A DNA stretch of 64,000 bases, taken from positions 7,185 to 71,184 of the forward strand of contig CAIQAL010000001.1 in the NCBI GenBank assembly GCA_903869825.1. Reading direction: 5' to 3'. The stretch comes from an uncultured bacterium (lineage in GTDB: Bacteria > Patescibacteriota > Minisyncoccia > Phycocordibacterales > UBA9973). Below, piece by piece: positions 1 to 64,000 of the stretch (positions are counted from its first letter, which is position 1; the number at the start of each line of letters is the position of its first letter). The notes beneath the pieces were generated by a model, which did not search any database, was not told where the DNA came from, and saw only the letters and a list, made by a program, of their open reading frames with translations. Both the position numbers and the translations under genes were made by a program.

Positions 1-588
1 TTTGGTTGTTTTAGCTTACGTAGTAAAGAATATTGCATTTTAAATAAACAATACGGAAAAGCGGAATATGAAAAACTTGTACCAGAAATTATTGAAAATA
101 TGAGAGCGAGCGGGGACTGGGGTAATTTCTTTCCGGTTTGGATGAGTCCTTTCGGCTATAACGAGTCTATCTCAAATGAGTACATGCCGCTTGAGAAAAG
201 TGAAGCTTTGTCGCAAGGATTTACCTGGCGGGATAATATTCCATGTACGAAAGGGCAAGAAAATTGCAATTATAGAGACTTGCCAAAAGATTCCGTGGAA
301 TATTCCGATAAAGATTTACTAGATAAAATTTTGAAGTGTGAGTCTTGCGATAAAAATTATCGCTTTATTTCTCGTGAAATTTCCTTTTATAAACGAATGG
401 GTCTAGCTCTTCCCGCTAAGTGCTTTAATTGTCGGCACCAAGTGAGAATGAACAATAGAAATCCAAGAATTCTAAATGAGGTGACTTGTGTCGCTTGCGG
501 AGACAAAACCATGACTACTTATCCGAAAGAGAAGCACAAAATTTATAAAATATATTGCGAGGATTGTTATAAAAAAGAAATAAACTAA
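1..588 (+). CDS. Cys-rich double zinc-ribbon paralog family protein, copy A (5'-truncated by window edge; C-terminal ~195 aa present)
   Basis: Frame is open from base 1 (FGCFSLRSKEYCILNKQYGKAEYEKL...) to the TAA at 586-588. The ORF-track entry 100..588 is only the internal-Met portion. The C-terminal architecture (YKRMGLALPAKCFNCRH ... YCEDCYKKEIN) aligns with the C-termini of copies B-F. Confidence 0.6.
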   Translation, partial: FGCFSLRSKEYCILNKQYGKAEYEKLVPEIIENMRASGDWGNFFPVWMSPFGYNESISNEYMPLEKSEALSQGFTWRDNIPCTKGQENCNYRDLPKDSVEYSDKDLLDKILKCESCDKNYRFISREISFYKRMGLALPAKCFNCRHQVRMNNRNPRILNEVTCVACGDKTMTTYPKEKHKIYKIYCEDCYKKEIN

Positions 589-589
589 T

Positions 590-1936
590 ATGCAAAATTA
601 TAAAGAACAATTTAAGGGAAAGAAAATAACAGTCATGGGGCTTGGGTTACTTGGGCGAGGCGTTGGAGATACTGCCTACTTAGCCGAATGCGGAGCGAAT
701 TTGATTGTGACTGATTTGAAATCAAAAGAACAACTTGCTAGTTCTTTAAAAATTCTTTCAAAATATAAAAACATTAGTTACAGGCTCGGTGAGCATAATC
801 TGGAAGATTTCAAAAATAGAGATATGATTTTGAAGGCAGCGGGAGTACCACTTGATTCTATTTACGTTAATGAAGCCCATAAAAATAATATTCCAGTTGA
901 GATGAGTGCTTCGCTGTTTGCCAAGGTAGCTGGAATAAAAGTTGTTGGAATTACTGGGACCCGGGGAAAATCCACTGTGACTCATTTGATCAACCAAATT
1001 TTTAAACTTGCCGGAAAAAAGGTTTTACTGGGGGGTAATGTCCGTGGAGTTTCCACATTGCAACTTTTGAAAAAAGTGACCCCGAATTCAATTGCTCTCT
1101 TTGAGCTTGATTCTTGGCAGTTGCAAGGGTTTGGGGATTCGAAAATTAGCCCCAATATATCAATTTTTACTACTTTTTTAGATGATCATTTAAATTACTA
1201 CAAAGGGAATCGTGACTTGTATTTCGATGATAAAGCAAATATTTTTAAGTATCAAAAAGAGGAAGATATTTTTGTCGCAGGAGAAGGGTTGGTAAAAAGA
1301 TTGCATGCAAAAGTTCGCGCTCGCGCTTTAGTTGCTCGAGAGAAAGATTTGCCAAAAGCTTGGAAATTAAAAATTCCAGGAGAGCATAACCGTCTGAACG
1401 CTCAATGCGCAGTGCTGGCGGCTCGGAGAATGGGGATAAGTGAAAAAACTATCCGAAAAGTAGTGGAAAACTACGAAGGGGTAGAAGGACGTTTGCAATA
1501 TATTCGGGAAATAAAAGGGATAAAGATTTATAATGATAATAATTCTACGACACCAGATGCGACGGTTGCCGCTCTTCGAGCAGTGGGCGATAAGAAGAAA
1601 AGAAAAGTGGTTTTGATTGTTGGGGGCGATGATAAAAAGCTCGATACAAAAAAACTCTTACACGAGATGCCGAAATGGTGTTCCAAAATTGTGATGTTTA
1701 AAGAGCGGGGGACAGAAACTATCCGAGATGCAGTATTTAAATTTAAAAAGAAAGGCATCGAAGTGTATGAAGAAGAAGGATTGCCAAATACAGTAAAAAG
1801 AGCGTATTCTCTAGCCAAACCCGGTGAAACTATTCTATATAGTCCCGGCTTTTCTTCTTTTGGTAAATATTTTAATAATGAGTATGAGCGTAGTGATCAG
1901 TTTATGAAATTAATAAAAAATTTATTGTATGCATAA
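590..1936 (+). CDS. murD: UDP-N-acetylmuramoylalanine--D-glutamate ligase
   Basis: 448 aa. N-terminal Rossmann-like VMGLGLLGRGVG, Mur-ligase P-loop GITGTRGKST, C-terminal NDNNSTTPDATVAAL. Mur ligase family, best fit MurD; murC is a separate gene downstream. Confidence 0.8.
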   Translation: MQNYKEQFKGKKITVMGLGLLGRGVGDTAYLAECGANLIVTDLKSKEQLASSLKILSKYKNISYRLGEHNLEDFKNRDMILKAAGVPLDSIYVNEAHKNNIPVEMSASLFAKVAGIKVVGITGTRGKSTVTHLINQIFKLAGKKVLLGGNVRGVSTLQLLKKVTPNSIALFELDSWQLQGFGDSKISPNISIFTTFLDDHLNYYKGNRDLYFDDKANIFKYQKEEDIFVAGEGLVKRLHAKVRARALVAREKDLPKAWKLKIPGEHNRLNAQCAVLAARRMGISEKTIRKVVENYEGVEGRLQYIREIKGIKIYNDNNSTTPDATVAALRAVGDKKKRKVVLIVGGDDKKLDTKKLLHEMPKWCSKIVMFKERGTETIRDAVFKFKKKGIEVYEEEGLPNTVKRAYSLAKPGETILYSPGFSSFGKYFNNEYERSDQFMKLIKNLLYA

Positions 1937-2441
1937 AAAAATATTAATTTTAGGAGGAGTAGGTTCTGGAAAATCAACCTTGGCTAAAAAAATAGCTGAT
2001 TATACTGGCTATCCCTTAGTGCATTTAGATGAACTTTTGCTTGATGCAAATTGGAAAGCTGTAGACAAAAGCTTGTGGCAGGATATGTCAAAAGAATTCT
2101 TATCAAAAGAATTCGGGGTGATTGATGGTAATTATTCAAATTCCTTACCGGCAAGAATTGATTGGGCTGATCTTATTATTTTTATTGATATTTCCACTGT
2201 TCGGCAACTTTCACGAGTATTTGGAAGATATATCAAAAATAAAATAGGTCTTGAAAAAAGGATAGGTCACCCAAAGAATAGTAAAAATAAGCTGGAATTG
2301 GAGTTAATAACTTGGACTTATAACTGGAATCGGAAAAGCAAGAAAAAGACGCTAAATCTTCTTAAGAGAACCTATGATAAGAAAATAGTTTTTGTGACTC
2401 AACCCAAAAAACTGAAATTAAAAAAAATTTTATCAAAATGA
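1929..2441 (+). CDS. P-loop NTPase, topology-modulation (FlaR)-like / adenylate-kinase-like
   Basis: N-terminal ILILGGVGSGKSTLAKKIA Walker A. Size and pattern (DLIIFIDIS...GLEKRIG) resemble FlaR-like small kinases. Confidence 0.55.
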   Translation: MHKKILILGGVGSGKSTLAKKIADYTGYPLVHLDELLLDANWKAVDKSLWQDMSKEFLSKEFGVIDGNYSNSLPARIDWADLIIFIDISTVRQLSRVFGRYIKNKIGLEKRIGHPKNSKNKLELELITWTYNWNRKSKKKTLNLLKRTYDKKIVFVTQPKKLKLKKILSK

Positions 2442-2444
2442 ATT

Positions 2445-2867
2445 ATGAAAAAAGTTGTTTTTATTTGTAAAGGAAATATATTTCGCAGTCAGGTGGCGAA
2501 AGCTTTTTACAATCAATTGGCAAAAGGTGGCTCTCGGGCAGAGAGCTATGGTACATGGGTAGAGGAAGAGGGTAATCAGGAGTTAAAACTTTCTTTATAT
2601 CCAAAAAATTTAGGAATATTATTTACTGAATTAAAAAAGTATAATATAGATATTTTGAATGAACACTGTGAACAACTGAAAGAAGAATATCTAAAAGATG
2701 CAGACGAGATAATAGTAATGGCTGAAAAAGAATTTATTCCGGGGTGGCTTACAAAGTATCAATATGAATATTGGGAAAATCTTCCTAATCCAGAAGCCCA
2801 TACAGTAGAATTTATGGAAGATGCAGTTAAATTAATAAGAAATAAAGTTTTAGAATTGATTAAATAA
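2445..2867 (+). CDS. low-molecular-weight protein-tyrosine phosphatase / ArsC-like (CX5R P-loop)
   Basis: VVFICKGNIFRSQ, i.e. the C-x5-R signature at the N-terminus of a 140-aa protein. Confidence 0.6.
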   Translation: MKKVVFICKGNIFRSQVAKAFYNQLAKGGSRAESYGTWVEEEGNQELKLSLYPKNLGILFTELKKYNIDILNEHCEQLKEEYLKDADEIIVMAEKEFIPGWLTKYQYEYWENLPNPEAHTVEFMEDAVKLIRNKVLELIK

Positions 2868-2868
2868 T

Positions 2869-3441
2869 ATGAAAAAAAAAGAAAAAACATTAATAATGTT
2901 TATCGGAAAAACCCACTGCGGTAAAACTACTTGTGCTAAGGAATTAGAAAAAAAAGTAAAAGGCTTTGTCGCTCTCGAGGCTGACCCAATTGCCATTTTT
3001 ATGAAAAAGGAGTTTCCAATTTTAAGACAAAATGACGATAAAAAGATATATTCCGGTGCTGACAATAAAAATTCTTTAAAATTTCGTACCTTTTTGTTGT
3101 TTCTTGATTTCGCGTTGTTTCTAGGGAAGCCGATTTTACTTTCAAATGCAAATTTGTACTCAAACGGCCGTAAAACAATTATTAAATTATGCAAGAAGTA
3201 CAATTATAAAGTAGTTGGTGTTTATTTTGATTTTCCAGAAGAAATTCTTTTTGAAAGAGCAAAAAGTTCTGAGAGGAATAAGGATGTTTTAAGGGTTGTA
3301 AAAGATTTTAAAGACTTAATAACAATACAAAGAGACAGATTAGAAATTCCTAAACGTTCTGAATTTAATGAATTTTTTGTAGTCAAATCTCTACTCGAGG
3401 TCCAAAAATTACAAAAATTACTGGTGAAAAAATTAAAATAA
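2869..3441 (+). CDS. P-loop ATPase/kinase (AAA_33 / zeta-toxin-like)
   Basis: IMFIGKTHCGKTT Walker A; small 190-aa protein. Confidence 0.4.
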   Translation: MKKKEKTLIMFIGKTHCGKTTCAKELEKKVKGFVALEADPIAIFMKKEFPILRQNDDKKIYSGADNKNSLKFRTFLLFLDFALFLGKPILLSNANLYSNGRKTIIKLCKKYNYKVVGVYFDFPEEILFERAKSSERNKDVLRVVKDFKDLITIQRDRLEIPKRSEFNEFFVVKSLLEVQKLQKLLVKKLK

Positions 3442-3445
3442 AATT

Positions 3446-3910
3446 ATGAAAGAAAGCAAAGAAAAAATTTTATTTTGGAATGATGATGGAGAATATGGGT
3501 GTTTTTCTAATTTTGCAATTTACACGATAATGTACAATGAGGAACTTTGGCCCAGCACAGAACACGCCTATCAGGCGGCAAAATTTGATGAGGAAAAAAT
3601 AATACAGGAAATTTTTAAAGCTAAAACTCCTTTAGGTGCTTTTAATATTGGGAGAGACCCAAAAAATATTTTAAAAAAAGATTGGTTTGAAACCAGAATT
3701 AAAGTAATGGAAGAAATTGTCCGAGAAAAAATAAAACAATATCCGGAAATTGGAAAAAAACTTATAGAAACAGGCGATAGAGAAATAATAGAAGCATCAC
3801 CGATAGATTCATTTTGGGGTTGGGGTCCTGACAAAAAAGGAGAAAACAATATGGGTAAAATTTGGATGAAATTAAGAGAGGAAATTATAAATAAAGAAAT
3901 AATTTTGTGA
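3446..3910 (+). CDS. NADAR (YbiA-like, DUF1768) family protein
   Basis: FWNDDGEYGCFSNFA...WPSTEHAYQAAKF matches the NADAR core motif. Confidence 0.75.
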   Translation: MKESKEKILFWNDDGEYGCFSNFAIYTIMYNEELWPSTEHAYQAAKFDEEKIIQEIFKAKTPLGAFNIGRDPKNILKKDWFETRIKVMEEIVREKIKQYPEIGKKLIETGDREIIEASPIDSFWGWGPDKKGENNMGKIWMKLREEIINKEIIL

Positions 3911-4470
3911 AAAACAACGTATTTATTTTTCATGGGACAGAAGGGTACCCAGAAGAAAACTGGTTTCCTTGGATGAAAGAAAAACTTGAAGCAAAAGGTT
4001 GTAATGTTATCGTTCCGCAATTTCCAACTCCACCAATCGTGCCGGCCAAAATTACAGAATGGTTTGATGTTTTTAAAAAATACGAAGAATATATTGACGA
4101 AGATACGATTTTAATTGGGCATAGCCTGGGTGGAGTTTTTGCCTTACGAATTTTGGAAAAAATAAAGAGTCCCATCAAGGCGGTTTTCCTTATTGGAACA
4201 CCGATAGGGGTAAGGCCAGTTTTTAATTACAACAGAGATAGTAGTTTTTGTGGTTTTGATTTTGATTGGAGAAATATTAAAACAAAAACGAAACATTTTG
4301 ATGTTTTCCAGTCGGACAACGACCCTTTTGTATCTTTAGGGAATGGTGAGCAATTAGCAAAAGAATTAGGAGTGCCACTTACATTTATTCCAAATGCTGG
4401 ACATTTTAATGAAAAAGCAGGATATTTAACCTTCTCAAAGTTACTAGAAAAAATCGAAACAATTTTATGA
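3907..4470 (+). CDS. RBBP9/YdeN-like alpha/beta serine hydrolase
   Basis: VFIFHGTEGYPEENWFPW...IGHSLGG nucleophile elbow; ~190 aa; start overlaps the previous stop (ATGA-type coupling). Confidence 0.6.
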   Translation: MKNNVFIFHGTEGYPEENWFPWMKEKLEAKGCNVIVPQFPTPPIVPAKITEWFDVFKKYEEYIDEDTILIGHSLGGVFALRILEKIKSPIKAVFLIGTPIGVRPVFNYNRDSSFCGFDFDWRNIKTKTKHFDVFQSDNDPFVSLGNGEQLAKELGVPLTFIPNAGHFNEKAGYLTFSKLLEKIETIL

Positions 4471-5090
4471 AATTAATTCTTGGATCGGATTTAAGTTTTT
4501 TATTGAAATATGGCTATGATTTGACTTGTATTTCTAAAGACCAAATGAAAATTGGTTATATTACAACTGCAGCCAAAGGAGACAGAGGAGATTTTAGTCG
4601 TAAATTAAAGTTTGCGATTAAAGACGCTGGTTATAATTTTGAAGAAATAGACATCGAAGGCAAGACAAAAGAAGAATTAAGAAATTTATTTAAGGATAAA
4701 AATATTATCCACATAGAAGGAGGAAATAGTTTTTATCTTATTAAAGTAATTAGGGAAACAGGCTTTGCGGAAATATTAAAAGAACTATTAGAAGAAGGAA
4801 AAATATATATTGGAACGAGTGCTGGTTCATACATTATGTGTCCGACAATAGAGGTTTCAAATTGGGACACTACTGGGAAAATCCGTTATGGAGTTACCGA
4901 TTTTACTGCTCTCAACTATGTGCCTTATGTTTTCAAGGTTCACTATAAGGACGAACAGGAAAGCAAAGTTAGAGAAAATATGAAAACTCTTAAATACCCA
5001 CTGAGGATATTACGAGACGGTCAAGGCATTTTAGTTGAAGATGGCAAATATACTTTTGTGGGTGATGGGGAAGAAGTTAAATTTGATTAA
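4467..5090 (+). CDS. peptidase S51 (dipeptidase E-like)
   Basis: IIHIEGGNSFYL and YIGTSAGS motifs typical of PepE/cyanophycinase-fold S51 peptidases. Confidence 0.6.
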   Translation: MKLILGSDLSFLLKYGYDLTCISKDQMKIGYITTAAKGDRGDFSRKLKFAIKDAGYNFEEIDIEGKTKEELRNLFKDKNIIHIEGGNSFYLIKVIRETGFAEILKELLEEGKIYIGTSAGSYIMCPTIEVSNWDTTGKIRYGVTDFTALNYVPYVFKVHYKDEQESKVRENMKTLKYPLRILRDGQGILVEDGKYTFVGDGEEVKFD

Positions 5091-5096
5091 TCTATT

Positions 5097-5663
5097 ATGC
5101 AAAAAGTTATTTCCTTACACGGAAAGAATATTCCATATACTCTTAAAATAAACAAAAGAACCAAAGGGGTGAAGATGTCCATTCATCCTGGCGGCATTTG
5201 CATTGTGACAGTGCGAAGCAAGAGAATCCCCCAAATATTGATTGAAAGATTTATGAGAGAAAAAGAGGATTGGATTATAGAGAAAATAAGGAAGATGGCT
5301 CAGTATAAAGACACGAGAGTTGGAGCAAAAGAAGAGTATAAAAAATATAAAGAGGTGGCATTAAAAATTGCGGAAGAAAGGCTTAAATATTTTAACCAGT
5401 TTTACAATTTTAGGTGGAATCGCATCACGATAAGAAATCAAAAGACCCGGTGGGGAAGTTGTTCAAAGCGGGGGAATTTGAGTTTCAATTATAAGATTGC
5501 TTTGTTGGAATCTAAGGCAGTTGATTACATTGTCGTGCACGAACTGTGTCATTTAAAAGAATTTAACCACTCTACCCGCTTTTGGAATTTGGTAGCTCAA
5601 ACGGTGCCGGAATATTTAAGTATTCGAAAAGATTTACGTAAAAATAAGCTAAGAATTGATTAA
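5097..5663 (+). CDS. YgjP-like zinc metallohydrolase (DUF45, HExxH)
   Basis: WGSCSKRGNLSFNYKIA...DYIVVHELCHLKEFNHS matches the YgjP/DUF45 signature. Confidence 0.7.
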   Translation: MQKVISLHGKNIPYTLKINKRTKGVKMSIHPGGICIVTVRSKRIPQILIERFMREKEDWIIEKIRKMAQYKDTRVGAKEEYKKYKEVALKIAEERLKYFNQFYNFRWNRITIRNQKTRWGSCSKRGNLSFNYKIALLESKAVDYIVVHELCHLKEFNHSTRFWNLVAQTVPEYLSIRKDLRKNKLRID

Positions 5664-5680
5664 TTTGATATACTAAATTT

Positions 5681-6952
5681 ATGGATTTAGATTTAGTGAA
5701 AATCAAAAAAGTGTATTTCATCGGAATCGGAGGGATTGGGATTTCGGCGTTGGCGAAACTGGCAAAAACTCGGGGAATGGAAGTTAGTGGAGTGAACGAC
5801 GAGGAAGGGAAAACAGTAGATTTGCTTCGGGAATTTGGGATTATGGTCACTCGTCGTGAGGAATTTTTTGAATCTATGCCCTCGGAGAGGGGAAATTCGT
5901 TTTCATTTTCAGATTTATATGTTTACTCGGACGCTTGGCTTAATCGTGGACCTGAAATTTTGGAAGCGGCCAAGAAAACCGGGAAGCCAGTTTTAAGTTA
6001 TGCGGAAGCGCTTGGTGTTTTTGCGAAAGATTATAAAGTGATAGCAATCTCAGGGACTCATGGCAAGACCACGACCACGGCGATGGTGGCGGATATTTTG
6101 ATTGACGCGGGGATAGACCCGACGGTCATAGTGGGCTCTTTTGTCAAAAAGTTTGGCAGTAATTTTAGAAGTGGAAAAAGTCAGTATTTGGTAGTGGAAG
6201 CGGATGAGTATAACAGACACATGCTCGAACTTCATCCCTACATAGGAGCCATTACTAATATAGAAGCGGACCACCTGGACTGTTATAAAGATTTGGATGA
6301 TATCAAAATGGCTTTTGACCAGTTTCTAGCCCAAAGTCAGAACAAGATTTTGGATTATGGAGAATATATGGGGAAAGTCCCAAAGCTTTTGGTTCCCGGG
6401 GAACATAATAAAAAAAATGCTGCTTTAGCCTTAGCTATTGCCCGAATGCTTGGTTTAGACGAGAATCTTACCAAGAAATCACTGGAAGAGTTTCAGGGGA
6501 CCTGGCGTAGATTGGAAAAAAGGGGAGTAACCGAGTCGGGAACTATCGTTTATGACGATTATGCCCATCACCCGACCGAGGTCCGGGCCAGTATCGAAGC
6601 CTTAAGAGAATTTTACCCCACTGATCAAAAGAAGATTACCATTGTCTTTCAACCTCATTTGTATAGCAGAACGAAAGCTCTTTTTAAAGATTTTGCCAAA
6701 TGTTTTAAAGGGATAGACAAGATTATCCTCCTGCCGATCTATTTTGCTCGGGAGGCTCCGGACGAAAGTATCTCAAGCGGGAAATTAGCCGAAGCCATAT
6801 GCGAAAACGGGGAGAAAGCCATCGCTTTTACCGACTTTGAACTGGCGGAAGAGTACTTGAAGGGGCTGACTTTTGGAAAAGACGACATTTTTGTGACCAT
6901 GGGAGCGGGGGAGGCCTACAAAGTGGCTGACCAAATGCTAAAATTCTCCTAA
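5681..6952 (+). CDS. murC: UDP-N-acetylmuramate--L-alanine ligase
   Basis: YFIGIGGIGISALA Rossmann N-terminus; AISGTHGKTTTTAMVADIL Mur-ligase P-loop is near-identical to MurC. Confidence 0.85.
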   Translation: MDLDLVKIKKVYFIGIGGIGISALAKLAKTRGMEVSGVNDEEGKTVDLLREFGIMVTRREEFFESMPSERGNSFSFSDLYVYSDAWLNRGPEILEAAKKTGKPVLSYAEALGVFAKDYKVIAISGTHGKTTTTAMVADILIDAGIDPTVIVGSFVKKFGSNFRSGKSQYLVVEADEYNRHMLELHPYIGAITNIEADHLDCYKDLDDIKMAFDQFLAQSQNKILDYGEYMGKVPKLLVPGEHNKKNAALALAIARMLGLDENLTKKSLEEFQGTWRRLEKRGVTESGTIVYDDYAHHPTEVRASIEALREFYPTDQKKITIVFQPHLYSRTKALFKDFAKCFKGIDKIILLPIYFAREAPDESISSGKLAEAICENGEKAIAFTDFELAEEYLKGLTFGKDDIFVTMGAGEAYKVADQMLKFS

Positions 6953-7086
6953 GACCCGTCAAGGAGATATCCACTTTGTTAAAATTAACCATATTTTACA
7001 ATTATTTGTCAATGGTAACTAGTAAAAATATTCTTATTTTTCAAGCTATTTTCTATTTGACAGATGGAGAAATTGTTGTTTAACTA

Positions 7087-7115
7087 TTGACTTTCTGTTG
7101 CCAATATGCTAGTAT
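7087..7115 (+). promoter_or_regulatory. sigma70-like promoter candidate (TTGACT-17-TAGTAT) upstream of 7208 gene
   Basis: TTGACT at 7087-7092, 17-nt spacer, TAGTAT at 7110-7115. The genome is AT-rich, so the false-positive risk is high. Confidence 0.25.
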
Positions 7116-7207
7116 ATAGACAGGTCCACATCTTAGCTAGATATGGACATTTTTCTTAAAGTTGCAGTATTTCGGAAATGGAGTTTGACGGAGCATAACC
7201 GTTCTGT

Positions 7208-7855
7208 ATGAAAAATAAAAAATTGATACGGTTTGTAGAATCTTTTGTTTTACTACCAGTCATGACAATATCGTTACCACTAGGGAATCTCCCTAATGGC
7301 AGTGTAAATGTTGTTTTGACTCCTACAACCGCATTATCACAAAAACAAAATATTGAAGCTTCTGGTTTGCTTGCCTATAACCAGGCAGATGAACAGGAAG
7401 CCAAGCTCTTAAAGCTTAAAGCCGATGCAGTTGATGCTTATTTTAGGGAGCACAATATGCCATTAGAAGGAACAGGAAAGACAATGGTTCAAGAAGCCGA
7501 AGAAAACGGTTTGGACTGGCGTCTTTTGGCTGCAATTGCTGTTAGGGAATCTACCGGAGGAATCCACGCTTGTAAAAGTGTTACTTTTAATTCTTTTGGC
7601 TGGGGGTCTTGTAGGATTGGATTCAAGTCCAATGAACAAGCGATTGAAACTATCGCTAAGCATTTAGGTGGCAACATGAAAAGTACGGCAGATCACTATG
7701 ATAATAAGACGACTGAACAAATTCTCCGAACCTATAATCCTCCTAAAATCGTTAAAAGATATGCCGAACAGGTGATGGCGATAATGGATGATATTGGTCA
7801 AACAGACATGGCACTTACTCTCCCTACCAAGGAAACTGAAACGACTAATACTTAA
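7208..7855 (+). CDS. secreted hypothetical protein (N-terminal signal/anchor; weak lysozyme/SLT-like LLAAIAVRESTGG motif)
   Basis: Hydrophobic N-terminus FVESFVLLPVMTISLPLG. LLAAIAVRES resembles the catalytic-Glu region of lytic transglycosylases, but the rest does not align well. Confidence 0.35.
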   Translation: MKNKKLIRFVESFVLLPVMTISLPLGNLPNGSVNVVLTPTTALSQKQNIEASGLLAYNQADEQEAKLLKLKADAVDAYFREHNMPLEGTGKTMVQEAEENGLDWRLLAAIAVRESTGGIHACKSVTFNSFGWGSCRIGFKSNEQAIETIAKHLGGNMKSTADHYDNKTTEQILRTYNPPKIVKRYAEQVMAIMDDIGQTDMALTLPTKETETTNT

Positions 7856-7865
7856 TATTTAGCAA

Positions 7866-7902
7866 AAAAGACGGAAGCAATATTGCTTACGTCTTTTTTT
7901 TT
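7866..7902. terminator. bidirectional rho-independent terminator between convergent 7208 gene (+) and rpsA (-)
   Basis: AAAAAAGACGGAAGCAATATTGCTTACGTCTTTTTTTTT: a GC stem flanked by an A-run and a T-run. Confidence 0.5.
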
Positions 7903-7915
7903 GTAGAATTTGGAA

Positions 7916-9013
7916 TTATTCTAGATAAATCAAAGTCATCTTGTGACTCTTTGGTTCAAAGAGGGTGATTTGGAAGTTATATTTTTTACCAAGTTCTAAT
8001 TTCTCACGAAGTTTTGATTCGGAAGTGAAGGTGGAATTATGAACCAGTCCAGCAACTCCTTCTTTGATGGAAACGAGAGCTCCGTGCTTATTGTACTTAA
8101 TAACAACTCCTTCAATAATATCTCCTTTTTTCAATTTGCCTTCAAATTCTTTCCATGGGTTTTCTTTTAGGGCTTTAATTGAAAGTGAGATTTTGCCTTC
8201 TTTTATTTCGATGACTTTAGCTTTGATTTGTTCTCCAACTTTAAACATTGTTCGAGGATCTTCCACTAGCCCCCAGTCAAGTTCAGAAATGTGGACTAAT
8301 CCTTCCAGCCCGTCTTCTAGTTTCAAGAACATCCCGAAGTCAACAATCCCTGCGATGGTGCAAAGAAGTTCGTCTCCAACGTTGTATTTAGAAAGGATTT
8401 CTTTCTTTTCTTCCGGATTATTGTCTTTTTCTGAGAAAATTAATTTGCCTTCTTTTGGCAAAGTGGAAATAATGATGACAGAAATTTTTTGACCAACTAA
8501 TTTTTTCAATTCTTTTAAGATTTTATCTTTATCAGAATCTTCCACTCTTGGGTAATGGTCGCTCTTAAGCTGGGAAGCTGGTAGAAATCCTTGTATTCCT
8601 TGCCAGTCCAAGATGAGGCCTCCTTTATTTGCTTCTTTGATTTCAAGGTCCATCACAGTTTTTGCCTTGATTGCTTTTTCGGCTTCGCTCCAGATGAGTG
8701 CTTGTTTTGCTTCTCGTAGAGATAGTTCGGTATAACCATCTTCGTTTTCTGTTTCAATAACTTTTGCTTTGATTATGTCGCCGAGCGCGATTTTTTTAAT
8801 GATGTCTTTTGCGTTGATGAATTCTTTCCCGTAGATTATCCCTGTTCCAAACGGAGCCAAGTCAACGAAAACAGATGATTTTTTAATTAAAATAACTGGC
8901 CCTTCTACTAAGGATTCAAAAGCAGGCCTTGTTGCACTTCGGTCCACAATAGATTTTAAAACCAGATTCTCTTTTTCTTCTTCCATTACTTCTGCTACTT
9001 TTTTTGTTCTCAT
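7916..9013 (-). CDS. rpsA: 30S ribosomal protein S1
   Basis: 365 aa with repeated S1 domains (GxV..I..fG.FV....g.eGLvHiSe motifs recur 4 times). Confidence 0.8.
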   Translation of the reverse strand: MRTKKVAEVMEEEKENLVLKSIVDRSATRPAFESLVEGPVILIKKSSVFVDLAPFGTGIIYGKEFINAKDIIKKIALGDIIKAKVIETENEDGYTELSLREAKQALIWSEAEKAIKAKTVMDLEIKEANKGGLILDWQGIQGFLPASQLKSDHYPRVEDSDKDKILKELKKLVGQKISVIIISTLPKEGKLIFSEKDNNPEEKKEILSKYNVGDELLCTIAGIVDFGMFLKLEDGLEGLVHISELDWGLVEDPRTMFKVGEQIKAKVIEIKEGKISLSIKALKENPWKEFEGKLKKGDIIEGVVIKYNKHGALVSIKEGVAGLVHNSTFTSESKLREKLELGKKYNFQITLFEPKSHKMTLIYLE

Positions 9014-9180
9014 AATATTACCAAGTGAACTAAAACTAAAATTCCACCAAATACGGTGGATTTATGGCTTAGGCGTTCCACCAAGAGAGGTGAAGTGTTA
9101 ACCTAAAATCCCGTAATAATATATATTCACTTGTTTTCTATATTACTACAACTTTTGAAAATTGCAAGGGTAATATAAAT

Positions 9181-9216
9181 AAAAAAGCCGCTCCAAATAA
9201 TTTGAACGGCTGTGCC
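9181..9216 (-). terminator. rho-independent terminator downstream of pepD (minus strand)
   Basis: Minus-strand reading is AGCCGTTCAAATTATTTGGAGCGGCTTTTTT, a GCCG/CGGC stem plus T6. Confidence 0.4.
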
Positions 9217-9221
9217 TTTTT

Positions 9222-10694
9222 TTAAGGTCTTAGTTTTTTTTCTGGAATTGCTTCCAGGGTTGCTATCAAGTAAATCCAGAATTTATCTACTGAAGCGATG
9301 AGTACTTTTTCGTCTGGGGAGTGAGGGTAGCGTATGGTCGGGCCAAACGAAATCATATCCATGTTCGGATAAACTCCGCCAAGCAGACCGCATTCCAGCC
9401 CGGCATGAATGGCTTTAATCTCAGGAATTTTTCCATAGAGTTTCTGGTAAACGTCCTGCATGGTTTTTAGGATTGGAGAATCCATATTTGGTTTCCAGCC
9501 TGGATAAGTCCCATCCAGGTCAATTTCAGCGCCGGCAAGTTCAAATACGGCACGAACCATTTCTTCGAGTTCTTCCTTTGATGAATCCACTGAACTGCGC
9601 AACAGGCATTGGATCTTTATTTCACCGTTTCCGGATTTAACGCTCGATAAATTAGTGGAAGTTTCTACGAGGCCCGGCATTGCATCGCTCATACGGATTA
9701 CACCATTTGGACAGGCATAAATCGCATTGAAGAGCCTTTTCTGGGTGTCTTCATCAATTAATGAAGCAGGCAGCGCAACTGGCTCACAGATGAATTTCAG
9801 ATCAGTCTCTACGCCTGACAATTCGTGGAGAAAGGTCTGATAATATTTGGAAAGGCTTTTTGCAAAACGTTCTTCTTCTGAAGCAGGAATTGTAACGATT
9901 GCAAATGATTCCCGTGGAATTGCATTTCTGAGGCTTCCGCCGTCAATCCAGGAGAGACGGAGGTTATGTTCCATTGCGGAGTATTTCAGAAAGCGATTCA
10001 TCAGTTTGTTTGAATTGCCTCGTCCAAGAATAATTTCAAGTCCAGAATGCCCGCCTTTAAGCCCGGTGATAGCCAGTTTAAACGCTTTCTGACCAGCTGG
10101 GACCGGGGTTTCTTTATATGAAAAGCTGGCGTTTGCATTTGTGCCGCCGGCACAACCAACATAGAGTTCGCCTTCGTCTTCCGAATCAAGATTTAGCAAG
10201 ATTTCACTATTCAGGAGACCCGGTTTTAAACCAGATGCTCCAGTCATACCGGTTTCTTCATCGCAGGTGAATAATGCTTCGATAGGTCCGTGGATCAGGT
10301 ATCTACTTTCGAGCACTGTTATAATTACTGCAATCCCGATTCCGTTGTCGGCGCCAAGCGTAGTTCCGTTTGCTGTTACCCATTTACCGTCAATATAAGC
10401 TTCGATAGGGTCGGTATCAAAATCATGAACTTTATCGCTGTTTTTCTGAGGAACCATATCAAGATGCCCCTGGAGTACGACGCCCTTGCGGTTTTCCATA
10501 CCAGCAGTGGCAGGTTTGCGGATGATAATATTTCCTACTTCATCCACGATGGTTACCAGCCCAAGTTTATAGCCGAAATCGACAATAAACTGTTGAATTT
10601 TATTTTCATTTTTCGACGGACGCGGAACCTGCGTCAGACTGTAAAAGTTCTGCCAAATCTGCTTCGGCTCAAGGTTAAAAATCTCTTCTTTCAT
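9222..10694 (-). CDS. pepD: Xaa-His dipeptidase (aminoacyl-histidine dipeptidase, M20C)
   Basis: NIIIRKPATAGMENRKGVVLQGHLDMVPQKN is nearly identical to the PepD N-terminal signature; 490 aa. Confidence 0.8.
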   Translation of the reverse strand: MKEEIFNLEPKQIWQNFYSLTQVPRPSKNENKIQQFIVDFGYKLGLVTIVDEVGNIIIRKPATAGMENRKGVVLQGHLDMVPQKNSDKVHDFDTDPIEAYIDGKWVTANGTTLGADNGIGIAVIITVLESRYLIHGPIEALFTCDEETGMTGASGLKPGLLNSEILLNLDSEDEGELYVGCAGGTNANASFSYKETPVPAGQKAFKLAITGLKGGHSGLEIILGRGNSNKLMNRFLKYSAMEHNLRLSWIDGGSLRNAIPRESFAIVTIPASEEERFAKSLSKYYQTFLHELSGVETDLKFICEPVALPASLIDEDTQKRLFNAIYACPNGVIRMSDAMPGLVETSTNLSSVKSGNGEIKIQCLLRSSVDSSKEELEEMVRAVFELAGAEIDLDGTYPGWKPNMDSPILKTMQDVYQKLYGKIPEIKAIHAGLECGLLGGVYPNMDMISFGPTIRYPHSPDEKVLIASVDKFWIYLIATLEAIPEKKLRP

Positions 10695-10903
10695 AGTATA
10701 AATTTTTTAGAGGACCAACTGAATTGCTAATCCGCCTTAAATTCCAATAGAAGCTAAGGCAGACCAACAATTAGAAGACCAATAAAGTTTTTTCAAAATG
10801 CTCATTTGAATTTAAAGTAACACACATTGACTAGTATTGCAAGTTAAAAAAGTTCAGTTTTTACCAAATAAAGATATTTTTTCTTTTGTTTTTCTTTTAT
10901 TTT

Positions 10904-10912
10904 TGGTATAAT
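10904..10912 (+). promoter_or_regulatory. extended -10 element (TGgTATAAT) 7 nt upstream of the ATG at 10920; candidate leaderless transcript
   Basis: TGGTATAAT at 10904-10912, ATG at 10920, no SD between them. Confidence 0.3.
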
Positions 10913-10919
10913 AAAGAGA

Positions 10920-11546
10920 ATGATAATCACATATTTCGGAAAACAATTTTTCAAGATAACTCAAGGGGAAATGGCGATTGCTTTTAATCCTGTTAGTAAA
11001 AATTCAAAAACTGGCATTTCAGCCAAGTTTGGCGCCGATATTGGACTTGTTACCACTAACCATTATGACTACAACGGAATAGATCAAATTTCTCACGGAG
11101 ATAGAGTTCCGTTTATTATTTCCGGTCCTGGAGACTACGAAGTAAAAGAAATATTTGTGAAAGGAGCAATGTCTAAGGGAGAAATTGGCGGGAAAAAATA
11201 CATCAATACCATTTATCTTTTGACGGTGGACAATATTGATATAGTTTTTCTTGGAGCCTTGAATGATCCAGAGATAAGTAAAGAAGCACGGGAAGCAATT
11301 GAAGAGCCGGACATTTTATTTGTTCCGGTCAGTGGTAAAGGAACCCTGGAAGCAAAGCAAGCCGCAAAATTGGCTTCCTCGCTAGAACCAAAACTTATCA
11401 TCCCGATGGATTATGATTCAGCATCGCTCAAAGCTTTTTTGAAAGAAATTGGAGAAGAAAAAGCTGAGGTGGTGGATAAACTTACTTTAAAAAGAAAAGA
11501 CCTTGAAGGGAAAGAAGGAGAGGTCGTGGTTTTACAAGCAAATTAG
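10920..11546 (+). CDS. MBL-fold-like hydrolase (UPF0173-like), metal-binding His motif degenerate
   Basis: ITYFGKQFFKI...LVTTNHYDYNG resembles the N-terminus of UPF0173 MBL-fold proteins but lacks an intact HxHxDH. Confidence 0.4.
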   Translation: MIITYFGKQFFKITQGEMAIAFNPVSKNSKTGISAKFGADIGLVTTNHYDYNGIDQISHGDRVPFIISGPGDYEVKEIFVKGAMSKGEIGGKKYINTIYLLTVDNIDIVFLGALNDPEISKEAREAIEEPDILFVPVSGKGTLEAKQAAKLASSLEPKLIIPMDYDSASLKAFLKEIGEEKAEVVDKLTLKRKDLEGKEGEVVVLQAN

Positions 11547-11556
11547 TTCTAATTTT

Positions 11557-11817
11557 ATGAAAAAAGTAATCCATCATATAAGAAATATAAGAAGTAAGTC
11601 GGAAGAAGACAGAAGACATATTTTACATATCACGATAGTAATTGCTGGAATAATTATGGTACTTCTTTGGACATTTTCCTTGGGTAGAACTATTACTAAT
11701 CCAGACACAAAAACAAAAATAAAACAGGATTTGAAACCTTTTTCTGCTTTACAAAAAGATGTGGTCGGAAGTTTTAATGGTATAAACGGAAAGACTCCTT
11801 CAAGTTCTAACCAGTAA
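11557..11817 (+). CDS. small membrane protein, hypothetical
   Basis: Internal ATG at 11557 ([10 protein letters not shown]...) avoids overlap with the upstream gene. One TM helix ([16 protein letters not shown]); lies immediately upstream of gyrA. Confidence 0.3.
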
Positions 11818-11818
11818 T

Positions 11819-14284
11819 ATGGCAAAAAAATCAACTTATGAAAGTGCGCCGGAGGCGCCACGAAAAGATGGAATTCTCCCAGTAGATATTGTGGGAGAAA
11901 TGAAAGAATCATATTTGGCATATGCAATGTCGGTTATTACTTCGCGTGCTCTGCCGGATGTTCGAGACGGACTGAAGCCGGTTCATCGTAGAATATTATT
12001 TGCGATGAATGAAATGGGGCTCACTTCAAGTGCTCGATTTCGAAAATCGGCGGCGGTAGTGGGAGATGTGCTTGGAAGATATCATCCTCACGGAGATGTG
12101 GCAGTTTACGAAACAATGGTGGGGATGGCACAAGAATTTTCTTATCGTTACCCATTCATTTTAGGCCAAGGAAACTTTGGTTCGATTGACGGAGACAGCG
12201 CCGCGGCGATGCGCTATACCGAAGCAAAGATGGCAAAGATTTCAAACGAGCTACTAAAAGATTTGGAAAAAGAAACGGTTGATTTTCGACCAAATTATGA
12301 TCAAACAAGGAAAGAGCCAATTGTTCTTCCCGCTTCTGTTCCAGCTCTTCTATTGAACGGAACTTTAGGAATTGCAGTCGGGATGGCAACAAACATTCCT
12401 CCGCATAATTTAGCGGAAGTGGTGGATGCCACAGTACATTTGATCGACAATGAAGAGGCTACGACCGAAGACTTGATGCAATTTGTAAAAGGTCCTGACT
12501 TTCCAATGGGAGGAATTGCCTATGGTTCTAAAGATATGATTCACGCTTATTCCTCGGGACGAGGGGGAGTGGTTTGTCGAGGAGAAGCCGAGATTATCGA
12601 AACAAAAGGAGGGAGTTTTCAGATTGTCATTACTTCAATCCCATTTCGGGTCAATAAATCAAATTTGATAATGTCGATTGCAGAATTAGTACAAGAAAAA
12701 AAGCTGGATGGAATAAAAGGTTTGCGAGATGAATCGACAAAAGATATCAGAATCGTGATTGATTTAAAAAACGGTTCTCATCCGGAAAAAGTTTTAAACT
12801 ATATTTATAAAAATACTCAACTTGAATCGAATTTTAATTTCAACATGGTAGCTTTGGTGGATGGAGTTCCTCAAACTCTTTCCTTGAAATCAATTCTTTC
12901 AGAATTTATCACTCACAGAAGAGAAGTGGTAAAAAGAAGATCTCAATATGATCTTCGAAAAGCGGAAGAGCGGGAACATATTTTACTTGGTCTCAAGAAA
13001 GCTTTGGATAAGATTGATCGGGTTATTTCGATAATCAGGAGTTCAAAAGATGCCGGAATCGCGAAAGTAAATTTGATGAAAGAATTTAAATTTTCGGATT
13101 TACAGGCCACGGCAATTCTTGAAATGAAGTTGCAAAAACTTGCCGGGCTCGAAAGAAAAGCAGTAGAAGACGAATTGGCGGAAAGGCAGAAATTCATCAA
13201 AGAAATAAAGGAGCTTTTGGCTAATCCAAAAAAAATGCTTAAGGTTGTTTCGGAGGAATTAAAAGAAATTCGTGAAAAATATTGCGATGAACGTCGAACA
13301 AAAATAGTGAAAGGAGGAGTAAAAGAAATCAATGATGAAGATTTGATTCCCGATGAGGAAACGATGCTTGTTTTCACTGCTGGTGGATATGTAAAACGAA
13401 CTGATCCGAGTGAGTATCGTGCTCAAAAAAGAGGCGGAGTCGGAGTAGTAGACCTTGAAACAAAAGAAGAAGATTTTGTTACGAAACTTGTTTCTGGTTC
13501 AACCCACAGCGATTTGCTGTTCTTTACAAATTTGGGAAAAGCTTATCAAATAAAAATGTATGACATTCCGGAAGGACGCAGAGCAACAAAAGGAAAATCA
13601 ATTATGAATTTCCTTTCACTCGCTAGTGAAGAAAAAGTTACTTCCATTTTGCCGATGTCGAAAGAAATGAAAAAAACTCCGATTTCTTTGATGCTTGTAA
13701 CAAAAAATGGCACCGCAAAGAAAATGTCAGGTGAGAGCTTCACTGATGTTCGCCGAAGTGGCATTATTTCGATTCGTCTGGATAAGGGTGACGAATTAGT
13801 GCAAGCTTTACTCACTGACAAGGGAGATGAAGTAATGGTCGCCACAAACGGGGGACAGTCAATCCGCTTTAAAGAAAGTGATATTCGGGAAATGGGCCGT
13901 ACCGCTGGAGGTGTGCGCGGAGTAAAGCTTGGAAAGACGGATGAAGTTATTGCTGTTGACGTAATTAAAAAAGAAAAAAAAGACGGATTTTTCCTGACGA
14001 TGAGCGCAAACGGTTTTGGCAAAAAGACAGCTTTAAAAGAATACAAAGTTCAAAAGAGAGGTGGTTCTGGAATTAAAACTGCGAAGGTGACTCCAAAAAC
14101 AGGAAAGTTAATTGTGGCAAAAGTCTTAACCGGTGAAGAAGAAGAATTAATTGCAATGTCAAAGAAAGGACAAGTCATCCGAACTGCTTTAAAAGATATT
14201 CCGTCGCTTGGCCGACAAACTCAAGGCGTTACTATTATGCGACTTCGTGCCGGCGATGGTATTGCTTCCTTAACTTGCGTATAA
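11819..14284 (+). CDS. gyrA: DNA gyrase subunit A
   Basis: [30 protein letters not shown] ... YHPHGD ... C-terminal beta-pinwheel repeats; 821 aa. Confidence 0.95.
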
Positions 14285-14314
14285 CAACTGTGCACAAAAT
14301 GTTATAATTAAATT

Positions 14315-14857
14315 ATGTTTGCTGATCCAATAAAAAATTTAAAACAATTCGGACTTCGGGAAGATATGATTGTGGCAGATTTGGGGGCGGGCACCGGTTT
14401 TTATTCTGTCGCGGCCGCTAGAATGTTGCCAAAAGGAAAAGTATACGCGGTTGAAGTTATAAAGGATTACGTAACTACAATCAAAAATAAGGCAAAAGAA
14501 CTTCGATTAAATAATATCGAGTGTTTTTGGGGAGATATTGAAAAATTAGGAGGTACAAAATTAAAAAACGGTATTGTTGATGCCGTTATTTGTTCCAACA
14601 TTTTTTCTCAGATTTCTGACCACGATGGTTTAATCGCTGAAATAAAGAGGATAATAAAACCAACTGGTAAGATATTTTTTATTGAGTGGGTGGATGGGCC
14701 TTCTTTGGTTGGTCCCAAACAAGAAAAAATGTTTTCAAAAGAAAAAGTGGTTGGAATGTTTGAAAAAATAGGTTTCTCACTTGAAAGAGAGATAGATACC
14801 GGAAGCCATCATTATGGTATGATATTAATAAATAAAAAATATGAAAGGAAATTTTAA
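14315..14857 (+). CDS. class I SAM-dependent methyltransferase
   Basis: VADLGAGTGFYS motif I; 180 aa. Confidence 0.7.
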   Translation: MFADPIKNLKQFGLREDMIVADLGAGTGFYSVAAARMLPKGKVYAVEVIKDYVTTIKNKAKELRLNNIECFWGDIEKLGGTKLKNGIVDAVICSNIFSQISDHDGLIAEIKRIIKPTGKIFFIEWVDGPSLVGPKQEKMFSKEKVVGMFEKIGFSLEREIDTGSHHYGMILINKKYERKF

Positions 14858-16136
14858 GTTGATTTTAATAGTAGTTTTTATGGTGGCTGCTATTTTTGGC
14901 ATTTTGGTTTTTTCGGGATTGATTCCCCTCGGTAGCCAAAAAAACTCTGAAGGGTTACTTGGAACGGTTACTTTATGGGGGACCGAAAAAACAGTCAACC
15001 TGGCACAAGCATTAGAAAATTTTAATAAGGCGAATCCGACTTTTCTCGTAAAATATATAGAGAAAGATCCGGAAACCTTCGATAGTGATTTGCTTGAAGC
15101 ATTAGCGTCTGGCACAGGCCCGGATATGTTTTTAATTTCAAATAATTTAGCTTATAAATACAGTAATAAGATTTACACCATTCCGTACCAAAGTTATCCG
15201 CTTGCTTCGTTCAAAAACAATTTTGCCGGGGCAGGCGAAGTGTTTCTTACTTCAAAAGGAGTATTAGCTTTTCCGATTACAATAGATCCACTGGTTATGT
15301 ATTACAATCGTAGTATTTTGGATACCAATAATATTATCTATCCGCCCCAAACTTGGTCCGATTTCGATACATTGGTTCCAACCCTTACCAAGCTTGATGC
15401 CGGAAATAAAATCAAGACAAGTGCTGTTGCGATGGGACAGTTTGCAAATGTTTTAAACGCAAAAAGTATTTTAGCCACTCTTTTTATGCAAGTTGGAAAC
15501 CCAGTAATTGCCGAGAAAAATGGTATCTTCTCTTCTACTTTGGATGATAATACAAAGTCAGACTTAAGTTCGGTCCTAAAATTTTATACAAATTTTTCTG
15601 ATCCATTAAACAGTTTTTATACTTGGAATCGTTCACTTCAAAATTCTCAAGATGCTTTTAGTTCTGAAAACTTAGCTTTCTATTTTGGATATTCTAGCGA
15701 ACTCCCGTCTTTAGTTCAAAAGAATCCGAACGAAAATTTTGCGGTTGCTCCAATGCCCCAAGTAAAGAATTCGAATTATAAGACTACCGAAGCTGAAGTG
15801 ACCGGTATTGCGATTTCTTCTTTTTCAAAGAATTTTAACACTGCCTTTCTTGCAGCGAGCTTGATGGCAACGACTGACTTTGCGAAAAATTATATTAAAG
15901 CGGCCTCTCTTGTGCCAGCCAGAAGGGACCTTCTTTCCCAAAAGCAAACAGACGATTTTTACCCGGTATTTTATTCTTCTGCTTTATATGCCCGAAGTTG
16001 GATTGACCCGTTGGAAAGTGATACCAATGACATTTTTAGAAATATGGTGGAAGGGGTTCTTTCAAACAACATGACTCCCAGTGAAGCGATAAAGGATTCA
16101 AGTGCCAAACTTGATTTATTATTAATAAAAAAATAA
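14841..16136 (+). CDS. extracellular solute-binding protein (ABC-type SBP family 1-like), orphan
   Basis: N-terminal TM anchor, then LWGTEKT...FNKANP...GTGPDMFLISN, which is SBP_bac_1-like. No permease or ATPase genes are adjacent. Confidence 0.5.
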   Translation: MKGNFKLILIVVFMVAAIFGILVFSGLIPLGSQKNSEGLLGTVTLWGTEKTVNLAQALENFNKANPTFLVKYIEKDPETFDSDLLEALASGTGPDMFLISNNLAYKYSNKIYTIPYQSYPLASFKNNFAGAGEVFLTSKGVLAFPITIDPLVMYYNRSILDTNNIIYPPQTWSDFDTLVPTLTKLDAGNKIKTSAVAMGQFANVLNAKSILATLFMQVGNPVIAEKNGIFSSTLDDNTKSDLSSVLKFYTNFSDPLNSFYTWNRSLQNSQDAFSSENLAFYFGYSSELPSLVQKNPNENFAVAPMPQVKNSNYKTTEAEVTGIAISSFSKNFNTAFLAASLMATTDFAKNYIKAASLVPARRDLLSQKQTDDFYPVFYSSALYARSWIDPLESDTNDIFRNMVEGVLSNNMTPSEAIKDSSAKLDLLLIKK

Positions 16137-16550
16137 ATGAAAAAAAAATTTAGCGTATTATTAATTATTTTTCTTTTCAGTTTTATAGCTATGCCAGCTA
16201 TGTCCTTTGCGGAAGATACTCCACCAGATCTTTCTACCTCCGGGAACGGATTAACGGCCCCTTGCCCGACTGCCGGTTGTGGCTTCAATGACTTATTTGT
16301 ATTGGTAAAAAAAGTCATAAATTTTATTCTTTTTGCTTTAGCAGTTCCGATTGCCGCTATTATGTTTGCTTATGCCGGTTTTGAGTTGGTCACTTCCGGT
16401 GGCGAGTCTTCCAAAAGAACTAAGGCAAAAGAAATTTTTACGAACGTGGCCTTGGGACTTATTTTTGCGGCGGCTGCTTGGCTTATTGTACATACTTTAT
16501 TAACAATATTAGGATATCAGTCGACTTGGAGTACTTGGTTTGGCTTATAA
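16137..16550 (+). CDS. VirB2/TrbC-like pilin-family small membrane protein, paralog P1
   Basis: Sec signal peptide (MPAMSFA), Cys pair (CPTAGC), then two hydrophobic helices split by a short polar loop (TSGGESSKRTKAKE); 137 aa. Confidence 0.5.
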   Translation: MKKKFSVLLIIFLFSFIAMPAMSFAEDTPPDLSTSGNGLTAPCPTAGCGFNDLFVLVKKVINFILFALAVPIAAIMFAYAGFELVTSGGESSKRTKAKEIFTNVALGLIFAAAAWLIVHTLLTILGYQSTWSTWFGL

Positions 16551-16570
16551 AGTAAGGTATAATTATCATT

Positions 16571-16924
16571 ATGAAACATAATCGCAAGCTAGATTTATTA
16601 ACCATGTTCCTTGCATTTTTTGTATTGTTGGGTCCAATTGCTGTTCTCGCAGCGACATCAACGCCTACTATCGATAATCCAATTGGCCCGGCAACAGTAA
16701 ATGAATTCATTAAAACAATTTTAGAGGGAGTAATAAGAATAGGCATTCCGATTATAGCTTTAGCATTAGTCTACTGTGGTTTTTTGTTTGTCTCAGCCCG
16801 AGGCAATACCGAAAAGATAAATACAGCTAAGGATTCTTTAATTTATACATTAGTCGGGGCAGCGATACTCCTTGGGTCATGGGCAATCGCTCAGCTTATT
16901 TCTAATACGGTATTAAAATTATAA
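16571..16924 (+). CDS. VirB2/TrbC-like pilin-family small membrane protein, paralog P2
   Basis: Signal peptide (IAVLAATS), helix - SARGNTEKINTAKD loop - helix; 117 aa. Confidence 0.45.
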   Translation: MKHNRKLDLLTMFLAFFVLLGPIAVLAATSTPTIDNPIGPATVNEFIKTILEGVIRIGIPIIALALVYCGFLFVSARGNTEKINTAKDSLIYTLVGAAILLGSWAIAQLISNTVLKL

Positions 16925-16933
16925 ATATATTTT

Positions 16934-17683
16934 ATGAAAAATAAAAAGTTTGTGAAGATTAGTTTAATGATTTTTGTTTTAGCCATTCTGTTATTTTCTC
17001 CAGTATCGTCCTTTGCAGCAGCCCCTACTGGGCAAATAGTTTGTCGCGATGCTGTTACGAACATTAAAGACTTAATTTGCCGAGTTGGAGAAATATTAAA
17101 CTATATTATTCCATTTTTATTACTCCTTGGAGTCGTTTATTTTGTTTGGGGAGTAGTGCAATATGTGATTAAAGACGAAGAAGAAGCGAAAAAGAAAGGA
17201 CGAGATAAAATAATCTATGGCTTGATTGGGATCGTAGTTATTATTTCTATGTGGGGAATAGTAACTTTGATTATTAATACTTTTGGTATAAGTACAGCGG
17301 AACTCGCTCAAATTACTCCCGGAACAACTTTTTCTCAAACCAGCAATAATTATACTCAAGTTTCAAATATTTGCGCTACCAACTACAAATCTCTTTCAGA
17401 ACCGTTGTTAGGAGATTTGATAAATTATGTAACTTGTACCATCAGTAAATCTATTGTACCACTTCTCTTTACCCTGGCTACACTCTTGTTTGTTTGGGGA
17501 GTAGTTCAATATGTTATAAACGCTGATTCGGAAGAAAAACGAACCAAAGGAAGGGATTTTATGATTTGGGGAATTGTTGCACTTGCCGTAATGGCAGGGA
17601 TGTGGGGGTTAGTAAACATTTTTGGAACTACTTTTAACATCGGGAATGGTACCCAGTATGTCCCTCAGGTAAAAAGTAATTAG
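16934..17683 (+). CDS. VirB2/TrbC-like pilin-family protein, paralog P3 (internal tandem duplication: two pilin-like units)
   Basis: Signal peptide. Unit 1 is C..C + LLLLGVVYFVWGVVQYVIKDEEEAKKKGRDKIIYGLIGIVVIISMWGIV. Unit 2 is C.C + LLFTLATLLFVWGVVQYVINADSEEKRTKGRDFMIWGIVALAVMAGMWGLV. Confidence 0.5.
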   Translation: MKNKKFVKISLMIFVLAILLFSPVSSFAAAPTGQIVCRDAVTNIKDLICRVGEILNYIIPFLLLLGVVYFVWGVVQYVIKDEEEAKKKGRDKIIYGLIGIVVIISMWGIVTLIINTFGISTAELAQITPGTTFSQTSNNYTQVSNICATNYKSLSEPLLGDLINYVTCTISKSIVPLLFTLATLLFVWGVVQYVINADSEEKRTKGRDFMIWGIVALAVMAGMWGLVNIFGTTFNIGNGTQYVPQVKSN

Positions 17684-17811
17684 TTTTTTATTAATTGGTT
17701 ATCTGTTATAATTAGGTTAGCCTAAGAAAGGAGAATATTATTAGTAAGGTCGCATTATTATTATTTCAGCCACGAGCTGATCCGCATTAAGCGGAAGGAA
17801 AGTAAAATATT

Positions 17812-18192
17812 ATGAAAAAGAGATTAATTGTTTTGTCGAGTGTGTTGTCTTTAGTACCATTTTTGGCACTAGCCCAAAATGCCGGACTTTGTACCTACCA
17901 AACCGGGATCCAAGCGGTTATTTGTAAAATTGGAGAAATTTTAAATACGATAATTCCAATTTTGATTGTTTTGGGTGTTGTTTACTTCGTATGGGGAGTC
18001 ATCACCTATATGATTGGAGCAGACGAAGAAGCAAAAAAGAAAGGACGAGATAAGATTATTTACGGAATCATTGGTCTTGTTGTAATCGTTGGGATGTGGG
18101 GATTGGTAAAGATTGTTACTAGTACTTTTCAATTGAATAACTCAACTGGAGGGATTGTAACTCCTTGTGTTCCAGGAACTCCAGGCTGTTAA
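17812..18192 (+). CDS. VirB2/TrbC-like pilin-family small membrane protein, paralog P4
   Basis: Signal peptide (FLALAQN), CTYQTGIQAVIC Cys pair, LIVLGVVYFVWGVITYMIGADEEAKKKGRDKIIYGIIGLVVIVGMWGLV. Strong SD GGAAGGAAAG upstream. Confidence 0.5.
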   Translation: MKKRLIVLSSVLSLVPFLALAQNAGLCTYQTGIQAVICKIGEILNTIIPILIVLGVVYFVWGVITYMIGADEEAKKKGRDKIIYGIIGLVVIVGMWGLVKIVTSTFQLNNSTGGIVTPCVPGTPGC

Positions 18193-18201
18193 AGATAATT
18201 T

Positions 18202-18552
18202 ATGAACTTTCTTTTTACAAACATAGCATATGCAAGTGGTGAATCAGTAGGGGAGTTCATGGATAAGGTTGATACATTTATTATCAATCCTCTGATTTTG
18301 TTACTGTTTGCTTTAGCGGTTGTGTATTTCCTTTATGGAATAGTTGAATTTATTTCAAATGCACAGAATGAAGAAAAAAAAACTGCCGGCAAAAGTCATA
18401 TGATTTGGGGAATTGTTGGAATAGGAATAATGATGGCAGTATTTACTTTGATGCACATTGTTCTAAATACTTTAAACATCAAAGGTGTCGATCCTGAGAA
18501 TGGAAAAGTACAACTTGATGATTACAATCCGCCATCTTCGTATACTCAGTAA
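18202..18552 (+). CDS. VirB2/TrbC-like pilin-family small membrane protein, paralog P5
   Basis: Short N-terminal leader (MNFLFTNIAYA), LLLFALAVVYFLYGIVEFISNAQNEEKKTAGKSHMIWGIVGIGIMMAVFTLM. Confidence 0.45.
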   Translation: MNFLFTNIAYASGESVGEFMDKVDTFIINPLILLLFALAVVYFLYGIVEFISNAQNEEKKTAGKSHMIWGIVGIGIMMAVFTLMHIVLNTLNIKGVDPENGKVQLDDYNPPSSYTQ

Positions 18553-18570
18553 AAAAGAAAACGTTAAAAT

Positions 18571-18608
18571 AAAAAAGCGACCAGAGTGTAGGTCGCTTTT
18601 TTATTTTA
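18571..18608. terminator. bidirectional rho-independent terminator between pilin array (+) and IPT/TIG gene (-)
   Basis: AAAAAAGCGACCAGAGTGTAGGTCGCTTTTTTATTTT: GCGACC/GGTCGC stem, A-run and T-run. Confidence 0.55.
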
Positions 18609-18615
18609 TTTGTTG

Positions 18616-19362
18616 TTAAGCATGTTTTAAGGGCATTCTTTTTTCCTCTTCACTTACATAGAGTCTCCTCCAAAGGATTACTCCCAAAAGAATCAAGATG
18701 AAGAAGAAAATCCATTGTAGTAAGCTCGAAGGCATAAAAGCGTTGCTTCCAAAAATTGCACTTGCCGCTAAGTCTTTTGTTGTCGCGGTAGTGGCATCTT
18801 GTGTGTTTGTTGAATTGGAAGAATTATTTTGGTTAGAGGCTTGAGTGTTGTTGGTTCCATTATTGGTTGTTTGTGTATTATTGGCATAACCGTTGTTGTA
18901 ATTGTCTTTGATGGTGAACGTTACTTGATTTGATATTCCCCCGGCTGGGCTTGGATTAAAAACAGCTACCGAATAGTGAGAGGAATATTGCAAGGCAGTA
19001 GGGTTGAGCTCGGTAGTTAGAGTTCCGGAATTAAGATAGGTAGTCATTAAATCTGTACCGTTAATTCTAATAACTGATCCTTGGATAAAATTATATCCTG
19101 AAACAGTTATTGTTTGGTAAGAATTTCTAGGAACGGAATTTGGGCTGACGTAAGTAACTACCGGGACTGGGTTGACGACGTAATTATTGATATTATTAAC
19201 CGGCGGAGTATATGCTTGGTACCCGACGTAGGTATCACCTTGCCAACCTACTTGGTAATTTGCTTTAATTTGGGTAGCTGGAATAGCCAATAAACTCAAA
19301 GCTATAACAGAGAAAGTAATAAATTTTGGAGCTATTAAATTTTTCATATTTTTAATATTCAT
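18616..19362 (-). CDS. cell-surface protein: signal peptide + IPT/TIG domain + Asn/Thr-rich linker + C-terminal TM anchor
   Basis: YVSPNSVPRNSYQTITVSGYNFIQGSVIRINGTDL is IPT/TIG-like. It is followed by a low-complexity NNGTNNTQASNQNNSSNSTNTQD stretch and a C-terminal IFFFILILLGVILWRRLY hydrophobic anchor. Confidence 0.5.
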   Translation of the reverse strand: MNIKNMKNLIAPKFITFSVIALSLLAIPATQIKANYQVGWQGDTYVGYQAYTPPVNNINNYVVNPVPVVTYVSPNSVPRNSYQTITVSGYNFIQGSVIRINGTDLMTTYLNSGTLTTELNPTALQYSSHYSVAVFNPSPAGGISNQVTFTIKDNYNNGYANNTQTTNNGTNNTQASNQNNSSNSTNTQDATTATTKDLAASAIFGSNAFMPSSLLQWIFFFILILLGVILWRRLYVSEEEKRMPLKHA

Positions 19363-19368
19363 ACCTAT

Positions 19369-19397
19369 AGTATAGCATATACTGATTTAAAAGTCAA
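19369..19397 (-). promoter_or_regulatory. sigma70 promoter (minus strand TTGACT-17-TATACT) ending 7 nt before the ATG of the IPT/TIG gene; candidate leaderless mRNA
   Basis: Minus-strand reading is AACTTGACTtttaaatcagtatatgcTATACTataggtATG. Confidence 0.4.
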
Positions 19398-19414
19398 GTT
19401 AAAAATGGGTATTT

Positions 19415-19441
19415 AAAAAAGCAGTTAAATCTGCCTTTTTT
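19415..19441 (-). terminator. terminator after tRNA cluster (minus strand)
   Basis: AAAAAAGCAGTTAAATCTGCCTTTTTT: GCAG/CTGC stem flanked by A6 and T6. Confidence 0.45.
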
Positions 19442-19442
19442 G

Positions 19443-19524
19443 TGCTGGAGGAGGGACTCGAACCCTCAAGCCTTGCGGCACTAGTTCCTAAGACTAGCGC
19501 GTATACCAATTCCGCCACTCCAGC
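19443..19524 (-). tRNA. tRNA-Leu (anticodon TAG), type II, long variable arm
   Basis: Reverse complement GCTGGAG-TG-GCGGAATTGGTATACGC-...-CTAGT-CTTAGGA-ACTAG-long arm-GGGTTCGAGTCCC-CTCCAGC-A. Acceptor 7 bp; anticodon loop CTTAGGA; CCA not encoded. Confidence 0.8.
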
Positions 19525-19562
19525 AAACATAATTTTATATAAATGTTTTAATTAAACATTTG

Positions 19563-19635
19563 TCCGCCCTGAAGGGATCGAACCTTCGACCTTATCCTTA
19601 AGAGGGATCTGCTCTACCAGCTGAGCTAAGGGCGG
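19563..19635 (-). tRNA. tRNA-Lys (anticodon CTT)
   Basis: Reverse complement CCGCCCT-TA-GCTCAGCTGGTAGAGC-A-GATCC-CTCTTAA-GGATA-AGGTC-GAAGGTTCGATCCCTTC-AGGGCGG-A. Anticodon loop CTCTTAA. Confidence 0.7.
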
Positions 19636-19681
19636 ATAATTAACTTTAACATGAAAATGAAAACAAATCTTATTAAGTTGT

Positions 19682-19763
19682 GTGCCCGGAGTGGGAGTCG
19701 AACCCACATCCCTTGCGAGACACGATTTTAAGTCGTGCGCGTATACCAATTCCGCCATCCGGG
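19682..19763 (-). tRNA. tRNA-Leu (anticodon TAA), type II
   Basis: Reverse complement GCCCGGA-TG-GCGGAATTGGTATACGC-...CACGA-CTTAAAA-TCGTG-long arm-GGGTTCGACTCCC-TCCGGGC-A. Confidence 0.8.
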
Positions 19764-19781
19764 CATTCTTGATTTGGACGG

Positions 19782-19853
19782 GAGGCCTGGGCCGGAATTG
19801 AACCGGCGTATATTCCTTTTGCAGAGGAATGCCTTACCACTTGGCTACCAGGC
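19782..19853 (-). tRNA. tRNA-Cys (anticodon GCA)
   Basis: Reverse complement GGCCTGG-TA-GCCAAGTGGTAAGGC-A-TTCCT-CTGCAAA-AGGAA-...-GCCGGTTCAATTCCGGC-CCAGGCC-T. Confidence 0.75.
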
Positions 19854-19911
19854 CTGAAAAATTTCAAATTTATCTTACTTAACTCCCAAGCTTCAAAAAA
19901 CCTTTTTAATC

Positions 19912-20241
19912 TTAACCGTTTCGCAACAGTTCGTCAATTTTCTGTCGATTCTTTTCTCCTCGATCAATTTCAATTTCAATAAAAGGAACATTTTTCATAT
20001 TCATATTTTTCTTCAAAAATTCGCGTAGTTCTTTTCTTTTTCTTTTAGCAAAAAGAAGAGCGGTATGTTCTTTTTCGTCTGGTAAAACAGTAATAAAGAC
20101 AGTTGAACGTTTTAGGTCGGGGGAGGTGTTACAAGAAATAACAGTTATGAGTGAGGTCCGATTATTTTCCCGGCCCAAAAACTGAGCAGAAAGCTCTTTA
20201 ATTAAATTTGATACCTTTTCGGTTCGGTTGTTTTGTTCCAT
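19912..20241 (-). CDS. rbfA: ribosome-binding factor A
   Basis: 109 aa, in the position immediately downstream of infB. The ...LITVISCNTSPDLKRSTVFITVL... pattern is typical of RbfA. Confidence 0.7.
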   Translation of the reverse strand: MEQNNRTEKVSNLIKELSAQFLGRENNRTSLITVISCNTSPDLKRSTVFITVLPDEKEHTALLFAKRKRKELREFLKKNMNMKNVPFIEIEIDRGEKNRQKIDELLRNG

Positions 20242-21746
20242 TATTTTTGCACCAAAGTAAATGATTCTATAATATCTCCAGCTACGATTTCGATTTTTGA
20301 CTCGATCATCATCCCGAATTCAGAGCCTTCTTCAACAAAAGCTGTTTTTGCTTTGTTTTTTTCTAAATTGACAATTCGTCCATTTCCAATTTCAAAATCT
20401 CGCCTTAAAATTTTTACCACTCCATTTAAGACAATTTTCCCCTCGGAAACTTTTCCTCCAAGGATTTGTCTTTCTTTTGTTCTACTAAAAGCCTTTAAGA
20501 TTTTAGCTTTACCTGTTATCTCGGTTGTTTCCACCCTAAGTCGACGATTGTCCATCTCAATAGCTAGCCATTCGGAAAGCTTATAAATAATGTCAAAATA
20601 TGAAATAGAAATACCACGTTTTTCGGCAAGTTCTCTCGCGCTCCGGTCTGCTTTTACATTAAACCCTATAATAAGTGCATTTTCTGCCGAAGCCACTGCT
20701 TTTACATCCGATTCAAGAATCGTCCCTGCTCCTTTTTGAATTATTCTAAATTCGGTATTTTCGCTTTTTATTTTTCCAATTTCTTTTTCAATTGCTTCAA
20801 GCGAACCAGAAACGTCGGCCTTCAGAACAATCGGAATTATTTTTTTATTTGAATTGTCAGTTCCGGTTGATTTTTCAAAAACAGTATTTTTGGAATTTTC
20901 CGAATATTGCTCTGCTTCTTTTTTATTTTTGAAAGAAACAAATGGAGAACCAATTTGAGGCATTTTATCAAAACCGATTAATCGGACGGGAGACGAGAAA
21001 GTCGCTTCTTTAATATTTTTTCCCAAGAAATTTTCAATTATTCTGGTTGAGCAAATAGATCCTTCTACGACCACTGTCATCCCACTTTTTAGACTTCCAT
21101 TTTTTATTAATAAGGTTGCTTGAATTCCACGTTTTGAATCTAAATTTGCTTCAATGACGAAACCCGAGGCTTCTTTGTCTGGATTTCCATTAAGGTTTTC
21201 CAAATCAGCTAATATCAAAAGAAGCAACAGGAGATTATCAATTCCTTCTCCTGTTTTGGCGGAAATTTCGGCAAAAGGTATTTTTCCTCCATAGTTTTCG
21301 AGGTATATTTCATTCTCAGCCAGTTCCATTTTTGTCTTTTCAATATTTGCTCCTGGTCGGTCGATTTTATTTATTGCAACGATATAGGGAATTTTGTTTT
21401 CGACAATTGTTTTCCAGGCTTCAACCGTCTGGGGCTTTACACCGTCTTCCGCGGAAACAATCAAAACTGCAATGTCGGCAATTTGCGCCCCACGTTCACG
21501 CATTTTTGAAAAAGCTTCATGTCCGGGAGTATCCAAAAAAGTAATTTTCCTATCTTTCCCATTTTCATCCTTCTGGACGACTTCATAAGCGGAGATGTGC
21601 TGAGTAATCCCGCCGGCTTCACCTGCAACAGTGTTGCTTTTTCGAATAAAATCCAGCAAGGTCGATTTTCCGTGGTCAACATGTCCCATCACCACTATTA
21701 CTGGTGGTCGTTCAACTGTATTTTCTTTTGTAATTGTTTTTTCCAT
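20241..21746 (-). CDS. infB: translation initiation factor IF-2 (short form)
   Basis: [18 protein letters not shown]1 motif, [12 protein letters not shown]; 501 aa without a long N-terminal extension. Confidence 0.9.
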
Positions 21747-21748
21747 AA

Positions 21749-22204
21749 TTAAACTTGTGCTTTTTTCAAAGCCTGCTTTTCCTCTTCCGATAATTCATAT
21801 TCCGACTTTCCTCCTTTAACCGGTTTGGCAAAAATACTCATTCGTTCTCTTGAATATAAACTCGAAAGCACTACTCCATCACCTTCTTCATTTAACATGC
21901 CGATAGCAAAGCTCTGATTGCTCCCTTGGTCCGGGAAGGGATTGAAGCGCAAAGTTTCTAGCCCTCGGATGCTTTTTTTTAGTTTAAGATTTATTGAAGC
22001 GAGCTCTTTTTCTGTTTCATTTTTTGCTTTGCTCAATCTGGCGATGTCGGTTTCAAGTGAAATCAAAGTGTCTTCCAAATCTTTTGCTTTTTTCCCGATA
22101 AAAAACCTTTTAAGCCTTTTTTCGGTTTTTACTGCCCAAATTGCGTTTATGAGGAGAATAACAAGTATAACGACAAAAAAAGCGATTTGAAGCTTTATAT
22201 TCAT
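21749..22204 (-). CDS. membrane-anchored coiled-coil protein (DUF4446-like), hypothetical
   Basis: N-terminal TM (IAFFVVILVILLINAIWA) followed by a charged coiled-coil region. Confidence 0.35.
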   Translation of the reverse strand: MNIKLQIAFFVVILVILLINAIWAVKTEKRLKRFFIGKKAKDLEDTLISLETDIARLSKAKNETEKELASINLKLKKSIRGLETLRFNPFPDQGSNQSFAIGMLNEEGDGVVLSSLYSRERMSIFAKPVKGGKSEYELSEEEKQALKKAQV

Positions 22205-22231
22205 AGATATTTAATATATACTATTTTTATG

Positions 22232-23446
22232 GAAAAATCAAAGAATATATATCTAGATTATGCTTCTGCTACCCCGATTGATGTGTCTGTAATTGAAGAA
22301 ATAAACAAATCGTTAGTGGAGAATTTTGCTAATCCGGGCTCAATTCATACGCTTGGGATGAATGTTAAAAATAAATTAGAAAAAGTGAGGGGAGAGATTG
22401 CGAAAATTATCGTAGCACACCCCGATGAAATTATTTTTACCTCGGGGGCTACGGAATCAAATAACCTGGCTATCAAGGGGGTTCTTGAAAATTATTTTAA
22501 AAATTTTCAACAGATTCCACACATAGTGACAACAAACATTGAGCATTCTTCTGTATTGGAAGTATATAAATATTTGGAAATAAACAAATTGGCTGAAGTA
22601 ACCTTTGTTCCGGTTGAAAAGAATGGAATTGTGGATTCAAAAAAAATAAAAAAGGCACTGAAATCAAATACAGTTTTAGTGTCAGTTATGTATGCCAATA
22701 ATGAAATTGGGACAATACAGCCAATTCGCGAAATTGCCAAAGAAATTAGACTCTTTCAAAAGACTTTTAAAAACAAAACCTTTCCATTGTTTCATACTGA
22801 TGCCACCCAAGCTGTTAATTATTTGCCAATTGGGGTTGAAAGGTTAGGGATAGATTTAATGTCCTTCAATGGTGGCAAAATTTATGGTCCCAAAGGAGTG
22901 GGGATATTATATGTAAAAAGAAAAACCCCAATAAGTAAAATTTTATTTGGGGGGGGTCAAGAAATAGGGGTAAGGCCCGGTACAGAAAATTTGCCTTTGA
23001 TAATTGGAGTGGCAAAAGCACTGGAAATTACTGAAAAAGTGAAAGAAAAAGAATCAGAACGATTATTAATGCTGAGAAATTATTTTATTAAAGAATTATT
23101 TAATTCCAAAATATTTGCCGAGTATAAAATAATTTTAAATGGAGATTTTATGAATCGCTTGCCGAACAACGTGAATATAACCGTTCCTAAAATTCCAAGT
23201 GATTTGCTAGTTCTTGAGCTTTCGGCCCGTGGAATATACATATCGGAGAAGAGCGCCTGTAAATCCGGTGAGAAAACGAGTTCTTATGTAATTCGGGCTA
23301 TTACTTGCGGGAATAAGACTATTTGCAAAAAAAATGAAGGTTCTTTGCGTTTTTCACTTGGACGAAAAACTACCAAAGCGGACATTGACGATACTCTCAA
23401 ATCATTGGACCTAATTTTAGCTAAATTAAAAAAGTGGTATAATTAA
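22232..23446 (+). CDS. cysteine desulfurase (class V aminotransferase, IscS/NifS-like)
   Basis: IYLDYASATP...FTSGATESNNLAIKG... and SFNGGKIYGPKGVGILYV (the PLP-Lys region). Start taken at the internal ATG 22232 to avoid overlapping the convergent upstream gene. Confidence 0.8.
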   Translation, partial: EKSKNIYLDYASATPIDVSVIEEINKSLVENFANPGSIHTLGMNVKNKLEKVRGEIAKIIVAHPDEIIFTSGATESNNLAIKGVLENYFKNFQQIPHIVTTNIEHSSVLEVYKYLEINKLAEVTFVPVEKNGIVDSKKIKKALKSNTVLVSVMYANNEIGTIQPIREIAKEIRLFQKTFKNKTFPLFHTDATQAVNYLPIGVERLGIDLMSFNGGKIYGPKGVGILYVKRKTPISKILFGGGQEIGVRPGTENLPLIIGVAKALEITEKVKEKESERLLMLRNYFIKELFNSKIFAEYKIILNGDFMNRLPNNVNITVPKIPSDLLVLELSARGIYISEKSACKSGEKTSSYVIRAITCGNKTICKKNEGSLRFSLGRKTTKADIDDTLKSLDLILAKLKKWYN

Positions 23447-23449
23447 TTT

Positions 23450-23893
23450 ATGGAGAACATCTATGAAAAACCAATTATGGAATTGCACCCGCACTTCTTA
23501 AGTTTTTTTGGCAGTTATCTGATGGGTTCAATTTTGGTGATTTCCGGACTCGCATCTTTTGTTTTTTCATTATTCGTTTTAGGAGCCATCGCGATTCTGG
23601 TCGGAGTGATTACTTTTTTATTGACAGAAATTTCTCGGCGGGCAGAGACTTTTTATGTGTTGGATAATGGTGTTGCAAAAGAATATAAAATGTTTTCTAC
23701 CTCCCGTAAATTTGTTGAATATGAAAAAATTCAAGATGTTGAAATAAGCCAGAGTTTTTTGCAAAAGATATTTGGTATAGGACATATAGATTTTGACACG
23801 GCTAGTGTAGAAAAAGTGATAGTAGATTTCAAAAATGTTCGGGATCCTTATAGAATTGAAAAAATAGTTCGAGATAAGATGAAGAAAGAGTAA
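23450..23893 (+). CDS. bacterial PH-domain (bPH_2, YdbS/YdbT-like) membrane protein
   Basis: Two N-terminal TM helices, then FYVLDNGVAKEYKMFSTSRKFVEYEKIQDVEISQSFLQKIFGIGHIDFDTAS. Confidence 0.55.
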   Translation: MENIYEKPIMELHPHFLSFFGSYLMGSILVISGLASFVFSLFVLGAIAILVGVITFLLTEISRRAETFYVLDNGVAKEYKMFSTSRKFVEYEKIQDVEISQSFLQKIFGIGHIDFDTASVEKVIVDFKNVRDPYRIEKIVRDKMKKE

Positions 23894-23936
23894 GAAAGAA
23901 ATTTTGACTAAATAAATAAAGTGATATAATAGAGGC

Positions 23937-24695
23937 ATGGACATGAAAGATTTAAACCAATCACAATTAATATTATTGGCTATTTTAATAAGTTTTATAA
24001 CCTCTATTGCCACAGGAATTGTTACGGTTACCTTATTGCAACAGGCTCCAGCTTCAGTAACAATGCCGATAAATAGAATCGTGAGACAAACAGTTGAAAA
24101 AATAGTTCCTGGGGAAGGAAAGAATACTGTCCAGACAGTTGTAGTAAAAGAGGAAGATTTAGTAGTAGACGCCATTGCCAAAAATGAGTCAGCAGTGTTT
24201 AGTGTGACTAAAGATGGGCTGGATCAAAACGGATCATATGGTGAAGTTTCTGCGGGACGAGGGGTCGCGGTTTCCAGTTCAGGAATTATAGCTGTTGATG
24301 CAAGCCTTGCGCCTGGTAGCGGGAATTATTATGTTAAAAATGGTAGTGGAAAATTTAAAGCAACTTTTCTCTTAGTCGACAAACTCGGATTCTCTCTTTT
24401 AAAGGTAGAGGATTCACTTGATTCAAAAAACAAATTAGCTTATACCAAACCCGTGGCAGGAGATTTGAGTAAAATGAAGGCCGGACAAAAAATAATCTTG
24501 TTTGGCAGTTCAATAGCTTCATTCATTTATGATGGTTCAGATGATTTGAAAATAAGTGTTGCAAAATCAAACGCTGGGGGACTAATACTTGATTTAGATG
24601 GAAATGCTCTTGGGGTTGCTTTATCTGGTGAAAATACTTCTTTTGTTTCAATTTCCGATGTATTTAAAGTATCCGAGGCGTCTCCGAAAGTGTAA
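23937..24695 (+). CDS. membrane-anchored trypsin-like (HtrA/S1C-fold) domain protein, apparently catalytically inactive
   Basis: N-terminal TM. Core aligns to S1C motifs but lacks His and Ser: AVDASL where TNxHV is expected, SNAGGLILDLDGNALGV where GNSGGPL is expected. Confidence 0.4.
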   Translation: MDMKDLNQSQLILLAILISFITSIATGIVTVTLLQQAPASVTMPINRIVRQTVEKIVPGEGKNTVQTVVVKEEDLVVDAIAKNESAVFSVTKDGLDQNGSYGEVSAGRGVAVSSSGIIAVDASLAPGSGNYYVKNGSGKFKATFLLVDKLGFSLLKVEDSLDSKNKLAYTKPVAGDLSKMKAGQKIILFGSSIASFIYDGSDDLKISVAKSNAGGLILDLDGNALGVALSGENTSFVSISDVFKVSEASPKV

Positions 24696-24760
24696 TTCTC
24701 GGATAAATAATTTTGCCCAGAAATCTTGATTATAATTTATAAATTCAGTATTTAATTCAT

Positions 24761-27460
24761 ATGCCACCATTAAATAAATTTACAACCAAAGCAAAGGATG
24801 CCATTAAAAAAGCCCATGAGCTTGCCATTGAGCGTGGGCAAAATCACGTTTCGGCACAGCATTTATTATCGGCGCTACTTTTACAAGATGAAAGTATGGT
24901 TAATTCTATTTTAGATAAACTCGAAGTGGACACTGTGCTTTTGACAGATTCCGTTTTAGAAGCTATTGAAACTCCAGAATCTCGTAGTACCATTTCTCCG
25001 TCATACCAGATTTATTTGAATGCTGATTTTGCTCAAGCAATTGAGCACTCTGTCAAATTGGCTGAATACTTGAAAGATGAATTTGTTTCGACTGAGCACT
25101 TATTCTTAGCTGTTTTAGAGGTTCCGGGAGAGGCAAGTGAAATTTTAGCTCGGCACCGAATATCAAAAGATATAGTGATAAAAGTTTTAGAAGAATTACG
25201 TAGCCAAAATATAAATGAAATAAGTGAGCCAAAAAAATTCAAACTGATTTTGAAATATACGAGGAATCTTACAAAACTTGCGAAAGAAGACAAGCTTGAC
25301 CCAGTGATTGGTCGCGATAATGAAATCACCAGAATAATGCAAATACTTTCTCGTCGCACTAAAAATAATCCGATTTTAATTGGAGAGGCAGGAACGGGGA
25401 AAACTGCAGTAGTAGAAGGATTAGCTCAACGCATTGCCAAAAATAATATACCAGAATCTCTGAAGGACAAAGAGCTTGTTTCACTTGACCTTGGAATGTT
25501 GATTGCGGGTACGAAATACCGGGGAGAGTTTGAAGAAAGACTAAAAGGAATAATGAAAGAAATAGAAAAAGCCGATAGCAAAGTAATTATGTTTATTGAT
25601 GAGATTCATACTATTGTCGGAGCCGGTGGAGGAGAAGGGACAATGGATGCTTCCAATATGTTGAAGCCGGCTCTTTCTCGAGGAGAACTTCGAGCGATCG
25701 GAGCAACTACTTTAAAAGAGTACCAAAAATATATTGAAAAAGATCCAGCCCTGGCTCGAAGATTCCAACCAGTTTATATTGATGAACCTTCGACAGAAGA
25801 CGCAATTACAATTTTGCGGGGATTAAAAGAAAAATATGAACTTTTCCATGGAGTCAGAATTACTGATGATGCAATAGTTTCTGCGGTAAATTTATCCACT
25901 CGTTATATCACAAACAGATTTTTGCCCGACAAGGCGGTTGATTTAATTGACGAAGCTTCTTCATCGCTCAAGATAATGTTGGAAAACAAACCTCCAATTT
26001 TGGAAGATGCGCACCGAAAAATTATGCGTTTGGAAATAGAAAAAGAAGCATTGAAAAAAGAAGTAGAAAACGAAGGAGGAAAAAAAATAAAAACGAGAAT
26101 TAAAGATATCGACAAAGAGATAGGAAACTTACAAGAACAAACAAAAGAGCTAGAACTAAAGTGGCAAAACGAAAAAGGAATCGTTATAGAAATTCGTGCT
26201 ATAAAAAAAGAACTTGAAACATTTCGAATCGATGCTGAAAATGCTGAAATGCACGCTGATCTTTCTAAGGCAGCGGAGATTCGTTACGGAAAAATTCCGA
26301 CTTTGAAAAAAGAACTCGATCTAAAATTAACGCGTTTAAAAAAATTACAGAAATCGAGAAGGATATTGAAAGAAGAAATTACGGCCGAAGATATTGCGGA
26401 AGTGGTGGCACGCTGGACAGGTATTCCACTTTCGAAAATGCTGGAAGAAGAGAGAGCAAAACTTGAAAAAATGGAAGTCGGATTAAATAAAAGAGTGGTG
26501 GGTCAAAATCTGGCGATTGGAAGGGTGGCAGACGTGATTAGACGTTCCCGAGCGGGGATTTCAGACCCTAATCGACCAATCGGTTCCTTTATTTTTTTGG
26601 GTCCTTCCGGAGTTGGTAAAACTGAACTTACGAAAGCCCTTGCCCAGTTTATGTTTAATGACGACCGAGCTTTAATTCGGGTTGATATGTCGGAATATAT
26701 GGAAAAGCATTCTGTCTCAAAATTGATTGGTTCACCTCCTGGCTATGTTGGCTACGAAGAAGCTGGTCAATTGACTGAGGCTGTCCGACACCGACCATAT
26801 TCAGTAGTACTTTTTGATGAAATCGAAAAGGCACATCCGGAAGTATTTAATATGCTGCTTCAAGTAGTTGACGAAGGAAGATTAACAGATGGAAAAGGAA
26901 GAGTAGTGAACTTTAAAAACACTATCATAATTTTAACCTCAAATTTAGGTTCACAATTTGTCGAGAAAATGGAATCAATTGGATTCTCAAATAATTCTGA
27001 AAAACAAGATTACGGCAATATGAAAGAAAAAGTGTTGGAAGCATTGAAAGATAGTTTCCGTCCGGAGTTCTTAAATCGTCTTGATGAAATAATTGTTTTT
27101 GATGTTCTTTCAAAAGAAGCAATAATGGAGATCGTTAGTCTTAGAATTCAAGTTGTCAGAGAAAGACTTAAGGCCAAAGGAATAGGACTTAAAATTTCTG
27201 AAGAAGCTTTGGCATATTTAGGCAAGGAGGGATACAATCCCCACTATGGAGCACGGCCAATTAACCGTCTAATTCAGAGTAAAATTTTGAATCAGGTTGC
27301 TTCTTACATTATTTCAAACGGAGTAAAGAAAGGAGATACAGTGTCGGTTACCGTAAAAGCGGGAGAGCTCTTAATAGAAAAAGATAAGAGTTTGCCCCCT
27401 GGTAAAAGTAAAATCAATAGCTCGTTCGGCGTTCATTCAAATTCACCTAAAAAAGCGTAA
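24761..27460 (+). CDS. clpB: ATP-dependent chaperone ClpB
   Basis: Two AAA+ modules ([15 protein letters not shown]; [15 protein letters not shown]) separated by a long coiled-coil M-domain; 899 aa. Confidence 0.9.
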
Positions 27461-27507
27461 CGAAAAATTAAAGACCTTCTTGTAAAAACAAGGAGACCTT
27501 TTCGGTG

Positions 27508-27590
27508 TGCGTCGGGTAGGATTCGAACCTACGTAGCCCGAAGGCGACAGATTTACAGTCTGTTGTAATTGACCACTCTACCACCGACGC
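27508..27590 (-). tRNA. tRNA-Tyr (anticodon GTA), type II
   Basis: Reverse complement GCGTCGG-TG-GTAGAGTGGTCAATTAC-...CAGA-CTGTAAA-TCTG-long arm GCCTTCGGGCTAC-GTAGGTTCGAATCCTAC-CCGACGC-A. Confidence 0.75.
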
Positions 27591-27624
27591 ATTTATATAA
27601 AATAACATAAAATAATTTTTTTCG

Positions 27625-27653
27625 CATCTTTTCCCTATATTTTAAGGTATAAT
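27625..27653 (+). promoter_or_regulatory. promoter candidate for P-type ATPase gene (-10 TATAAT at 27648-27653; weak -35)
   Basis: GGTATAATGG sits 14 nt upstream of the ATG at 27668. Confidence 0.25.
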
Positions 27654-27667
27654 GGATTTATCTATAT

Positions 27668-30304
27668 ATGAATTGGCTGAAACACATTTTTATCAAGAAT
27701 CAGACAATAGATACGTCAGAATCCTTTAAAAAGGAGATGTTTCAAAGACTTTCATTATTTTCACGAAATGAGCTCGAGTTTTCTTTCAAAAAATTAGGAG
27801 GTAGAGAGGAAGGGCTTGAAACCACTGAGGCAAAGGAAAGAATCAAAATATTTGGCTACAACAATATTGCTGATGAAAAAAGAGCAAATCACTTTTTAAA
27901 ATTATTTAAAATTGCCCGAGACCCTCTCAATTTACTTTTGTTGGCTTTGGCAATAGTTTCACTCTTAATTGGGGATATGAAAGCTGCTTCGGTTATTTTT
28001 TTAATGGTTTTTCTTTCTATTATCTTAAATTTTTATCAAGAAACAAAAGCCGGGATTGCTGCGGACAAACTGAAAGGAATAATTCACACTAAAACTACAG
28101 TTATCCGAAATGGGAAACCAGCAGAAATTCTCTCGAGAGAAATTGTTCCGGGCGACATCGTGGAACTTTATTCTGGGACGATTATCCCAGGAGATGTCCG
28201 TTTGATTTCTTCCAAAGATCTTTTTATTAATCAAGCAATGCTAACTGGTGAATCAATGCCGGTCGAAAAACATATTTTGGAAAATGATTCAGGAAAGAAA
28301 AATTTGATAGATTTGTGTAACCTGTGTTTTTTTGGAACAAGTGTTGAGAGTGGAGTAGCTAAGGCAATTGTCATCAACACTGGGAAAAGCACTTACTTGG
28401 GAACGATTGCTTCCGATATGTCCGAGAGTGACCATATCTCCGATTTCAATAAAGAACTAAAACAATTTGTGGTTTTAACTCTCAAATTTATGGCGATTAT
28501 GGTACCGGCAGTTTTTATCTTAAACGGAATTTTCAAAGGCAATTGGTTTGAGGCTTTTTTGTTTGCTATTGCGGTCGCGGTAGGAGTGGCACCAGAAATG
28601 ATTCCGACGATTGTCGCGGTAAACTTATCAAAAGGGGCACTAGTCTTGTCCAAGAATAAAGTTATTGTGAAGCATTTGGACGCCATTGAGAACTTGGGGG
28701 TAATGGATATCCTGTGTACAGACAAGACCGGGACCTTGACTGAAGGGAAAATTGTCCTTGAGAGACATTTGGATATTAATGGCAAGGAAAGCGTCGACTC
28801 GATTCATTATGCTTATTTGAATAGCTACTTTCAGACAGGGTTAAACGATATAATGGATAAAGCAATACTGAAGCACGAAGAAGCTGAGGAGAGATTTCCA
28901 ATAAAAGAATTCAAAAAAATTGACGAACTGCCTTTTGACTTTAATCGTCGTAAAATGTCGGTGATTGTTTCGGACGGGAAAGAAAAACATCTCTTGGTTT
29001 GTAAAGGGGCGGTGGAAGAAATTGTGGCAAGCTCCACTAATGTTTTAATTGGTGGAAAAGTTCTTTCGATGAAAGATTTTACCGATGATCGAAAATTATC
29101 GATGGAGGAAGAATTAAATAAAGAAGGTTTCCGGGTGATAGCGGTCGCTTACAAAGAAGTGTTGGCTGAGAAAAAAGTTTTTACTTTAGAAGACGAAGGC
29201 GAGCTTATTTTGGTCGGCTTTTTGGCTTTCTTTGACCCTCCGAAGGCTTCTGTGGTGGAAACAATCAAAGATTTAGAAGCACTCGGAGTTGAAATAAAAA
29301 TCTTAACCGGAGACAACGAATTTGTAACTGAAAAAATCTGTAAAGACGTCGGGATTGTATTTGATCAAATACTACTTGGGAAAGAAGTTGAAAGTCTTTC
29401 TGAGAGTGACTTGGCAGAAAAAGTAAAAAATATTTCAGTTTTTGCCAAGCTCTCTCCGTACGACAAAGAAAAAATAATTAAAAGCTTGAGGAAGAATAAT
29501 CACGTAGTCGGATTCTTAGGGGACGGTATCAATGATTCTCTGTCACTTATAGCGGCGGACGTAGGTATTTCGGTGGACACAGCGGCTGATATCGCCAAAG
29601 AATCTTCCGACCTCATATTACTTGAAAAAAGTCTGGCTGTGTTAAAAGATGGAATCAAAGAGGGGAGACGTATTTTTGATAACATTATCAAGTATATAAA
29701 AATGGCGGCAAGCTCGAACTTTGGAAATATGTTTTCAGTTGTTGGGGCAAGTATTTTCTTGCCTTTTTTGCCAATGTTGCCGATTCAGATTTTGACCAAT
29801 AATATGCTGTACGATTTTTCGCAGATGACCATTCCGACGGACAAGGTGGATGAAGACCATTTATCAAAACCTAAAAAATGGAATTTCAAAAATATCAAAA
29901 GATTTATTTTATTTTTCGGCCCGATTAGTTCTTTGTTTGATTATGCCACCTTCTTTGTTTTGTTGATTGTATTTCACACTTGGGCTAATATCCCTGCGAA
30001 CGCTGCACTATTTCACACCGGTTGGTTCGTGGAATCACTCCTTACTCAGACTTTAATCGTCCACATTATTCGGACTTCGAAAATTCCATTTTTTCAAAGT
30101 TGGGCTTCGAAGCCACTCCTTATTTCTACCATATGTGTCATTGCTGTTGGTATTTATTTGCCATTTTCACCATTCGCCGGTATTTTCCAATTTGTGCCAT
30201 TACCCCCACTTTATTTCGGACTCCTCTTCATTGGCCTCATTTTATACTTTCTAGTTACTCAATTCTTAAAAGTCTGGTTTATCAAAAAATATGAGTGGAT
30301 ATAA
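27668..30304 (+). CDS. P-type ATPase, MgtA-like Mg2+-importing type
   Basis: CTDKTGTLT phosphorylation motif, GDGINDSLSL, TGES; 878 aa with 10 predicted TM helices. Architecture and N-terminal extension are typical of the MgtA/MgtB subfamily. Confidence 0.75.
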   Translation: MNWLKHIFIKNQTIDTSESFKKEMFQRLSLFSRNELEFSFKKLGGREEGLETTEAKERIKIFGYNNIADEKRANHFLKLFKIARDPLNLLLLALAIVSLLIGDMKAASVIFLMVFLSIILNFYQETKAGIAADKLKGIIHTKTTVIRNGKPAEILSREIVPGDIVELYSGTIIPGDVRLISSKDLFINQAMLTGESMPVEKHILENDSGKKNLIDLCNLCFFGTSVESGVAKAIVINTGKSTYLGTIASDMSESDHISDFNKELKQFVVLTLKFMAIMVPAVFILNGIFKGNWFEAFLFAIAVAVGVAPEMIPTIVAVNLSKGALVLSKNKVIVKHLDAIENLGVMDILCTDKTGTLTEGKIVLERHLDINGKESVDSIHYAYLNSYFQTGLNDIMDKAILKHEEAEERFPIKEFKKIDELPFDFNRRKMSVIVSDGKEKHLLVCKGAVEEIVASSTNVLIGGKVLSMKDFTDDRKLSMEEELNKEGFRVIAVAYKEVLAEKKVFTLEDEGELILVGFLAFFDPPKASVVETIKDLEALGVEIKILTGDNEFVTEKICKDVGIVFDQILLGKEVESLSESDLAEKVKNISVFAKLSPYDKEKIIKSLRKNNHVVGFLGDGINDSLSLIAADVGISVDTAADIAKESSDLILLEKSLAVLKDGIKEGRRIFDNIIKYIKMAASSNFGNMFSVVGASIFLPFLPMLPIQILTNNMLYDFSQMTIPTDKVDEDHLSKPKKWNFKNIKRFILFFGPISSLFDYATFFVLLIVFHTWANIPANAALFHTGWFVESLLTQTLIVHIIRTSKIPFFQSWASKPLLISTICVIAVGIYLPFSPFAGIFQFVPLPPLYFGLLFIGLILYFLVTQFLKVWFIKKYEWI

Positions 30305-30330
30305 ATTATTTTTTTTAGTATATTAAAGAT

Positions 30331-32116
30331 ATGGAAATTCTAAACGAGATTTGTCAAAATTGTAAAGAAGATTTTTTGATTGATTATGAAGACTTAAGTT
30401 TTTACGAAAAAATGAAAGTCCCTCCGCCGACGTTTTGTTGGCTTTGTCGGGCACAAAGACGAATGGCATGGCGCAACGAGAGTAGTCTCTTTAAAAGAAA
30501 AAGTGATTATTCCGGAAAAGAGATTTTTTCTGCGTTTTCTCCGGAATCACCAGTAAAAGTATATGAAAAAGATGTTTGGCTTTCCGATGTTTGGGAACCA
30601 ATAGATTACGGCAGAGAATATGATTTTTCAAAGTCTTTTTTTGAACAATTCAAGGAGTTACTTCGCACTGTACCACTAAAAAATTTAAACGTTATTCGTG
30701 GAGTGAACAGTGATTATTGCAACAACATAACAAATCCAAAAAATTCTTATTTATGTTTCAACGGAAAGGATGCGGAAGATTGTATGTATTCAAATGGACT
30801 GGCATACTTAAAAGACTGTGTAGATAGTTCTAACTGCGCCAAAAGCGAACGATGCTATGAATCTTTTTGGTTGAATTCTTGTACAGACACAGTTTTTTCT
30901 TCTCAGTGTCAAAATTCTTTTAAGTTATCTTTTTGTCGAGACTGCGCCAATTGTAATGATTGTTTTGGCTGCGTAGGGCTGAGAGGGAAAAGTTATTGTG
31001 TTTTTAATGAACCTTATAACAAAGAAAATTATTTTAAAAAAATTAATGAATACGATGTTTCCTCATATGTTGGCTTGCAGAATCTTTTAAAATTAAGGGC
31101 AGAGTTTTGGAAAAAATTTCCTAGAAAATTTATCGAGGGGTATCAAAATACAAATGTAGCAGGGAATTATATTGATAATTCCAGAAATGTGCGAAATTCA
31201 TATTTGATACGGGAGGGAGAAAATTTACGGTATTGCCAATATGTTCAAGAATTACCTGGAAGTAAGGATTGTTATGACTACACTGCCTGGGGGGACTCCA
31301 ACGAACTAGTGTATGAGTGCTCAGCTTGTGGTAACGGTACAAATTCAATTAAGTTTTGCTACAATGTTCAAGAAAACTCCTATAACGTAGAATATTCCTA
31401 TATGTGCACGGGTTCTTCATATTTATTTATTTGGTTGTGTTGGTTTAAAGAAAAAACAGTATTGTATTTTTAATAAACAGTATCCAAAAGAAGAATATGA
31501 AGTAATTGTTGAAAAAATTAAAAAACAAATGAACGAAATACCTTACTTGGATAAGAAAGGAAGAATATATAAATACGGAGAATTTTTTCCTATTGAACTT
31601 TCACCTTTTGCCTATAATGAAACATTAGCTCAAGAGTTTTTTGTTAAATCAGTTAAAGAAGCCAAAGAAGATGGATATTCTTGGACAAATGATGCTGACA
31701 AAAATTATGTTCCTACTAAAAGAACAAACGATTTACCGAACAGAATAGAAGAGGTTTCTGATGAAATTGTTAATGAGATTGTTGAATGTGAACATCAAGG
31801 CAAGTGTAATGACCGCTGTGCGACAGCTTTCAGAATTACTGAAAAAGAGCTCCAGTTTTATAGAAGGATGAAAATTCCTCTACCAAGACTTTGTCCCAAT
31901 TGCCGTCATTTTAAACGTTTGGAACAACGAACATTGTTGCAGACAGTGCATAAGAATTGTCAGTGTGCCGGCAATAATTCAGATGGTGGAATTTACAACA
32001 ACACAGTTGAACATCCTCATGGTGACAAACCTTGCTCTAATGAATTTGAAACAAATTATACTAGTGACACCGATATTATCTATTGTGAGAATTGCTACAA
32101 GAAAGAAGTGTATTAG
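30331..32116 (+). CDS. Cys-rich double zinc-ribbon paralog family protein, copy B (reading frame interrupted at an (ATTT)3 tract ~31418-31433)
   Basis: ORFs 30331..31473 and 31529..32116 are one gene. The downstream frame ...IYLFGCVGLKKKQYCIFNKQYPKEEYEVIVEKIKKQMNEIPYLDKKG... continues the paralog alignment; removing one ATTT unit restores a ~595-aa protein. Confidence 0.6.
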
Positions 32117-32160
32117 TTCTTTGTTGTTCACAAATTTGATTTATACTATATAATATAAGA

Positions 32161-33459
32161 GTGAAGAATTATTTAAAAAAAAATTTACCAATAACCATTA
32201 TTGCTATTTTAGCTCTTGTTCCTATAATTAGATGGTTTTGCTTAGAACAAATGTCATTTCGTTTTTTTGATTTGAATTCCACCTCCACTTCTTTTGGGCA
32301 GATTACAGGACTTCTCGGAATGATGCTCTTTTCGTTAAATTTGATAATAAGCAATCGAAATAAATTCTTTGATGATTTTTTTTCGGGAATGGACCATTTC
32401 TATGATACCCATAAATGGCTAGGACAGATGGCTTTTTCACTTCTATTATTTCATCCGATTTTTTTAGTGGTAAAATATTTAAGTGTTTCCGTGCACGATG
32501 CAGCTTTTTTTCTGATTCCAAGTGGAAATTTTGCCAATACTATGGGCATTGTTGCTCTTTTTGGGATGATTCTACTTTTAGGTATTACCCTCTACTTGAA
32601 AATCAAATATCATATCTGGAGGTTTTCTCATAAATTTATGGTTTTAGTTTTTTGTTTCGCCATTTTGCATGTGATTTTAATTTCAAGCGATGTCTCTAGA
32701 GATCTCTTTTTAAGATATTATATTTTACTCTTTGCATTCATCGGACTTGTCTTCGGATTTTACCGGTCATTTTTGAGGATATTTTTCAATAACGATTATG
32801 AACTGAAGGTGAAGCGGTTAACTATTTTAAATAATAGTGTAACTGAGATAGAATTGACCCCAAAAGAAAAAATTTATTTTATCCCTGGCCAATTTCTTTT
32901 TATTCGTTTTTTTGGAAAAGAAATAAGTTCCGAACCGCATCCATTTTCATTTAGTTCTGCTCCAGGAGAAAGTAGTGTTAAAATTGCGATTAAATCTTTG
33001 GGGGACTATACTAGTAAAGTAAAAAATATCAAGAAAGGAACCAAGGCAAAGATAGAAGGCCCGTATGGAAAATTTTATGAAGTTGAAAAAGGGAAAAAAG
33101 AGATTTGGATTGCCGGCGGAGTCGGAATTACTCCATTCTTAAGTATGGCTAGAAGTCTTGAAGAAATAACCAATCAAATAGATTTGTACTATACTGTAGT
33201 AGAGAAGAAAGAACTTATTTTCTCGGAGGAGTTACAGTGGATTGCAGACAGAAATAAAAATTTTCGATTTTTTCCATGGCACTCGAGAGAAAATGGATAT
33301 TTAAATGCGTTAAAAATTAAAGAACTGAGCAGTGGGTTATTGGACGCAGATATATTTATTTGCGGGCCACTTTCCTTAATGAGAGCTTTAAAAAAACAAT
33401 TTATTAGTTTGGGAGTCGAAAAGAAAAATATACATTTTGAAGAATTTAATCTTTTATGA
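32161..33459 (+). CDS. NOX/ferric-reductase-like transmembrane flavocytochrome (heme-binding TM domain + FAD + NAD(P)H-binding domains)
   Basis: GTG start. TM domain carries paired His (HKWLG...LLLFHP; HKFMV...ILHVI). FAD-binding FR-type region IPGQFLFIRF...HPFSFSS; NAD-binding IWIAGGVGITPFLSM. Confidence 0.7.
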   Translation: MKNYLKKNLPITIIAILALVPIIRWFCLEQMSFRFFDLNSTSTSFGQITGLLGMMLFSLNLIISNRNKFFDDFFSGMDHFYDTHKWLGQMAFSLLLFHPIFLVVKYLSVSVHDAAFFLIPSGNFANTMGIVALFGMILLLGITLYLKIKYHIWRFSHKFMVLVFCFAILHVILISSDVSRDLFLRYYILLFAFIGLVFGFYRSFLRIFFNNDYELKVKRLTILNNSVTEIELTPKEKIYFIPGQFLFIRFFGKEISSEPHPFSFSSAPGESSVKIAIKSLGDYTSKVKNIKKGTKAKIEGPYGKFYEVEKGKKEIWIAGGVGITPFLSMARSLEEITNQIDLYYTVVEKKELIFSEELQWIADRNKNFRFFPWHSRENGYLNALKIKELSSGLLDADIFICGPLSLMRALKKQFISLGVEKKNIHFEEFNLL

Positions 33460-33974
33460 AAAAACTAACTGGGGTATCTTTGTTTATATATTTTTGTGTT
33501 GTGACTGCAATCTTAATTGTTGGACTTCTTTTTTATCAAATTAAAAATAACAATAGCAACGGCACCACAGGACCAAACACAAGAGCTCAAAATAAAACTG
33601 CAGATTTAGCAAATCTTCTGTCTTCCGGGGCTGCATTGCTTGATAACGTGGAAGTTTCTAAGCACAATGCCATTTCTGATTGTTGGATTATTGTGAATAG
33701 TAAAATTTATGATATTTCCGGCTATGCATCAGCTCATCCGGGCGGGGTAAGAAATATTGCATCATCTTGCGGAAAAGAATCTACTCAAGCTTACGACACA
33801 AAAGGGGGAAGAGGGAGTCCTCATTCGGCGTCGGCGAACCAAATGCTTGCACAATATTATATAGGAGATTTAAACCAAAAAATCAATCAAAGTACTCTTA
33901 CTCAAAATATTCAAAAAGCAAAAACTAACCCGGTTTCGGCAGTTTCAACGCAAGACGCTGGGTCGGATGATTAG
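33456..33974 (+). CDS. membrane-anchored cytochrome b5-like heme-binding domain protein
   Basis: N-terminal TM, then the cyt b5 signature ...DCWIIVNSKIYDISGYASAHPGG... Start overlaps the NOX-like stop (ATGA), which suggests translational coupling. Confidence 0.65.
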   Translation: MKKLTGVSLFIYFCVVTAILIVGLLFYQIKNNNSNGTTGPNTRAQNKTADLANLLSSGAALLDNVEVSKHNAISDCWIIVNSKIYDISGYASAHPGGVRNIASSCGKESTQAYDTKGGRGSPHSASANQMLAQYYIGDLNQKINQSTLTQNIQKAKTNPVSAVSTQDAGSDD

Positions 33975-34029
33975 CGTTTGTTTTTTTAAGAAATTGTGAT
34001 ATAGTAAAAAAGACGAAAAAAGCCCGAAG

Positions 34030-34050
34030 GCTTTTTTTGATTAAACAACA
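34030..34050 (+). terminator. rho-independent terminator
   Basis: AAAGCCCGAAGGCTTTTTTT. Confidence 0.5.
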
Positions 34051-34052
34051 AT

Positions 34053-35861
34053 ATGGAAATTAGAAATATCGCAATTATTGCTCACGTGGACCACGGTAAG
34101 ACAAAACTGACCGATTCTTTGATGAAGCAAAATGGTGGTTTGCAGGATGAAAATATCTCAATGGACTCGAACGATTTAGAAAAAGAGCGCGGGATTACAA
34201 TTTATTCCAAAAATACTTCCATTTATTATAAAGATACAAAAATTAACATCGTAGACACGCCTGGTCACGCTGACTTTGGTTCAGAGGTTGAACGAGTATT
34301 GAGAGCTATCGACTCAGTACTTCTCTTGGTGGACGCAGTAGAAGGTCCGATGCCCCAGACTCGGTTTGTTTTAAAAAAATCTCTAGAACTTGGTTTAAAG
34401 CCGATAGTGGTAATAAACAAAATAGACAAAAAAGCAGCTGATCCGCATCGAGCACACGAAGAAGTGTTAGATTTATTTTTTGAGCTTGGTGCAAGCGAAG
34501 AACAGGCAAATTTTGAAACGGTTTACGCAATTGGTCGGGAAGGGATTGCTAAGAAAAATTTAAATGATGAATCAATTGACCTGACTCCGCTTCTAGATGT
34601 AATTTTAGAAAAAGTGCCACCAGCTTCTTTAAATGAGAGTGGACTAATGAGCGCTCAAGTTTTTAATTTGGGTTACGATAATTTTTTAGGACGACTTGCT
34701 ATTGCCAGAATTTATTCCGGCAAAATGGATTCCGGCAGTCAGGTTTTTGTAAAAGGAGAGAATGGAACCAGAACCGGGAAAATTACAAAACTTTTTACCT
34801 TTGAGGGAGTTCAGAGAAAAGAAGTGCGTGAAGTAACATCTGGAGACATTGTGCTTCTATCGGGGATTCCGGATATTTATATCGGGGAAACGATTTGTGA
34901 AAATGAATCAGTCGCGCCAATGCCACACATTGCTATTGACGAGCCGACGATTTCACTTAACTTTTTAGTAAACGATTCTCCTTTTGCCGGGAAAGAAGGT
35001 AAATTTGTTACTTCAAGGCAAATAAAAGAAAGACTTGAAAAAGAATTGGAAATGAATGTAGGATTAAAAGTTGATTTTTCACCCGACCAGGGAAAAGTTA
35101 AATCTGGTCCAAGTTTTTTTAAAGTTTATGGTCGGGGGGAATTACATATTGCAATTCTACTCGAAAATATGAGGAGAGAAGGTTTTGAGATGCAGGTTTC
35201 TCAGCCAGAAGTAATTATCAAAGATATTGATGGAGCAAAGACTGAACCTTATGAAGAATTGATAATTGATGTACCAAACGAATCATCAGGCGCAGTAATC
35301 GAGAAGATTGGAAAGCGTAGAGGATTAATGAAAAATATGTCCGAAAAAGAAGGTATTTCAAGAATAACTTTTGATATCCCGACCAGGGGGTTATTAGGAT
35401 ACAGAGGGGAATTTATTGTAGACACAAAAGGGGAAGGGATAATGTCCTCACGTGTTTTAGGATTCAGGGAGTTCGCTGGGGAAATAAAGAAAAGAGAGTA
35501 TGGTTCAATGGCTTCAATGGTTGGAGGAAAGGCAGTAGCCTTCTCCCTTGCAAATTTACAGGAACGTGGTATACTTTATATAGGACACGGTGAGGAAGTT
35601 TACGAAGGAATGGTCATCGGGAACGTCCTAAAAGGAAATGATATGGCAGTAAATCCAACTAAAGGGAAGCAATTGACCAATATGCGTGCTTCCGGTACCG
35701 ATGATGCTATCGTCCTTAATCCAGCCTTTAATTTAAATATAGAAAGAGGCCTGGAAGTTATGGGAGACGACGAATATCTGGAAATTACTCCAAAGAGCGT
35801 GAGACTCAGAAAAAAATATTTAACCGAGCTTGATCGAATAAGAATAAATAGGCTTGCTTAA
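34053..35861 (+). CDS. typA: translational GTPase TypA/BipA
   Basis: IAIIAHVDHGKTKLTD, DTPGHADF, NKID; 602 aa with the EF-G-like domain layout. Confidence 0.9.
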   Translation: MEIRNIAIIAHVDHGKTKLTDSLMKQNGGLQDENISMDSNDLEKERGITIYSKNTSIYYKDTKINIVDTPGHADFGSEVERVLRAIDSVLLLVDAVEGPMPQTRFVLKKSLELGLKPIVVINKIDKKAADPHRAHEEVLDLFFELGASEEQANFETVYAIGREGIAKKNLNDESIDLTPLLDVILEKVPPASLNESGLMSAQVFNLGYDNFLGRLAIARIYSGKMDSGSQVFVKGENGTRTGKITKLFTFEGVQRKEVREVTSGDIVLLSGIPDIYIGETICENESVAPMPHIAIDEPTISLNFLVNDSPFAGKEGKFVTSRQIKERLEKELEMNVGLKVDFSPDQGKVKSGPSFFKVYGRGELHIAILLENMRREGFEMQVSQPEVIIKDIDGAKTEPYEELIIDVPNESSGAVIEKIGKRRGLMKNMSEKEGISRITFDIPTRGLLGYRGEFIVDTKGEGIMSSRVLGFREFAGEIKKREYGSMASMVGGKAVAFSLANLQERGILYIGHGEEVYEGMVIGNVLKGNDMAVNPTKGKQLTNMRASGTDDAIVLNPAFNLNIERGLEVMGDDEYLEITPKSVRLRKKYLTELDRIRINRLA

Positions 35862-35873
35862 AGGGTAAAAAAT

Positions 35874-35901
35874 TTGACACAAATTGTACGATGTGTATAA
35901 T
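35874..35901 (+). promoter_or_regulatory. consensus sigma70 promoter TTGACA-16-TATAAT
   Basis: TTGACA at 35874-35879 and TATAAT at 35896-35901, 40 nt upstream of the ATG at 35942. Confidence 0.5.
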
Positions 35902-35941
35902 TAAGGTATAAAAAAGGTTATTATTTTTAATTTACAAAAAA

Positions 35942-36970
35942 ATGTCAACAATAACATTTAAACCAAAACAAGTTACAAAAAAAATCACTTCTCATCTCCA
36001 TGACCGTGCAAACGACGTAATAATGAACCGTTTTGGTTTGAATTCTGACGCTGAAAGAAAGACCTTGGAAGAAATCGGGAAGAAATACAGCATCACTCGC
36101 GAGAGGGTTAGACAAATCGAAGAAGCGGCTCTTACTTTGATAAAAAAATCAGAAGCTTACAAAGAAGAGCAGGCGGTTTTTGACGAATTGAAACAAGTGA
36201 TAAACTCTCTTGGTTCGATTGTTGCCGAACATGAACTTCTCCCTCATATCTCCAAAGATAAAGCAACCCAAAATCACATTCATTTTTATTTGGTACTTGG
36301 TGACGCATTTAAAAAACATCGTGAAGATAATAATTTTCATACCCGCTGGAGTGTGGATGATGAAGTAGCGGCAAAAGTTCATGAATCTTTGAAAAAACTT
36401 TATATCAGTTTGAAAGACGAAGACTTGATTACCGAAACAGAAATGATTAAAAGATTTTGCGACCAAACTAAAGAGGTTGCTGAAGAATATAAGAATGAAG
36501 AAATCATCAAACGATGGCTTTCAATGTCGAAAACTATTTCAAAAAATCCATTGGGAGAATGGGGGAAATCAACCTCTCCAAATATTCGTACTCGTGGCGT
36601 AAAAGATTATGCATTTCTCGTAATGAGACGCCATGGATCCCCAATGCACTTTCGAGAAGTGGCTGACAATATTTCAAAAACTTTTCACCGAAAAACTCAC
36701 TATGCCACTTGTCACAATGAACTTATCAAAGACCCAAGGTTCGTATTGGTAGGTCGTGGTATGTATGCACTAGCTGAATGGGGGTACAAAGCCGGAATTG
36801 CTCGAGAAATCATCCGAGATATTTTGAAACGAGAAGGACCACTTTCAAAAGACGATGTAGTTGAGAGAGTAATGAAAGAAAGATATTTTAAGAAAAACAC
36901 TATTTTAGTAAACTTGGTAAACTCAAAGTACTTCAAAAAAAACAAATCGGGACTTTACGCCTTAGTCTAA
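35942..36970 (+). CDS. DNA-binding protein with sigma-70 region-4-like HTH (N-terminal) and HARE-HTH-like winged helix (C-terminal)
   Basis: EEIGKKYSITRERVRQIEEAAL is sigma region-4.2-like. The C-terminus AFLVMRRHGSPMHFREVADNI...FVLVGRGMYALAEW resembles HARE-HTH. Confidence 0.5.
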   Translation: MSTITFKPKQVTKKITSHLHDRANDVIMNRFGLNSDAERKTLEEIGKKYSITRERVRQIEEAALTLIKKSEAYKEEQAVFDELKQVINSLGSIVAEHELLPHISKDKATQNHIHFYLVLGDAFKKHREDNNFHTRWSVDDEVAAKVHESLKKLYISLKDEDLITETEMIKRFCDQTKEVAEEYKNEEIIKRWLSMSKTISKNPLGEWGKSTSPNIRTRGVKDYAFLVMRRHGSPMHFREVADNISKTFHRKTHYATCHNELIKDPRFVLVGRGMYALAEWGYKAGIAREIIRDILKREGPLSKDDVVERVMKERYFKKNTILVNLVNSKYFKKNKSGLYALV

Positions 36971-37053
36971 AAAATTAAAAAGGACGGGGAGCTAAGCTTT
37001 TCGTCTTTTTTAATTGCTTCCTTTTATTATCTTTCTGTATTAAAATGTAAGGC

Positions 37054-38364
37054 ATGGAGAGTATTTTAATAACTGCCTTTAATTTCATCATTAGTGTTAT
37101 CCTATGGCTTTCTCCGCTTATCGGGGCGCTACTTTTAGGTTGGGCTGCTTGGAATATCTGGCTTCATTATGTCCAGCAAAGTTTTATTTCTGGAATCGAT
37201 TATTGTCTTCTTGAAATAGTCCCGCCGAGAGATGTGCTAAGGTCCCCACGGGGAATGGAATTATTTTTTACTTCTGCCCTTTATCATAAAAGCAATAAGG
37301 GAGGGGTAGAAGAATATTGGCAAGGAGCGGTATGGTTCTGGTTTTCCCTTGAGATTGCTTCGATTGACGGGCAGGTTCATTTTTATGTTCGTACTCCGAC
37401 TCGGGTGAAGGGGTTAATTGAAACCCAGATGTATGCTCAGTACCCTCAAGCTCAGGTAAAAGAAGTTGAAGACTATACTTTAGCAATTGATGAAATTTCC
37501 GAAAACAGTGAATATAATCTTTGGGGATGTGAATTTAAATTAAATAAACCCGAATCGTTTCCACTTAAAACTTACGTGGATTTTGGTTTAGATAAAGATC
37601 CAAAGGAAGAATTTAAAGTTGATCCCATTTCTTCAATCATTGAGCTTTTCGGTTCAATTAAAAAGGGAGAACAAATGTGGATGCAAATTGTTGTTACTCC
37701 TGCCCGTCAAAAATATCATACGGAAGGAACTTTTTTTAAGCATCACGACTGGGTAATAGAGGCGGAAATATTGATTAAAAAACAATTGGCAGAATACACT
37801 CGGGAGCATCCGAAGGCAGATGGAACTTTCGCCAAAGAAATTCGGGCCCCGGCATACATGGATGCTGTAGTAAAAGGAGCAGGAGGAAAAATTTTAAAGC
37901 TTGGATTTGATACAGGAATCAGAGTATGTTATGTGGCAAAAAGAGACGTTTTTGATATGAGCAGTCGCAGAAATATGCGTTTGATGTTTCGCCAGTTTGC
38001 GAGTCCATTTCTAAATCAGCTTGATCGTTATAATTCAACTCAGGCAGATGCTTTCGGTGGAAACTTTTTCAAATCATTTTTCTTGATTTCACGCAAGACT
38101 GTTACTCGTCTAGCAAACAGAATGCTGGAAGAATACCGAGAACGGGCCTTTTTCTACTTACCTTTACGACACCATCTTTCTGGGTTTATTCCCTGGCCTC
38201 TTTCGCCATATATTTTTCCAAATTACTTTCATCATAAAACTTTTGTGTTAAATACCGAAGAACTTGCGACTCTGTGGCACTTTCCAGGTCAAATGCTCAA
38301 GGTTCCTACTTTGGAACGTATTGAATCAAAAGAAGCTTCTCCTCCGACAAATTTGCCGATGTAA
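37054..38364 (+). CDS. hypothetical membrane protein (N-terminal TM hairpin + large cytoplasmic domain)
   Basis: Two N-terminal TM helices (ITAFNFIISVILWLSPLIGALLLGWAAWNIWL); 436 aa; no family recognised. Confidence 0.3.
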   Translation: MESILITAFNFIISVILWLSPLIGALLLGWAAWNIWLHYVQQSFISGIDYCLLEIVPPRDVLRSPRGMELFFTSALYHKSNKGGVEEYWQGAVWFWFSLEIASIDGQVHFYVRTPTRVKGLIETQMYAQYPQAQVKEVEDYTLAIDEISENSEYNLWGCEFKLNKPESFPLKTYVDFGLDKDPKEEFKVDPISSIIELFGSIKKGEQMWMQIVVTPARQKYHTEGTFFKHHDWVIEAEILIKKQLAEYTREHPKADGTFAKEIRAPAYMDAVVKGAGGKILKLGFDTGIRVCYVAKRDVFDMSSRRNMRLMFRQFASPFLNQLDRYNSTQADAFGGNFFKSFFLISRKTVTRLANRMLEEYRERAFFYLPLRHHLSGFIPWPLSPYIFPNYFHHKTFVLNTEELATLWHFPGQMLKVPTLERIESKEASPPTNLPM

Positions 38365-38370
38365 TATTTT

Positions 38371-39309
38371 ATGGAAAACGAATTTATCTCAAACAACCAA
38401 GTTGTCTCTGGCGACTATCATGCTGGACCAAAATTTTTACTAAAGAGAATTATTTTTTTACTATTTGGTTTAGTAACGTTTCTAGTACTTTTTTATGTTT
38501 TGTTTTTTAGTGCACCAAATAATTTTCCTAAAGGGATAGTAATAAGTATCGGAAAAGGTGAAAACCTAAGGAATCTTTCTCTTGATTTAAAACAAAAAAA
38601 AGTAATTCGTTCCAGAATTTCTTTTGAAGCATTTGTTATTTTATTAGGTGGGGAAAGACACATAGCGGAAGGAGATTATTTACTTGAAAATAAGTTGCCA
38701 GTTTTTGAAATGGCCAGACGCATAGTAAACAAAGATCGACACCTAGCCTCGATAAAGGTTACTATCCCTGAAGGTTTTGACAATATTCAAATTGCGGATA
38801 CTTTTGCGATTTCTTTAAAGAATTTTAATAAAGATAAGTTTCTAGGGAAAGCAAAAATAGGTTATCTTTTCCCAGACACTTATTTTTTCTTTTCTACTGA
38901 TGATGAAAGGGATGTCTTAGAGTACATGAACCAAAATTTTAATAAAAAATTAAAGCCATATATATCCGAAATTGTTTCTTCCGGAAAAAGTGAGAACGAA
39001 ATAATTGCAATGGCTTCTCTAATAGAGAAGGAAGCAAAAGGAAATGCGGATCGAGAAAATATTTCCGGAATTTTGTGGAATAGATTAGCGAAAAAGATGC
39101 CTTTGCAAGTTGATTCAGCTCCTGAGACGTATAAGGCTAGAGGGTTGCCTGAAAATCCGATTAGTAACCCTGGGCTATCTTCTATTATTGCTGCGATTCA
39201 TCCTTCTATTTCTAATTATTTATATTATTTACATGACAAAAATGGCTTGATTCACTATGCAAAGACTTTTGAGGAACATAAAATTAATAAAGCGAAATAC
39301 TTAAAGTAA
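38371..39309 (+). CDS. mltG: endolytic murein transglycosylase MltG (YceG-like)
   Basis: N-terminal TM; C-terminal ...RGLPENPISNPGLSSIIAAIHP...YLYYLHDKNGLIHYAKTFEEH matches the MltG signature. Confidence 0.8.
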   Translation: MENEFISNNQVVSGDYHAGPKFLLKRIIFLLFGLVTFLVLFYVLFFSAPNNFPKGIVISIGKGENLRNLSLDLKQKKVIRSRISFEAFVILLGGERHIAEGDYLLENKLPVFEMARRIVNKDRHLASIKVTIPEGFDNIQIADTFAISLKNFNKDKFLGKAKIGYLFPDTYFFFSTDDERDVLEYMNQNFNKKLKPYISEIVSSGKSENEIIAMASLIEKEAKGNADRENISGILWNRLAKKMPLQVDSAPETYKARGLPENPISNPGLSSIIAAIHPSISNYLYYLHDKNGLIHYAKTFEEHKINKAKYLK

Positions 39310-39317
39310 TTAAGAAT

Positions 39318-39845
39318 ATGAGAAAACACAATTTAGCTTTTATTGATATGGAAATGACTGGTCTGAATGTTATTAAACACGAAATTATTGAAATCGGTTG
39401 TGTTGTTACAGATTTATCTTTCAAAGTAATTGAGGAATTCGAGCTTAAAATAAAACCTGAGCGAATTGAACTGGCAGATCCTGTGGCACTCAAAATAAAT
39501 CATTATAACAAAAACGATTGGGAAGAAGCTTATGAAACAAAAGAAGCTTTAGAAGTTTTTACTAAGAAAGTTAAAGGTTGTATTATGGTTGGTCAAAATG
39601 TTGCCTTTGATTCAGGTTTTTTAGAGTACAACTTAGCAAAGTACAAATTGACAAATACGATGCATTATCATCGTTTAGATACCATCTCAATCGCTTGGGC
39701 AAAGTTGAATAGAAAAACGGATATTGATCATTATTCCTTACGAGAGCTGTGCAAATATTTTGGTATTACAAACATAAATCCTCACAGTGCTCTTTCTGAT
39801 GCTCGAGCTACGTTTGAACTTTATAAAAAACTTATGGATTTATAA
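39318..39845 (+). CDS. DEDDh 3'-5' exonuclease (DnaQ/oligoribonuclease-like)
   Basis: AFIDMEMTGLN (Exo I) ... HSALSDARAT (Exo III); 175 aa. Confidence 0.7.
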   Translation: MRKHNLAFIDMEMTGLNVIKHEIIEIGCVVTDLSFKVIEEFELKIKPERIELADPVALKINHYNKNDWEEAYETKEALEVFTKKVKGCIMVGQNVAFDSGFLEYNLAKYKLTNTMHYHRLDTISIAWAKLNRKTDIDHYSLRELCKYFGITNINPHSALSDARATFELYKKLMDL

Positions 39846-39850
39846 AACAG

Positions 39851-39890
39851 AAAAAAAAAGAACTCCGACAAATATGTCGGAGTTCTTTTG
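39851..39890. terminator. bidirectional rho-independent terminator (12-bp perfect stem)
   Basis: AAAAAAAAAGAACTCCGACAAATATGTCGGAGTTCTTTTG. Confidence 0.6.
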
Positions 39891-39910
39891 AAGTTAGTTT
39901 ACTTTTCTGA

Positions 39911-40306
39911 TTAATTAGGCGTAGTACTCGGGGTAGGGGTTGATGGTGTCGGAGAATAAACCATTTTTGAGTTCGGGCCATATTCGTTATCCCCAGGAGT
40001 GCTATCGGTGGCGGCAAGAATGATGAACCAAATAAATCCAGCGATAGGAATTAAATTTATTAAAACCATCCAGCCGCTTTTTCCAATGTCGTGCATTCTT
40101 CTGACTGAGACAGCGATGCTAGGGATTAATGTTGCTAAAGCATATATTATGGTAATAAAGTTAAAAACAGAACTTACTTTCGAAATAAGGATATTTAAAA
40201 TTATACTTATAATCAAGTTAAACAATAAAAAATACCAATATTCCGATCTTCTTGATCTCCCGCTAAACACTGCATACTTTTTTAAAACATCTAGATAATA
40301 GTGCAT
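39911..40306 (-). CDS. DUF805 (YhaH-like) inner-membrane protein
   Basis: GRSRRSEYWYFLLF...SVRRMHDIGKSGWMVL signature; C-terminal Pro/Ser/Thr-rich tail. Confidence 0.75.
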   Translation of the reverse strand: MHYYLDVLKKYAVFSGRSRRSEYWYFLLFNLIISIILNILISKVSSVFNFITIIYALATLIPSIAVSVRRMHDIGKSGWMVLINLIPIAGFIWFIILAATDSTPGDNEYGPNSKMVYSPTPSTPTPSTTPN

Positions 40307-40356
40307 AGATTTTAACTTAATTTACAAATGTTGATAATATAGTTATTATAACAATA

Positions 40357-41418
40357 ATGGTCAAGAATAAAAAGATAAAAAATGTATTTGTGGGAATGTC
40401 TGGGGGAGTTGACTCTTCTGTGTCTGCTGCCTTGCTCAAAGACCAAGGGTATGATGTCGTTGGGGTCTTTATTCGAACTTGGCATCCAGACTTCATAACG
40501 TGTAACGAAGAGGGAGAGCGAATGGATGCGATGAGGGTTGCAACGCACTTAGATATTCCTTTTTTAACCTTCGATTTAGAAGAAGTATACAAAAAAGAAG
40601 TGGCAGATTATATGATTAGAGAGTACAAAGCTGGACGGACACCAAATCCGGATGTAATGTGTAATAAAGAAGTAAAATTTGGAGCTTTCCTGAAGAAATC
40701 ACTCAATATTGGAGCAGATTTTGTTGCTACTGGACATTATGCACAAAATAAAAAGGGGGCATTATTAAAAGGGGTTGATCCTTCCAAAGACCAAAGTTAT
40801 TTTCTTTGGACCCTTGAACAAAAACAACTTTCAAAAATTATTTTTCCGGTTGGTCATTTGAAAAAAATCGAAGTAAGAAAACTTGCAAAAAAATATAAAT
40901 TACCGGTGGCAGAGAAAAAAGACAGCCAGGGAATTTGTTTTTTGGGAGCGGTTGATTTGAAAGAATTTTTAAAACATTATATTAAAGAAAAAAAAGGCCA
41001 AGTGAAAAATGAAAAAGGGCAGACAGTTGGATTTCACTATGGAGTATTTTTTCATACCTTGGGTGAAAGACATGGATTTACCATTACCAAGAAAAGTCCG
41101 AATGATCGGCCATATTACATTGTCGGAAAAGATGTAAAGAAAAATATTTTATATGTGTCACAAGATGTAAAGGAAATGCTTTCTAACTTTTCGCACTCGA
41201 ATTTTTTAAGTGAGGTAAATTGGATTTTCAAAGTTCCTGAACCAAATAAAAATTATACTTGCCAAATTCGTTATCATGGAGAATTTTTCTCATGTAAGAT
41301 CAAAACAAAAAATAAAATTACTGAAGTAATTTTTAATAAACCAGTTTTAGTTGCCCCTGGTCAATCGATCGTCGTTTACGATAAAGATGTTTGTCTTGGC
41401 GGTGGCGTTGTTGTATAA
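40357..41418 (+). CDS. mnmA: tRNA 2-thiouridine(34) synthase MnmA
   Basis: VFVGMSGGVDSSVSAALL PP-loop; catalytic Cys region; 353 aa. Confidence 0.9.
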   Translation: MVKNKKIKNVFVGMSGGVDSSVSAALLKDQGYDVVGVFIRTWHPDFITCNEEGERMDAMRVATHLDIPFLTFDLEEVYKKEVADYMIREYKAGRTPNPDVMCNKEVKFGAFLKKSLNIGADFVATGHYAQNKKGALLKGVDPSKDQSYFLWTLEQKQLSKIIFPVGHLKKIEVRKLAKKYKLPVAEKKDSQGICFLGAVDLKEFLKHYIKEKKGQVKNEKGQTVGFHYGVFFHTLGERHGFTITKKSPNDRPYYIVGKDVKKNILYVSQDVKEMLSNFSHSNFLSEVNWIFKVPEPNKNYTCQIRYHGEFFSCKIKTKNKITEVIFNKPVLVAPGQSIVVYDKDVCLGGGVVV

Positions 41419-41426
41419 TAAAGTCT

Positions 41427-41906
41427 ATGACACAATATTTTTTGCAGAATGGTGAAGTTATTTTAAAATTAATATTAGCAGTTTTTCTGGGAATGCTTAT
41501 CGGAGCTGAACGATATTTGGTTCACAAAGAAGCTGGTCTTAAGACACACTCTTTGGTTTCAATGGGCTCCGCACTTTTTATAATTATTTCTGAAATGATG
41601 GTTTTAAAATATGCGAGCATCGGTGGTTTTGATCCAATGCGTATGGCATCACAGATTGTTGTTGGGATAGGATTTCTTGGTGCCGGTACGATCATGCTGA
41701 CCGGATCACGACTCCGGGGATTAACTACTGCAAGTGGACTCTGGGTAACTGCTGGGATAGGGATGGCTGCTGGTTTTGGACTTTCTTCTTTGGCAATTAT
41801 TTCCACGGTTTTGGTTTTACTTATTTTAGTTTTAATGAATATTTTTGAAAAACCACTTCTTAAGATTTCTGAGACTAAGTCTCTGGAAGAGAGTGAAGTT
41901 AAATAA
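41427..41906 (+). CDS. mgtC: MgtC/SapB family membrane protein
   Basis: LKLILAVFLGMLIGAERYLVHKEAGLKTHSLVSMGSALF signature. Start taken at ATG 41427 (MTQYF). Confidence 0.75.
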   Translation: MTQYFLQNGEVILKLILAVFLGMLIGAERYLVHKEAGLKTHSLVSMGSALFIIISEMMVLKYASIGGFDPMRMASQIVVGIGFLGAGTIMLTGSRLRGLTTASGLWVTAGIGMAAGFGLSSLAIISTVLVLLILVLMNIFEKPLLKISETKSLEESEVK

Positions 41907-41911
41907 AAGTT

Positions 41912-43762
41912 ATGAATTCAAGTGAAATTAGAACAAGATTTTTAAAATTTTTTGAAAACCGGGGACATGCTTTTGTCCCTTCTGCTTCGTTAGTGACTAC
42001 CAATGAAGCGGGGGCGCTCGATGCGACTTTATTTAATACGGCTGGAATGCAACCTTTTATTCCGTATCTTTTAGGAGAACCTCATCCAAAAGGAATGCGT
42101 TTGGTAAATGTGCAAAAATGTTTGAGAACAATCGACCTCTCGGAAGTTGGAGACACTACCCATAATACTTTTTTTGAAATGATGGGTAATTGGTCCTTGG
42201 GAGATTATTTTAAAAAAGATGCGATTACTTGGAGTTACGAATTCCTTACATCAAAAGAAGAAGGGCTTGGACTTAATGTGTCTCGTTTGTATGTGACTGT
42301 TTTTGATGGTAATGAAAAAATAGAACGTGACACTGAATCAGTAAAAATTTGGAAATCTCTTGGATTAGCGGAAAACCGTATTTATTACAAAAATTCAAAA
42401 TCAAATTGGTGGAGTGCAGGGCTGAACTCTCCGGCTGGTCCAAGCACCGAAATGTTTTATGATATTACTGGAGAGTTAGGAGATTTGACTCCAGAGGAAT
42501 TTGAAAAATATGAAAATGAACAAAAGATTGTAGAAATTTGGAATGATGTATTTATGACCTACAAACTTGTAAATGGTGAAATTATTGGAGAACTTCCTCA
42601 AAAAAACATTGATACAGGGGCAGGCCTTGAACGGATAACAACAATGGTACAAGGGAAAAAAAGTGTTTATGAGACGGATTTATTTTTACCTATTATCAAA
42701 AAAATTGAAGAATTATCTGGACTTTCATATGGAGATAAATCTGACGACGAATATATAAAGAGTGGCGATAAATGTTTCTCTGACACAAGGAAATACATAA
42801 GAATTGTTGCAGATCATGTTCGTACTGCGGTATTTATCATTGCAGATGGAGTAGTGCCGTCTAATACAGGAAGAGGATATATCCTTCGTCGAATTATTCG
42901 CCGAGCGATAAGATATTCTGATTTAATTTCACTCAAAAAAGGCTCTCTTCTTACTCTTGCTGAAATTGTAATAGAAGAGTATAAAAATATTTATCCAGAA
43001 CTTTTAAAAAATATTGATATTATAAAAAAGGAAATTGAAACAGAAGAGAACAAATTCCGAGATAATCTTGAAAGGGGACTAAAAGAATTTGAAAAATTCT
43101 TAATTAAAGGTCAGACATTAACGGGACATGATGCTTTTATTTTTTTCTCGTCATATGGTCTTCCCTTAGAACTAACGATTGAAGTTGCTAAAGAAAAAGG
43201 AGTAATAATGACAAAAACCATAGACGAAGAATTTAATGCAGAACTAGAACAACATCAAAAACTTTCACAGACTGCCTCTGCTGGAATGTTTAAGGGTGGA
43301 CTTGCGAACAATAATGAACAAACGACCAGGTTGCATACCGCGCATCATTTGCTTTTGGCGGGACTTCAAGCGGTCGTTGGTCCGGAAGTAAAACAAAAAG
43401 GAAGTAACATTACGGAAGAACGTTTGAGGATGGATTTTATTTGCGACCACAAACTCACAGATGAAGAAAAAAGTGAAGTGGAAATTTGGGTAAACAAAAA
43501 AATAAAAGAAAACCTGGAAGTGATTTGTAAAGAGATGCCCAAAGACGAAGCGGAAAAAATTGGAGCTGAAATGGAATTCGGAATGAAATATCCAAAAAAA
43601 GTAAAAGTATATTTTATTTTAAATAAAAATGGTAATTCTATTTCCAAAGAATTTTGTGGAGGACCACACGTTCTAAATACCGGCGAACTTGGCACTTTTA
43701 AAATCTTGAAAGAAGAAGCCGTTTCTTCTGGAGTAAGGCGTATAAAAGCCGTTCTTCTTTAG
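41912..43762 (+). CDS. alaS: alanine--tRNA ligase (short form: catalytic + editing domains, no C-Ala domain)
   Basis: N-terminal LVTTNEAGALDATLFNTAGMQPF...HNTFFEMMGNWSLGDYFK. Editing-domain TAHHLLLAGL and CGGPHV motifs. Ends at 616 aa. Confidence 0.85.
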   Translation: MNSSEIRTRFLKFFENRGHAFVPSASLVTTNEAGALDATLFNTAGMQPFIPYLLGEPHPKGMRLVNVQKCLRTIDLSEVGDTTHNTFFEMMGNWSLGDYFKKDAITWSYEFLTSKEEGLGLNVSRLYVTVFDGNEKIERDTESVKIWKSLGLAENRIYYKNSKSNWWSAGLNSPAGPSTEMFYDITGELGDLTPEEFEKYENEQKIVEIWNDVFMTYKLVNGEIIGELPQKNIDTGAGLERITTMVQGKKSVYETDLFLPIIKKIEELSGLSYGDKSDDEYIKSGDKCFSDTRKYIRIVADHVRTAVFIIADGVVPSNTGRGYILRRIIRRAIRYSDLISLKKGSLLTLAEIVIEEYKNIYPELLKNIDIIKKEIETEENKFRDNLERGLKEFEKFLIKGQTLTGHDAFIFFSSYGLPLELTIEVAKEKGVIMTKTIDEEFNAELEQHQKLSQTASAGMFKGGLANNNEQTTRLHTAHHLLLAGLQAVVGPEVKQKGSNITEERLRMDFICDHKLTDEEKSEVEIWVNKKIKENLEVICKEMPKDEAEKIGAEMEFGMKYPKKVKVYFILNKNGNSISKEFCGGPHVLNTGELGTFKILKEEAVSSGVRRIKAVLL

Positions 43763-43787
43763 TAGCTCACTGTGGTATAATTATAAA

Positions 43788-44960
43788 ATGAGTATTTTAG
43801 GAAGTACGAAAAATACAAATGAAATAACGCTGGTTTTTGATATCGGATCCTCTTCGGTTGGAGGAGCGATATTTTATATGCGGAGCGAAGGAGAACCTGA
43901 AATGATTTATTCTTACCGGGAATCAATTCCACTTGAAAGGAAATTGAGTTTTGAGAAATTTTTTGATTTAACTTTAAAATCTCTTGAGACTGTTGCTCAA
44001 AAAATTAGTTTGTCTGGTGTCGGTGCTCCAAAAAAGATTTTTTGTGTTCTTTCATCCCCTTGGTATGCTTCTCAAACTCGAAGTATTGTTCTAAAAAAAA
44101 ATATTCCCTTTGTCTTTGATCAAAAGTTAGCCGACGATTTGATTCAAAAAGAAATTTTGGCTTTTACCGAAGAGTGCCAAAACAAGTACTCGAACATAGA
44201 GAAGATTTCTCCGATTGAGTTAAAAAATATGTTGATTACTTTAAATGGCTATCCAACTGAAAAACCCTTGGATCAAAAAACAACCGAACTTGAAATGAAG
44301 ATTTTTGTTTCAATGACCGGTGAAAAAGTGCTTTCTCAAATAAAAGAGGCAATCGGGAAACATTTTTATTCAAAAAATATAAGATTTTCATCTTTTGTTA
44401 TGGCCTCTTTTGCGGTTGCTCGCGATACATTTTCACATCAAGATAATTTTTTGCTAATTGATATCGGGGGAGAAGTCACAGACATTTCAATGATAAAAAA
44501 AGATATTTTATCTTCATCCATTTCTTTTCCGTTAGGTAAAAACTTTTTAATTCGAGAAGTAGCTGGAATTCTGGATTGCCATTTAGATGAAGCAAAATCT
44601 TACATTTCTTTATATAAGGACGGACACATCGGAGATGAGAGCTTAAAAAAAATAGAACCGATAATAAACAAATTAAAATTAGAATGGCTTACAAAATTTC
44701 AAGAATGTTTGGTTAATCTTTCGAATGATATTTCTATCCCATCCACGATTTTTTTGACGGTAGATGAAAAATTGTCCGAATTTTTTACCGAAACAATAAA
44801 GTCCGAACAATTTAATCAATATACTTTGACCGAATCAAAGTTCAACGTAATATATCTAGGACCGGAGGCATTTGGAAGTGCTATTGTGTTTCGAGAAAAC
44901 GTAGAGAGAGACGCATTTTTAATCATTGATTCGATATATATTAATCGATTTTTGAAATAA
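43788..44960 (+). CDS. actin-fold (ASKHA) ATPase, FtsA/PilM-like
   Basis: Phosphate-1 ITLVFDIGSSSVGGAIF and phosphate-2 LLIDIGGEVTDISMI motifs; 390 aa. Confidence 0.4.
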   Translation: MSILGSTKNTNEITLVFDIGSSSVGGAIFYMRSEGEPEMIYSYRESIPLERKLSFEKFFDLTLKSLETVAQKISLSGVGAPKKIFCVLSSPWYASQTRSIVLKKNIPFVFDQKLADDLIQKEILAFTEECQNKYSNIEKISPIELKNMLITLNGYPTEKPLDQKTTELEMKIFVSMTGEKVLSQIKEAIGKHFYSKNIRFSSFVMASFAVARDTFSHQDNFLLIDIGGEVTDISMIKKDILSSSISFPLGKNFLIREVAGILDCHLDEAKSYISLYKDGHIGDESLKKIEPIINKLKLEWLTKFQECLVNLSNDISIPSTIFLTVDEKLSEFFTETIKSEQFNQYTLTESKFNVIYLGPEAFGSAIVFRENVERDAFLIIDSIYINRFLK

Positions 44961-44965
44961 AAAAT

Positions 44966-46213
44966 ATGGCTCAAAAAATTCTACAAGATATGAATATCAA
45001 AAAACCCAAAGCGGTTCTTTCACCTGCCAAGGTTGTCGATGTTCCGAGAGAAACTGAAATCAGAAATGTTCCAAGAAGTAATTCAAGATATACCCTTTGG
45101 ATTATTGCTCTAATTTCCGTTGTGTTTCTGTTTTTTGGGATATCTTCAATTTTTGCCAATGCTAAAGTGACAATTAACCCTAAATCAAAAGATTTTATCC
45201 TGAATCAAAATCTGTCCGCTACCAAAGATGCTAATTCCGGAATGTCTTATCATCTTGTTGGTCCTCTCACTGGAGAGGAATCAAAGCAAGTGGCTGCGGG
45301 AGAAGAGAAAAATTATTCTGTAGCTGCTACTGGAAATGTTTTGATTTACAATGCTTTTAGCTCTAGTTCTCAAATTTTAGCCAAAAATTCAAAGCTGGAA
45401 GGCTCAAATGGTAAAATTTATCAAACCACGGAGGAGATAACCATTCCAGGAGCTGCAAAAGACGGTACTCCCGGGAAAATCAGCATTGGGATATCGGCAA
45501 CTATCCCGGGAGAGGAATTCAACAGTGCTCCACTTGATTTCAAAATTGTTGGGTTCAAAGGTACAAAAAAATATTCTAAATTCTACGGAAGGTCCGTAGG
45601 GGAGATTGCTGGTGGTTTAATTGGAAAATCTCGTCAAGTAAGCGAAGCAGATAAAGTCCAGGTTATTACTGAGTTGACAAGTGCTTTGAAAAACAAACTT
45701 TATAAAAATGCGAAAGATCAGACTCCGGCAGAATTTATCTTGTTCCCGGATGCAGATTATTTGACGGTGGACGATCAAATCATTGGGACGGTTGGAGAAA
45801 ATGGAAGTGCAACAATTAGCATCAAAGGAACATATTATGGTTTTGTTTTTAACCGACAAGAGTTGTCAAAAAAAATAACCGATACGGTGTTGGATGATAC
45901 AGAAAAAAATGATAGTGTTTATATCCCGAATCTTCCCGATGCAAAAATTACGCTAACTGATAAAACTCAAGCATTGTTTACCGATGCAATGGAAATTTCT
46001 TTCAACTTATCCGGTTCGGTAAAGGTTGTTTGGAAAGTTGATGCTGATAAAGTCTTAGCAGATATTTTGGGCAAAAATAAATCTGATTTTAATGATATTC
46101 TGAGGGGGTATACCAATATCGAATCTGCCAATCTTTCTATCAAACCCGTTTGGAAATCGTCTTTCCCAGACAAAAGTAATAATATAAAAGTTATTGTAAA
46201 TTATCAGCAATAA
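44966..46213 (+). CDS. bitopic membrane protein (short cytoplasmic N-terminus, one TM, large extracytoplasmic domain), hypothetical
   Basis: TM YTLWIIALISVVFLFFGISSIF at residues ~42-63; 415 aa; starts 5 nt after the ASKHA ATPase gene. Confidence 0.3.
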   Translation: MAQKILQDMNIKKPKAVLSPAKVVDVPRETEIRNVPRSNSRYTLWIIALISVVFLFFGISSIFANAKVTINPKSKDFILNQNLSATKDANSGMSYHLVGPLTGEESKQVAAGEEKNYSVAATGNVLIYNAFSSSSQILAKNSKLEGSNGKIYQTTEEITIPGAAKDGTPGKISIGISATIPGEEFNSAPLDFKIVGFKGTKKYSKFYGRSVGEIAGGLIGKSRQVSEADKVQVITELTSALKNKLYKNAKDQTPAEFILFPDADYLTVDDQIIGTVGENGSATISIKGTYYGFVFNRQELSKKITDTVLDDTEKNDSVYIPNLPDAKITLTDKTQALFTDAMEISFNLSGSVKVVWKVDADKVLADILGKNKSDFNDILRGYTNIESANLSIKPVWKSSFPDKSNNIKVIVNYQQ

Positions 46214-46220
46214 ATTTTCT

Positions 46221-47932
46221 ATGGAAAATAGGATATGCCAAAACTGTCAGAAAGATTTCACAATCGAATCGGAGGATTTTTCATTTTACGAAAAAATTAA
46301 AGTCCCTTTACCAACCTTTTGCCCGGATTGTCGAACTCAAAGACGTTTTACCTGGAGAAATGAAAGAAATTTATATCGCAATAAGTGTGCAGCCACCGGA
46401 GCAAATGTAATCTCAGGTTTTTCCGTCGATTCTGGTATGACAATCTATGAAAGAGAATACTGGTGGAGCGACAAATGGGATCCAATGTCTTTTGGAGTGG
46501 ACTATGATTTTTCAAAACCTTTTTTCCTACAGTTTCAAAGTTTTATGAAAAGCACTCCGATGCCTTCCTCATTCAATGCCCGTACAATAAATAGCGAGTA
46601 TTTCAGCATACCGGAGATTTTAAGAATGCTTATCTGGTACACGCTTCCTGGGGTGGGGAGAATGTTTCTTATGCCGCACGAGTAAGCGAAGTAAAAGATT
46701 CTATGGATTCATTGGTTCTTTCTAACTCGGAACTTTGTTACGAAGTGATTGCCAGTAACAAATGCTACAACGTGACCCATTCCCAAAATCTTGAAGGTTG
46801 CAATAATTCTTCATTTTTATTTGAGTGTCGTGGATGTTCTGATTGTTTTGGTTGCGTTAACTTGCGCAACCAGAGTTACCATATTTTTAACGAACCATAC
46901 AGTCGGGAAAAATATTTAGAAAAAGTAAATGAATTTAACATTGGGAGTTATAAAAATTTTAAAGAAATCGAAAAGAACTTCAAGGATCTTAAGCAGAAAG
47001 CGATTCAAAAATACGCAAACATTGTAAATTCTCCCAACTGTACCGGAGATAATATCGTAAATTCATATAACTCTAAAAATTGTTTTGATCTTTATGGAGA
47101 GGTCAGGGATTGTAAGTTTATCCAAAATTGCGCCAAGTTCTTGAAAGACAGTTATGACGGATATGGAGTCGGCTCTTCGGCTGATCTTACCTATGAAGTT
47201 TTTGATACCGGGGTGCAAGGTTCTAGACTTTGTTTCGGGGCGGTTGTCTATGGTGGTCATGATGTCTATTATTCTTACAATTGTCACGGGAGTCAAAATT
47301 GTTTTGCTTGTGTAGGACTTCGCTCAAAATCTTACTGCATTTTTAATAAACAATACACCAAAGATGAGTATGAATCACTTGTTCCAAAGATAATAAAACA
47401 TATGAATGAAATGTCGTATGTTGATGCAAAGGGGAGAACATACAAATATGGAGAATTTTTCCCAAGTGACTTGAGTCCTTTTGCCTACAATGAAACTATC
47501 GCCCAAGAATATTTTTCATTAACCAAAGAAGAAGTTTTGAAACAAGGTTATAAATGGAGAGAAAAAGATGGAAGAAGCTACCAGATGGATATTAAAAATG
47601 AAAATATTCCAGATGATATTAAGGAAGTAGGTGAATCAATAATCGGGAAGGTTATAGAGTGTGAACACAAGGGTACCTGTAACGAACAATGTACTGAGGC
47701 CTTCAAACTTATCCCAGATAAATTACAATTTTACAAAAGGATGAATTTACCTTTACCTCGCATCTGCCCCAATTGTCGTCACTATGAAAGACTAGGAAAA
47801 AGAAATCCAATGAAGCTTTGGCTCAGAAAATGCATGAAGGAAGGTTGTCAAAACGAATTTGAAACGAGCTATGCTCCCTACCGATCGGAAACCGTTTATT
47901 GTGAAAGATGTTACCAACAAGAAGTCTACTAG
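46221..47932 (+). CDS. Cys-rich double zinc-ribbon paralog family protein, copy C (frame interrupted at a T-run ~46606-46612)
   Basis: ORFs 46221..46685 and 46703..47932 are one gene. In the -1 frame, NSEYF is followed by QHTGDFKNAYLVHASWGGENVSYAARVSEVKDSMDSLVLSNSELCYEV, which aligns to copy D. One extra T in the tatttc run restores the frame. Confidence 0.6.
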
Positions 47933-47979
47933 ACCATTGACTCAAATATTATATTTTGCTATAATTCTTTTACCTAATA

Positions 47980-48213
47980 ATGAGTGATACAAAAAATGAA
48001 AAAATATTGACTGCGCGTGGCTTAGTCACTGAAGCCTTACCTAGTACTTTATTTAGGGTAAAAATTGAAGGATCCGGCGAAGAAGGGAAAGAAATTCTGG
48101 CATATCTCGGAGGAAAAATGAGAATGCATCGAATCAAAGTTTTAATTGGTGATCACGTAGAAGTTGTTCTTGACCCGTACGGCGGGAAAGGGAGAATCGT
48201 TAAAAGGTTGTAA
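47980..48213 (+). CDS. infA: translation initiation factor IF-1
   Basis: 77 aa S1-like OB fold; ...RVKIEGSGEEGKEILAYLGGKMRMHRIKVLIGDHVEVVLDPYGGKGRIVKRL. Confidence 0.9.
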   Translation: MSDTKNEKILTARGLVTEALPSTLFRVKIEGSGEEGKEILAYLGGKMRMHRIKVLIGDHVEVVLDPYGGKGRIVKRL

Positions 48214-48276
48214 TTATTTTAAAATAGTGTATCATAGTAAATACAGTTAGCAATAAGTAAGGAACATCGAGAAAAT

Positions 48277-48297
48277 AAGGGTAATTTCCCTTGTTTT
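48277..48297 (+). terminator. hairpin + T-run between infA and rpmJ (partial terminator/attenuator candidate)
   Basis: AAGGGTAATTTCCCTTGTTTT. Confidence 0.3.
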
Positions 48298-48316
48298 CAA
48301 TTTGTTATATATATAA

Positions 48317-48427
48317 ATGAAAATAAAATCAACAGTAAAAAAAATTTGTGATAATTGTAAAATGGTAAAGCGTAACAGACATCTTCGTGTAATTTGTTCA
48401 AATCCTAAGCATAAACAAAAACAATAA
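48317..48427 (+). CDS. rpmJ: 50S ribosomal protein L36
   Basis: Not in the ORF track because it is too short. Translates to [36 protein letters not shown], the canonical L36 C-x2-C...C...H zinc ribbon. Stop lies 1 nt before rpsM. Confidence 0.85.
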
Positions 48428-48428
48428 A

Positions 48429-48809
48429 ATGAGAATATTAGGAATCACAGTCCCAAATGAAAAGAGATTAGAAATTGGATTAACTTGCGTCTATGGTATT
48501 GGTATTTCCAGTGCCCGAAAAATTTTAGATAAAGTGTCCATTGACCACGGGAAAAAAGCAAAAGACCTTACTTCTGATGAAGAGAATAAAATTAGAGCAA
48601 TCGTTGAAGGAATGAAAATTGAGGGAAATTTGAAAAGAGAAGTGTCTGCTAACATCAAAAGACTGAAAGACATCAAAACTTACCGCGGAGTTCGTCACAT
48701 GAAAAGATTGCCAGTTCGAGGACAAAGAACAAAAACTAATTCCAGAACCGTTCGAGGAAACGTCCGAAAAACAATGGCTTCAGGTAAGAGAAAAGAAAGT
48801 AAAACATAA
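48429..48809 (+). CDS. rpsM: 30S ribosomal protein S13
   Basis: MRILGITVPNEKRLEIGLTCVYGIGISSARKIL...; 126 aa. Confidence 0.9.
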   Translation: MRILGITVPNEKRLEIGLTCVYGIGISSARKILDKVSIDHGKKAKDLTSDEENKIRAIVEGMKIEGNLKREVSANIKRLKDIKTYRGVRHMKRLPVRGQRTKTNSRTVRGNVRKTMASGKRKESKT

Positions 48810-48821
48810 TTTTAATTAAAA

Positions 48822-49256
48822 ATGGGAAAAACAAAAATTACAACCGAAGAATCAACTGAAGTTACAAAAGACGAAGTAAAAGTTGCTCCGAGCAAAACCC
48901 CGAAGAAGAAAATAACTTCCGGAATGGTGTTTATCGATGCGACCTTTAATAATACCAAAGTTCTCTTTGGAGATAAACAAGGTAATACTTTATTTTGGTC
49001 TAGCGCAGGTTCACTTGGTTTCAAAGGTGCAAAAAAAGGAACCCCGTTTGCTGCTTCTAAAGTGGGCGATATCATCGGAACGAAAGCGTTTGCCCTAGGA
49101 GTGAAAGAAGCAGATGTAGTAGTAAAGGGAGTAGGTTCCGGAAGGGAACCAGCAGTCCGAGCCTTTATGGCCCGCGGGATTGAGATAACTTCCATTAAAG
49201 ATGCTACTCCGGTTCCTCACAATGGTCCAAAACCAAAGAAACCACGAAGAGTTTAA
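48822..49256 (+). CDS. rpsK: 30S ribosomal protein S11
   Basis: GMVFIDATFNNTKVLFGDKQGNTLFWSSAGSLGFKGAKKGTPFAA...; 144 aa. Confidence 0.9.
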   Translation: MGKTKITTEESTEVTKDEVKVAPSKTPKKKITSGMVFIDATFNNTKVLFGDKQGNTLFWSSAGSLGFKGAKKGTPFAASKVGDIIGTKAFALGVKEADVVVKGVGSGREPAVRAFMARGIEITSIKDATPVPHNGPKPKKPRRV

Positions 49257-49288
49257 ATATTAAAATTGAGAATTAAGAATTACAAAAA

Positions 49289-49894
49289 ATGATAACCAAA
49301 CCAAAATTTAAAATTTGTAGAAGACTAGGTCCTGGAGTTTATGACAAATGTCAGACGTCTAAGTTTTCGACTACAACTGGTAAATTTGGTGGTGTTGGCG
49401 GAAAGCGTCCAAAAGCTCTTTCAGAATATGGAACCCAACTTATTGAAAAACAAAAAATTCGATTTTCATATGGGATTACTGAACGTCAACTCGCAAATTA
49501 TATTAAGAAAGCTTCTTTGGTAAAAGGAGCCGGCACCGCAGAAAGATTTTATGAAGAATTGGAATCTAGACTCGATAACGTAATTTATCGAATGGGGCTA
49601 GCCACAAGTAGACGAGCGACCAGACAAATGGTGTCACATGGGCACTTTATTGTGAACGACAAAAAAGTAACAATTCCATCGTACGAAGTAAAGCCTGGCG
49701 ATATGGTAAAAATTCGTGAAGGTTCGAAGACTAAGAAGATTTTTGATAATATGCCTGAAAAGTTGAAAGATTACACAGCTCCTGTTTGGGTTTCGTTTGA
49801 TGCCGGAAAAATGGAAGGAAAAGTTTTGGCTAAGCCAAAAAATATTGAAACTTTCCTCGATTTGAATGCTGTTCTTGAATTTTACAGCCGTTAG
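49289..49894 (+). CDS. rpsD: 30S ribosomal protein S4
   Basis: ...RQMVSHGHFIVNDKKVTIPSYEVKPGDMV... S4 domain; 201 aa. Confidence 0.9.
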   Translation: MITKPKFKICRRLGPGVYDKCQTSKFSTTTGKFGGVGGKRPKALSEYGTQLIEKQKIRFSYGITERQLANYIKKASLVKGAGTAERFYEELESRLDNVIYRMGLATSRRATRQMVSHGHFIVNDKKVTIPSYEVKPGDMVKIREGSKTKKIFDNMPEKLKDYTAPVWVSFDAGKMEGKVLAKPKNIETFLDLNAVLEFYSR

Positions 49895-49977
49895 TTAATT
49901 TATTTTTTCCCCATCGAAGGGTGGATAAGTATTATTAAATTAAATATTATTAAGTTAAGAGTAATTTTTATAACATT

Positions 49978-50949
49978 ATGCCTGAATATAAAATAATTAT
50001 GCCTTCAAAGCCGAAAGTTGTGCTTGAAGAAGGAGATAAAGGAGTGTTTGAGATAGATGGACTCTATCCGGGGTATGGACATACTTTGGGGAATTCATTG
50101 CGAAGAATCATTCTCTCATCACTACCTGGCGCAAGTGTCACTTCAATAAAAATTGAAGGTATTTCTCATGAATTTTCCACAATGGAAGGCATAAAGGAAG
50201 ACATAATTGTTATGATTCTGAATATTAAAAAGACTCGTTTTAAAATGGCATCTGATGAGCCTCAGATCGTTACTCTTTCTATCAAGGGACCAAAAGTGGT
50301 AACCGCAGCAGATATCAAAACTACTGGACAAGTCGAAGTATTAAACCCCGAATTATATATTTGCGAAGTAACCGGAAAAGTAAATTTAAATATTGAACTT
50401 AAGATTGAAAAAGGTCTTGGTTTTATTCCGAAAGAAATTATGCAAAAAGACAAAGTTGAGATCGGAACTATTGCGGTTGATGCAATTTTTACCCCGGTTC
50501 GACGTGTTTCTTACGAAGTAGAAAATATGCGCGTGGGGGACAAGACCAACCACAATCGCCTAAGAATTTCTATTGAAACAGATGGGACATTGACCCCACG
50601 AGAAGCATTATCTCGCTCGATTGAAATAATGATTAATCAATTAAAAGCAATTATTGATTTCAAAGAACCCGAGGTTGAAGTTGAAAAGGAAGCAGAAAAA
50701 AGTGAAGAAAAAGACGAGGATGAAGAAAAGAAAGAAAGTGATTTTACTGATGTTCTAAAAACCAGAACCGATAATCTGGATCTTTCGACCAGAACTTTAA
50801 ACGCGCTTACCGCTGCAAACATCAGAACTCTTGGCGGGTTAGCGCGGAAGAGAAAAGAAGATCTCCTTGAAATAGAAGGAATCGGGGAAAAAGGGATTAC
50901 CGAAATTAAAAAAGTGCTGGCAAAATACGGCTTTAATCTAAAAGAATAA
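49978..50949 (+). CDS. rpoA: DNA-directed RNA polymerase subunit alpha
   Basis: N-terminal dimerisation domain (GHTLGNSLRRILLSSLPG), acidic linker, C-terminal alpha-CTD HhH (LDLSTRTLNALTAANIRTLG). Confidence 0.9.
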   Translation: MPEYKIIMPSKPKVVLEEGDKGVFEIDGLYPGYGHTLGNSLRRIILSSLPGASVTSIKIEGISHEFSTMEGIKEDIIVMILNIKKTRFKMASDEPQIVTLSIKGPKVVTAADIKTTGQVEVLNPELYICEVTGKVNLNIELKIEKGLGFIPKEIMQKDKVEIGTIAVDAIFTPVRRVSYEVENMRVGDKTNHNRLRISIETDGTLTPREALSRSIEIMINQLKAIIDFKEPEVEVEKEAEKSEEKDEDEEKKESDFTDVLKTRTDNLDLSTRTLNALTAANIRTLGGLARKRKEDLLEIEGIGEKGITEIKKVLAKYGFNLKE

Positions 50950-50953
50950 TAAT

Positions 50954-51307
50954 ATGAGACACGGAAACAACAAACGAAAATTTGGACGAGAAAAGAATCA
51001 AAGAAATGCACTTATGATATCTTTGGCACTTAATTTGATTATCAGAGAAAAAATAAAGACTACTGAACCAAAAGCAAGAGAACTCAGGCCTTTTATTGAA
51101 AAGCTTGTTACTCGAGCAAAAAAAGATACTTTAGCGAACCGCCGAGTAGTTCTTTCAAAAACTCTAAACCGAGACAAAGAAGTGAAGAAACTTTTTGAAA
51201 AAATAGCTCCAAAATATGTGGATATCAATGGTGGCTATACCAGAGTTTTGAAATTAGGAGCCAGAAAGTCCGATGGCGCCAAAATGGCCATTATTGAATT
51301 TGTATAA
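50954..51307 (+). CDS. rplQ: 50S ribosomal protein L17
   Basis: MRHGNNKRKFGREKNQRNALM...; 117 aa. Confidence 0.9.
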   Translation: MRHGNNKRKFGREKNQRNALMISLALNLIIREKIKTTEPKARELRPFIEKLVTRAKKDTLANRRVVLSKTLNRDKEVKKLFEKIAPKYVDINGGYTRVLKLGARKSDGAKMAIIEFV

Positions 51308-51318
51308 TTATAACGATT

Positions 51319-51687
51319 ATGAAAAAAGAAAATAACAAAAAAGAAGTGAAAGTGATTGATGCGAGCGGAAGAACGCTCGGTCGAGTGGCCACTGAAGTTG
51401 CTATGTCTTTGATGGGTAAAACCAAAGTTACTTTCGAGCGGAATGTTTATTCCGGGATTCCGGTTAAGGTTGTGAATGCATCAAAAATAAAAATAACTGC
51501 CAAAAAATTGGAAGGGATTGATCACAAAAGATATTCCGGGATGCGAGGGGGGCTTCGAATCACAAAAGGTACCGAAACAGTTGAGAAAAAAGGATTCAAT
51601 GAATTACTTAAGTTGGCAATCTTCCAAATGCTTCCAGGAAATAAATTACGAAGAGAAATGATGAGACATTTAACAATAGAAAATTAG
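51319..51687 (+). CDS. rplM: 50S ribosomal protein L13
   Basis: KVIDASGRTLGRVATEVAMSLMGK...; 122 aa. Confidence 0.85.
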   Translation: MKKENNKKEVKVIDASGRTLGRVATEVAMSLMGKTKVTFERNVYSGIPVKVVNASKIKITAKKLEGIDHKRYSGMRGGLRITKGTETVEKKGFNELLKLAIFQMLPGNKLRREMMRHLTIEN

Positions 51688-51693
51688 AAATTT

Positions 51694-52101
51694 ATGGAGA
51701 AAAAAATGACAAAAGAAAAATATATCGAGGCAGTTGGGAGAAGAAAAACTTCTACCGCGAGAGTGCGAATTACCGAGGGCAGCAAGTCCAGCTTTATTGT
51801 GAATGAAATGGATGCCAAAGATTATTTTAAGACCGATGAACAGAAACGCCTTATTATCGATCCGTTGGCCTCGATCACTGGAAGTAAATGGCACGTAGAA
51901 GTCCGAGTTTCAGGTGGAGGAATCCACTCTCAGGCTGAAGCAATCCGACATGGACTCTCAAGAGCTTTGGTAGAATCTGATCCAGAAATGCGTGGAAAAT
52001 TAAAAACATTGGGATTCCTGAAAAGAGACCCAAGAGCGAAAGAACGAAGAAAATTCGGACTCAAGAAAGCCCGCAAGGCTCCACAGTGGAGTAAACGTTA
52101 A
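51694..52101 (+). CDS. rpsI: 30S ribosomal protein S9
   Basis: GRRKTSTARVRITEG ... KKARKAPQWSKR C-terminus; 135 aa. Confidence 0.9.
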   Translation: MEKKMTKEKYIEAVGRRKTSTARVRITEGSKSSFIVNEMDAKDYFKTDEQKRLIIDPLASITGSKWHVEVRVSGGGIHSQAEAIRHGLSRALVESDPEMRGKLKTLGFLKRDPRAKERRKFGLKKARKAPQWSKR

Positions 52102-52103
52102 AA

Positions 52104-52131
52104 TAAAAAAATCCCCGAAAGGGGATTTTTA
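52104..52131 (+). terminator. rho-independent terminator after rpsI
   Basis: AAAAAAATCCCCGAAAGGGGATTTTT. Confidence 0.6.
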
Positions 52132-52163
52132 ATTGATAGTAATTTATGATAGTATAGAAATGT

Positions 52164-52775
52164 ATGAAAGATGAAGAAAAAGAAAAAAAAGAGGAAAATA
52201 AGGATGAAATGACGCCGAAGGAAGATGCTTCTGAGGTTTTAGAGTTTGAATTTAATGATGACGGAGAAGAAGATCTTAAAAAAACCATAAAAAAGCTTCG
52301 AGCAGAATTAAAGAAAATTAAAGCCGAAAAAGACGAATATTTAACCGGCTGGCAGAAAGAACGAGCGGATTTTGTGAACTACAAGAAACAAGACGAAGAC
52401 AGAAAGTTGAATTTCTCCGAATCAATCCGGGAAAGAATTCTAACCAGGTTTTTGAGTGTGGCGGACAGCTTCAATATGGCCTTTGCAAATAAAGAAGCTT
52501 GGGAAAAAGTTGATGAAAATTGGCGCAAAGGGGTGGAATATATCTATGGTCAGATGAATACTATATTTGAAGAATATGGAGTAAAATCAATCGGGGAAGC
52601 GGGAGAAAGTTTTGATCACAACATCCATCATTCGATAGAAATGATTCCGACTGATAAAAAAGAAGACGATCATAAAATTGCTGAGGTTATTCAAAGAGGA
52701 TACAAACTTGGTGACCGCGTAATTCGAGCTGCCCGAGTGAATGTTTTTGAGTACCATGACAAGCCCACAGAATAA
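52164..52775 (+). CDS. grpE: nucleotide exchange factor GrpE
   Basis: Acidic N-terminus, coiled coil (LRAELKKIKAEKDEYLTGWQKERADFVNYKK), C-terminal IQRGYKLGDRVIRAARVNV. Confidence 0.85.
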   Translation: MKDEEKEKKEENKDEMTPKEDASEVLEFEFNDDGEEDLKKTIKKLRAELKKIKAEKDEYLTGWQKERADFVNYKKQDEDRKLNFSESIRERILTRFLSVADSFNMAFANKEAWEKVDENWRKGVEYIYGQMNTIFEEYGVKSIGEAGESFDHNIHHSIEMIPTDKKEDDHKIAEVIQRGYKLGDRVIRAARVNVFEYHDKPTE

Positions 52776-54480
52776 AACCTGTCAGAATTGCAAGTGTGAC
52801 TTCATAATCGAATCTGAAGATTTTAATTTTTACGAGAAGATAAAGGTTCCACCACCGACTTGGTGTCCGGAATGTCGAATGATAAGACGTATGTCCTTTC
52901 GTGATTACAGGGTACTTTATAAAAGGAAAAGTGATAAAACGGGGAAAATAATTTTTTCTATTTTTCCACAAGAATCTCCTTTTAAAGTTTGGGAACGTGA
53001 TATTTGGTGGTCGGATGAATTGAATGCTCTTGATTACGGGAAAAACGTAGATTTTAATAAAAATTTCTTTATTCAACTAAAAGAACTTTTTTTTGATGTT
53101 CCTTCATCGGGGCAAACTTGTTGGAATATGGTCAATAGTGAGTATTGCACTGGTGCTAATAGTTTAAAAAATTGTTACCTGGTATTTGTATCCACGTTTT
53201 CAGAAGATTCCATGTATTGTGCAGAAATAAATAGAACAAAGAATTCTATTGACGTTACAAGAATCGAGTCGTCGGAATTGTGCTATCAATCTTTTGCTCT
53301 CATAAAGTGTTATCAAGCTTTCTTTTCTTCTCATTGTGAAAACTGCATGGATATCTGGTTTTCCAGAAACTTAGTTGGTTGTAATTATTGTTTTGGTTGT
53401 ACAAATTTAAGAAACAAGCAATACTGCGTTTTTAATAAACAATACACAAAAGAAAATTATATCAAATATGTAGATGATCTTGACCTAAGCTCTTACAAAT
53501 CAATGAAAGCGGTAAAAGAAAAGGCAGAAAAAGTAGTGGAAAAAAGTATCAGAAAATTCATGGAAGGACGATACAATTCTAATGTTTCCGGTGAGTACAT
53601 CAATAACTCAAAAAATACTTTTAATAGCTATTACGTTATTCAAGGAGAAGACAGTAAGTATGTTCAATCTTTTTTCACTCCTGGTTTTAAAGACTGCTAT
53701 GATTGTACGATGTGGGGACAAAATTCCGAATTATGCTATGAATGTTCTTCTGTCGGAGAAAATTGTTATAACAATAAATTTAATTATCGTTGCAGTAGAG
53801 GTTCGCATGATTGTGAGTATTCCTATAGTTGCTATGGAAGTTCAAATATTTTTGGTTGTTCTGGACTTATTAATAAACAATATTGCATTTTAAATAAACA
53901 GTACACAAAGGAAGAATATTCCAGACTAAGAGAAAAAGTAATCAAACACATGAATGATGTCCCATACTTAGACAAAAAGGGGACAATGTATACGTACGGA
54001 GAATTCTTCCCCTTAGAATTGTCTCCTTTTTCTTACAATGAATCAATGGCCCAGGATTATTTTCCCCTAGAAAAAAAACAAGCCGTTAACCTAGGTTTTA
54101 GGTGGAAGGATAAAGAAGAAAGGAATTACAAGATAGATATCAAAAATGAAAATATTCCTGATAGTAATAAAGACATTACGGAAGATATCTTAAACAAGGC
54201 GATTGAATGTGAAAACAAAAACAAAAACGTCGAATATTGTACTGAAGCGTTTAAAATTATTAAATCAGAGTTGCAGTTTTATAAAAAATTTAATTTACCA
54301 TTACCAAGATTATGCCCAAACTGTAGGCATTTTGATCGTTTAAAAATGAGGAATTCTTTGAAACTTTGGAACCGCAAATGTATGAAAGAAGGTTGTCAGA
54401 ATGAATTTGAAACCAGCTACGCTCCCGAATGTCCTGAAATCGTTTACTGTGAACGTTGTTATCAACAAGAAGTATACTAA
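52756..54480 (+). CDS. Cys-rich double zinc-ribbon paralog family protein, copy D
   Basis: Intact, ~575 aa. Start at ATG 52756 (MTSPQNKTCQNCKCDF...) overlaps the grpE stop by 20 nt in another frame; the ORF track's alternative start is 52741. Full architecture described in the findings. Confidence 0.65.
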   Translation: MTSPQNKTCQNCKCDFIIESEDFNFYEKIKVPPPTWCPECRMIRRMSFRDYRVLYKRKSDKTGKIIFSIFPQESPFKVWERDIWWSDELNALDYGKNVDFNKNFFIQLKELFFDVPSSGQTCWNMVNSEYCTGANSLKNCYLVFVSTFSEDSMYCAEINRTKNSIDVTRIESSELCYQSFALIKCYQAFFSSHCENCMDIWFSRNLVGCNYCFGCTNLRNKQYCVFNKQYTKENYIKYVDDLDLSSYKSMKAVKEKAEKVVEKSIRKFMEGRYNSNVSGEYINNSKNTFNSYYVIQGEDSKYVQSFFTPGFKDCYDCTMWGQNSELCYECSSVGENCYNNKFNYRCSRGSHDCEYSYSCYGSSNIFGCSGLINKQYCILNKQYTKEEYSRLREKVIKHMNDVPYLDKKGTMYTYGEFFPLELSPFSYNESMAQDYFPLEKKQAVNLGFRWKDKEERNYKIDIKNENIPDSNKDITEDILNKAIECENKNKNVEYCTEAFKIIKSELQFYKKFNLPLPRLCPNCRHFDRLKMRNSLKLWNRKCMKEGCQNEFETSYAPECPEIVYCERCYQQEVY

Positions 54481-54481
54481 T

Positions 54482-56137
54482 ATGAAACCAGAAACAAGAA
54501 CATGCGAACATTGTGGTAAGGAATTCTCTATTTCAGAAGAAGAATTAAATATGTATAAGAAGATAGATATTGAATTACCGACTATTTGCTTTTTTTGCCG
54601 AGTAAAAATTCACTTGTCTTTTTGGATGTTCGGAAAATTTCGAAAAGGAAAATCTGATCTTTCTGGGGAAAGCTTAATAACAGTTTTGCCTAATAAAAAT
54701 CGTTATCCAATCTATACTCTAACGGAATGGTGGAGCGATAAATGGGATGCAATGGATTTTGGACAAGATTACGATCAACAAAGAACTTTTTTTTCTCAGC
54801 TAAAGGAATTGCAAGAAAAAGTCCCGCATCCACATCAAAACGGTAGTAAAAATACAGGATGTGATTGGTGTGACGATGTTTGGAATTCTAAAAATTGTTA
54901 TTTAGCTCGCTCGATGGTTGATTGTGAAGATTTATATTATTCTTACAGAAACTTAAATGTTAAAAATTCTATAGATGTGACTGTTTGCTATAACTCTGAA
55001 AAGCTATTTGATTCGTTAAATTGCCTTCATTCTTTTAAAATTTTTTATTCAAGAAACTCAAGAGACTGTGTAGAATCGTATTTTTTATTTGATTGTCGTA
55101 ATTGTCAAAATTGTTTCATGTGCTGGAACTTGAGAGGTAAATCATTTTGTATAGAAAATATCCAATATACTAGGGATGATTATTTTGAAAAATTAAAATC
55201 ATTTAACTTAGGGTCATATAAGTCAATTCAAAATTTCAAAATAAGATTTGAGGAAATAGCACGTACCGAAGTTGTGCATAGAGAAAATTTTAACCTTAAA
55301 ATTCATAATTCTGACGGAGATCAATTAATTAACTGTAAGAATTGTCATAACTCGTTTACTATAAGCGATTCAGAAGATAGTTATAATTGCATAAGAGGAA
55401 AGAATGAAAAGTCTAACATTGACGCCAATGGCACATGGGATTCTGAATTAATAGGTAATTGTAGTTCTTGTTTTGGTGGTTATATGCAAAAATATTGTGC
55501 TTGGTCAACTTCTCGATTTTCAGAATACTTGGATTTATGTTTAGAATGCGAAAATTGTTTTGGTTGTGTCGGACTTAAAAAGAAAAAATATTGTATTTTA
55601 AATAAGCAATATGAAAAAGAAGAATATGAAAAACTTATGTTGGAAATTATTACTAATATGAAAAAAAGGGGAGAGTATGGAAAGTTTTTACCTTTTCTAA
55701 TGTCTGCAGGGCCATTTAATTTCTCTACAAGCTTTCTGTATTTTCCAGAAACGAAAAAAGAAGATATTTTAAAGCTTGGAGGTTATTGGGAGGATGTTGA
55801 TGAAAGTCATATCGAAGGAATGCTGACTAGTGAATTACCTGATAGCATAAAAGATGTTCCTGATAATATTATTACCGAAGCCTTAATTTGTCCACAAACT
55901 GGTTGGCGTTTCAATATTGCACAGAACGAACTAAATTTTTACCGGCAAAATAATATTCCGCTGCCTAGACGACATTTTGATGTTAGAATTAAAGACAATA
56001 TAAAATATTCGACAGTGTTGCAATCTTATCATTACAAATGTTTTTATTGTAAAATAGATATCGATGGCTATTATCCGCCGGAGTGGGAATATAAAAAAAT
56101 TGCTTGTGAAGAGTGTTACAAGCAAAATATTAACTAA
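54482..56137 (+). CDS. Cys-rich double zinc-ribbon paralog family protein, copy E
   Basis: Starts 1 nt after copy D's stop (MKPETRTCEHCGKEFSISEEELNMYKKIDIELPTICFFCR...). The ORF-track start 54401 lies inside D and is rejected. ~551 aa. Confidence 0.65.
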   Translation: MKPETRTCEHCGKEFSISEEELNMYKKIDIELPTICFFCRVKIHLSFWMFGKFRKGKSDLSGESLITVLPNKNRYPIYTLTEWWSDKWDAMDFGQDYDQQRTFFSQLKELQEKVPHPHQNGSKNTGCDWCDDVWNSKNCYLARSMVDCEDLYYSYRNLNVKNSIDVTVCYNSEKLFDSLNCLHSFKIFYSRNSRDCVESYFLFDCRNCQNCFMCWNLRGKSFCIENIQYTRDDYFEKLKSFNLGSYKSIQNFKIRFEEIARTEVVHRENFNLKIHNSDGDQLINCKNCHNSFTISDSEDSYNCIRGKNEKSNIDANGTWDSELIGNCSSCFGGYMQKYCAWSTSRFSEYLDLCLECENCFGCVGLKKKKYCILNKQYEKEEYEKLMLEIITNMKKRGEYGKFLPFLMSAGPFNFSTSFLYFPETKKEDILKLGGYWEDVDESHIEGMLTSELPDSIKDVPDNIITEALICPQTGWRFNIAQNELNFYRQNNIPLPRRHFDVRIKDNIKYSTVLQSYHYKCFYCKIDIDGYYPPEWEYKKIACEECYKQNIN

Positions 56138-56138
56138 T

Positions 56139-56672
56139 TTATTTTTTGAGAGCTTTAAGAAATTCCAGATTTGTTTCCGGATCAAGTTTTTCAGTAACAA
56201 TAATCATCAATTCCGAACAAAGGCCCAAATCTTTTTTAATATTCGTGAAAAGATATTCGTATGGATGAGGGGAGATCCAGACGGTATTTTTTATGCAAAC
56301 GAAATTCGCTTTCTTGAGTAAGTAGCGTAATGCTTCACGTTCGCTTTTTCTTTCTTCAGGAATATCTAAAATTATAATTCGCCAAAGTCCGTCCCAGGTA
56401 TTTGACACGAGTGCTTCTTCGCCTTCGAGACGAATGGAGTTTAATTTTCTTTGGCCTTTTTTGGTAATTTTCAGGTATTTTTGGTTGTCGGAACTGTGGA
56501 TTTCCACGCAACCTGATTCGATTAATTGCTTGATAGAGCGGGCGAGGGCATAGTTTTTCTTTTGGTCTTTCCCTTTTATTGCTTCAACAGAAATGGCAGG
56601 TTTTTCAGACAAAACTTTCAAAATAGCCTTTTGAATATTGGGTTTTTTGATGTTTTTTACTACTTTATCCAT
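56139..56672 (-). CDS. PaaX-family-like transcriptional regulator (N-terminal winged helix + PaaX_C-like domain), short form
   Basis: WDGLWRIIILDIPEERKSEREALRYLLKKANFVCIKNTVWISPHPYE matches the PaaX C-terminal signature (WDG.W...D.PE..R..R..L...GF..L.NSVW.SP). N-terminal wHTH IQKAILKVLSEKPAISVEAI. Its stop is 1 nt from copy E's stop on the other strand. Confidence 0.5.
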   Translation of the reverse strand: MDKVVKNIKKPNIQKAILKVLSEKPAISVEAIKGKDQKKNYALARSIKQLIESGCVEIHSSDNQKYLKITKKGQRKLNSIRLEGEEALVSNTWDGLWRIIILDIPEERKSEREALRYLLKKANFVCIKNTVWISPHPYEYLFTNIKKDLGLCSELMIIVTEKLDPETNLEFLKALKK

Positions 56673-56709
56673 AACACTTGCATTATACCAAAATCTGATT
56701 ATAATATCA

Positions 56710-56739
56710 ACAAGTATTTTGCGACCACGAAATACTTGT
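56710..56739. promoter_or_regulatory. perfect 10-bp inverted repeat ACAAGTATTT-N10-AAATACTTGT (operator candidate) in the regulator/dnaK divergent region
   Basis: Arms at 56710-56719 and 56730-56739. The right arm overlaps the putative dnaK -35 box. Confidence 0.45.
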
Positions 56740-56764
56740 CAAAATTATTAGATGGGTATATACT
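56736..56764 (+). promoter_or_regulatory. sigma70 promoter candidate for dnaK (TTGTCA-17-TATACT)
   Basis: TTGTCA at 56736-56741 and TATACT at 56759-56764; leader ~55 nt to the dnaK ATG. Confidence 0.4.
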
Positions 56765-56825
56765 TGAAAAGTAAAATAAATTATTAGCTTGCCCCGCCAA
56801 AAGCGTGGGATAATCGAAAAAAAAT

Positions 56826-58736
56826 ATGTCAAAAATTATTGGGATAGACTTAGGTACAACAAATTCAGCGGTAGCTATAATTGAAGGAGGCGTACCAAAA
56901 ATTATTGAAAACGTCGAAGGAAATCGCACGACTCCTTCGGTGGTAGCAACTGCTAAAAATGGCGATCGTATCGTGGGGTTACTTGCAAAAAGACAAGCAG
57001 TGACAAATCCAGAAAATACCATCGCGGAAATCAAGCGCTATATGGGGCACCGCTTTGATGATCCGGGAGTGCAAAAAGATAAAATTTCTGCTCCATTTAA
57101 AATTGAAGCTGAAGAAAACGGCGGAGTGAAAGTAAAAATGTCCGACAAATTTTATCGGCCGGAAGAAATTTCTGCCATGGTATTGCAGAAAATAAAAGCA
57201 GACGTCGAAGCAAAATTGGGAGAAAAAATTACCGAAGCGGTCATTACCGTGCCGGCATATTTTAATGATGCTCAAAGAAAGGCAACGAAAGATGCTGGTC
57301 TTATTGCTGGGCTTGATGTAAAGAGAATTATCAACGAACCGACGGCCGCAGCGCTTGCTTACGGATTCAATAAAAAGAAAAATGAAAAGATTGTGGTATA
57401 CGATTTCGGAGGTGGAACCTTTGATGTGTCTGTACTTGAGATCGGAGATGATGTAATAGAAGTAAAATCGACCGATGGAGACTCTCACATGGGCGGAGGT
57501 GATATTGATCGAAAAATAATTACTTGGATTGCGGAAGAATACAAAAAGGAATCTGGAGTGGACGTTAGAAAAGATCCACTTGCTCACCAACGTTTAAAGG
57601 AAGCGGCTGAAAAAGCAAAACACGAACTCTCTACCACAATGGAAACAGAAATCAATATTCCTTTTATCACTTCCGATGCATCAGGACCGAAACACTTACT
57701 CATGAAAATGTCTCGAGCCACCTTGGAATCTTTGGCCAAAGAATACATTGACCGCTCGATAGAGATAACCAAGCGTGCTTTAGAAGCTTCGCCGTTTAAA
57801 ATGGCGGAGATAGATGAGATTATTATGGTTGGCGGTCAAACTCGAATGCCAGCTATTGTAGAGGCGGTAAAAAACCTTTTCGGGAAAGCTCCAAATATGT
57901 CTATCAACCCGGATGAAGTCGTAGCTCTTGGAGCTGCAGTGCAGGCAGGAGTGTTGGCAGGAGACGTGCGAGATGTTTTACTGCTCGACGTCATTCCACT
58001 TTCCTTGGGAATTGAAACCTTGGGAGGCGTGGGAACAAAATTGATTGAAAGAAATACTACTATTCCGGCTTCAAAATCACAAGTGTTTTCAACTGCTGCC
58101 GACAATCAAACAAGCGTTGAGATTCATATTGTCCAAGGAGAACGTCCGATGGCCGCTGACAACAAATCACTCGGCCGGTTTATTTTGGATGGTGTTCCAC
58201 CATCTCCTCGAGGAATGCCTCAAATCGAAGTCACTTTTGATATTGATGCAAACGGAATCTTAAATGTGAAAGCGCAAGATAAAGCATCCGGGAAAGTGCA
58301 ATCAATCAAGATTGAAGCAAGTTCTGGATTAAAAGATGAGGATATTAAAAAAATGCAAGCGGATGCTGAAATTCACGCAGAAGAAGATAAAAAGAAAAGG
58401 GAATTAGTGGATGTGAAAAATACCGCTGAGATGATTATTTACACTGCGGAAAAAGCAGTGAAAGAGAATGATGCAAAAATTCCGGAAGATATCAAGAAAA
58501 CAGTAAATGAGAAAATCTCAGCTCTTCGTTCAGTAAAAGACAGTACGGATATGGAGGCTGTCAAAAAAGCGACCGAAGAACTTTCAGCTGAGATGTCTAA
58601 AATCGGCGAAGCTATGGCAAAAGCTGGAGCGACCGATACCAAAGACACAACCCCAGAAGAACAAAATCCAGAAGTGTACGATGCCGAATTCAAGGAAGAT
58701 AAAGACAAGCCTGGAAGCGAAGCTCCTAAACAATAA
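56826..58736 (+). CDS. dnaK: molecular chaperone DnaK (Hsp70)
   Basis: [34 protein letters not shown]; 636 aa. Confidence 0.95.
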
Positions 58737-58749
58737 AATTTGTTTTCAA

Positions 58750-58778
58750 AAAGACCCAACATGGGGCTTTTTGTTTTT
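58750..58778 (+). terminator. terminator candidate after dnaK (imperfect stem + T-rich run)
   Basis: AAGACCCAACATGGGGCTTTTTGTTTTT. Confidence 0.35.
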
Positions 58779-58787
58779 CACCTTTGT

Positions 58788-58796
58788 GATATAATT
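58788..58796 (+). promoter_or_regulatory. extended -10 (TGaTATAAT) 7 nt upstream of the ATPase-1 ATG; candidate leaderless transcript
   Basis: TGTGATATAAT at 58786-58796; ATG at 58803. Confidence 0.35.
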
Positions 58797-58802
58797 TATC
58801 TA

Positions 58803-61037
58803 ATGGAAATGCCGAAAATACCTATGAATAAGGATATGACCTATATTGGTTTGACCACTTATCGTGATAAAAACCAGCTTTTTGGGATTAAACGAAAAGA
58901 CCGTCGTCAGCATGTATATTTACTAGGGAAGTCTGGTACCGGTAAATCCGTCCTGATGTTCAATATGATTATCCAGAACATCAAGAATGGCGATGGAGTT
59001 TGTGTAGTTGACCCGCACGGAGAACTCGTGGAAGGAGTTCTTTCTGCTATTCCACCACACCGAATGAAAGATGTTGTTTACTTTAATCCAGCCGATCCGG
59101 ACTATCACATTGGTTTTAATGTGCTTGAACTTATTGACCCGAAATACAAACACCTTATCGCTTCGGGCCTCATGGGAATTTTTACCAAAATTTGGGCGAA
59201 TGCTTGGAGTGCTCGAATGGAATACATTTTGAACAATGCTATTTTGGCTTTGCTTGATACTCCGGGGACGACGATGCTTGGAATCCCGAGAATGCTGGTG
59301 GACAAAGATTATCGCCAGAAAATAATTTCAAATTTAAAAGACCCGGTCATTAAAGCTTTTTGGATTCATGAATATGAAGAATGGCAAGACAAATTTCGAA
59401 ACGAAGCGATTGCTCCTATTCAAAATAAAGTCGGGCAATTTCTTTCGACCCCGATTATCAGAAATGTCGTTGGCCAAGCGGAAAGCACAATAAATATTTT
59501 TGACATAATGAACGAAGGAAAGATTTTCTTAGTGAACGTTTCAAAAGGACGTATCGGAGAAGATAACTCATCGCTTTTGGGAGGAATGATTATTACCAAA
59601 ATTCAGTTGGCTGCAATGGAACGGGTTCGAATTCCGGAAGAGGAACGAAGAGATTTTTATTTGTATGTTGACGAATTTCAAAATTTTGTTACCGATTCTT
59701 TTGCCGGGATATTGTCGGAAGCTAGAAAATACCGCTTAAACTTAACGGTGGCGCACCAGTACACTGCCCAGCTTGTTTCGGACAAAAGTTCCAGTGTTAG
59801 AGATGCTGTTTTCGGAAACGTTGGAACAATGATTGTTTTTCGAGTAGGTTCGGATGACGCAGACTTTTTGGAAAAGGAATTTGATCCAGAATTTACTCCC
59901 CAAGATATTGTAAACTTACCAAACTACAAAATTTATCTTAAATTAATGATTGATGGAGTCACTTCTAGACCATTCTCAGCTAAAACTTTGCCACCAATGG
60001 CGCACGGAGATCCGAAAGTGGAAGAAGAAGTAATAAAAAGTTCTCGTGAACTTTATTGTAAGACAAGAGAAATAGTAGAACGGGAAATAAATAATTGGAG
60101 TGGAATGTCGCTCGGCAATGAGAATGATACTGGAGGGGTTGAAAAGTTTCCTGCGGTTTGTTCAATTTGCAAAAAAGAAACTTTTGTCCCATTTAAACCT
60201 GAACCAGGCAGACCTGTTTACTGTAAGGATTGTATTGCAAAATTAAAATCAGGTGAATTAAAACCAGTCAAGGGTTCGATTAACCAGATCAAATATGATG
60301 AAGGTAAATTCTATAAACCACTGTCGGATCTAGGAATTGAATTTGAACAAAAAACTCCATCAGTGGCGCAAGCAAAAACAATGGAAGGAGATAGATATCC
60401 TGAGAGAACAGACAGAATAGGGCATGTGGATAATAATCAGACAAATGCTCGACCCGGAATTTTCTCCGCAATTAAAAAAGTATTTAATAAAAATGCTATG
60501 CCTGTCGGATTACAACCAAAGGGTAATTTAAATACGCAGCCGGTTAGAAATAATTTTATGAAAAATAAGCCAAAGGCAGTTCATTCAGCTAATGGCAATA
60601 TTGCCTTGAAGGAAATATTGAATAAAACCTTAAATGAAGCTTTGGCCGAAAAAAAACAAGTTCCAGAAATCAAGCCTGAACAGATTGTTAAAGAAAACCC
60701 AAATATTCCAAAACCAATTTCCTTAAATGAACTTAAAACTCAAACACCTGAAGTAACTTTTGTCCCGAAAGATAAATCAGCCAAACCGGAAGATATGAAT
60801 AGATTGAAGAATTTTATAATAGGAAAAAATTTAGAACATAAAGAAGAAGTTGTTCAGACTTCACCTTCCGTCGAACCTATTCCAGTATCAACTTCAACAT
60901 CAATGCCGATACCGGAACCAATTCCTGAACCAATTCCATCTCCGATTCCTCTTGCATTATCACCTGAACAAACACCGGAACCAAAAACTTCAACTAAGGA
61001 AGTGCCTGAAGATGTTCTCAGAAAAATGCTAGAGTAA
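58803..61037 (+). CDS. TraG/TraD/VirD4-type (type IV coupling-protein-like, AAA_10/TraG-D_C) ATPase with C-terminal CxxC...CxxC zinc ribbon and Pro-rich low-complexity tail (ATPase-1)
   Basis: Walker A LLGKSGTGKS, VVDPHGEL, Walker B FYLYVDEFQNF, and RKYRLNLTVAHQY...NVGTMIVFRVG (TraG-D_C-like). No N-terminal TM. C-terminal ribbon CSICKKETFVPFKPEPGRPVYCKDC. Start at 58803, because the upstream part of ORF 58740 contains the dnaK terminator. Confidence 0.6.
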   Translation: MEMPKIPMNKDMTYIGLTTYRDKNQLFGIKRKDRRQHVYLLGKSGTGKSVLMFNMIIQNIKNGDGVCVVDPHGELVEGVLSAIPPHRMKDVVYFNPADPDYHIGFNVLELIDPKYKHLIASGLMGIFTKIWANAWSARMEYILNNAILALLDTPGTTMLGIPRMLVDKDYRQKIISNLKDPVIKAFWIHEYEEWQDKFRNEAIAPIQNKVGQFLSTPIIRNVVGQAESTINIFDIMNEGKIFLVNVSKGRIGEDNSSLLGGMIITKIQLAAMERVRIPEEERRDFYLYVDEFQNFVTDSFAGILSEARKYRLNLTVAHQYTAQLVSDKSSSVRDAVFGNVGTMIVFRVGSDDADFLEKEFDPEFTPQDIVNLPNYKIYLKLMIDGVTSRPFSAKTLPPMAHGDPKVEEEVIKSSRELYCKTREIVEREINNWSGMSLGNENDTGGVEKFPAVCSICKKETFVPFKPEPGRPVYCKDCIAKLKSGELKPVKGSINQIKYDEGKFYKPLSDLGIEFEQKTPSVAQAKTMEGDRYPERTDRIGHVDNNQTNARPGIFSAIKKVFNKNAMPVGLQPKGNLNTQPVRNNFMKNKPKAVHSANGNIALKEILNKTLNEALAEKKQVPEIKPEQIVKENPNIPKPISLNELKTQTPEVTFVPKDKSAKPEDMNRLKNFIIGKNLEHKEEVVQTSPSVEPIPVSTSTSMPIPEPIPEPIPSPIPLALSPEQTPEPKTSTKEVPEDVLRKMLE
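60895..60960 (+). repeat. low-complexity PIPEPIPEPIPSPIP coding repeat in the ATPase-1 tail
   Basis: ccgataccggaaccaattcctgaaccaattccatctccgattcct. Confidence 0.5.
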
Positions 61038-61056
61038 CACTTCACAAAGCCGTGGT

Positions 61057-62823
61057 GTGTTCAAAAATTTTATGAATTCGGAAACTAAAACCCCCAATTT
61101 TGATAAATTGTTAGATGAAATTTTAGAAAAAATTGTGCCTCACGAAAGAGAATGTGCACAGAAAGATATCTCAAAATATTGTGAAAAAAAATTCAGAATT
61201 TATGATGAAGATATAAAATTTTATAAATTACTTCGGGTGCCACCCCCAAAGTGTTGTCCGACTTGCCGGCGGCAGAGACGGAATGCCTTTACCAACAGAA
61301 TATATTTATATAAAAGAAAAGATGATGCTCCCGGGAATTCAAAGGAAGTAATATCTTTTGTTCCTCCTGTCTCGCCATTTGTTGTTTATAATTTGGATTA
61401 TTATAGAAGTTCCAAATGGGACCCAATTTCTTTTGCTGTTGACTATGATTTCTCAGTGCCATTTTTTGATCAATTTTTTGATTTACGATTGAAAGTGCCC
61501 CAGTATGCTATTGTACGGGACCCTTCAAGTATTAATAGCGAGTATTCTTTAAATGGGCGTAACTTAAAAAATGGTTATTTAGTGAGTGGTGGAACCGACT
61601 CAGAAAATCTCTGGTATAGTATTTTTATAAAAAATTCAAGGGAAGTTATGGACAGTCATAGTATAGACAAGTGCGAACAGTGCTCTGAAATGATTTTGAC
61701 CAAAAATATGAATCTATGCTTCTATTGTTATTTTTCTTTCAACTGTATCAGTTCTTATTTTTTACTTGATTGTCGTAATTGCCAAAATTGTTTTGGCTGT
61801 TCAAATTTGCGCAATAAAAAATATTGCTTTTTTAATAAACAACTTGGGAAAGTTGAGTACGAAGAAAAAATAAAATCTATGAGATTAGATTCTAGGTCTG
61901 GACTTAAAGATGCAAGAAAAAAATTTTGGGAATTCGTAAAGCAAAATCCAGTAAGAGCTTCTCGTTCCAGCCGGTCAGTAAATTCCAGTGGGTTGGCCAT
62001 TATCAATTCAAGGAATTGTCAGAATGTTATATCTTGTGAAAACGGAGAAAATGAAAGGTATGTCAATATGGTCACTAACCACAAAGACTCGATGGATGTG
62101 TACACTTCAGGTGATTCAGAACTTTTGTATGAAGTATCTTGGGTAGGAGCGGGCGCTTCAAATATTAAATTCTCATTTGGTTCAAAAAATGTTACTAATT
62201 GCGAATTTGTTATTAATTGTCATTATTGTGACAATTGTTTTGCTTGTATCGGACTTGAAAATAAAAAATATCATATTTTAAATCGCCCTTATGGTAGAGA
62301 CGAATATTTCAAAGAATTGGATAAAATTAAGTTATCTCTTTTAAAGAGCGGAGAGTATGGTGAGTTCCTACAGTGTCGATTTAGTACTTTTGCGTACAAT
62401 GGCTCTGAAGCAGATTTATATTTTCCACTTGATCAATACGAGACAAAAAAAATTGGGGCATACTATCAACCTGATAGTGGAATAGAAACACAAGGGATAA
62501 AAATTGCAGAAGCAAAAGATATCCCAGACAAAATAATTGATGTGGAAGATAATATTTTAGACGAAGCAATTACTTGCGAAAAAACCGGTCGCCTTTTTAA
62601 AATTATTAAAAGCGAACTTGATTTCTATAGAAGATATAAGCTACCCATTCCTACCTTTCACCCTTTGGAGCGAATGAAAAGCACTTATTGGTATTTGGTT
62701 GGAGATAATATCGTTTATAAAGATTTTTGTGATAAATGTGGAATTCCGATAGAAACAATCTATAATCCAAAAAATAATTGGAGACTTTATTGTGAAAGTT
62801 GTTATCAAAAAGAGGTATATTAA
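61057..62823 (+). CDS. Cys-rich double zinc-ribbon paralog family protein, copy F
   Basis: 588 aa, intact. CEKKFRIYDEDIKFYKLLRVPPPKCCPTCRRQRR ... CRNCQNCFGCSNLRNKKYCFFNKQ ... CEKTGRLFKIIKSELDFYRRYKLPIPTF ... YCESCYQKEVY. Confidence 0.65.
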   Translation: MFKNFMNSETKTPNFDKLLDEILEKIVPHERECAQKDISKYCEKKFRIYDEDIKFYKLLRVPPPKCCPTCRRQRRNAFTNRIYLYKRKDDAPGNSKEVISFVPPVSPFVVYNLDYYRSSKWDPISFAVDYDFSVPFFDQFFDLRLKVPQYAIVRDPSSINSEYSLNGRNLKNGYLVSGGTDSENLWYSIFIKNSREVMDSHSIDKCEQCSEMILTKNMNLCFYCYFSFNCISSYFLLDCRNCQNCFGCSNLRNKKYCFFNKQLGKVEYEEKIKSMRLDSRSGLKDARKKFWEFVKQNPVRASRSSRSVNSSGLAIINSRNCQNVISCENGENERYVNMVTNHKDSMDVYTSGDSELLYEVSWVGAGASNIKFSFGSKNVTNCEFVINCHYCDNCFACIGLENKKYHILNRPYGRDEYFKELDKIKLSLLKSGEYGEFLQCRFSTFAYNGSEADLYFPLDQYETKKIGAYYQPDSGIETQGIKIAEAKDIPDKIIDVEDNILDEAITCEKTGRLFKIIKSELDFYRRYKLPIPTFHPLERMKSTYWYLVGDNIVYKDFCDKCGIPIETIYNPKNNWRLYCESCYQKEVY

Positions 62824-62887
62824 CGGCGGCGGGATTTTTGTGCTTATTTTGAAAAAGACGGAAAAAGTGGTAAAATAGCAGAATATT

Positions 62888-64000
62888 ATGCCAAAACCGA
62901 ATCGAGTTCAAATAATCAAATATGCGCCACCCCCACCGGAATTACCGGTTTTTGGTAAGGTGAAACCGGAAGAAGTTTCTTTTATTGGGCGCACGAACTA
63001 TGTGGCAGCTCTCGAGGAAAAGAAATTTATTTTTGGATTAAAGCGAGTTGATCGAAGGAGGCATTTATATATTATTGGGAAGTCAGGGGTGGGGAAAACA
63101 AAACTACTGGAACTATTTATTCGCCAGGATATCACTTACAATCACGGACTGTGTTTGATTGACCCTCACGGAGATGTTATCGAAGGCGTACTTGATTACA
63201 TTCCGAAAGAAAGAATGGAAGATGTATGTATTATCGATCCGACAGATACTGAATTCCCTGCATCATTTAATCCACTTGCGAACGTTGACCCATTGTTTAA
63301 ATTTCAGTTGACTCAAGGGTTGATTGAAGTCTTCCAGAAACAATTTGGAGCCAATTGGACACCTCGCCTCGAACACGTTTTCCGTTTTACCTGTCTTGCA
63401 TTGCTTGATTATCCACATGCCACGATGCGAGGAATGATTTCAATGTTGACCGACCGAAATTATCGACAGAAGGTAGTGGAATATATTACAGACGATATGG
63501 TAAAAAGATTCTTCGCTATTGAATTCGCGGACTGGTCCGAGAAATTCGATACTGATGCTATTATTCCACTTGTAAACAAGCTCGGTCAATTTCTGTCCGA
63601 TCCGCTCTTACGTAATATTTTTGGACAAAAAGAAAACAAGATTGATATTAGTCAATTAATGAATGATGAAAAAATCATTCTGATTAATTTATCAAAAGGG
63701 CGCTTAGGAGAAGAAAATTCAAGTTTCTTGGGATCAATTTTCTTGACTAAAATCAAGCAAGCAGGGATGGAGCGGGCGGCTATCCCAGAATCAGAACGTA
63801 AAGATTTCTATCTGTACGTGGACGAGTTTCAAAACGTGGTGACTCAGACATTTGAAAACATTTTATCGGAAGCCAGAAAGTATGCCCTGAATCTGACTAT
63901 CGCGCATCAGTATGTCGGTCAGATTATCCCTCGAGTACATCAAGCAGTGCTCGGGAACTGTGGTTCCGTTATTACTTTCCGTATTGGGGGGGAAGACGCG
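62888..64000 (+). CDS. TraG/TraD/VirD4-type ATPase, paralog of ATPase-1 (ATPase-2; 3'-truncated by window edge)
   Basis: Not in the ORF track because there is no stop in the window. MPKPNRVQIIKYAPPPPELPVFGKVKPEEVSFIGRTNYVAALEEKKFIFGLKRVDRRRHLYIIGKSGVGKTKLL...IDPHGDV...FYLYVDEFQNVV...RKYALNLTIAHQY...NCGSVITFRIGGEDA is collinear with ATPase-1. TGGTAAAAT extended -10 at 62868-62876. Confidence 0.6.
   Translation, partial: MPKPNRVQIIKYAPPPPELPVFGKVKPEEVSFIGRTNYVAALEEKKFIFGLKRVDRRRHLYIIGKSGVGKTKLLELFIRQDITYNHGLCLIDPHGDVIEGVLDYIPKERMEDVCIIDPTDTEFPASFNPLANVDPLFKFQLTQGLIEVFQKQFGANWTPRLEHVFRFTCLALLDYPHATMRGMISMLTDRNYRQKVVEYITDDMVKRFFAIEFADWSEKFDTDAIIPLVNKLGQFLSDPLLRNIFGQKENKIDISQLMNDEKIILINLSKGRLGEENSSFLGSIFLTKIKQAGMERAAIPESERKDFYLYVDEFQNVVTQTFENILSEARKYALNLTIAHQYVGQIIPRVHQAVLGNCGSVITFRIGGEDA

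Follow-up and report, generated by a model that had tools for sequence, protein, structure and literature searches.

A large family of cysteine-rich double-solenoid proteins in Patescibacteria, possible adaptors or cargo of orphan coupling-protein-like ATPases

Results

Six genes of the 64,000-nt window, which is the whole stretch of DNA analysed here, are part of a very large multigene family without a name, essentially restricted to Patescibacteria of the Paceibacteria/Parcubacteria type. Its members are soluble proteins of about 575 residues with a constant order of modules, namely a ribbon and a finger, a linker, two solenoids, an alpha/beta domain and a second ribbon and finger, and the copies are old, specialised paralogs under purifying selection. 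As to their role, we tentatively regard the family as Zn-stabilised binding scaffolds, which may serve as adaptors or cargo for orphan T4CP-like ATPases.

All six homologous genes (A to F) map to the + strand at the positions given in an earlier note on this DNA, and no seventh copy was found on either strand of the window. Copy A (1..588) comprises the last 195 codons of a member truncated by the window start, and keeps the second cap, the C-terminal ribbon with its four Cys and the C-terminal finger. Copies D (52756..54480; 574 aa from ATG 52756), E (54482..56137; 551 aa) and F (61057..62823; GTG at 61057) are intact; the public gene calls start D at 52741 (579 aa) and F at ATG 61072 (583 aa). 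The description of six ORFs aligning end to end is right for their homology but not for B and C, each of which needs one indel repaired. Copy B (30331..32116) is split into ORFs 30331-31473 and 31529-32116 by a frame change within an (ATTT)3 tract at 31420-31432, its two halves being otherwise intact and conserved, and copy C (46221..47932) into ORFs 46221-46685 and 46703-47932 by a 1-nt deletion near 46602-46610. The copies add up to about 9.2 kb, which is 14% of the window. They share 31-48% amino-acid identity in pairs, whereas at the DNA level their likeness is patchy and confined to short conserved motifs, with a longest common exact word of 10-22 nt, so they are diverged paralogs, as first proposed, and not assembly artefacts or duplicates.

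The modules can be followed along copy D (all on the + strand). The protein opens with a zf_Tbcl-type zinc ribbon (residues 9-46, 52780..52893; C9, C12, C37 and C40; FYEKIKVPPPTxCPxCRxxRR) and a CxxC-x17-CxxC-type finger (residues 53-86, 52912..53013), whose Cys are missing in all six window copies and kept in about 40-60% of family members. After a short aromatic linker domain comes the core of two homologous narrow beta-solenoids with 12 residues per coil, each bearing a Cys-rich cap (C-x2-C-x2-C-x2-C...C) and a helix. Solenoid 1 (residues 118-236, 53107..53463) carries Cys, Ser, Asn or Asp at each third position and ends in the cap C-x2-C-x2-C-x2-C..LRNKxYCxFNxxYxKEEY, and solenoid 2 with its cap (residues 266-390, 53551..53925) contains FGCxGLxxKxYCILNKQYTKEEY. 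A small alpha/beta domain (YGEFFP..SPFxYNE) then precedes the C-terminal zf_Tbcl-type ribbon (residues 485-531, 54208..54348; C485, C495, C520 and C523) and the C-terminal CxxC-x17-CxxC-type finger (residues 539-574, 54370..54477; C542, C547, C565 and C568), whose motif ..YCExCYxxEVY is conserved up to the final residue in all paralogs. Ribbons, fingers and solenoids are each homologous to their counterpart in the other half of the protein (hhalign 99.2%, 97.7% and 99.9%, respectively). AF2 models of D (pLDDT 80.8, pTM 0.84) and F (pLDDT 84.1, pTM 0.87) show the same topology, and the 12-residue period is present both in their strand spacing and in the sequence, with an autocorrelation of 0.65 at lag 3 for Cys and of 0.50 at lag 12 for C+S+N+D. 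In the last coil of solenoid 1, Cys occupies the four every-third positions in 78/91/96/88% of cases, while most solenoid Cys positions exchange freely with Ser, Asn or Asp. Of the two ligands first suggested, Zn or Fe-S, zinc would be favoured for the fingers, and for these only, by homology to the CxxC-x17-CxxC small proteins of Methanosarcina mazei, for which Zn binding was shown by ICP-MS (PMC12704099).

The six motif blocks initially described are all present, yet the 40-45 Cys per protein first counted are too many: the five full-length window copies have 28-36, and the family a median of 34 (range 22-42), about 6% of residues. Of the two Cys ribbons, the second retains in E and F one of its four Cys and has lost three; the first ribbon of F shows a C-x8-C spacing. 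Arg/Lys residues are conserved after both ribbons (CRxxRR), and the pI is near neutral overall (median 6.3, range 5.2-8.6). No signal peptide or TM segment was found, as had been reported, the maximum Kyte-Doolittle 19-residue hydropathy being at most 1.23 in the window copies and at most 1.51 in 181 relatives.

A word-indexed search returned more than 7,196 matches, and clustering (50% identity, E<=1e-3) gave 5,320 clusters of uniform length (about 545-600 aa), essentially all from Paceibacteria/Parcubacteria; matches and clusters alike are annotated as 'hypothetical'. In species-representative genomes at least 589 stretches were confirmed, with Patescibacteria-type titles on all but one of those listed. 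The exception is a 'Burkholderiales'-labelled MAG (L055), which has Paceibacteria synteny. Profile searches agree that no named family can be assigned, since no significant full-length match was found in Pfam, NCBIfam, PADLOC or PHROGs, nor any significant one by sequence in the PDB, where comparison by fold gave nothing past a generic beta-solenoid; family members were also not found in the phage and viral collections searched. The likeness to zf-trcl that had been pointed out is real but mostly sub-threshold (PF13451, E 0.0018 on the isolated ribbon of D). Among 54 family members, 18 match PF13451 (zf_Tbcl) at E<=0.01 (best 9.9e-6) and four match PF23477 (best 1.8e-6), some database members carry precomputed PF23477 matches, and copies A-F all fall under the curated cut-offs for profiles of these types. 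The four terminal modules account for about 150 of the 575 residues, and the double solenoid of about 350 residues is without family match.

The idea of a lineage-specific expansion in one genome did not hold, because the paralogs are ancient and most are closer to relatives in other genomes than to their locus neighbours: the best identity within the own locus has a median of 44% (41% for adjacent tandem pairs), against 59% for the best match in another genome. Same-strand multi-copy arrays are the norm across Paceibacteria in the related genomes surveyed; they are set into housekeeping operons and consist mostly of differing subfamilies, with orthologs kept across a class-level clade. Purifying selection spans the full length of the gene, with a median ortholog dN/dS that is 0.075 overall and falls to 0.056 in the solenoid bodies, despite these being the least conserved region family-wide.

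The tight packing against housekeeping genes was confirmed as described. The stop of A lies 1 nt before murD (590-1936), C, which precedes infA, starts 7 nt past its upstream gene, D overlaps the 3' end of grpE (52164..52775, +), directly upstream of the D-E pair, and E starts 1 nt past D. Copy B has a P-type cation ATPase on one side and a ferric-reductase-like gene on the other. Between E and dnaK (56826..58736, +) there is a PaaX/MarR-like regulator on the - strand (56139-56672). Neither flanking direct or inverted repeats, nor a transposase, nor near-identical copies were found with the six genes, which upholds the view that they are not an IS element. Same-strand gaps to genes of the host operons range from -20 to +26 nt, and the intervals from grpE through D to E showed no terminator-like sites; that the copies are transcribed together with their host operons, as first argued, is plausible. 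The placement of D-E-F inside grpE-dnaK-dnaJ is conserved in at least ten genomes, and elsewhere F-type orthologs are flanked by scpAB and a methionine aminopeptidase or by argS and ileS. CutA recurs among the neighbours.

TraG/VirD4-like ATPase genes stand on both sides of F. The long one (58740..61037, +; public call from 58803, 744 aa), directly downstream of dnaK and ending 19 nt before F, encodes a T4CP-like (VirD4/TraD/TrwB-type) P-loop ATPase without TM segment. Its C-terminal extension of about 300 aa contains, at ORF residues 468-501, a CxxC-x17-CxxC finger for which hhalign gives homology to both fingers of the family (94.9% and 96.7%). The protein also has a tail of low complexity, about 260 aa long. 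The short one (62888..64000, +) starts 65 nt after F and runs past the window end; its identity between genomes is 70-96%, or 89-96% where the locus is linked to dnaK. NCBIfam gave matches to TraD/CedD. Long ATPase, family copies and short ATPase form a recurrent cassette, usually inside grpE-dnaK-dnaJ but also in another locus (c11-c8) without dnaK/dnaJ. Of 81 loci, 36 contain T4CP-like genes, and of the 54 such genes 24 are less than 100 bp away from a family member, nearly always sharing its strand. With the short ATPase as query, a family gene ends less than 1 kb upstream in 48 of 62 metagenome loci. All these loci were collected through their resemblance to D or the short ATPase, and much of the neighbourhood signal is inherited synteny among related genomes. 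A 2025 survey counted 5,713 VirD4-like genes in 2,918 Patescibacteria genomes, generally orphan and only 148 of them near virB4; its authors suggest exaptation (PMC12102498). Here the ATPases lack a TM segment and no virB4 was found in the window, so a secretion role is not indicated.

Discussion

The recurrent neighbourhood in many genomes and the common finger type strengthen the initially suspected tie to TraG-like ATPases. Zinc held by the fingers and caps would yield a rigid scaffold, and since the solenoid faces vary between paralogs and stay conserved between orthologs, every paralog would have a ligand of its own. The conserved finger ends could dock all paralogs onto a common partner, the likeliest candidates being the two orphan soluble VirD4/TraD-like ATPases, the long one with the same finger type, so that the family would form the adaptor (or cargo) repertoire of an exapted coupling-protein motor. 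On the other hand, many copies lie far from any T4CP-like gene (A, B and C in this window), there are about two T4CP-like genes per genome versus at least 6-11 family copies, and fingers of this kind are widespread small domains in these genomes, so that their sharing could be coincidental.

A minor but real possibility is that the proteins are sequence- or structure-specific nucleic-acid binders, with both ribbon and finger modules and the basic residues of CRxxRR gripping DNA or RNA, the solenoid setting the conserved target of each paralog (a tRNA, an rRNA site or a DNA site) and the adjoining FtsK/HerA/TraD-type ATPases translocating DNA on the same substrate. Treble-clef and ribbon fingers of this type are typical of nucleic-acid-binding proteins (PMC4999995), a possible transcription role of CxxC-x17-CxxC proteins has been discussed (PMC12704099), many ancient paralogs under purifying selection would suit many distinct targets, and T4CP relatives, to judge by the NCBIfam matches to TraD/CedD, are DNA pumps. 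However, the near-neutral pI, the profile searches without match to a known DNA- or RNA-binding family and the loss of one ribbon's Cys in E and F speak against it, and the weak PDB likeness is to LIM fingers, modules that bind proteins. Signals for T4SS are C-terminal, and the effectors of host-dependent bacteria typically come as large sets of paralogs. The conserved C-terminus could then be a recognition signal by which the adjoining T4CP-like ATPases pass the proteins, as an effector repertoire, to the type IV secretion system widespread in Patescibacteria (PMC12102498) and on to the host cell. This export is unlikely, given a dN/dS of about 0.07 and an ancient orthology unlike those of fast-evolving effectors, several tightly folded zinc modules that make poor translocation substrates, and T4CP-like proteins without membrane anchor and rarely near virB4; moreover, a T4CP homologue was dispensable for epibiotic growth in the one genetic study, as cited in PMC12102498.

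Two further explanations start from the genomic setting. The conserved position of D, E and F in the heat-shock operon, the 34 or so Cys per protein, the cation-ATPase and ferric-reductase-like neighbours of B and the recurrence of CutA would fit Cys- and Zn-rich stress, metal or redox proteins, which would buffer zinc or thiols or would be redox-switched holdases like Hsp33 or the DnaJ zinc centre. Such a role is improbable, as Cys makes up a small share of residues and is freely replaced at most solenoid positions, buffering would not need the many conserved non-Cys residues and paralog-specific surfaces, and many of the copies are found away from the chaperone locus. Selfish or decaying genes, for example of a free-standing homing type, could explain the insertions between conserved genes with tiny gaps, the different paralogs and variable copy numbers in the same syntenic slots of related genomes, and the frameshifts (two of the five full-length window copies, about 5% elsewhere) by which genes without cellular function would be lost. 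The lack of near-identical copies and of repeats, together with full-length purifying selection, largely refutes this very remote reading, to which can be added the searches of Pfam, NCBIfam, PADLOC and PHROGs without nuclease, transposase or integrase domain, the absence from phage and viral collections and the orthologs kept across the clade.

Among known systems, PF13451 zf_Tbcl ('probable treble clef domain', formerly zf-trcl) and the CxxC-x17-CxxC domain proteins of PF23477 zf_Tbcl_2/TIGR04272 share the Cys spacing and helix motif of the four terminal modules. Both are uncharacterised small domains, whereas the family places a double solenoid between such modules, several of which have lost their Cys in the window copies. 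The double zinc fingers of LIM-domain proteins (CRP, PINCH), which are protein-protein interaction modules, give weak profile matches to the C-terminal ribbon and finger (E 0.03-0.3), but these are non-significant, the ligand patterns differ and nothing else is in common. For the adaptor reading, the Legionella DotL complex offers a parallel, proposed as a working principle only: there, DotN (a zinc-binding protein), IcmS/IcmW and LvgA are adaptors of the type IV coupling protein, and accessory proteins dock on a C-terminal extension of the VirD4-type ATPase and widen its client range, much as the extension of the long ATPase, with its family-type finger, might receive the proteins described here. 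DotL is membrane-anchored within a complete secretion system, whereas the present ATPases are soluble.

Family copies in the window

An earlier note on this DNA had placed six genes of the zinc-finger-capped beta-solenoid family, A to F, on the + strand, and the ORF list and direct translations find them at all six places. Copy A (1-588) is truncated by the window start to its last 195 codons and is followed by murD. Copy B, read from the ORF list and by translation, runs over 30331-31473 and then, in another frame, 31529-32116; a P-type cation ATPase gene (27668-30304, +) precedes it, and a gene for a ferric-reductase-like membrane flavoprotein with FRD, FAD and NAD domains (32161-33459, +) follows. 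Copy C, read in the same way, covers 46221-46685 and then 46703-47932, while D (52756-54480, 574 aa), E (54482-56137, 551 aa) and F (61057 or 61072 to 62823) are intact. Searches of both strands by tblastn and HMM revealed no other family copy in the window, 14% of whose 64 kb is devoted to the family; Patescibacteria genomes measure roughly 0.6-1 Mb.

The proposed end-to-end alignment holds for B and C, which match D over its full length, but only after repair of one indel in each. The frame change of B lies inside an (ATTT)3 tetranucleotide tract (31420-31432), and that of C is a loss of 1 nt near 46602-46610, outside any repeat; since both are frame changes and not in-frame stops, an alternative genetic code is superfluous. 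The downstream halves are still open and conserved, and the frameshifts could stem from faulty sequencing, from recent pseudogene formation or from variation within the population. Only about 5% of the copies elsewhere are split likewise (19 interior partial ORFs), so two split genes among the five full-length copies of the window are unusually many.

The six copies are pairwise 31-48% identical in amino-acid sequence, and their DNA likeness is limited to short motif-coding stretches, with longest common exact words of 10-22 nt. They are thus diverged paralogs, and an assembly artefact or a recent duplication is ruled out. The same values, together with the absence of flanking repeats of their own, which the earlier note had rightly remarked along with the gene spacings, led us to reject an IS, transposon or homing element; Pfam, NCBIfam, PHROGs and PADLOC gave no transposase, integrase or nuclease domain in the family. 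The sole DNA-level repeat linking the copies is an 81-nt motif, present twice per gene, which encodes the solenoid cap C-x2-CFGC..LRxKxYCxxNKQYxKEEY (53380-53460, 53839-53919, 55547-55627, 61780-61860 and 62227-62307; 68-79% identity to the reference copy). Each full-length copy carries 28-36 Cys, fewer than the 40-45 first reported, and, as had been supposed for the window copies, neither they nor 181 relatives have a stretch hydrophobic enough for a signal peptide or transmembrane segment.

The locus of the last three copies has the order grpE, D-E, a PaaX/MarR-like gene on the opposite strand, dnaK, the long VirD4-like ATPase, F and the short one. The PaaX/MarR-like regulator gene (56139-56672, minus strand) and the divergent dnaK are separated by a region with a 19-nt inverted repeat (56701-56748, 84% complementary, 10-nt spacer); it overlaps the best promoter-like matches and so is a candidate operator for the chaperone locus. 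Elsewhere in the window, four tRNA genes (Leu-TAG, Lys-CTT, Leu-TAA and Cys-GCA) are clustered at 19442-19855 (minus strand), and a tRNA-Tyr gene stands alone at 27507-27590 (minus strand). The gene at 35942-36970 (+) encodes a protein whose N-terminus is like sigma-70 region 4 and which has a part weakly like RNA polymerase delta; the gene after it (37054-38364, +) encodes 436 aa without a match to any family. In other Paceibacteria, family copies and a T4CP-like (type IV coupling protein) gene come directly after these two genes, which is not the case here.

An undescribed and widespread family

No full-length significant match was found in Pfam, NCBIfam, PADLOC or PHROGs, and none by sequence in the PDB, which bears out the view that the proteins belong to no named family; PADLOC likewise gave no match to a known defence system. 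In the databases, D has more than 7,196 relatives, and every named one is a 'hypothetical protein'. An exhaustive profile search at E<=1e-3 retrieved 5,320 clusters (50% identity), 2,296 of them with E<=1e-30, of uniform length (about 545-600 aa), and at least 589 confirmed stretches came from scanning a single genome of each species. The family has thousands of members and is in no curated library, and no published description was found in the searchable literature. We rate it as lying outside every described kind, though its sequences are already deposited as hypothetical proteins.

The titles of the 80 loci kept name Staskawicz-, Nomura-, Sungii-, Lipton-, Giovannoni- and Jorgensenbacteria, Minisyncoccia, Paceibacterota, 'Patescibacteria group' and generic labels. 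Two 'Aenigmarchaeota' matches are doubtful, and with them a presence in DPANN archaea: in the longer of the two contigs, the 'Aenigmatarchaeota' JAWACN010000004.1 (locus L081), the AMMECR1 gene next to the family gene has a single named near relative, which is from Parcubacteria and has 70% identity, and the contig is probably misbinned. The label of a 'Burkholderiales' MAG (JAMPXW010000002.1, locus L055) also looks wrong, as the locus has the typical Paceibacteria synteny of dnaK, T4CP and family genes. A phage origin is ruled out by 0 tblastn hits among 50,697 phage records; IMG/VR holds just one contig-edge fragment of the family, and a BFVD fold search returned small zinc ribbons only (E>=0.04).

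Old and specialised paralogs

The 80 genome loci (mean 15.6 kb) contain 221 family ORFs, all but two of them (219) on the strand of the query copy. At least two full-length copies are present in 47 of these loci and at least three in 28, the maximum per locus being 8 full-length copies and 11 family ORFs, with up to 11 ORFs within 22 kb. The median identity to the closest copy of the same locus is 44% (41% for adjacent tandem pairs), as against 59% to the best match in a different genome, and the closest relative is the next-door copy in just 4 of 150 cases. Judged by these divergences, the paralogs are old. The arrays consist mostly of different subfamilies (e.g. 8 copies in 7 clusters), and the copy number per syntenic slot differs between genomes.

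Between orthologs, in contrast to paralogs, the solenoid bodies are conserved. In 13 ortholog pairs of 80-87% identity, dN/dS ranges from 0.04 to 0.14 (median 0.075), and it is 0.056 in the solenoid bodies, values which are approximate because dS is near saturation, but well below 1. An arms race or diversifying selection in orthologs is ruled out by these low ratios, found in all regions. This pattern points to specialised paralogs and not to an arms race or decay; moreover, the conservation of every paralog suggests that cells need the whole set. Even with two split copies in the window, a selfish or decaying family is therefore extremely improbable.

Terminal modules and putative metal sites

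Both ends of the proteins are built of the same modules, as indicated by profile-profile comparison of segments of 181 full-length members: the N- and C-terminal ribbons match each other (99.2%, E 3e-19), and so do residues ~50-92 and the C-terminal finger (97.7%, E 2e-12). The likeness of the ribbons to zf-trcl, proposed in the earlier note, stands in part. PF13451 (zf_Tbcl) is defined by a gathering score of at least 24 bits and two Cys pairs about 24-26 residues apart; it is matched at E<=0.01 by 18 of 54 family members (best 9.9e-6), but the isolated N-ribbon of D, at 18.6 bits (E 0.0018, profile positions 6-44 of 48), falls under the gathering score, and no match is reported for full-length D. 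At the level of sequence, the ribbons resemble the PF13451 type. The fingers resemble, in the same way, the CxxC-x17-CxxC type of PF23477 (zf_Tbcl_2) and TIGR04272, which are defined by more than 27 and 36 bits, respectively, and C-x2-C-x17-C-x2-C spacing: the C-terminal finger of F gives 18.9 and 18.2 bits (E about 1e-3), under these cut-offs, and that of D 11.3 bits. A, E and F keep exactly this spacing; C and D have C-x4-C-x17-C-x2-C instead, and in B the finger is interrupted by an insertion.

The Cys pairs of the ribbons are kept at the N-terminus of B-E and at the C-terminus of A-D; the second ribbon of E and F has one of four Cys left, and the Cys of the N-terminal finger are kept in no window copy. 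Some of the putative metal sites in the window copies are decayed. [quoted passage not shown]

The solenoid core

Solenoids 1 (~115-236) and 2 (~262-390) are likewise related to each other (99.9%, E 3e-37; profile-profile, 181 members). Their coils have 12 residues, and the strands of the predicted models are spaced every 12 residues. The Cys positions follow a strict period of three residues (autocorrelation 0.65 at lag 3), and small polar residues recur at lag 12 (0.50). The every-third positions of the N-terminal coils are a mixture of Cys, Ser, Asn and Asp, and those of the last coil of solenoid 1 are Cys in 78, 91, 96 and 88%; this coil is followed by a conserved LRNKxYCxFNxxYxKEEY and then a helix. 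Across the family, the conserved parts are the two ends, the caps and the YGEFFP..SPFxYNE block, and sequence varies most in the solenoid bodies. With C-x2-C-x2-C-x2-C in each 12-residue turn of the end coils, metal ions may, though this is quite unlikely, sit inside the solenoid lumen. Such a metal-filled beta-solenoid would, if true, be without counterpart among solved structures, and the predicted fold, a solenoid of 12-residue coils with a Cys in every third place and zinc fingers as caps, would be of structural interest.

The VirD4-like ATPases

F is bracketed by genes for a long ATPase (58740-61037, +; 765 aa), TrwB/TraD/VirD4-like, and a short one of the same kind (62888-64000, +). By ORF clustering, this ATPase family is present in 36 of 81 loci, and 24 of 54 ATPase genes lie less than 100 bp from a family gene, although much of this neighbourhood signal is inherited synteny. 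The order grpE-family(n)-paaX-like<-dnaK-long ATPase-family(n)-short ATPase-dnaJ-family(n) recurs in at least 10 genomes, and the core long ATPase-family(n)-short ATPase is also found after another gene pair, without dnaK or dnaJ. A family gene ends less than 1 kb upstream of the short ATPase in 48 of the 62 metagenome loci with enough upstream DNA. Among recurrent neighbours, a CutA-like gene is found between the short T4CP-like gene and more family copies (among loci L001-L080, e.g. L011, L042, L064, L059 and L028), while cysteinyl-tRNA synthetase, an AI-2E-type permease and agmatinase are probably just syntenic.

The short ATPase is 70-96% identical across cassette genomes and 89-96% in the dnaK-carrying loci, where DnaK itself is 80-90% identical, its conservation there being at least that of DnaK. 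The long ATPase, where an ortholog is present, is 53-76% identical. The family gene between both ATPases has only 33-43% identity to F, and orthologs of F with 82-50% identity exist elsewhere, but in other operons. The long ATPase has a CxxC-x17-CxxC finger homologous to both family fingers, which passes the PF23477 and TIGR04272 cut-offs (45.4 and 47.6 bits) and is followed by a low-complexity Pro/Glu/Lys-rich tail of about 260 aa; the charged tail of the short ATPase ends in ..SQEAEPMI in the two other genomes inspected.

Neither ATPase has a hydrophobic segment, and no virB4-like gene was found among the F-proximal neighbours examined, so that these proteins differ from coupling proteins with a membrane anchor whose genes accompany those for VirB4 and the channel. 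On the other hand, as is usual for a client or adaptor of a coupling protein, F is encoded with T4CP genes, being flanked by two of them, and the cassette occurs in two contexts. A 2025 survey counted 5,713 VirD4-like genes in 2,918 Patescibacteria genomes, of which 148 were near virB4, and its authors raised exaptation as a possibility (PMC12102498). The ATPase pairing is a concrete, testable lead on the question left by that survey, namely the role of coupling-protein homologues without a nearby secretion system (PMC12102498).

Possible role of the family

From an established family with a modular fold, ancient specialised paralogs and a neighbourhood link to the ATPases, the following mechanism may be proposed. 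The fingers, and probably the caps, would hold zinc and make a rigid scaffold; the paralog-specific solenoid faces would each bind a different ligand, and the conserved protein ends would dock onto a common partner, most likely the orphan ATPase pair. That the proteins are adaptors or cargo of this pair is a tentative reading, against which it counts that half of the window copies, like many in other genomes, lie away from any ATPase gene. On a more novel and quite unlikely reading, the family may supply the partners so far lacking for the two orphan VirD4-like ATPases and so account for their retention in Patescibacteria; with a metal-holding lumen, family and ATPases together would form a new cytoplasmic machine specific to these symbionts.

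Other roles have to be weighed against that of ATPase adaptors or cargo. Nucleic-acid recognition by these proteins is unlikely. Their export as effectors is improbable, and we give little credit to stress, metal or redox functions tied to the dnaK operon. The finding is best taken as a family not described before, together with a hypothesis on its role; it does not amount to a demonstrated new mechanism.

Comparison with known systems

Only the terminal modules fall, loosely, within described domain families, which are themselves uncharacterised, and the ~350-residue core is like known proteins merely as a generic short-coil solenoid. The left-handed hexapeptide beta-helix of acyltransferases and gamma-carbonic anhydrases has 18-residue coils of [LIV]-[GAED]-x2-[STAV]-x, whereas the coils of the family have 12 residues; neither this coil build nor a Pfam Hexapep match is found in it. 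Ferredoxin-type [4Fe-4S] proteins carry C-x2-C-x2-C-x3-C-P, in contrast to the family cap, C-x2-C-x2-C-x2-C-x8-C with no CP, and no Fer4-family HMM matches the family. Metallothioneins are small, with about 30% Cys and little conserved fold, unlike these proteins of ~575 aa and ~6% Cys, which have a confidently predicted fold (pTM 0.84-0.87) and many conserved non-Cys residues. The coupling protein DotL of Legionella bears zinc-containing adaptors, and these may be regarded, by analogy, as the nearest working model for the family.

Follow-up and report, generated by a model that had tools for sequence, protein, structure and literature searches.

Five adjacent genes of an ultrasmall Paceibacteria ("Nomurabacteria"-type) CPR bacterium, Patescibacteria, encode VirB2-like pilins (P1-P5) that form a fixed set of five classes in 79 species-level genomes, and a gene for a solute-binding-fold protein (SBP) directly precedes this set in 74 of 74 scored loci. 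The fixed set and the invariant SBP gene go beyond what a first-pass annotation of this DNA had noted. VirB2-like pilin arrays in Patescibacteria have already been published, so the kind of system is known; the annotation had called the family correctly, and no new kind of system is described. The best explanation is probably a vertically inherited chromosomal methyltransferase-SBP-five-pilin operon, the pilins of which would feed a T4SS-made pilus or tube for host-attached life. In the following, the window is the whole 64-kb stretch of DNA that was analysed.

Organisation of the pilin locus

The pilin cassette is located between gyrA and infB, and its nearest homologs belong taxonomically to Candidatus Paceibacterota or Nomurabacteria. 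All five ORFs that the first-pass annotation had described on the + strand between 16137 and 18552 are present (Table 1), and the three peptides that it quoted were found in P3, P4 and P5. Its other statements on the immediate surroundings also held: a solute-binding-type gene lies 5' of the array, a bidirectional intrinsic terminator follows P5, and a convergent gene for an IPT/TIG protein is present 3' of the array. The stop codon of the solute-binding-type gene abuts the P1 ATG. The terminator has an 18-bp stem and closes both the pilin operon and the convergent TIG gene. The spacers among the five pilin genes are 9, 9, 20 and 128 nt long. Homologs of the methyltransferase gene were detected in 74 of 79 related loci, and the orthologs match Methyltransf_11/25/31. 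The promoter-like site, 6 nt 5' of the methyltransferase ATG, agrees with the consensus at 10 of 12 positions and is a candidate for the operon promoter. An Rfam scan of 14000-20000 revealed four tRNAs and nothing else.

Table 1. Features of the pilin locus (positions in the window)
Feature	Position	Strand	Description
Promoter-like site	14281-14308	+	ATAACA-16-TATAAT with TG, extended -10 TGTTATAAT; consensus match only
Methyltransferase	14315-14857	+	Class I SAM-methyltransferase gene; 17 nt overlap with SBP start
SBP	14841-16136	+	Solute-binding-fold protein gene; MalE-like, oligosaccharide-type; directly 5' of P1
P1, pilin class 1	16137-16550	+	137 aa; PF18895 39.0 bits
P2, pilin class 2	16571-16924	+	117 aa; PF18895 31.9, PF04956 34.2 bits
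P3, double pilin hairpin	16934-17683	+	249 aa; PF18895 60.1 bits
P3-P4 spacer	17684-17811	+	128 nt; extended -10-like element, leader motif, GC hairpin
P4, pilin class 4	17812-18192	+	126 aa; PF18895 35.4 bits
P5, pilin class 5	18202-18552	+	116 aa; PF18895 34.1 bits
Bidirectional intrinsic terminator	18565-18608	.	18-pair stem, T-runs on both strands

The P3-P4 spacer contains an extended -10-like element (TGTTATAAT, 17704-17712), a conserved leader motif (AAGGTCGC, 17746-17753) and a small GC hairpin (17782-17794) 5' of the P4 ribosome-binding site. In the 49 loci with canonical gene order this gap has a median length of 109 nt, compared with 7-15 nt at the other gaps, and AGGTCGC occurs in 29 of 75 P3-P4 gaps against a background of 0.05 per kb. 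The spacer is thus a candidate internal promoter and leader for P4-P5; a strict promoter consensus scan showed no enrichment over shuffles and did not flag the element in the spacer.

Protein features of P1-P5

A Kyte-Doolittle scan revealed two strongly hydrophobic segments with a short charged loop between them in each of the five proteins, in agreement with the helix-loop-helix layout proposed earlier. Signal peptides had been assigned to all five; this applies to P1-P4, which have classical leaders ending at AxA-like sites, but not to P5, which lacks a classical signal peptide and starts instead with a conserved 11-residue leader, MNFLFTNIAYA, ending in AYA. The leader consensus among P5 orthologs is M..LF.N(V/I)AYA, and hydropathy analysis of P5 showed only two hydrophobic segments. 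Cys pairs, described as frequent in the array, were seen in P1 (CPTAGC), P3 (C37/C49 and C147/C168) and P4 (C27/C38) and are kept in 64 homologs.

P1 consists of a signal peptide, the CPTAGC loop and a two-helix hairpin. Its orthologs are 62-77% identical over the aligned part and vary in length from 125 to 675 aa; in other species they display N-terminal adhesin-type extensions (FN3, DUF5018 or TSP1), which account for proteins of up to 675 aa. An FN3 domain is also fused to one P2-class pilin, and P2 orthologs are 53-62% identical. P3 represents two pilin hairpins fused in tandem with a conserved Cys pair before each, and PF18895 matched it in two stretches, so that the five genes encode six pilin hairpins. 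In the AF2 model of P3 the helices comprise residues 44-79/83-116 and 159-195/200-233, and its C-terminus carries a conserved PQVK motif. P3 has 617 homologs; among the best 120 of these 617, most cover 80-100% of the query. P4 has a signal peptide, a Cys pair, the hairpin and a C-terminal CVPGTPGC, and is 82%, 78% and 49% identical to its orthologs. It is the best-conserved class with respect to one close relative and may be the major subunit. P5 is the last gene in the canonical order and in most variants.

The solute-binding protein and the T4SS core genes

The AF2 model of the SBP (pLDDT 87.3) starts with a hydrophobic helix (residues 2-25) that is probably a membrane anchor. Foldseek comparison of the model with the PDB detected sugar SBPs with E=2e-22 and TM scores of 0.6-0.8, and a sequence profile matched PDB sequences with E=4e-8. 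In all 74 loci for which more than 1.5 kb 5' of the array was available the SBP gene is located directly 5' of the pilin genes on the same strand and is thus the invariant 5' partner of the array. No ABC permease or ATPase genes were recognised near the SBP gene. We know of no precedent for an SBP-type partner in known T4SSs, and this counts against a pilus.

VirB4, VirB3, VirB6 and VirB8 were not found in the 64-kb window, as the first-pass annotation had stated for VirB4 and VirB6. In the 79 related genomes no T4SS core genes (VirB4, VirB6 etc.) were recognised up to 10 kb to either side of the cassette, in a search without VirB4 models, and the flanks match housekeeping genes. VirB4 is recorded elsewhere in 7 of 8 cassette-carrying related genomes (Table S1, PMC12102498). 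Several TraG-like ATPases in the window had been offered as a link to a T4SS. Only one TraG/TrwB-like gene was found (58740-61037), and the link is weak: the gene lies 40 kb away, its product has a zinc finger and, as judged by inspection of the translation, no obvious N-terminal membrane segment, and no homolog is present near the cassette in the 79 related loci. We therefore rejected it as a component of the pilin system. The T4SS dependence of these pilins is deduced from the literature on other Patescibacteria.

The same data could be read as a T4SS-independent envelope module, in which a hairpin oligomer (channel, scaffold or receptor platform) and the anchored SBP take up or sense host glycans without forming a pilus. 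Such a module would agree with an SBP gene that adjoins P1 so closely in every scored locus and lacks recognised transporter partners, with neighbourhoods of ±10 kb in which a T4SS core gene was not recognised, with a vertically inherited housekeeping context and with a likeness to solved pilins that is non-specific. We consider it unlikely, as many other Patescibacteria have PF18895 genes next to VirB4 and TrsD, Southlakia epibionticum has them within its essential T4SS cluster, and P2 exceeds the cut-off of the TrbC/VirB2 model. Furthermore, the N-terminal adhesin-type ectodomains of P1 orthologs are easier to reconcile with a displayed filament subunit than with a channel, and five conserved classes with a fused dimer resemble sets of major and minor pilins.

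Conservation of the five pilin classes

BLASTP comparisons confirmed that the five genes are paralogous, with similarities well beyond chance for P3a-P4 (E=2e-38, the best pair), P3b-P5 (3e-21), P3a-P3b (6e-21), P2-P3a (2e-9) and P1-P2 (1e-6). Synteny of the cassette extends over 79 species-level genomes. Each pilin gene has a 1:1 positional ortholog with 49-82% identity, compared with 21-49% identity to its paralogs. The order P1-P2-P3-P4-P5 is present in 49 of 81 related loci (two of the 81 are redundant with others); the remainder are minor variants, and nearly all complete variants have P1 first, P2 second and P5 last. As the 1:1 orthologs are closer than the paralogs, the array represents a fixed set of five pilin classes rather than a rapidly varying one, and the five pilins are old, fixed gene types. 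The pilins diverge at a pace similar to that of their moderately conserved neighbours, the SBP (56-72% ortholog identity) and an aminotransferase (53-65%). Synonymous sites are saturated over these distances. Neither recent duplication nor gene conversion was apparent when the paralogs were compared with each other and with their orthologs.

According to the first-pass annotation, the paralogs had diversified for surface-exposed variation, i.e. they would be interchangeable versions of one pilus subunit that serve antigenic or host-range variation. This idea has also been raised as speculation for Patescibacteria (PMC12102498) and is what has been suggested for virB2 paralogs in Bartonella and Anaplasma. 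It has some appeal: the paralogs are as highly divergent as those of published arrays (average 25%, maximum 54%; PMC12102498), the differences are greatest in the N-terminal regions outside the membrane, and some relatives have an extra P3- or P4-like copy. However, positional orthologs are far closer than any paralog, gene order is fixed across species-level genomes, traces of recent duplication or gene conversion are absent, and the pace of change is that of the SBP and the aminotransferase. The genes form a single operon, with 9-20 nt between neighbours except at one conserved region, the candidate internal promoter, and no obvious switching elements were seen. Species differ mainly through the ectodomains added to P1 and P2 rather than through turnover of gene copies. 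The claim was not borne out by these comparisons, and we regard the variation model as quite improbable.

Assignment to the VirB2/TrbC family

All five proteins score above the PF18895 (T4SS_pilin) gathering cut-off of 26.6 bits (Table 1), and their alignments are near full-length, from about positions 3-16 to 68-71 of the 71-position model. With PF04956 (TrbC/VirB2; cut-off 27.9 bits) only P2 exceeds the cut-off, aligned over HMM positions 7-98 of 98; P4 (24.5 bits), P1 (15.8), P3 (15.7) and P5 (14.5) remain below. On these sequence scores P2 is the one closest to TrbC/VirB2. NF045849, a pilin-like family of Mycoplasma ICEs (cut-off 40 bits), matched P3 with 49.9 bits, whereas P4 (36.9), P5 (31.8), P2 (21.9) and P1 (12.1) scored below its cut-off. 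The HMM check thus supports the VirB2/TrbC-type family proposed earlier. In hhalign comparisons of the ortholog classes with a shallow template of five plasmid VirB2/TrbC sequences, taken from annotated virB1-virB2-virB3 loci, P1 aligned with 65% probability (E 6e-5) and its hairpin in register; probabilities for the other classes were 8.6% (P2), 2.4% (P5) and below 1% (P3 and P4).

A profile of 64 P3 homologs gave only chance matches to PDB sequences (CD20, an LYZ2-domain protein), and Foldseek detected no significant match of the P3 AF2 model in the PDB. A tblastn search of 72,556 plasmids with P2 revealed only weak haloarchaeal matches (E >= 0.02). One of these heads a T4SS-like cluster, which is suggestive but not evidence.

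Type IV (PilA-like) pilins carry a class III signal peptide and an N-terminal hydrophobic alpha-1 helix. A pilin of this type, already dismissed in the first-pass annotation, was rejected: the N-termini are of the ordinary signal type, none of the five shows a G/FTLIE-type prepilin motif, and no T4P families were among the Pfam/NCBIfam matches. Holin or immunity proteins were likewise rejected, since PHROGs gave one weak match of unknown function (P3, E 8e-4) and Pfam matches at E<=1 included no holin families. That the five are unrelated small membrane proteins (holin-like, bacteriocin-immunity or generic two-TM) matched through hydrophobic composition is very improbable: the scores are modest (32-60 bits) for such hydrophobic proteins and a Pfam scan gave numerous sub-threshold matches to unrelated TM families, but each of the five passes one and the same curated family cut-off, aligned over nearly the full length of the model, PHROGs gave no holin or lysis matches, the family is tied to VirB4 in other genomes, and cleavable signal peptides, conserved Cys pairs outside the membrane, deep conservation and an operon structure of this kind are not features of holins.

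Comparison with known pilin systems

A survey of Patescibacteria described 441 VirB2 arrays of 2-11 genes in 383 assemblies and a pilin near virB4 in 1135 of 1948 assemblies (Quinonero-Coronel et al. 2025, PMC12102498). Its supplement shows PF18895 genes adjoining VirB4 and TrsD, including one Nomurabacteria genome. The present array resembles these arrays in its PF18895 family, tandem divergent genes and location on a CPR chromosome, often apart from virB4. Such an array is defined by at least two tandem genes of low paralog identity; here five adjacent genes are 21-49% identical, and the published arrays average 25% with a maximum of 54%. The published arrays occur mainly in Microgenomatia and Saccharimonadia, whereas the present cassette belongs to Paceibacteria (Nomurabacteria-type). 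For GCA_001000035.1 our HMM search detected five pilin genes, compared with one VirB2, away from virB4, in the published table. This mismatch indicates that the array type was probably under-detected in the survey. A term search of PMC12102498 found no mention of a fixed order of five classes, a fused double pilin or an SBP gene as constant partner.

The monoderm CPR bacterium S. epibionticum ML1 (Saccharimonadia) similarly has several sequence-divergent, structurally similar VirB2-like pilins, an essential series inside its T4SS cluster (Wang et al. 2023, PMC10633639). Its Tn-seq data, showing that they are essential for epibiotic growth, are the sole experimental support for function (PMC10633639; PMC12857230). 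In contrast to these pilins, which are encoded inside a VirB4/VirB6/VirB8 cluster, the present ones lie between gyrA and infB of a Paceibacteria genome, after an SBP gene and within 64 kb without T4SS core.

Agrobacterium Ti VirB2 and IncP TrbC (PF04956) share with the present proteins a long signal peptide, two hydrophobic helices, a short loop and about 70-90 mature residues, and hhalign, informative for P1 alone, placed classes P1 and P2 in register with the Ti VirB2 hairpin. They differ in that four of the five present proteins fall below the PF04956 cut-off, the present loop is 7-8 residues longer and strongly charged, and extracellular Cys pairs are present. Plasmid VirB2/TrbC loci have neighbouring virB1/virB3, and the present locus has neither. 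Unlike the hosts of Ti VirB2 and IncP TrbC, the host type is described as monoderm (PMC12857230). The Mycoplasma ICE proteins Mbov_0395 and MMCAP2_0565 (NF045849) also combine a VirB2-like hairpin, a wall-less/monoderm lineage and an MPF-FATA-type T4SS; each is encoded by a single gene beside VirB4 in a mobile element, in contrast to the five-gene chromosomal array. Matches to conjugative or DNA-import pili of archaea (8dfu of Aeropyrum pernix, 8dft of Pyrobaculum calidifontis) and to 'pilin' genes on haloarchaeal plasmids were not statistically specific and showed no ancestry closer than superfamily. The virB2 arrays of Bartonella and Anaplasma phagocytophilum are likewise tandem T4SS pilin genes of host-dependent bacteria (as cited in PMC12102498). 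They are read as variation devices, whereas the stable orthologous classes of the present array argue for a division of labour among the pilins.

Proposed function of the pilin operon

A VirB4-dependent machine polymerises VirB2/TrbC pilins into an extracellular pilus; phospholipid is bound, and VirB2 and TrbC are cyclised. Most likely, P1-P5 are major and minor subunits of a T4SS-dependent host-contact pilus. P1-P4 would be exported with cleavable signal peptides and P5 would enter via its short AYA leader. Each pilin is predicted to form a membrane hairpin whose two ends face outwards and whose charged loop (e.g. DEEEAKKKGRDK) faces the cytoplasm, a topology with which the tandem fusion in P3 is consistent. 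A patescibacterial MPF-FATA-like T4SS (VirB4, TrsD, VirB3, VirB6) encoded elsewhere in the genome would extract the subunits and polymerise them into a conjugative-type pilus or tube serving the host-attached lifestyle. The five classes may have different structural roles (major, minor or tip) instead of being interchangeable variants, and P1, at times also P2, would be the class to which adhesin modules are fused in other species. P4-P5 probably gain extra expression from the internal promoter, and the SBP may act as a glycan-recognising partner. To our knowledge, a pilus of these proteins has never been seen in any Patescibacterium and "pilin" is an inferred family name; this counts against the pilus.

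A more far-reaching version, which we put forward tentatively and hold to be rather doubtful, is a hitherto unrecognised composite host-contact organelle of Paceibacteria: a heteropolymeric VirB2-type pilus of five obligatory classes, including a covalently duplicated pilin, with a functionally coupled SBP and adhesin modules on P1/P2. The membrane-anchored SBP would have been co-opted from ABC transport, either for recognition of glycans on the host surface or for gating of assembly, and lineage-specific adhesin modules would have been grafted onto P1 and P2. If true, a T4SS pilus with its own dedicated set of minor pilins and an SBP-type receptor would be described for the first time.

A large part of the diversity of uncultured bacteria falls within the Patescibacteria, which live attached to other microbes. 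Apart from their T4SS, which has an unusual pilin series, no T4SS has been shown to be essential for the bacterium that carries it (PMC10633639, PMC12857230). The present data suggest that HMM surveys may under-count such pilin arrays. In one large clade, a fixed five-class operon is always tied to a sugar-binding-type protein and bears adhesin modules on one or two classes, which replaces the picture of an "array of variable pilins" by a structural hypothesis that can be tested, namely major and minor subunits with a receptor.

Organisation and architecture of the five genes

The first-pass annotation had placed five tandem genes on the + strand, and these ORFs (P1-P5) proved to be real and correctly positioned, with spacers of 20, 9, 128 and 9 nt between them; the peptides and Cys pairs quoted for their products were all found in the proteins. 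Each of the five proteins contains two strongly hydrophobic segments with a short charged loop between them. A signal peptide had been ascribed to all five. P1-P4 do start with an additional hydrophobic leader whose last residues form an AxA-like site, but P5 carries only the short leader MNFLFTNIAYA, which is kept among its orthologs and is not a classical signal peptide. BLASTP alignments between the paralogs, with P3 split into its halves P3a and P3b, showed 21-49% identity, with E-values of 2e-38 for P3a-P4, 6e-21 for P3a-P3b and 3e-21 for P3b-P5, and weaker pairs at 2e-9 (P2-P3a) and 1e-6 (P1-P2). Judged from these sequences, the paralogy of P1-P5 is far above chance. P3 is two pilin domains fused in tandem: Pfam detected two PF18895 stretches, and the AF2 model (pLDDT 74.8) displays two hairpins (helices 44-79/83-116 and 159-195/200-233). 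The five genes together encode six hairpins.

The surroundings were recovered as described earlier. The stop codon of the gene for a MalE-like solute-binding protein (SBP) abuts the P1 ATG, the array ends at a bidirectional terminator, and a convergent gene for an IPT/TIG protein follows, beyond which lie four tRNA genes. The TIG protein matches NF058597 of NCBIfam ('choice-of-anchor Z repeating domain', 78.8 bits) and has a leader at its N-terminus, a linker rich in Asn and Thr and a hydrophobic anchor at its C-terminus; among the 79 related loci, 37 carry its gene on the downstream side of the array.

Positions of the pilin-type genes and of other features in the window and in other loci (L numbers)
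Feature	Sequence	Position	Strand	Remark
Upstream -10-like element	window	14300-14317		TGTTATAAT
SBP	window	14841-16136	+	
P1	window	16137-16550	+	137 aa
P2	window	16571-16924	+	117 aa
P3	window	16934-17683	+	249 aa
P3-P4 spacer	window	17684-17811		TGTTATAAT at 17704-17712
P4	window	17812-18192	+	126 aa
P5	window	18202-18552	+	116 aa
Terminator	window	18565-18608		18-bp stem
TIG protein	window	18616-19362	-	
Four consecutive ORFs	window	43788-47932		390, 415, 154, 409 aa
Cys-rich proteins	window	52741-54480, 54401-56137, 61057-62823		578-588 aa, many CxxC, terminal zinc-ribbon-like ends
TraG-like protein	window	58740-61037		765 aa
Adhesin-pilin fusion	L078	6704-8731		
Adhesin-pilin fusion	L050	7280-9133		
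Adhesin-pilin fusion	L023	1857-3098		
Adhesin-pilin fusion	L065	8714-9946		
Adhesin-pilin fusion	L075	7847-9865		
gyrA with intein	L003	2964-6605		1,213 aa
Y1 transposase	L001	6585-7214		
Y1 transposase	L004	5931-6569		
Annotated 'pilin'	L084	9007-9348		plasmid pNVE500

Assignment to VirB2-like pilins

The proposed VirB2/TrbC-like nature of the proteins was supported by PF18895 (T4SS_pilin), with 31.9-60.1 bits for all five against a gathering score of 26.6. The match to PF04956 (TrbC/VirB2, gathering score 27.9) covers nearly the whole model in P2 (34.2 bits), whereas P4 remains under the cut-off with 24.5 bits. P3 also exceeds the cut-off of 40 of NF045849 (NCBIfam, a Mycoplasma ICE family named "Mbov_0395 pilin-like conjugal transfer protein") with 49.9, and P4 and P5 lie near it. 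A PHROGs scan of the array proteins revealed no holin or lysis family, and a prepilin-type leader is absent from all five N-termini, in agreement with the earlier view that they are not type IV (PilA-like) pilins. With all five above the PF18895 cut-off, P2 above that of PF04956, and neither a holin or lysis family nor a prepilin leader seen, the refutation check set out in the first-pass annotation favours the VirB2-like assignment.

Direct ties to experimentally characterised pilins are weak. Ortholog alignments of each class were compared by hhalign with five annotated virB2/trbC genes located between virB1 and virB3 on MPF-T plasmids. With this five-sequence template the hairpin of class P1 aligned in register with a probability of 65% and class P2 in register with 8.6%, and P3-P5 were lower. 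A profile of 64 P3 homologs retrieved no pilin among PDB sequences, and Foldseek of the P3 model against the PDB found nothing; the fold is compatible with a conjugative pilin, and the structure searches are non-discriminating. In a tblastn search of 72,556 plasmids, the best match of P2 (E 0.02, weak) was a gene annotated 'pilin' on the haloarchaeal plasmid pNVE500 of Natrinema versiforme. This gene heads a cluster that also encodes a TraM-recognition-domain protein and a T4SS DNA-transfer family protein of 1,102 aa.

Conservation of the array in related genomes

The nearest homologs of P3 and SBP belong to Candidatus Paceibacterota, Nomurabacteria or the Patescibacteria group. Three relatives, with identities of 73%, 62% and 49% between their P3 orthologs and P3 of the window, were compared gene by gene; a fourth locus (P0080) has the same gene content, judged from its gene list. 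Common to these relatives is the succession gyrA, methyltransferase, SBP, five pilin genes, in part the TIG gene, rbfA and infB. The top match of each window pilin in the three relatives was always the gene at the same position, with 49-82% identity, which far exceeds every paralog pair. Identities of neighbouring proteins were 56-72% for SBP, 53-69% for the methyltransferase, 53-65% for the aminotransferase and 80-89% for GyrA; the pilins thus diverge to a similar degree as the first three, moderately conserved neighbours.

Sampling one genome per GTDB species yielded 79 loci. Searched with an HMM of the six window domains, nearly every locus not cut by a contig end showed 5-6 tandem pilin genes; the methyltransferase gene was found in 74 and gyrA in 65 of the 79. 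Genes were then classified by their best match to P1-P5 in 81 loci (the 79 and two redundant ones, L003 and L004). The exact order P1-P2-P3-P4-P5 occurs in 49 of these; most others carry one further gene of P3 or P4 type or break off at a contig end. In nearly all complete variants, P1 comes first, P2 second and P5 last. In all 74 loci having more than 1.5 kb of upstream sequence, the gene immediately 5' of the array, in the same orientation, codes for an SBP homolog. Given this linkage, the gene order and the positional orthology, the array is an ancient cassette whose five pilin classes are fixed.

P1-class orthologs vary in length between 125 and 675 aa. Their extra length is N-terminal and outside the membrane, with FN3, DUF5018/Ig-like or thrombospondin type-1 modules preceding the same hairpin, and at least one P2-class ortholog (L075) has the same kind of extension. 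P1 and P2 of the window are minimal forms with no added modules. The extended orthologs fit pilins that display adhesive modules.

The gyrA gene of L003 (GCA_027428315.1) contains an intein (Intein_splicing), with a LAGLIDADG-like ORF nearby, and a Y1 (IS200-like) transposase gene lies between gyrA and the methyltransferase gene in L001, L004 and the P0080 locus, not in the window.

The upstream solute-binding protein

The AF2 model of SBP (pLDDT 87.3, pTM 0.84) shows a two-lobe binding-protein fold with an N-terminal helix (residues 2-25), which we read as a putative membrane anchor. Foldseek detected oligosaccharide-binding proteins (cycloalternan, sucrose, maltodextrin, cellodextrin) with E-values of about 1e-22 to 1e-20 and TM scores of 0.6-0.8, and the sequence profile matched sugar SBPs with an E-value of 4e-8. 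The best 120 homologs listed are 59-72% identical to SBP, a degree of conservation no lower than that of the pilins. No ABC permease or ATPase genes were recognised near it. SBP may be a glycan-recognising partner of the pilin system; the literature consulted does not describe SBPs and VirB2-like pilins as functionally linked.

Expression signals

An extended -10-like TGTTATAAT lies 6 nt 5' of the methyltransferase ATG, so close that the operon transcript may be leaderless or nearly so. The methyltransferase gene and the SBP start overlap by 17 nt. In the relatives the P3-P4 gap has a median of 109 nt, compared with 7-15 nt at the other gaps. The window spacer contains TGTTATAAT again, conserved at the same position in L003, L004, L005, L014, L069 and others. 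About 29 nt downstream follows the motif AAGGTCGC, which 29 of the 75 related P3-P4 spacers contain (background rate 0.05 per kb), and then, just 5' of the P4 ribosome-binding site, a small GC hairpin whose stem varies among relatives yet stays paired through compensatory changes. Rfam detected nothing in this spacer. It may be an internal promoter with a conserved 5' leader boosting P4-P5, which would make P4 a candidate major subunit.

T4SS-related genes in the window

As noted before for VirB4 and VirB6, the scanned window ORFs include no VirB4, VirB3, VirB6 or VirB8. The first-pass annotation had taken several TraG-like ATPases as making a T4SS plausible; only one such gene was found, for a TraG/TrwB/HerA-like P-loop protein, and it is the sole T4SS-flavoured gene among the scanned ORFs. 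We do not use it as evidence for a T4SS serving the array: a treble-clef zinc finger (PF23477, TIGR04272) lies within the protein, its long tail is Pro/Glu-rich and of low complexity, its translation, read by eye, has no obvious N-terminal membrane segment, and three Cys-rich proteins, paralogous on reading, flank its gene. No homolog occurs in any flank of the 79 related loci. The Cys-rich proteins match no Pfam family and also flank dnaK; their first two ORFs overlap by 80 nt.

The remaining window genes are housekeeping genes (gyrA, infB, rbfA, clpB, dnaK, grpE, alaS, mur ligases and others). Four consecutive ORFs at 43788-47932 have no Pfam families; the first shows weak FtsA/actin-like matches (NCBIfam, E 2.5e-4), and they may encode divergent PilM-type or cell-division proteins.

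Discussion

Wang et al. 2023 (PMC10633639) located a series of predicted pilins, essential for epibiotic growth, within the T4SS cluster of Southlakia epibionticum; they also pointed out that Gram-positive T4SSs normally have no pilus. PF04956, PF18895 and CONJScan profiles were applied to 3,035 Patescibacteria genomes by Quinonero-Coronel et al. 2025 (PMC12102498), who reported VirB2-like genes in 1,948 VirB4-bearing assemblies, near virB4 in 1,135 of them. Their 441 arrays comprise 2-11 genes each, come from 383 assemblies, mainly of Microgenomatia and Saccharimonadia, and show an average identity of 25% between paralogs. The same findings are repeated in a review of 2025 (PMC12857230). Table S1 of the survey (PMC12102498) records VirB4 in seven of eight genomes bearing this cassette. 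The TraG-like protein is probably one of the 't4cp' matches that the survey places far from virB4. Since GCA_001000035.1 (L041) has five pilin genes by our six-domain HMM and a single VirB2, away from virB4, in the survey table, the Nomurabacteria-type array was probably under-detected there. We found no word in PMC12102498 on pilin fusions, on a solute-binding partner or on linkage to gyrA. The present finding is a known family and a known array type, with some undescribed features.

A T4SS-independent envelope module of binding protein and hairpin proteins appears rather unlikely. It would suit the invariable SBP linkage and the scanned window ORFs lacking T4SS core genes; on the other side, in Table S3 of the survey PF18895 genes adjoin VirB4 and TrsD, including in one Nomurabacteria genome (PMC12102498). 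That the paralogs diversified for surface variation, as first suggested from their sequence differences, is less probable still, as an ancient fixed cassette of five orthologous classes speaks against it. Compositional false positives or holin-like proteins are scarcely credible in view of the PF18895 scores of all five and the PHROGs result.

We consider it the most likely mechanism overall, with moderate confidence, that exported hairpins are built by a T4SS into a pilus or tube at the host interface. What the analysis demonstrates is the family membership, sequence features compatible with the topology, the conservation and the linkage of the genes; pilus assembly, T4SS dependence and the role of SBP are inferred. 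After export the subunits would sit in the membrane as hairpins, their two termini outside and the charged loop cytoplasmic, a topology with which the tandem fusion in P3 is consistent. A T4SS encoded elsewhere would then pull them out and polymerise them, and the resulting pilus or tube would act at the host interface. The fixed five-class cassette speaks for distinct structural roles, and the five classes may be major, minor or adhesin-bearing subunits.

What the first reader, a model, noticed from the sequence alone, without database searches (positions are those of the whole stretch)
31405..31450. Copy B is broken by a +4 frameshift exactly at an (ATTT)3 tetranucleotide tract
Seen. The sequence ggttcttca-tatttatttattt-ggttgtgttgg has the upstream frame reading ...CTGSSYLFIWLCWFKEKTVLYF*, while the paralog-consistent continuation (FGCVGLKKKQYCIFNKQYPKEEYEVIVEKIKKQMNEIPYLDKKG...) is in the next frame. 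With two ATTT units instead of three, the frame reads ...GSSYLFGCVGLKKKQYC..., matching intact copies such as D (GSSNIFGCSGLINKQYC). A short simple-sequence repeat exactly at the lesion is what slipped-strand mispairing, i.e. phase variation, produces. It is also what a sequencing or assembly error in a low-complexity tract of a multi-copy family produces.
Basis: seen in the sequence. Interest (0 to 1): 0.55.

Follow-up and report, generated by a model that had tools for sequence, protein, structure and literature searches.

The report
Four-base slippage frameshift, likely young pseudogene
One of six copies of an uncharacterised cysteine-rich gene family in this small-genome (Patescibacteria-type) bacterium is broken by a 4-base duplication that turned ATTT-ATTT into ATTT-ATTT-ATTT. 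It looks like an ordinary recent inactivating mutation, not a genetic on/off switch.

Summary
Gene B (30331-32116, +) is interrupted at TATTTATTTATTT (31420-31432). Removing one 4-base unit restores a 593-aa ORF that aligns end to end with about 590-aa intact orthologs (72-73% identity), which read SSYLFGC at this site.

The slipped-strand origin is supported; phase variation is not.
- The tract has only 3.25 units, created by the mutation itself from an in-frame two-unit TAT-TTA-TTT.
- None of 192 intact family copies from other genomes has an expanded tract here, although 14 carry the two-unit form.
- A degenerate search of 241 million metagenome records found no family member with three or more units at this site.
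- Period-4 tracts are not enriched in the window or in the family.

A second copy (C, 46221-47932) is broken by a 1-base deletion at a non-repeat site. In other genomes 7 of 196 complete copies carry nonsense or frameshift lesions at various sites. So the family decays by ordinary mutation.

All other genes checked in the window are intact despite 101 homopolymers of 7 bases or more, which argues against a generally indel-prone assembly. The lesion is young: 135 of 136 conserved residues are retained.

Reads are unavailable, so an assembly error or a population polymorphism cannot be excluded. Low interest.

The parts
30331..32116 (+). Gene copy B of the cysteine-rich family, interrupted by one +4 frameshift. 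Repaired length is 593 aa.
   Evidence: tblastn of the repaired protein hits frames 1 and 2 contiguously. It aligns full length to orthologs.
31420..31432 (+). TATTTATTTATTT, 3.25 units of period 4. This is the lesion: one extra 4-nt unit relative to the inferred ancestral TAT TTA TTT (Y-L-F).
30331..31473 (+). Truncated ORF as it stands: 380 aa, made of 366 native residues plus 14 out-of-frame residues (IWLCWFKEKTVLYF) and a stop.
   Evidence: The identical 380-aa product is on record once, from a 72,755-bp contig.
31391..32116 (+). Downstream reading frame that holds the C-terminal 227 native residues. It is open from 31391, and the first start codon is the ATG at 31529 (195-aa ORF).
   Evidence: It retains 56 of 57 conserved family columns.
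46221..47932 (+). Copy C, also frame-broken. The frame changes between 46601 and 46616 (gagtatttcagcatacc). The change is equivalent to a 1-nt deletion and there is no simple repeat.
   Evidence: With one base added it aligns without gaps to its nearest intact relatives.
1..588 (+). Copy A, C-terminal part only, cut by the window start.
   Evidence: tblastn, query residues 366-592.
52756..54480 (+). Copy D, intact.
54482..56137 (+). Copy E, intact, directly downstream of D.
61057..62823 (+). Copy F, intact.

Best explanation
Gene B carries a real, evolutionarily recent 4-nt tandem duplication. It arose by replication slippage at a pre-existing in-frame two-unit repeat, TAT-TTA-TTT, which encodes the conserved Tyr-Leu-Phe before the Gly-Cys-Val-Gly-Leu motif. 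The insertion shifts the frame after residue 366. The product is truncated at 380 aa and loses 227 residues, including the second FGCVGL motif and the C-terminal zinc-ribbon-like cysteines.

The genome holds at least five other paralogs in this 64-kb window alone, so selection against losing one copy is probably weak. B is therefore a young pseudogene, either fixed or the major allele in the sampled population. It is not a contingency locus.

Shown: the lesion, the repaired frame, the ancestral state inferred from orthologs, the absence of the tract elsewhere, and the retention of conserved residues.
Inferred: that the lesion is biological rather than technical, that the truncated product is non-functional, and that paralog redundancy explains its tolerance.
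For: 1. Removing one unit restores a 593-aa ORF that is colinear with more than 100 intact homologs of about 590 aa. The best are 72-73% identical.
2. The closest orthologs encode SSYLFGC with non-repeat codons (TAT CTT TTT). Three intact family copies elsewhere use exactly TATTTATTT and 11 more use xATTTATTT, all in frame, so two units is the normal state.
3. No intact copy among 192 has an expanded tract at this site. Only one period-4 tract of 12 nt or more occurs in 329 kb of family DNA (0.003/kb, against 0.019/kb in the surrounding loci).
4. A degenerate scan of the metagenome collection for three or more ATTT units followed by Gly-Cys-Val/Ile-Gly-Leu codons returned only two contigs unrelated to the family.
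5. The family decays by ordinary mutation. Copy C is broken by a 1-nt deletion at a non-repeat site. In other Patescibacteria genomes, 5 copies carry single in-frame nonsense codons (TGA, TAA, TAG, TGA, TAA) and 2 carry frameshifts at other positions, out of 196 complete copies.
6. The only two frame-broken genes found in the window both belong to this family, which fills about 14.5% of the window. Under random placement that would happen about 2% of the time (my arithmetic). All other suspicious ORF pairs are distinct full-length genes by Pfam. None of the 101 homopolymers of 7 nt or more disrupts a gene.
7. The lesion is young. Repaired B keeps 79 of 79 upstream and 56 of 57 downstream columns that are at least 93% conserved. 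The ratio of C-terminal to N-terminal identity to orthologs is 0.845, inside the family range of 0.82-0.94.
Against: No reads and no second assembly of this organism are available. All four window proteins looked up are singletons from one 72,755-bp contig. The flanking-sequence pattern is absent from the genome and metagenome collections. Whether the allele is real, fixed or a minority allele is therefore untested.

The complete lack of secondary decay is equally compatible with an assembly artefact or with a reversible state. Two of six copies broken in one window is more than the roughly 3.6% seen elsewhere. That could point to something specific to this assembly or population.
Confidence: 0.72

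Rival explanations
1. Assembly, polishing or sequencing artefact: the organism really has two ATTT units and an intact gene B.
For: The gene shows no other damage. The genome is known from a single metagenome-assembled contig. A second family member also has a lone indel. The lesion lies in the stretch of B most similar at DNA level to its paralogs (70-82% identity over 72-253 nt). This is where mis-mapped reads during polishing would be least unlikely.
Against: Every other gene examined in the window is full length, despite 101 homopolymers of 7-9 nt, which are the classic sites of indel error. A 4-nt insertion at a two-unit repeat is not a typical error of short-read or long-read chemistry (general knowledge). 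The paralogs are too divergent for collapse or chimeric assembly (46% aa identity or less; no DNA match above 82%). Both halves of B match the same orthologs best. Random errors would fall outside the family 85% of the time.
Confidence: 0.17
2. Simple-repeat-mediated phase variation: the ATTT tract is a contingency switch that reversibly turns copy B off and on in the population.
For: The frame break sits exactly on a tetranucleotide repeat and could revert by losing one unit. The gene is otherwise perfectly preserved. The family is multi-copy, as many phase-variable families are. Three units meets the most permissive detection threshold for a simple repeat used for H. influenzae (PMC2651432).
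Against: - At 3.25 units the tract is below the five-unit cut-off for tetranucleotide phase variation (PMC6321876). In H. influenzae Rd all 12 tetranucleotide repeats with at least 3 units also had at least 4, and 3 was the maximum expected by chance.
- The tract is not conserved. Orthologs and 192 intact paralogs have two units or fewer, or non-repeat codons, and none in the metagenome scan has three or more.
- Simple repeats are not enriched in the family, the window or the tandem-repeat scan.
- The tract is 61% into the ORF rather than near the 5' end.
- Other copies are inactivated by nonsense codons and non-repeat indels.
Confidence: 0.06
3. Programmed +1 ribosomal frameshifting, or another recoding event, yields a full-length protein from the three-unit allele.
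For: A +1 shift anywhere between 31391 and 31432 would restore the native C-terminus with one extra residue (reading).
Against: The shift is not conserved in any ortholog or paralog. There is no in-frame stop or recognisable stimulatory element at the site as in prfB-type sites (general knowledge). The frameshifts in copy C and in L067 are at different sites with different sequences.
Confidence: 0.01

Closest known systems
Ordinary bacterial pseudogenes created by slipped-strand indels at short tandem repeats
   Same: A single unit-length tandem duplication at a pre-existing short repeat. It causes a frameshift and premature stop relative to intact orthologs. It sits in a member of a redundant paralog family in which other copies carry nonsense and frameshift lesions.
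   Different: Nothing material. It is unusually young, with no secondary lesions and conserved residues retained.
Tetranucleotide contingency loci of Haemophilus influenzae and Neisseria (e.g. AGTC in mod, CAAT in lic genes)
   Same: A tetranucleotide repeat inside an ORF whose unit number sets the reading frame. Multi-copy gene family.
   Different: Those tracts are long (typically at least 5 units, often 15-40), conserved as tracts but variable in length between strains, usually near the 5' end, and over-represented in the genome. Here there are 3 units, unique to this one gene copy, mid-gene, with no enrichment.
prfB-type programmed +1 ribosomal frameshifting
   Same: A +1 shift would be needed to read through.
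   Different: No conservation of the shift, no in-frame stop at the site, and no recognisable stimulator. Orthologs are unshifted.

Membership tests
SSR-mediated phase-variable (contingency) locus | Repeat tract long enough to be hypermutable (tetranucleotide: at least 5 units in PhasomeIt; experimentally studied tracts are much longer) | tested here: not met
   3.25 units, 13 nt. Cut-offs are from PMC6321876. Three units equals the chance maximum in PMC2651432.
SSR-mediated phase-variable (contingency) locus | Tract present at the homologous site in relatives, with variable unit number | tested here: not met
   The closest orthologs use TAT CTT TTT. Of 192 intact copies, 14 have the two-unit form and none has more. 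The metagenome scan for three or more units at this site gave 0 family hits. No same-species genome exists to compare.
SSR-mediated phase-variable (contingency) locus | Over-representation of simple repeats in the gene family or genome | tested here: not met
   Window: 3 period-4 tracts against 1.8 expected. Family DNA: 0.003/kb against 0.019/kb background. The tandem-repeat scan shows no array with more than 4 copies.
SSR-mediated phase-variable (contingency) locus | Length heterogeneity within a population (reads) and reversible ON/OFF expression | not testable with these tools
   No reads. The source contig is not retrievable.
Pseudogene (recent, unitary lesion) | Reading frame disrupted relative to intact full-length orthologs and paralogs | tested here: met
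Pseudogene (recent, unitary lesion) | Lesion is derived, i.e. absent from relatives | tested here: met
Pseudogene (recent, unitary lesion) | Signs of relaxed constraint or secondary decay | tested here: not met
   135 of 136 conserved columns are kept. The C/N identity ratio of 0.845 is within the family range. This fits only a very young lesion, and it also leaves room for an artefact.
Pseudogene (recent, unitary lesion) | Lesion is real in the organism's DNA and the gene product is lost | not testable with these tools
   Needs reads and expression data.
Programmed ribosomal frameshift site | Frameshift conserved among orthologs, with a conserved slippery or stimulatory context | tested here: not met
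   All close orthologs are single ORFs. Other broken copies break elsewhere.

The most novel reading that the evidence does not exclude
The three-unit ATTT tract is a low-rate but genuinely reversible switch, and members of this large Patescibacteria-specific cysteine-rich family are stochastically silenced and reactivated within populations. That would be a first hint of contingency-type behaviour in ultra-small, mostly uncultured bacteria.
Probability: 0.04. Interest if true: 0.5.

Novelty: already known. Interest (0 to 1): 0.12.

Why it matters
As it stands it matters little. It is an example of how slippage at a two-unit repeat inactivates one member of a redundant family, and a reminder that a repeat at a frameshift can be the product of the mutation rather than a pre-existing switch.

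Practically, copies B and C should be annotated as pseudogenes or flagged for read-level checking, not as two separate ORFs each.

The more interesting object is the family itself. It is very large (more than 7000 homologs), restricted to Patescibacteria, multi-copy, and has no Pfam, NCBIfam, PADLOC or structural match.

Tried and rejected
- Other assemblies of the same strain. An exact flank pattern with a variable gap found 0 hits in genome contigs and 0 in metagenome contigs. Exact-protein look-ups for the 380-aa ORF and both neighbours found no record. Cluster look-up shows singletons. No population or strain comparison was therefore possible.
- Recurrent expansion at the site. A degenerate DNA scan found only two unrelated chance matches.
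- A conserved frameshift position shared by copy C and L067. They lie about 8 residues apart and differ in nature: a 1-nt deletion in C and, by my reading of the sequence, a deletion of roughly 17-20 nt in L067. Rejected.
- Paralog-collapse misassembly. The paralogs are too divergent at DNA level. Rejected.
- Other split genes as a sign of a poor assembly. RbfA/IF-2, NifS-like/bPH_2, GyrA, MnmA/MgtC and others are all separate full-length genes.
- Function of the family. Pfam, NCBIfam and PADLOC gave nothing, apart from a sub-threshold treble-clef zinc-finger hit on copy F. The PDB sequence profile search gave nothing. The AlphaFold2 model has mean pLDDT 68 with a poorly predicted repeat core. 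Foldseek against PDB gave no match with E < 5.
- Re-initiation at the ATG at 31529. This could not be judged, because none of the nine other gene starts examined, nor B's own start, shows a Shine-Dalgarno motif.
- Literature on phase variation or pseudogenes in Patescibacteria. Nothing relevant turned up.

Full report
**The observation**

The window reads ...ggttcttca TATTTATTTATTT ggttgtgttgg... at 31420-31432. The ORF that starts at 30331 runs through the tract as Y-L-F-I-W-L-C-W-F-K... and stops at 31473, giving 380 aa. The next frame reads I-Y-L-F-G-C-V-G-L-K-K-K-Q-Y-C... and stays open to 32116.

Deleting one 4-nt unit gives a single 593-aa ORF.

**The gene and its family**

The repaired protein has more than 7000 homologs. 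All are unnamed or 'hypothetical', and they come from Patescibacteria-type metagenome-assembled genomes labelled Nomurabacteria, Staskawiczbacteria, Paceibacterota and similar. The best hits are intact proteins of 591-601 aa at 72-73% identity over 99-100% of the length.

There is no Pfam, NCBIfam or PADLOC match and no PDB sequence match. An AlphaFold2 model is of medium to low confidence (mean pLDDT 68) and has no Foldseek match in the PDB.

The window, at 36% G+C, carries six copies:
- A: 1-588, cut by the window edge
- B: 30331-32116
- C: 46221-47932
- D: 52756-54480
- E: 54482-56137
- F: 61057-62823

They lie scattered among housekeeping genes: a Mur ligase gene, clpB, a P-type ATPase gene, grpE and, by my reading of the sequence (no Pfam scan was run on it), dnaK.

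**Ancestral state of the site**

The closest orthologs read MCSGSSYLFGCIGLKKKQYC, encoded as TCA/TCG TAT CTT TTT GGC/GGG. B with two units reads TCA TAT TTA TTT GGT TGT GTT = S-Y-L-F-G-C-V. F366 and C368 are invariant in an 18-sequence alignment.

I recovered 192 intact family copies from 86 other loci. Nine use AATTTATTT, three use TATTTATTT and two use GATTTATTT at the homologous x-Leu-Phe codons. The two-unit repeat is therefore a normal in-frame way of encoding this motif in AT-rich genomes. The three-unit tract in B is the product of a one-unit tandem duplication, not a pre-existing simple repeat that happens to sit at the break.

**Is it a phase-variation tract?**

The evidence says no.

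1. Length. The tract has 3.25 units. [quoted passage not shown] The H. influenzae survey used three units only as a detection threshold, noted that three is the maximum expected by chance, and found that all 12 tetranucleotide repeats of strain Rd with at least 3 units also had at least 4 (PMC2651432).
2. Conservation. No ortholog or paralog has an expanded tract at this site. A degenerate scan of 241 million metagenome records for ATTTATTTATTT followed by Gly-Cys-Val/Ile-Gly-Leu codons returned two contigs, and neither has any similarity to the family.
3. Enrichment.
   - The window has three period-4 tracts of 12 nt or more, against 1.8 expected.
   - Family DNA elsewhere has one such tract in 329 kb, six-fold below the background of the surrounding loci.
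   - Tandem Repeats Finder reports no array with more than four copies in the window.
4. Position. The tract lies 61% of the way into the ORF.

**How the family's copies break elsewhere**

Copy C changes frame between 46601 and 46616, within gagtatttcagcatacc, which is not a repeat. Adding one base there gives a protein that aligns without gaps to its nearest intact relatives.

In the other genomes, five copies carry a single in-frame nonsense codon (TGA, TAA, TAG, TGA, TAA, at different positions). Two carry frameshifts at other sites. That is 7 disrupted copies out of 196 complete ones. Nonsense codons cannot come from repeat slippage, so the family loses copies by ordinary mutation.

**Real mutation or artefact?**

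This cannot be settled without reads. All four window proteins looked up are database singletons from one 72,755-bp contig. The flanking pattern is absent from both DNA collections, and the contig look-ups returned nothing.

Indirect evidence favours a real mutation:
- The window contains 101 homopolymers of 7-9 nt, and none disrupts a gene.
- Every other suspicious adjacent or overlapping ORF pair resolves into separate full-length genes.
- The only two broken genes both belong to a family that occupies about 14.5% of the window. Under random placement of two lesions that has a probability of about 0.02 (my arithmetic). This fits relaxed selection on redundant paralogs better than technical noise.
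- Paralog collapse is implausible. DNA similarity between copies never exceeds 82% over 72 nt, or 70-74% over about 250 nt. Both halves of B also match the same orthologs best.

**Age of the lesion**

Repaired B retains all 79 columns upstream of the lesion and 56 of 57 downstream that are at least 93% conserved. Intact homologs deviate at 1.6 and 1.05 of these on average.

Its ratio of C-terminal to N-terminal identity to orthologs is 0.845. That is near the low end of the family's range (0.82-0.94, median 0.88) but still inside it. The lesion is therefore very recent. The same pattern is also what an artefact would show.

**Recoding**

A +1 ribosomal shift would restore the frame. However, the shift is not conserved in any relative, there is no stop codon or recognisable stimulator at the site, and the other broken copies break elsewhere. 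I consider this negligible.

**Verdict**

The best explanation is a young pseudogene, fixed or the major allele, in a redundant multi-copy family (confidence about 0.72). The alternatives are an assembly error (about 0.17), true phase variation (about 0.06) and recoding (about 0.01). This is a known kind of event and of low interest. The uncharacterised family is the more notable feature of the window.

Noticed in passing
window 46221-47932 (lesion 46596-46616): A second family copy (C) is also frame-broken. The change is equivalent to a 1-nt deletion in gagtatttcagcatacc, which is not a simple repeat. The gene is otherwise open in both frames and colinear with intact relatives at 50-58% identity.
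   Followed up: yes
window 1-588, 30331-32116, 46221-47932, 52756-54480, 54482-56137, 61057-62823; loci L008-L086: A large uncharacterised cysteine-rich family of about 590 aa. It has more than 7000 homologs and at least 586 loci in species-representative genomes, essentially all labelled Patescibacteria. There are up to 9 copies within a 21-kb locus. No Pfam, NCBIfam, PADLOC or PDB match, and the AlphaFold2 core is poorly predicted.
   Followed up: partly
window 30331-32116 (protein residues 1-60 vs 477-553; 211-234 vs 366-388): The protein is internally duplicated. The N-terminal CxxC...CxxC zinc-ribbon-like module resembles a C-terminal one, and the CFGCVGLxxKxYCxFN motif occurs twice. The frameshift falls at the start of the second motif. 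Copy F's C-terminus weakly matches the treble-clef finger PF23477 (E = 0.0012), a domain also present in the neighbouring T4SS-coupling-like ATPase (58740-61037).
   Followed up: partly
L048 13460-15145; L062 540-2336; L063 16396-18081; L067 2779-4341 and 10007-11760; L068 1790-3529; L020 6438-7695: Family copies in other Patescibacteria genomes carry single in-frame nonsense codons or frameshifts at assorted positions (7 of 196 complete copies). L067, labelled a Staskawiczbacteria genome, has two damaged copies.
   Followed up: partly
window 23909-23920: (TAAA)3, the reverse-complement class of ATTT, lies in the intergenic spacer upstream of the ORF starting at 23937. It is one of only three period-4 tracts of 12 nt or more in the window.
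   Followed up: no
window, upstream of gene starts at 24761, 27668, 30331, 32161, 34053, 35942, 37054, 52756, 54482, 56826: No Shine-Dalgarno-like motif is visible upstream of any of the gene starts examined. Translation initiation in this organism seems not to rely on a strong SD.
   Followed up: no
window 19442-19855 (-) and 27507-27590 (-): A cluster of four tRNA genes (Leu-tag, Lys-ctt, Leu-taa, Cys-gca), plus a separate tRNA-Tyr between clpB and the P-type ATPase gene.
   Followed up: no
window 52164-58736: grpE (52164-52775) and the gene I read as dnaK (56826-58736; not scanned against Pfam) are separated by two tandem family copies (D, E) and a PaaX-like regulator on the opposite strand. 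The longest ORF of D overlaps the end of grpE, so its real start is probably the ATG at 52756.
   Followed up: no
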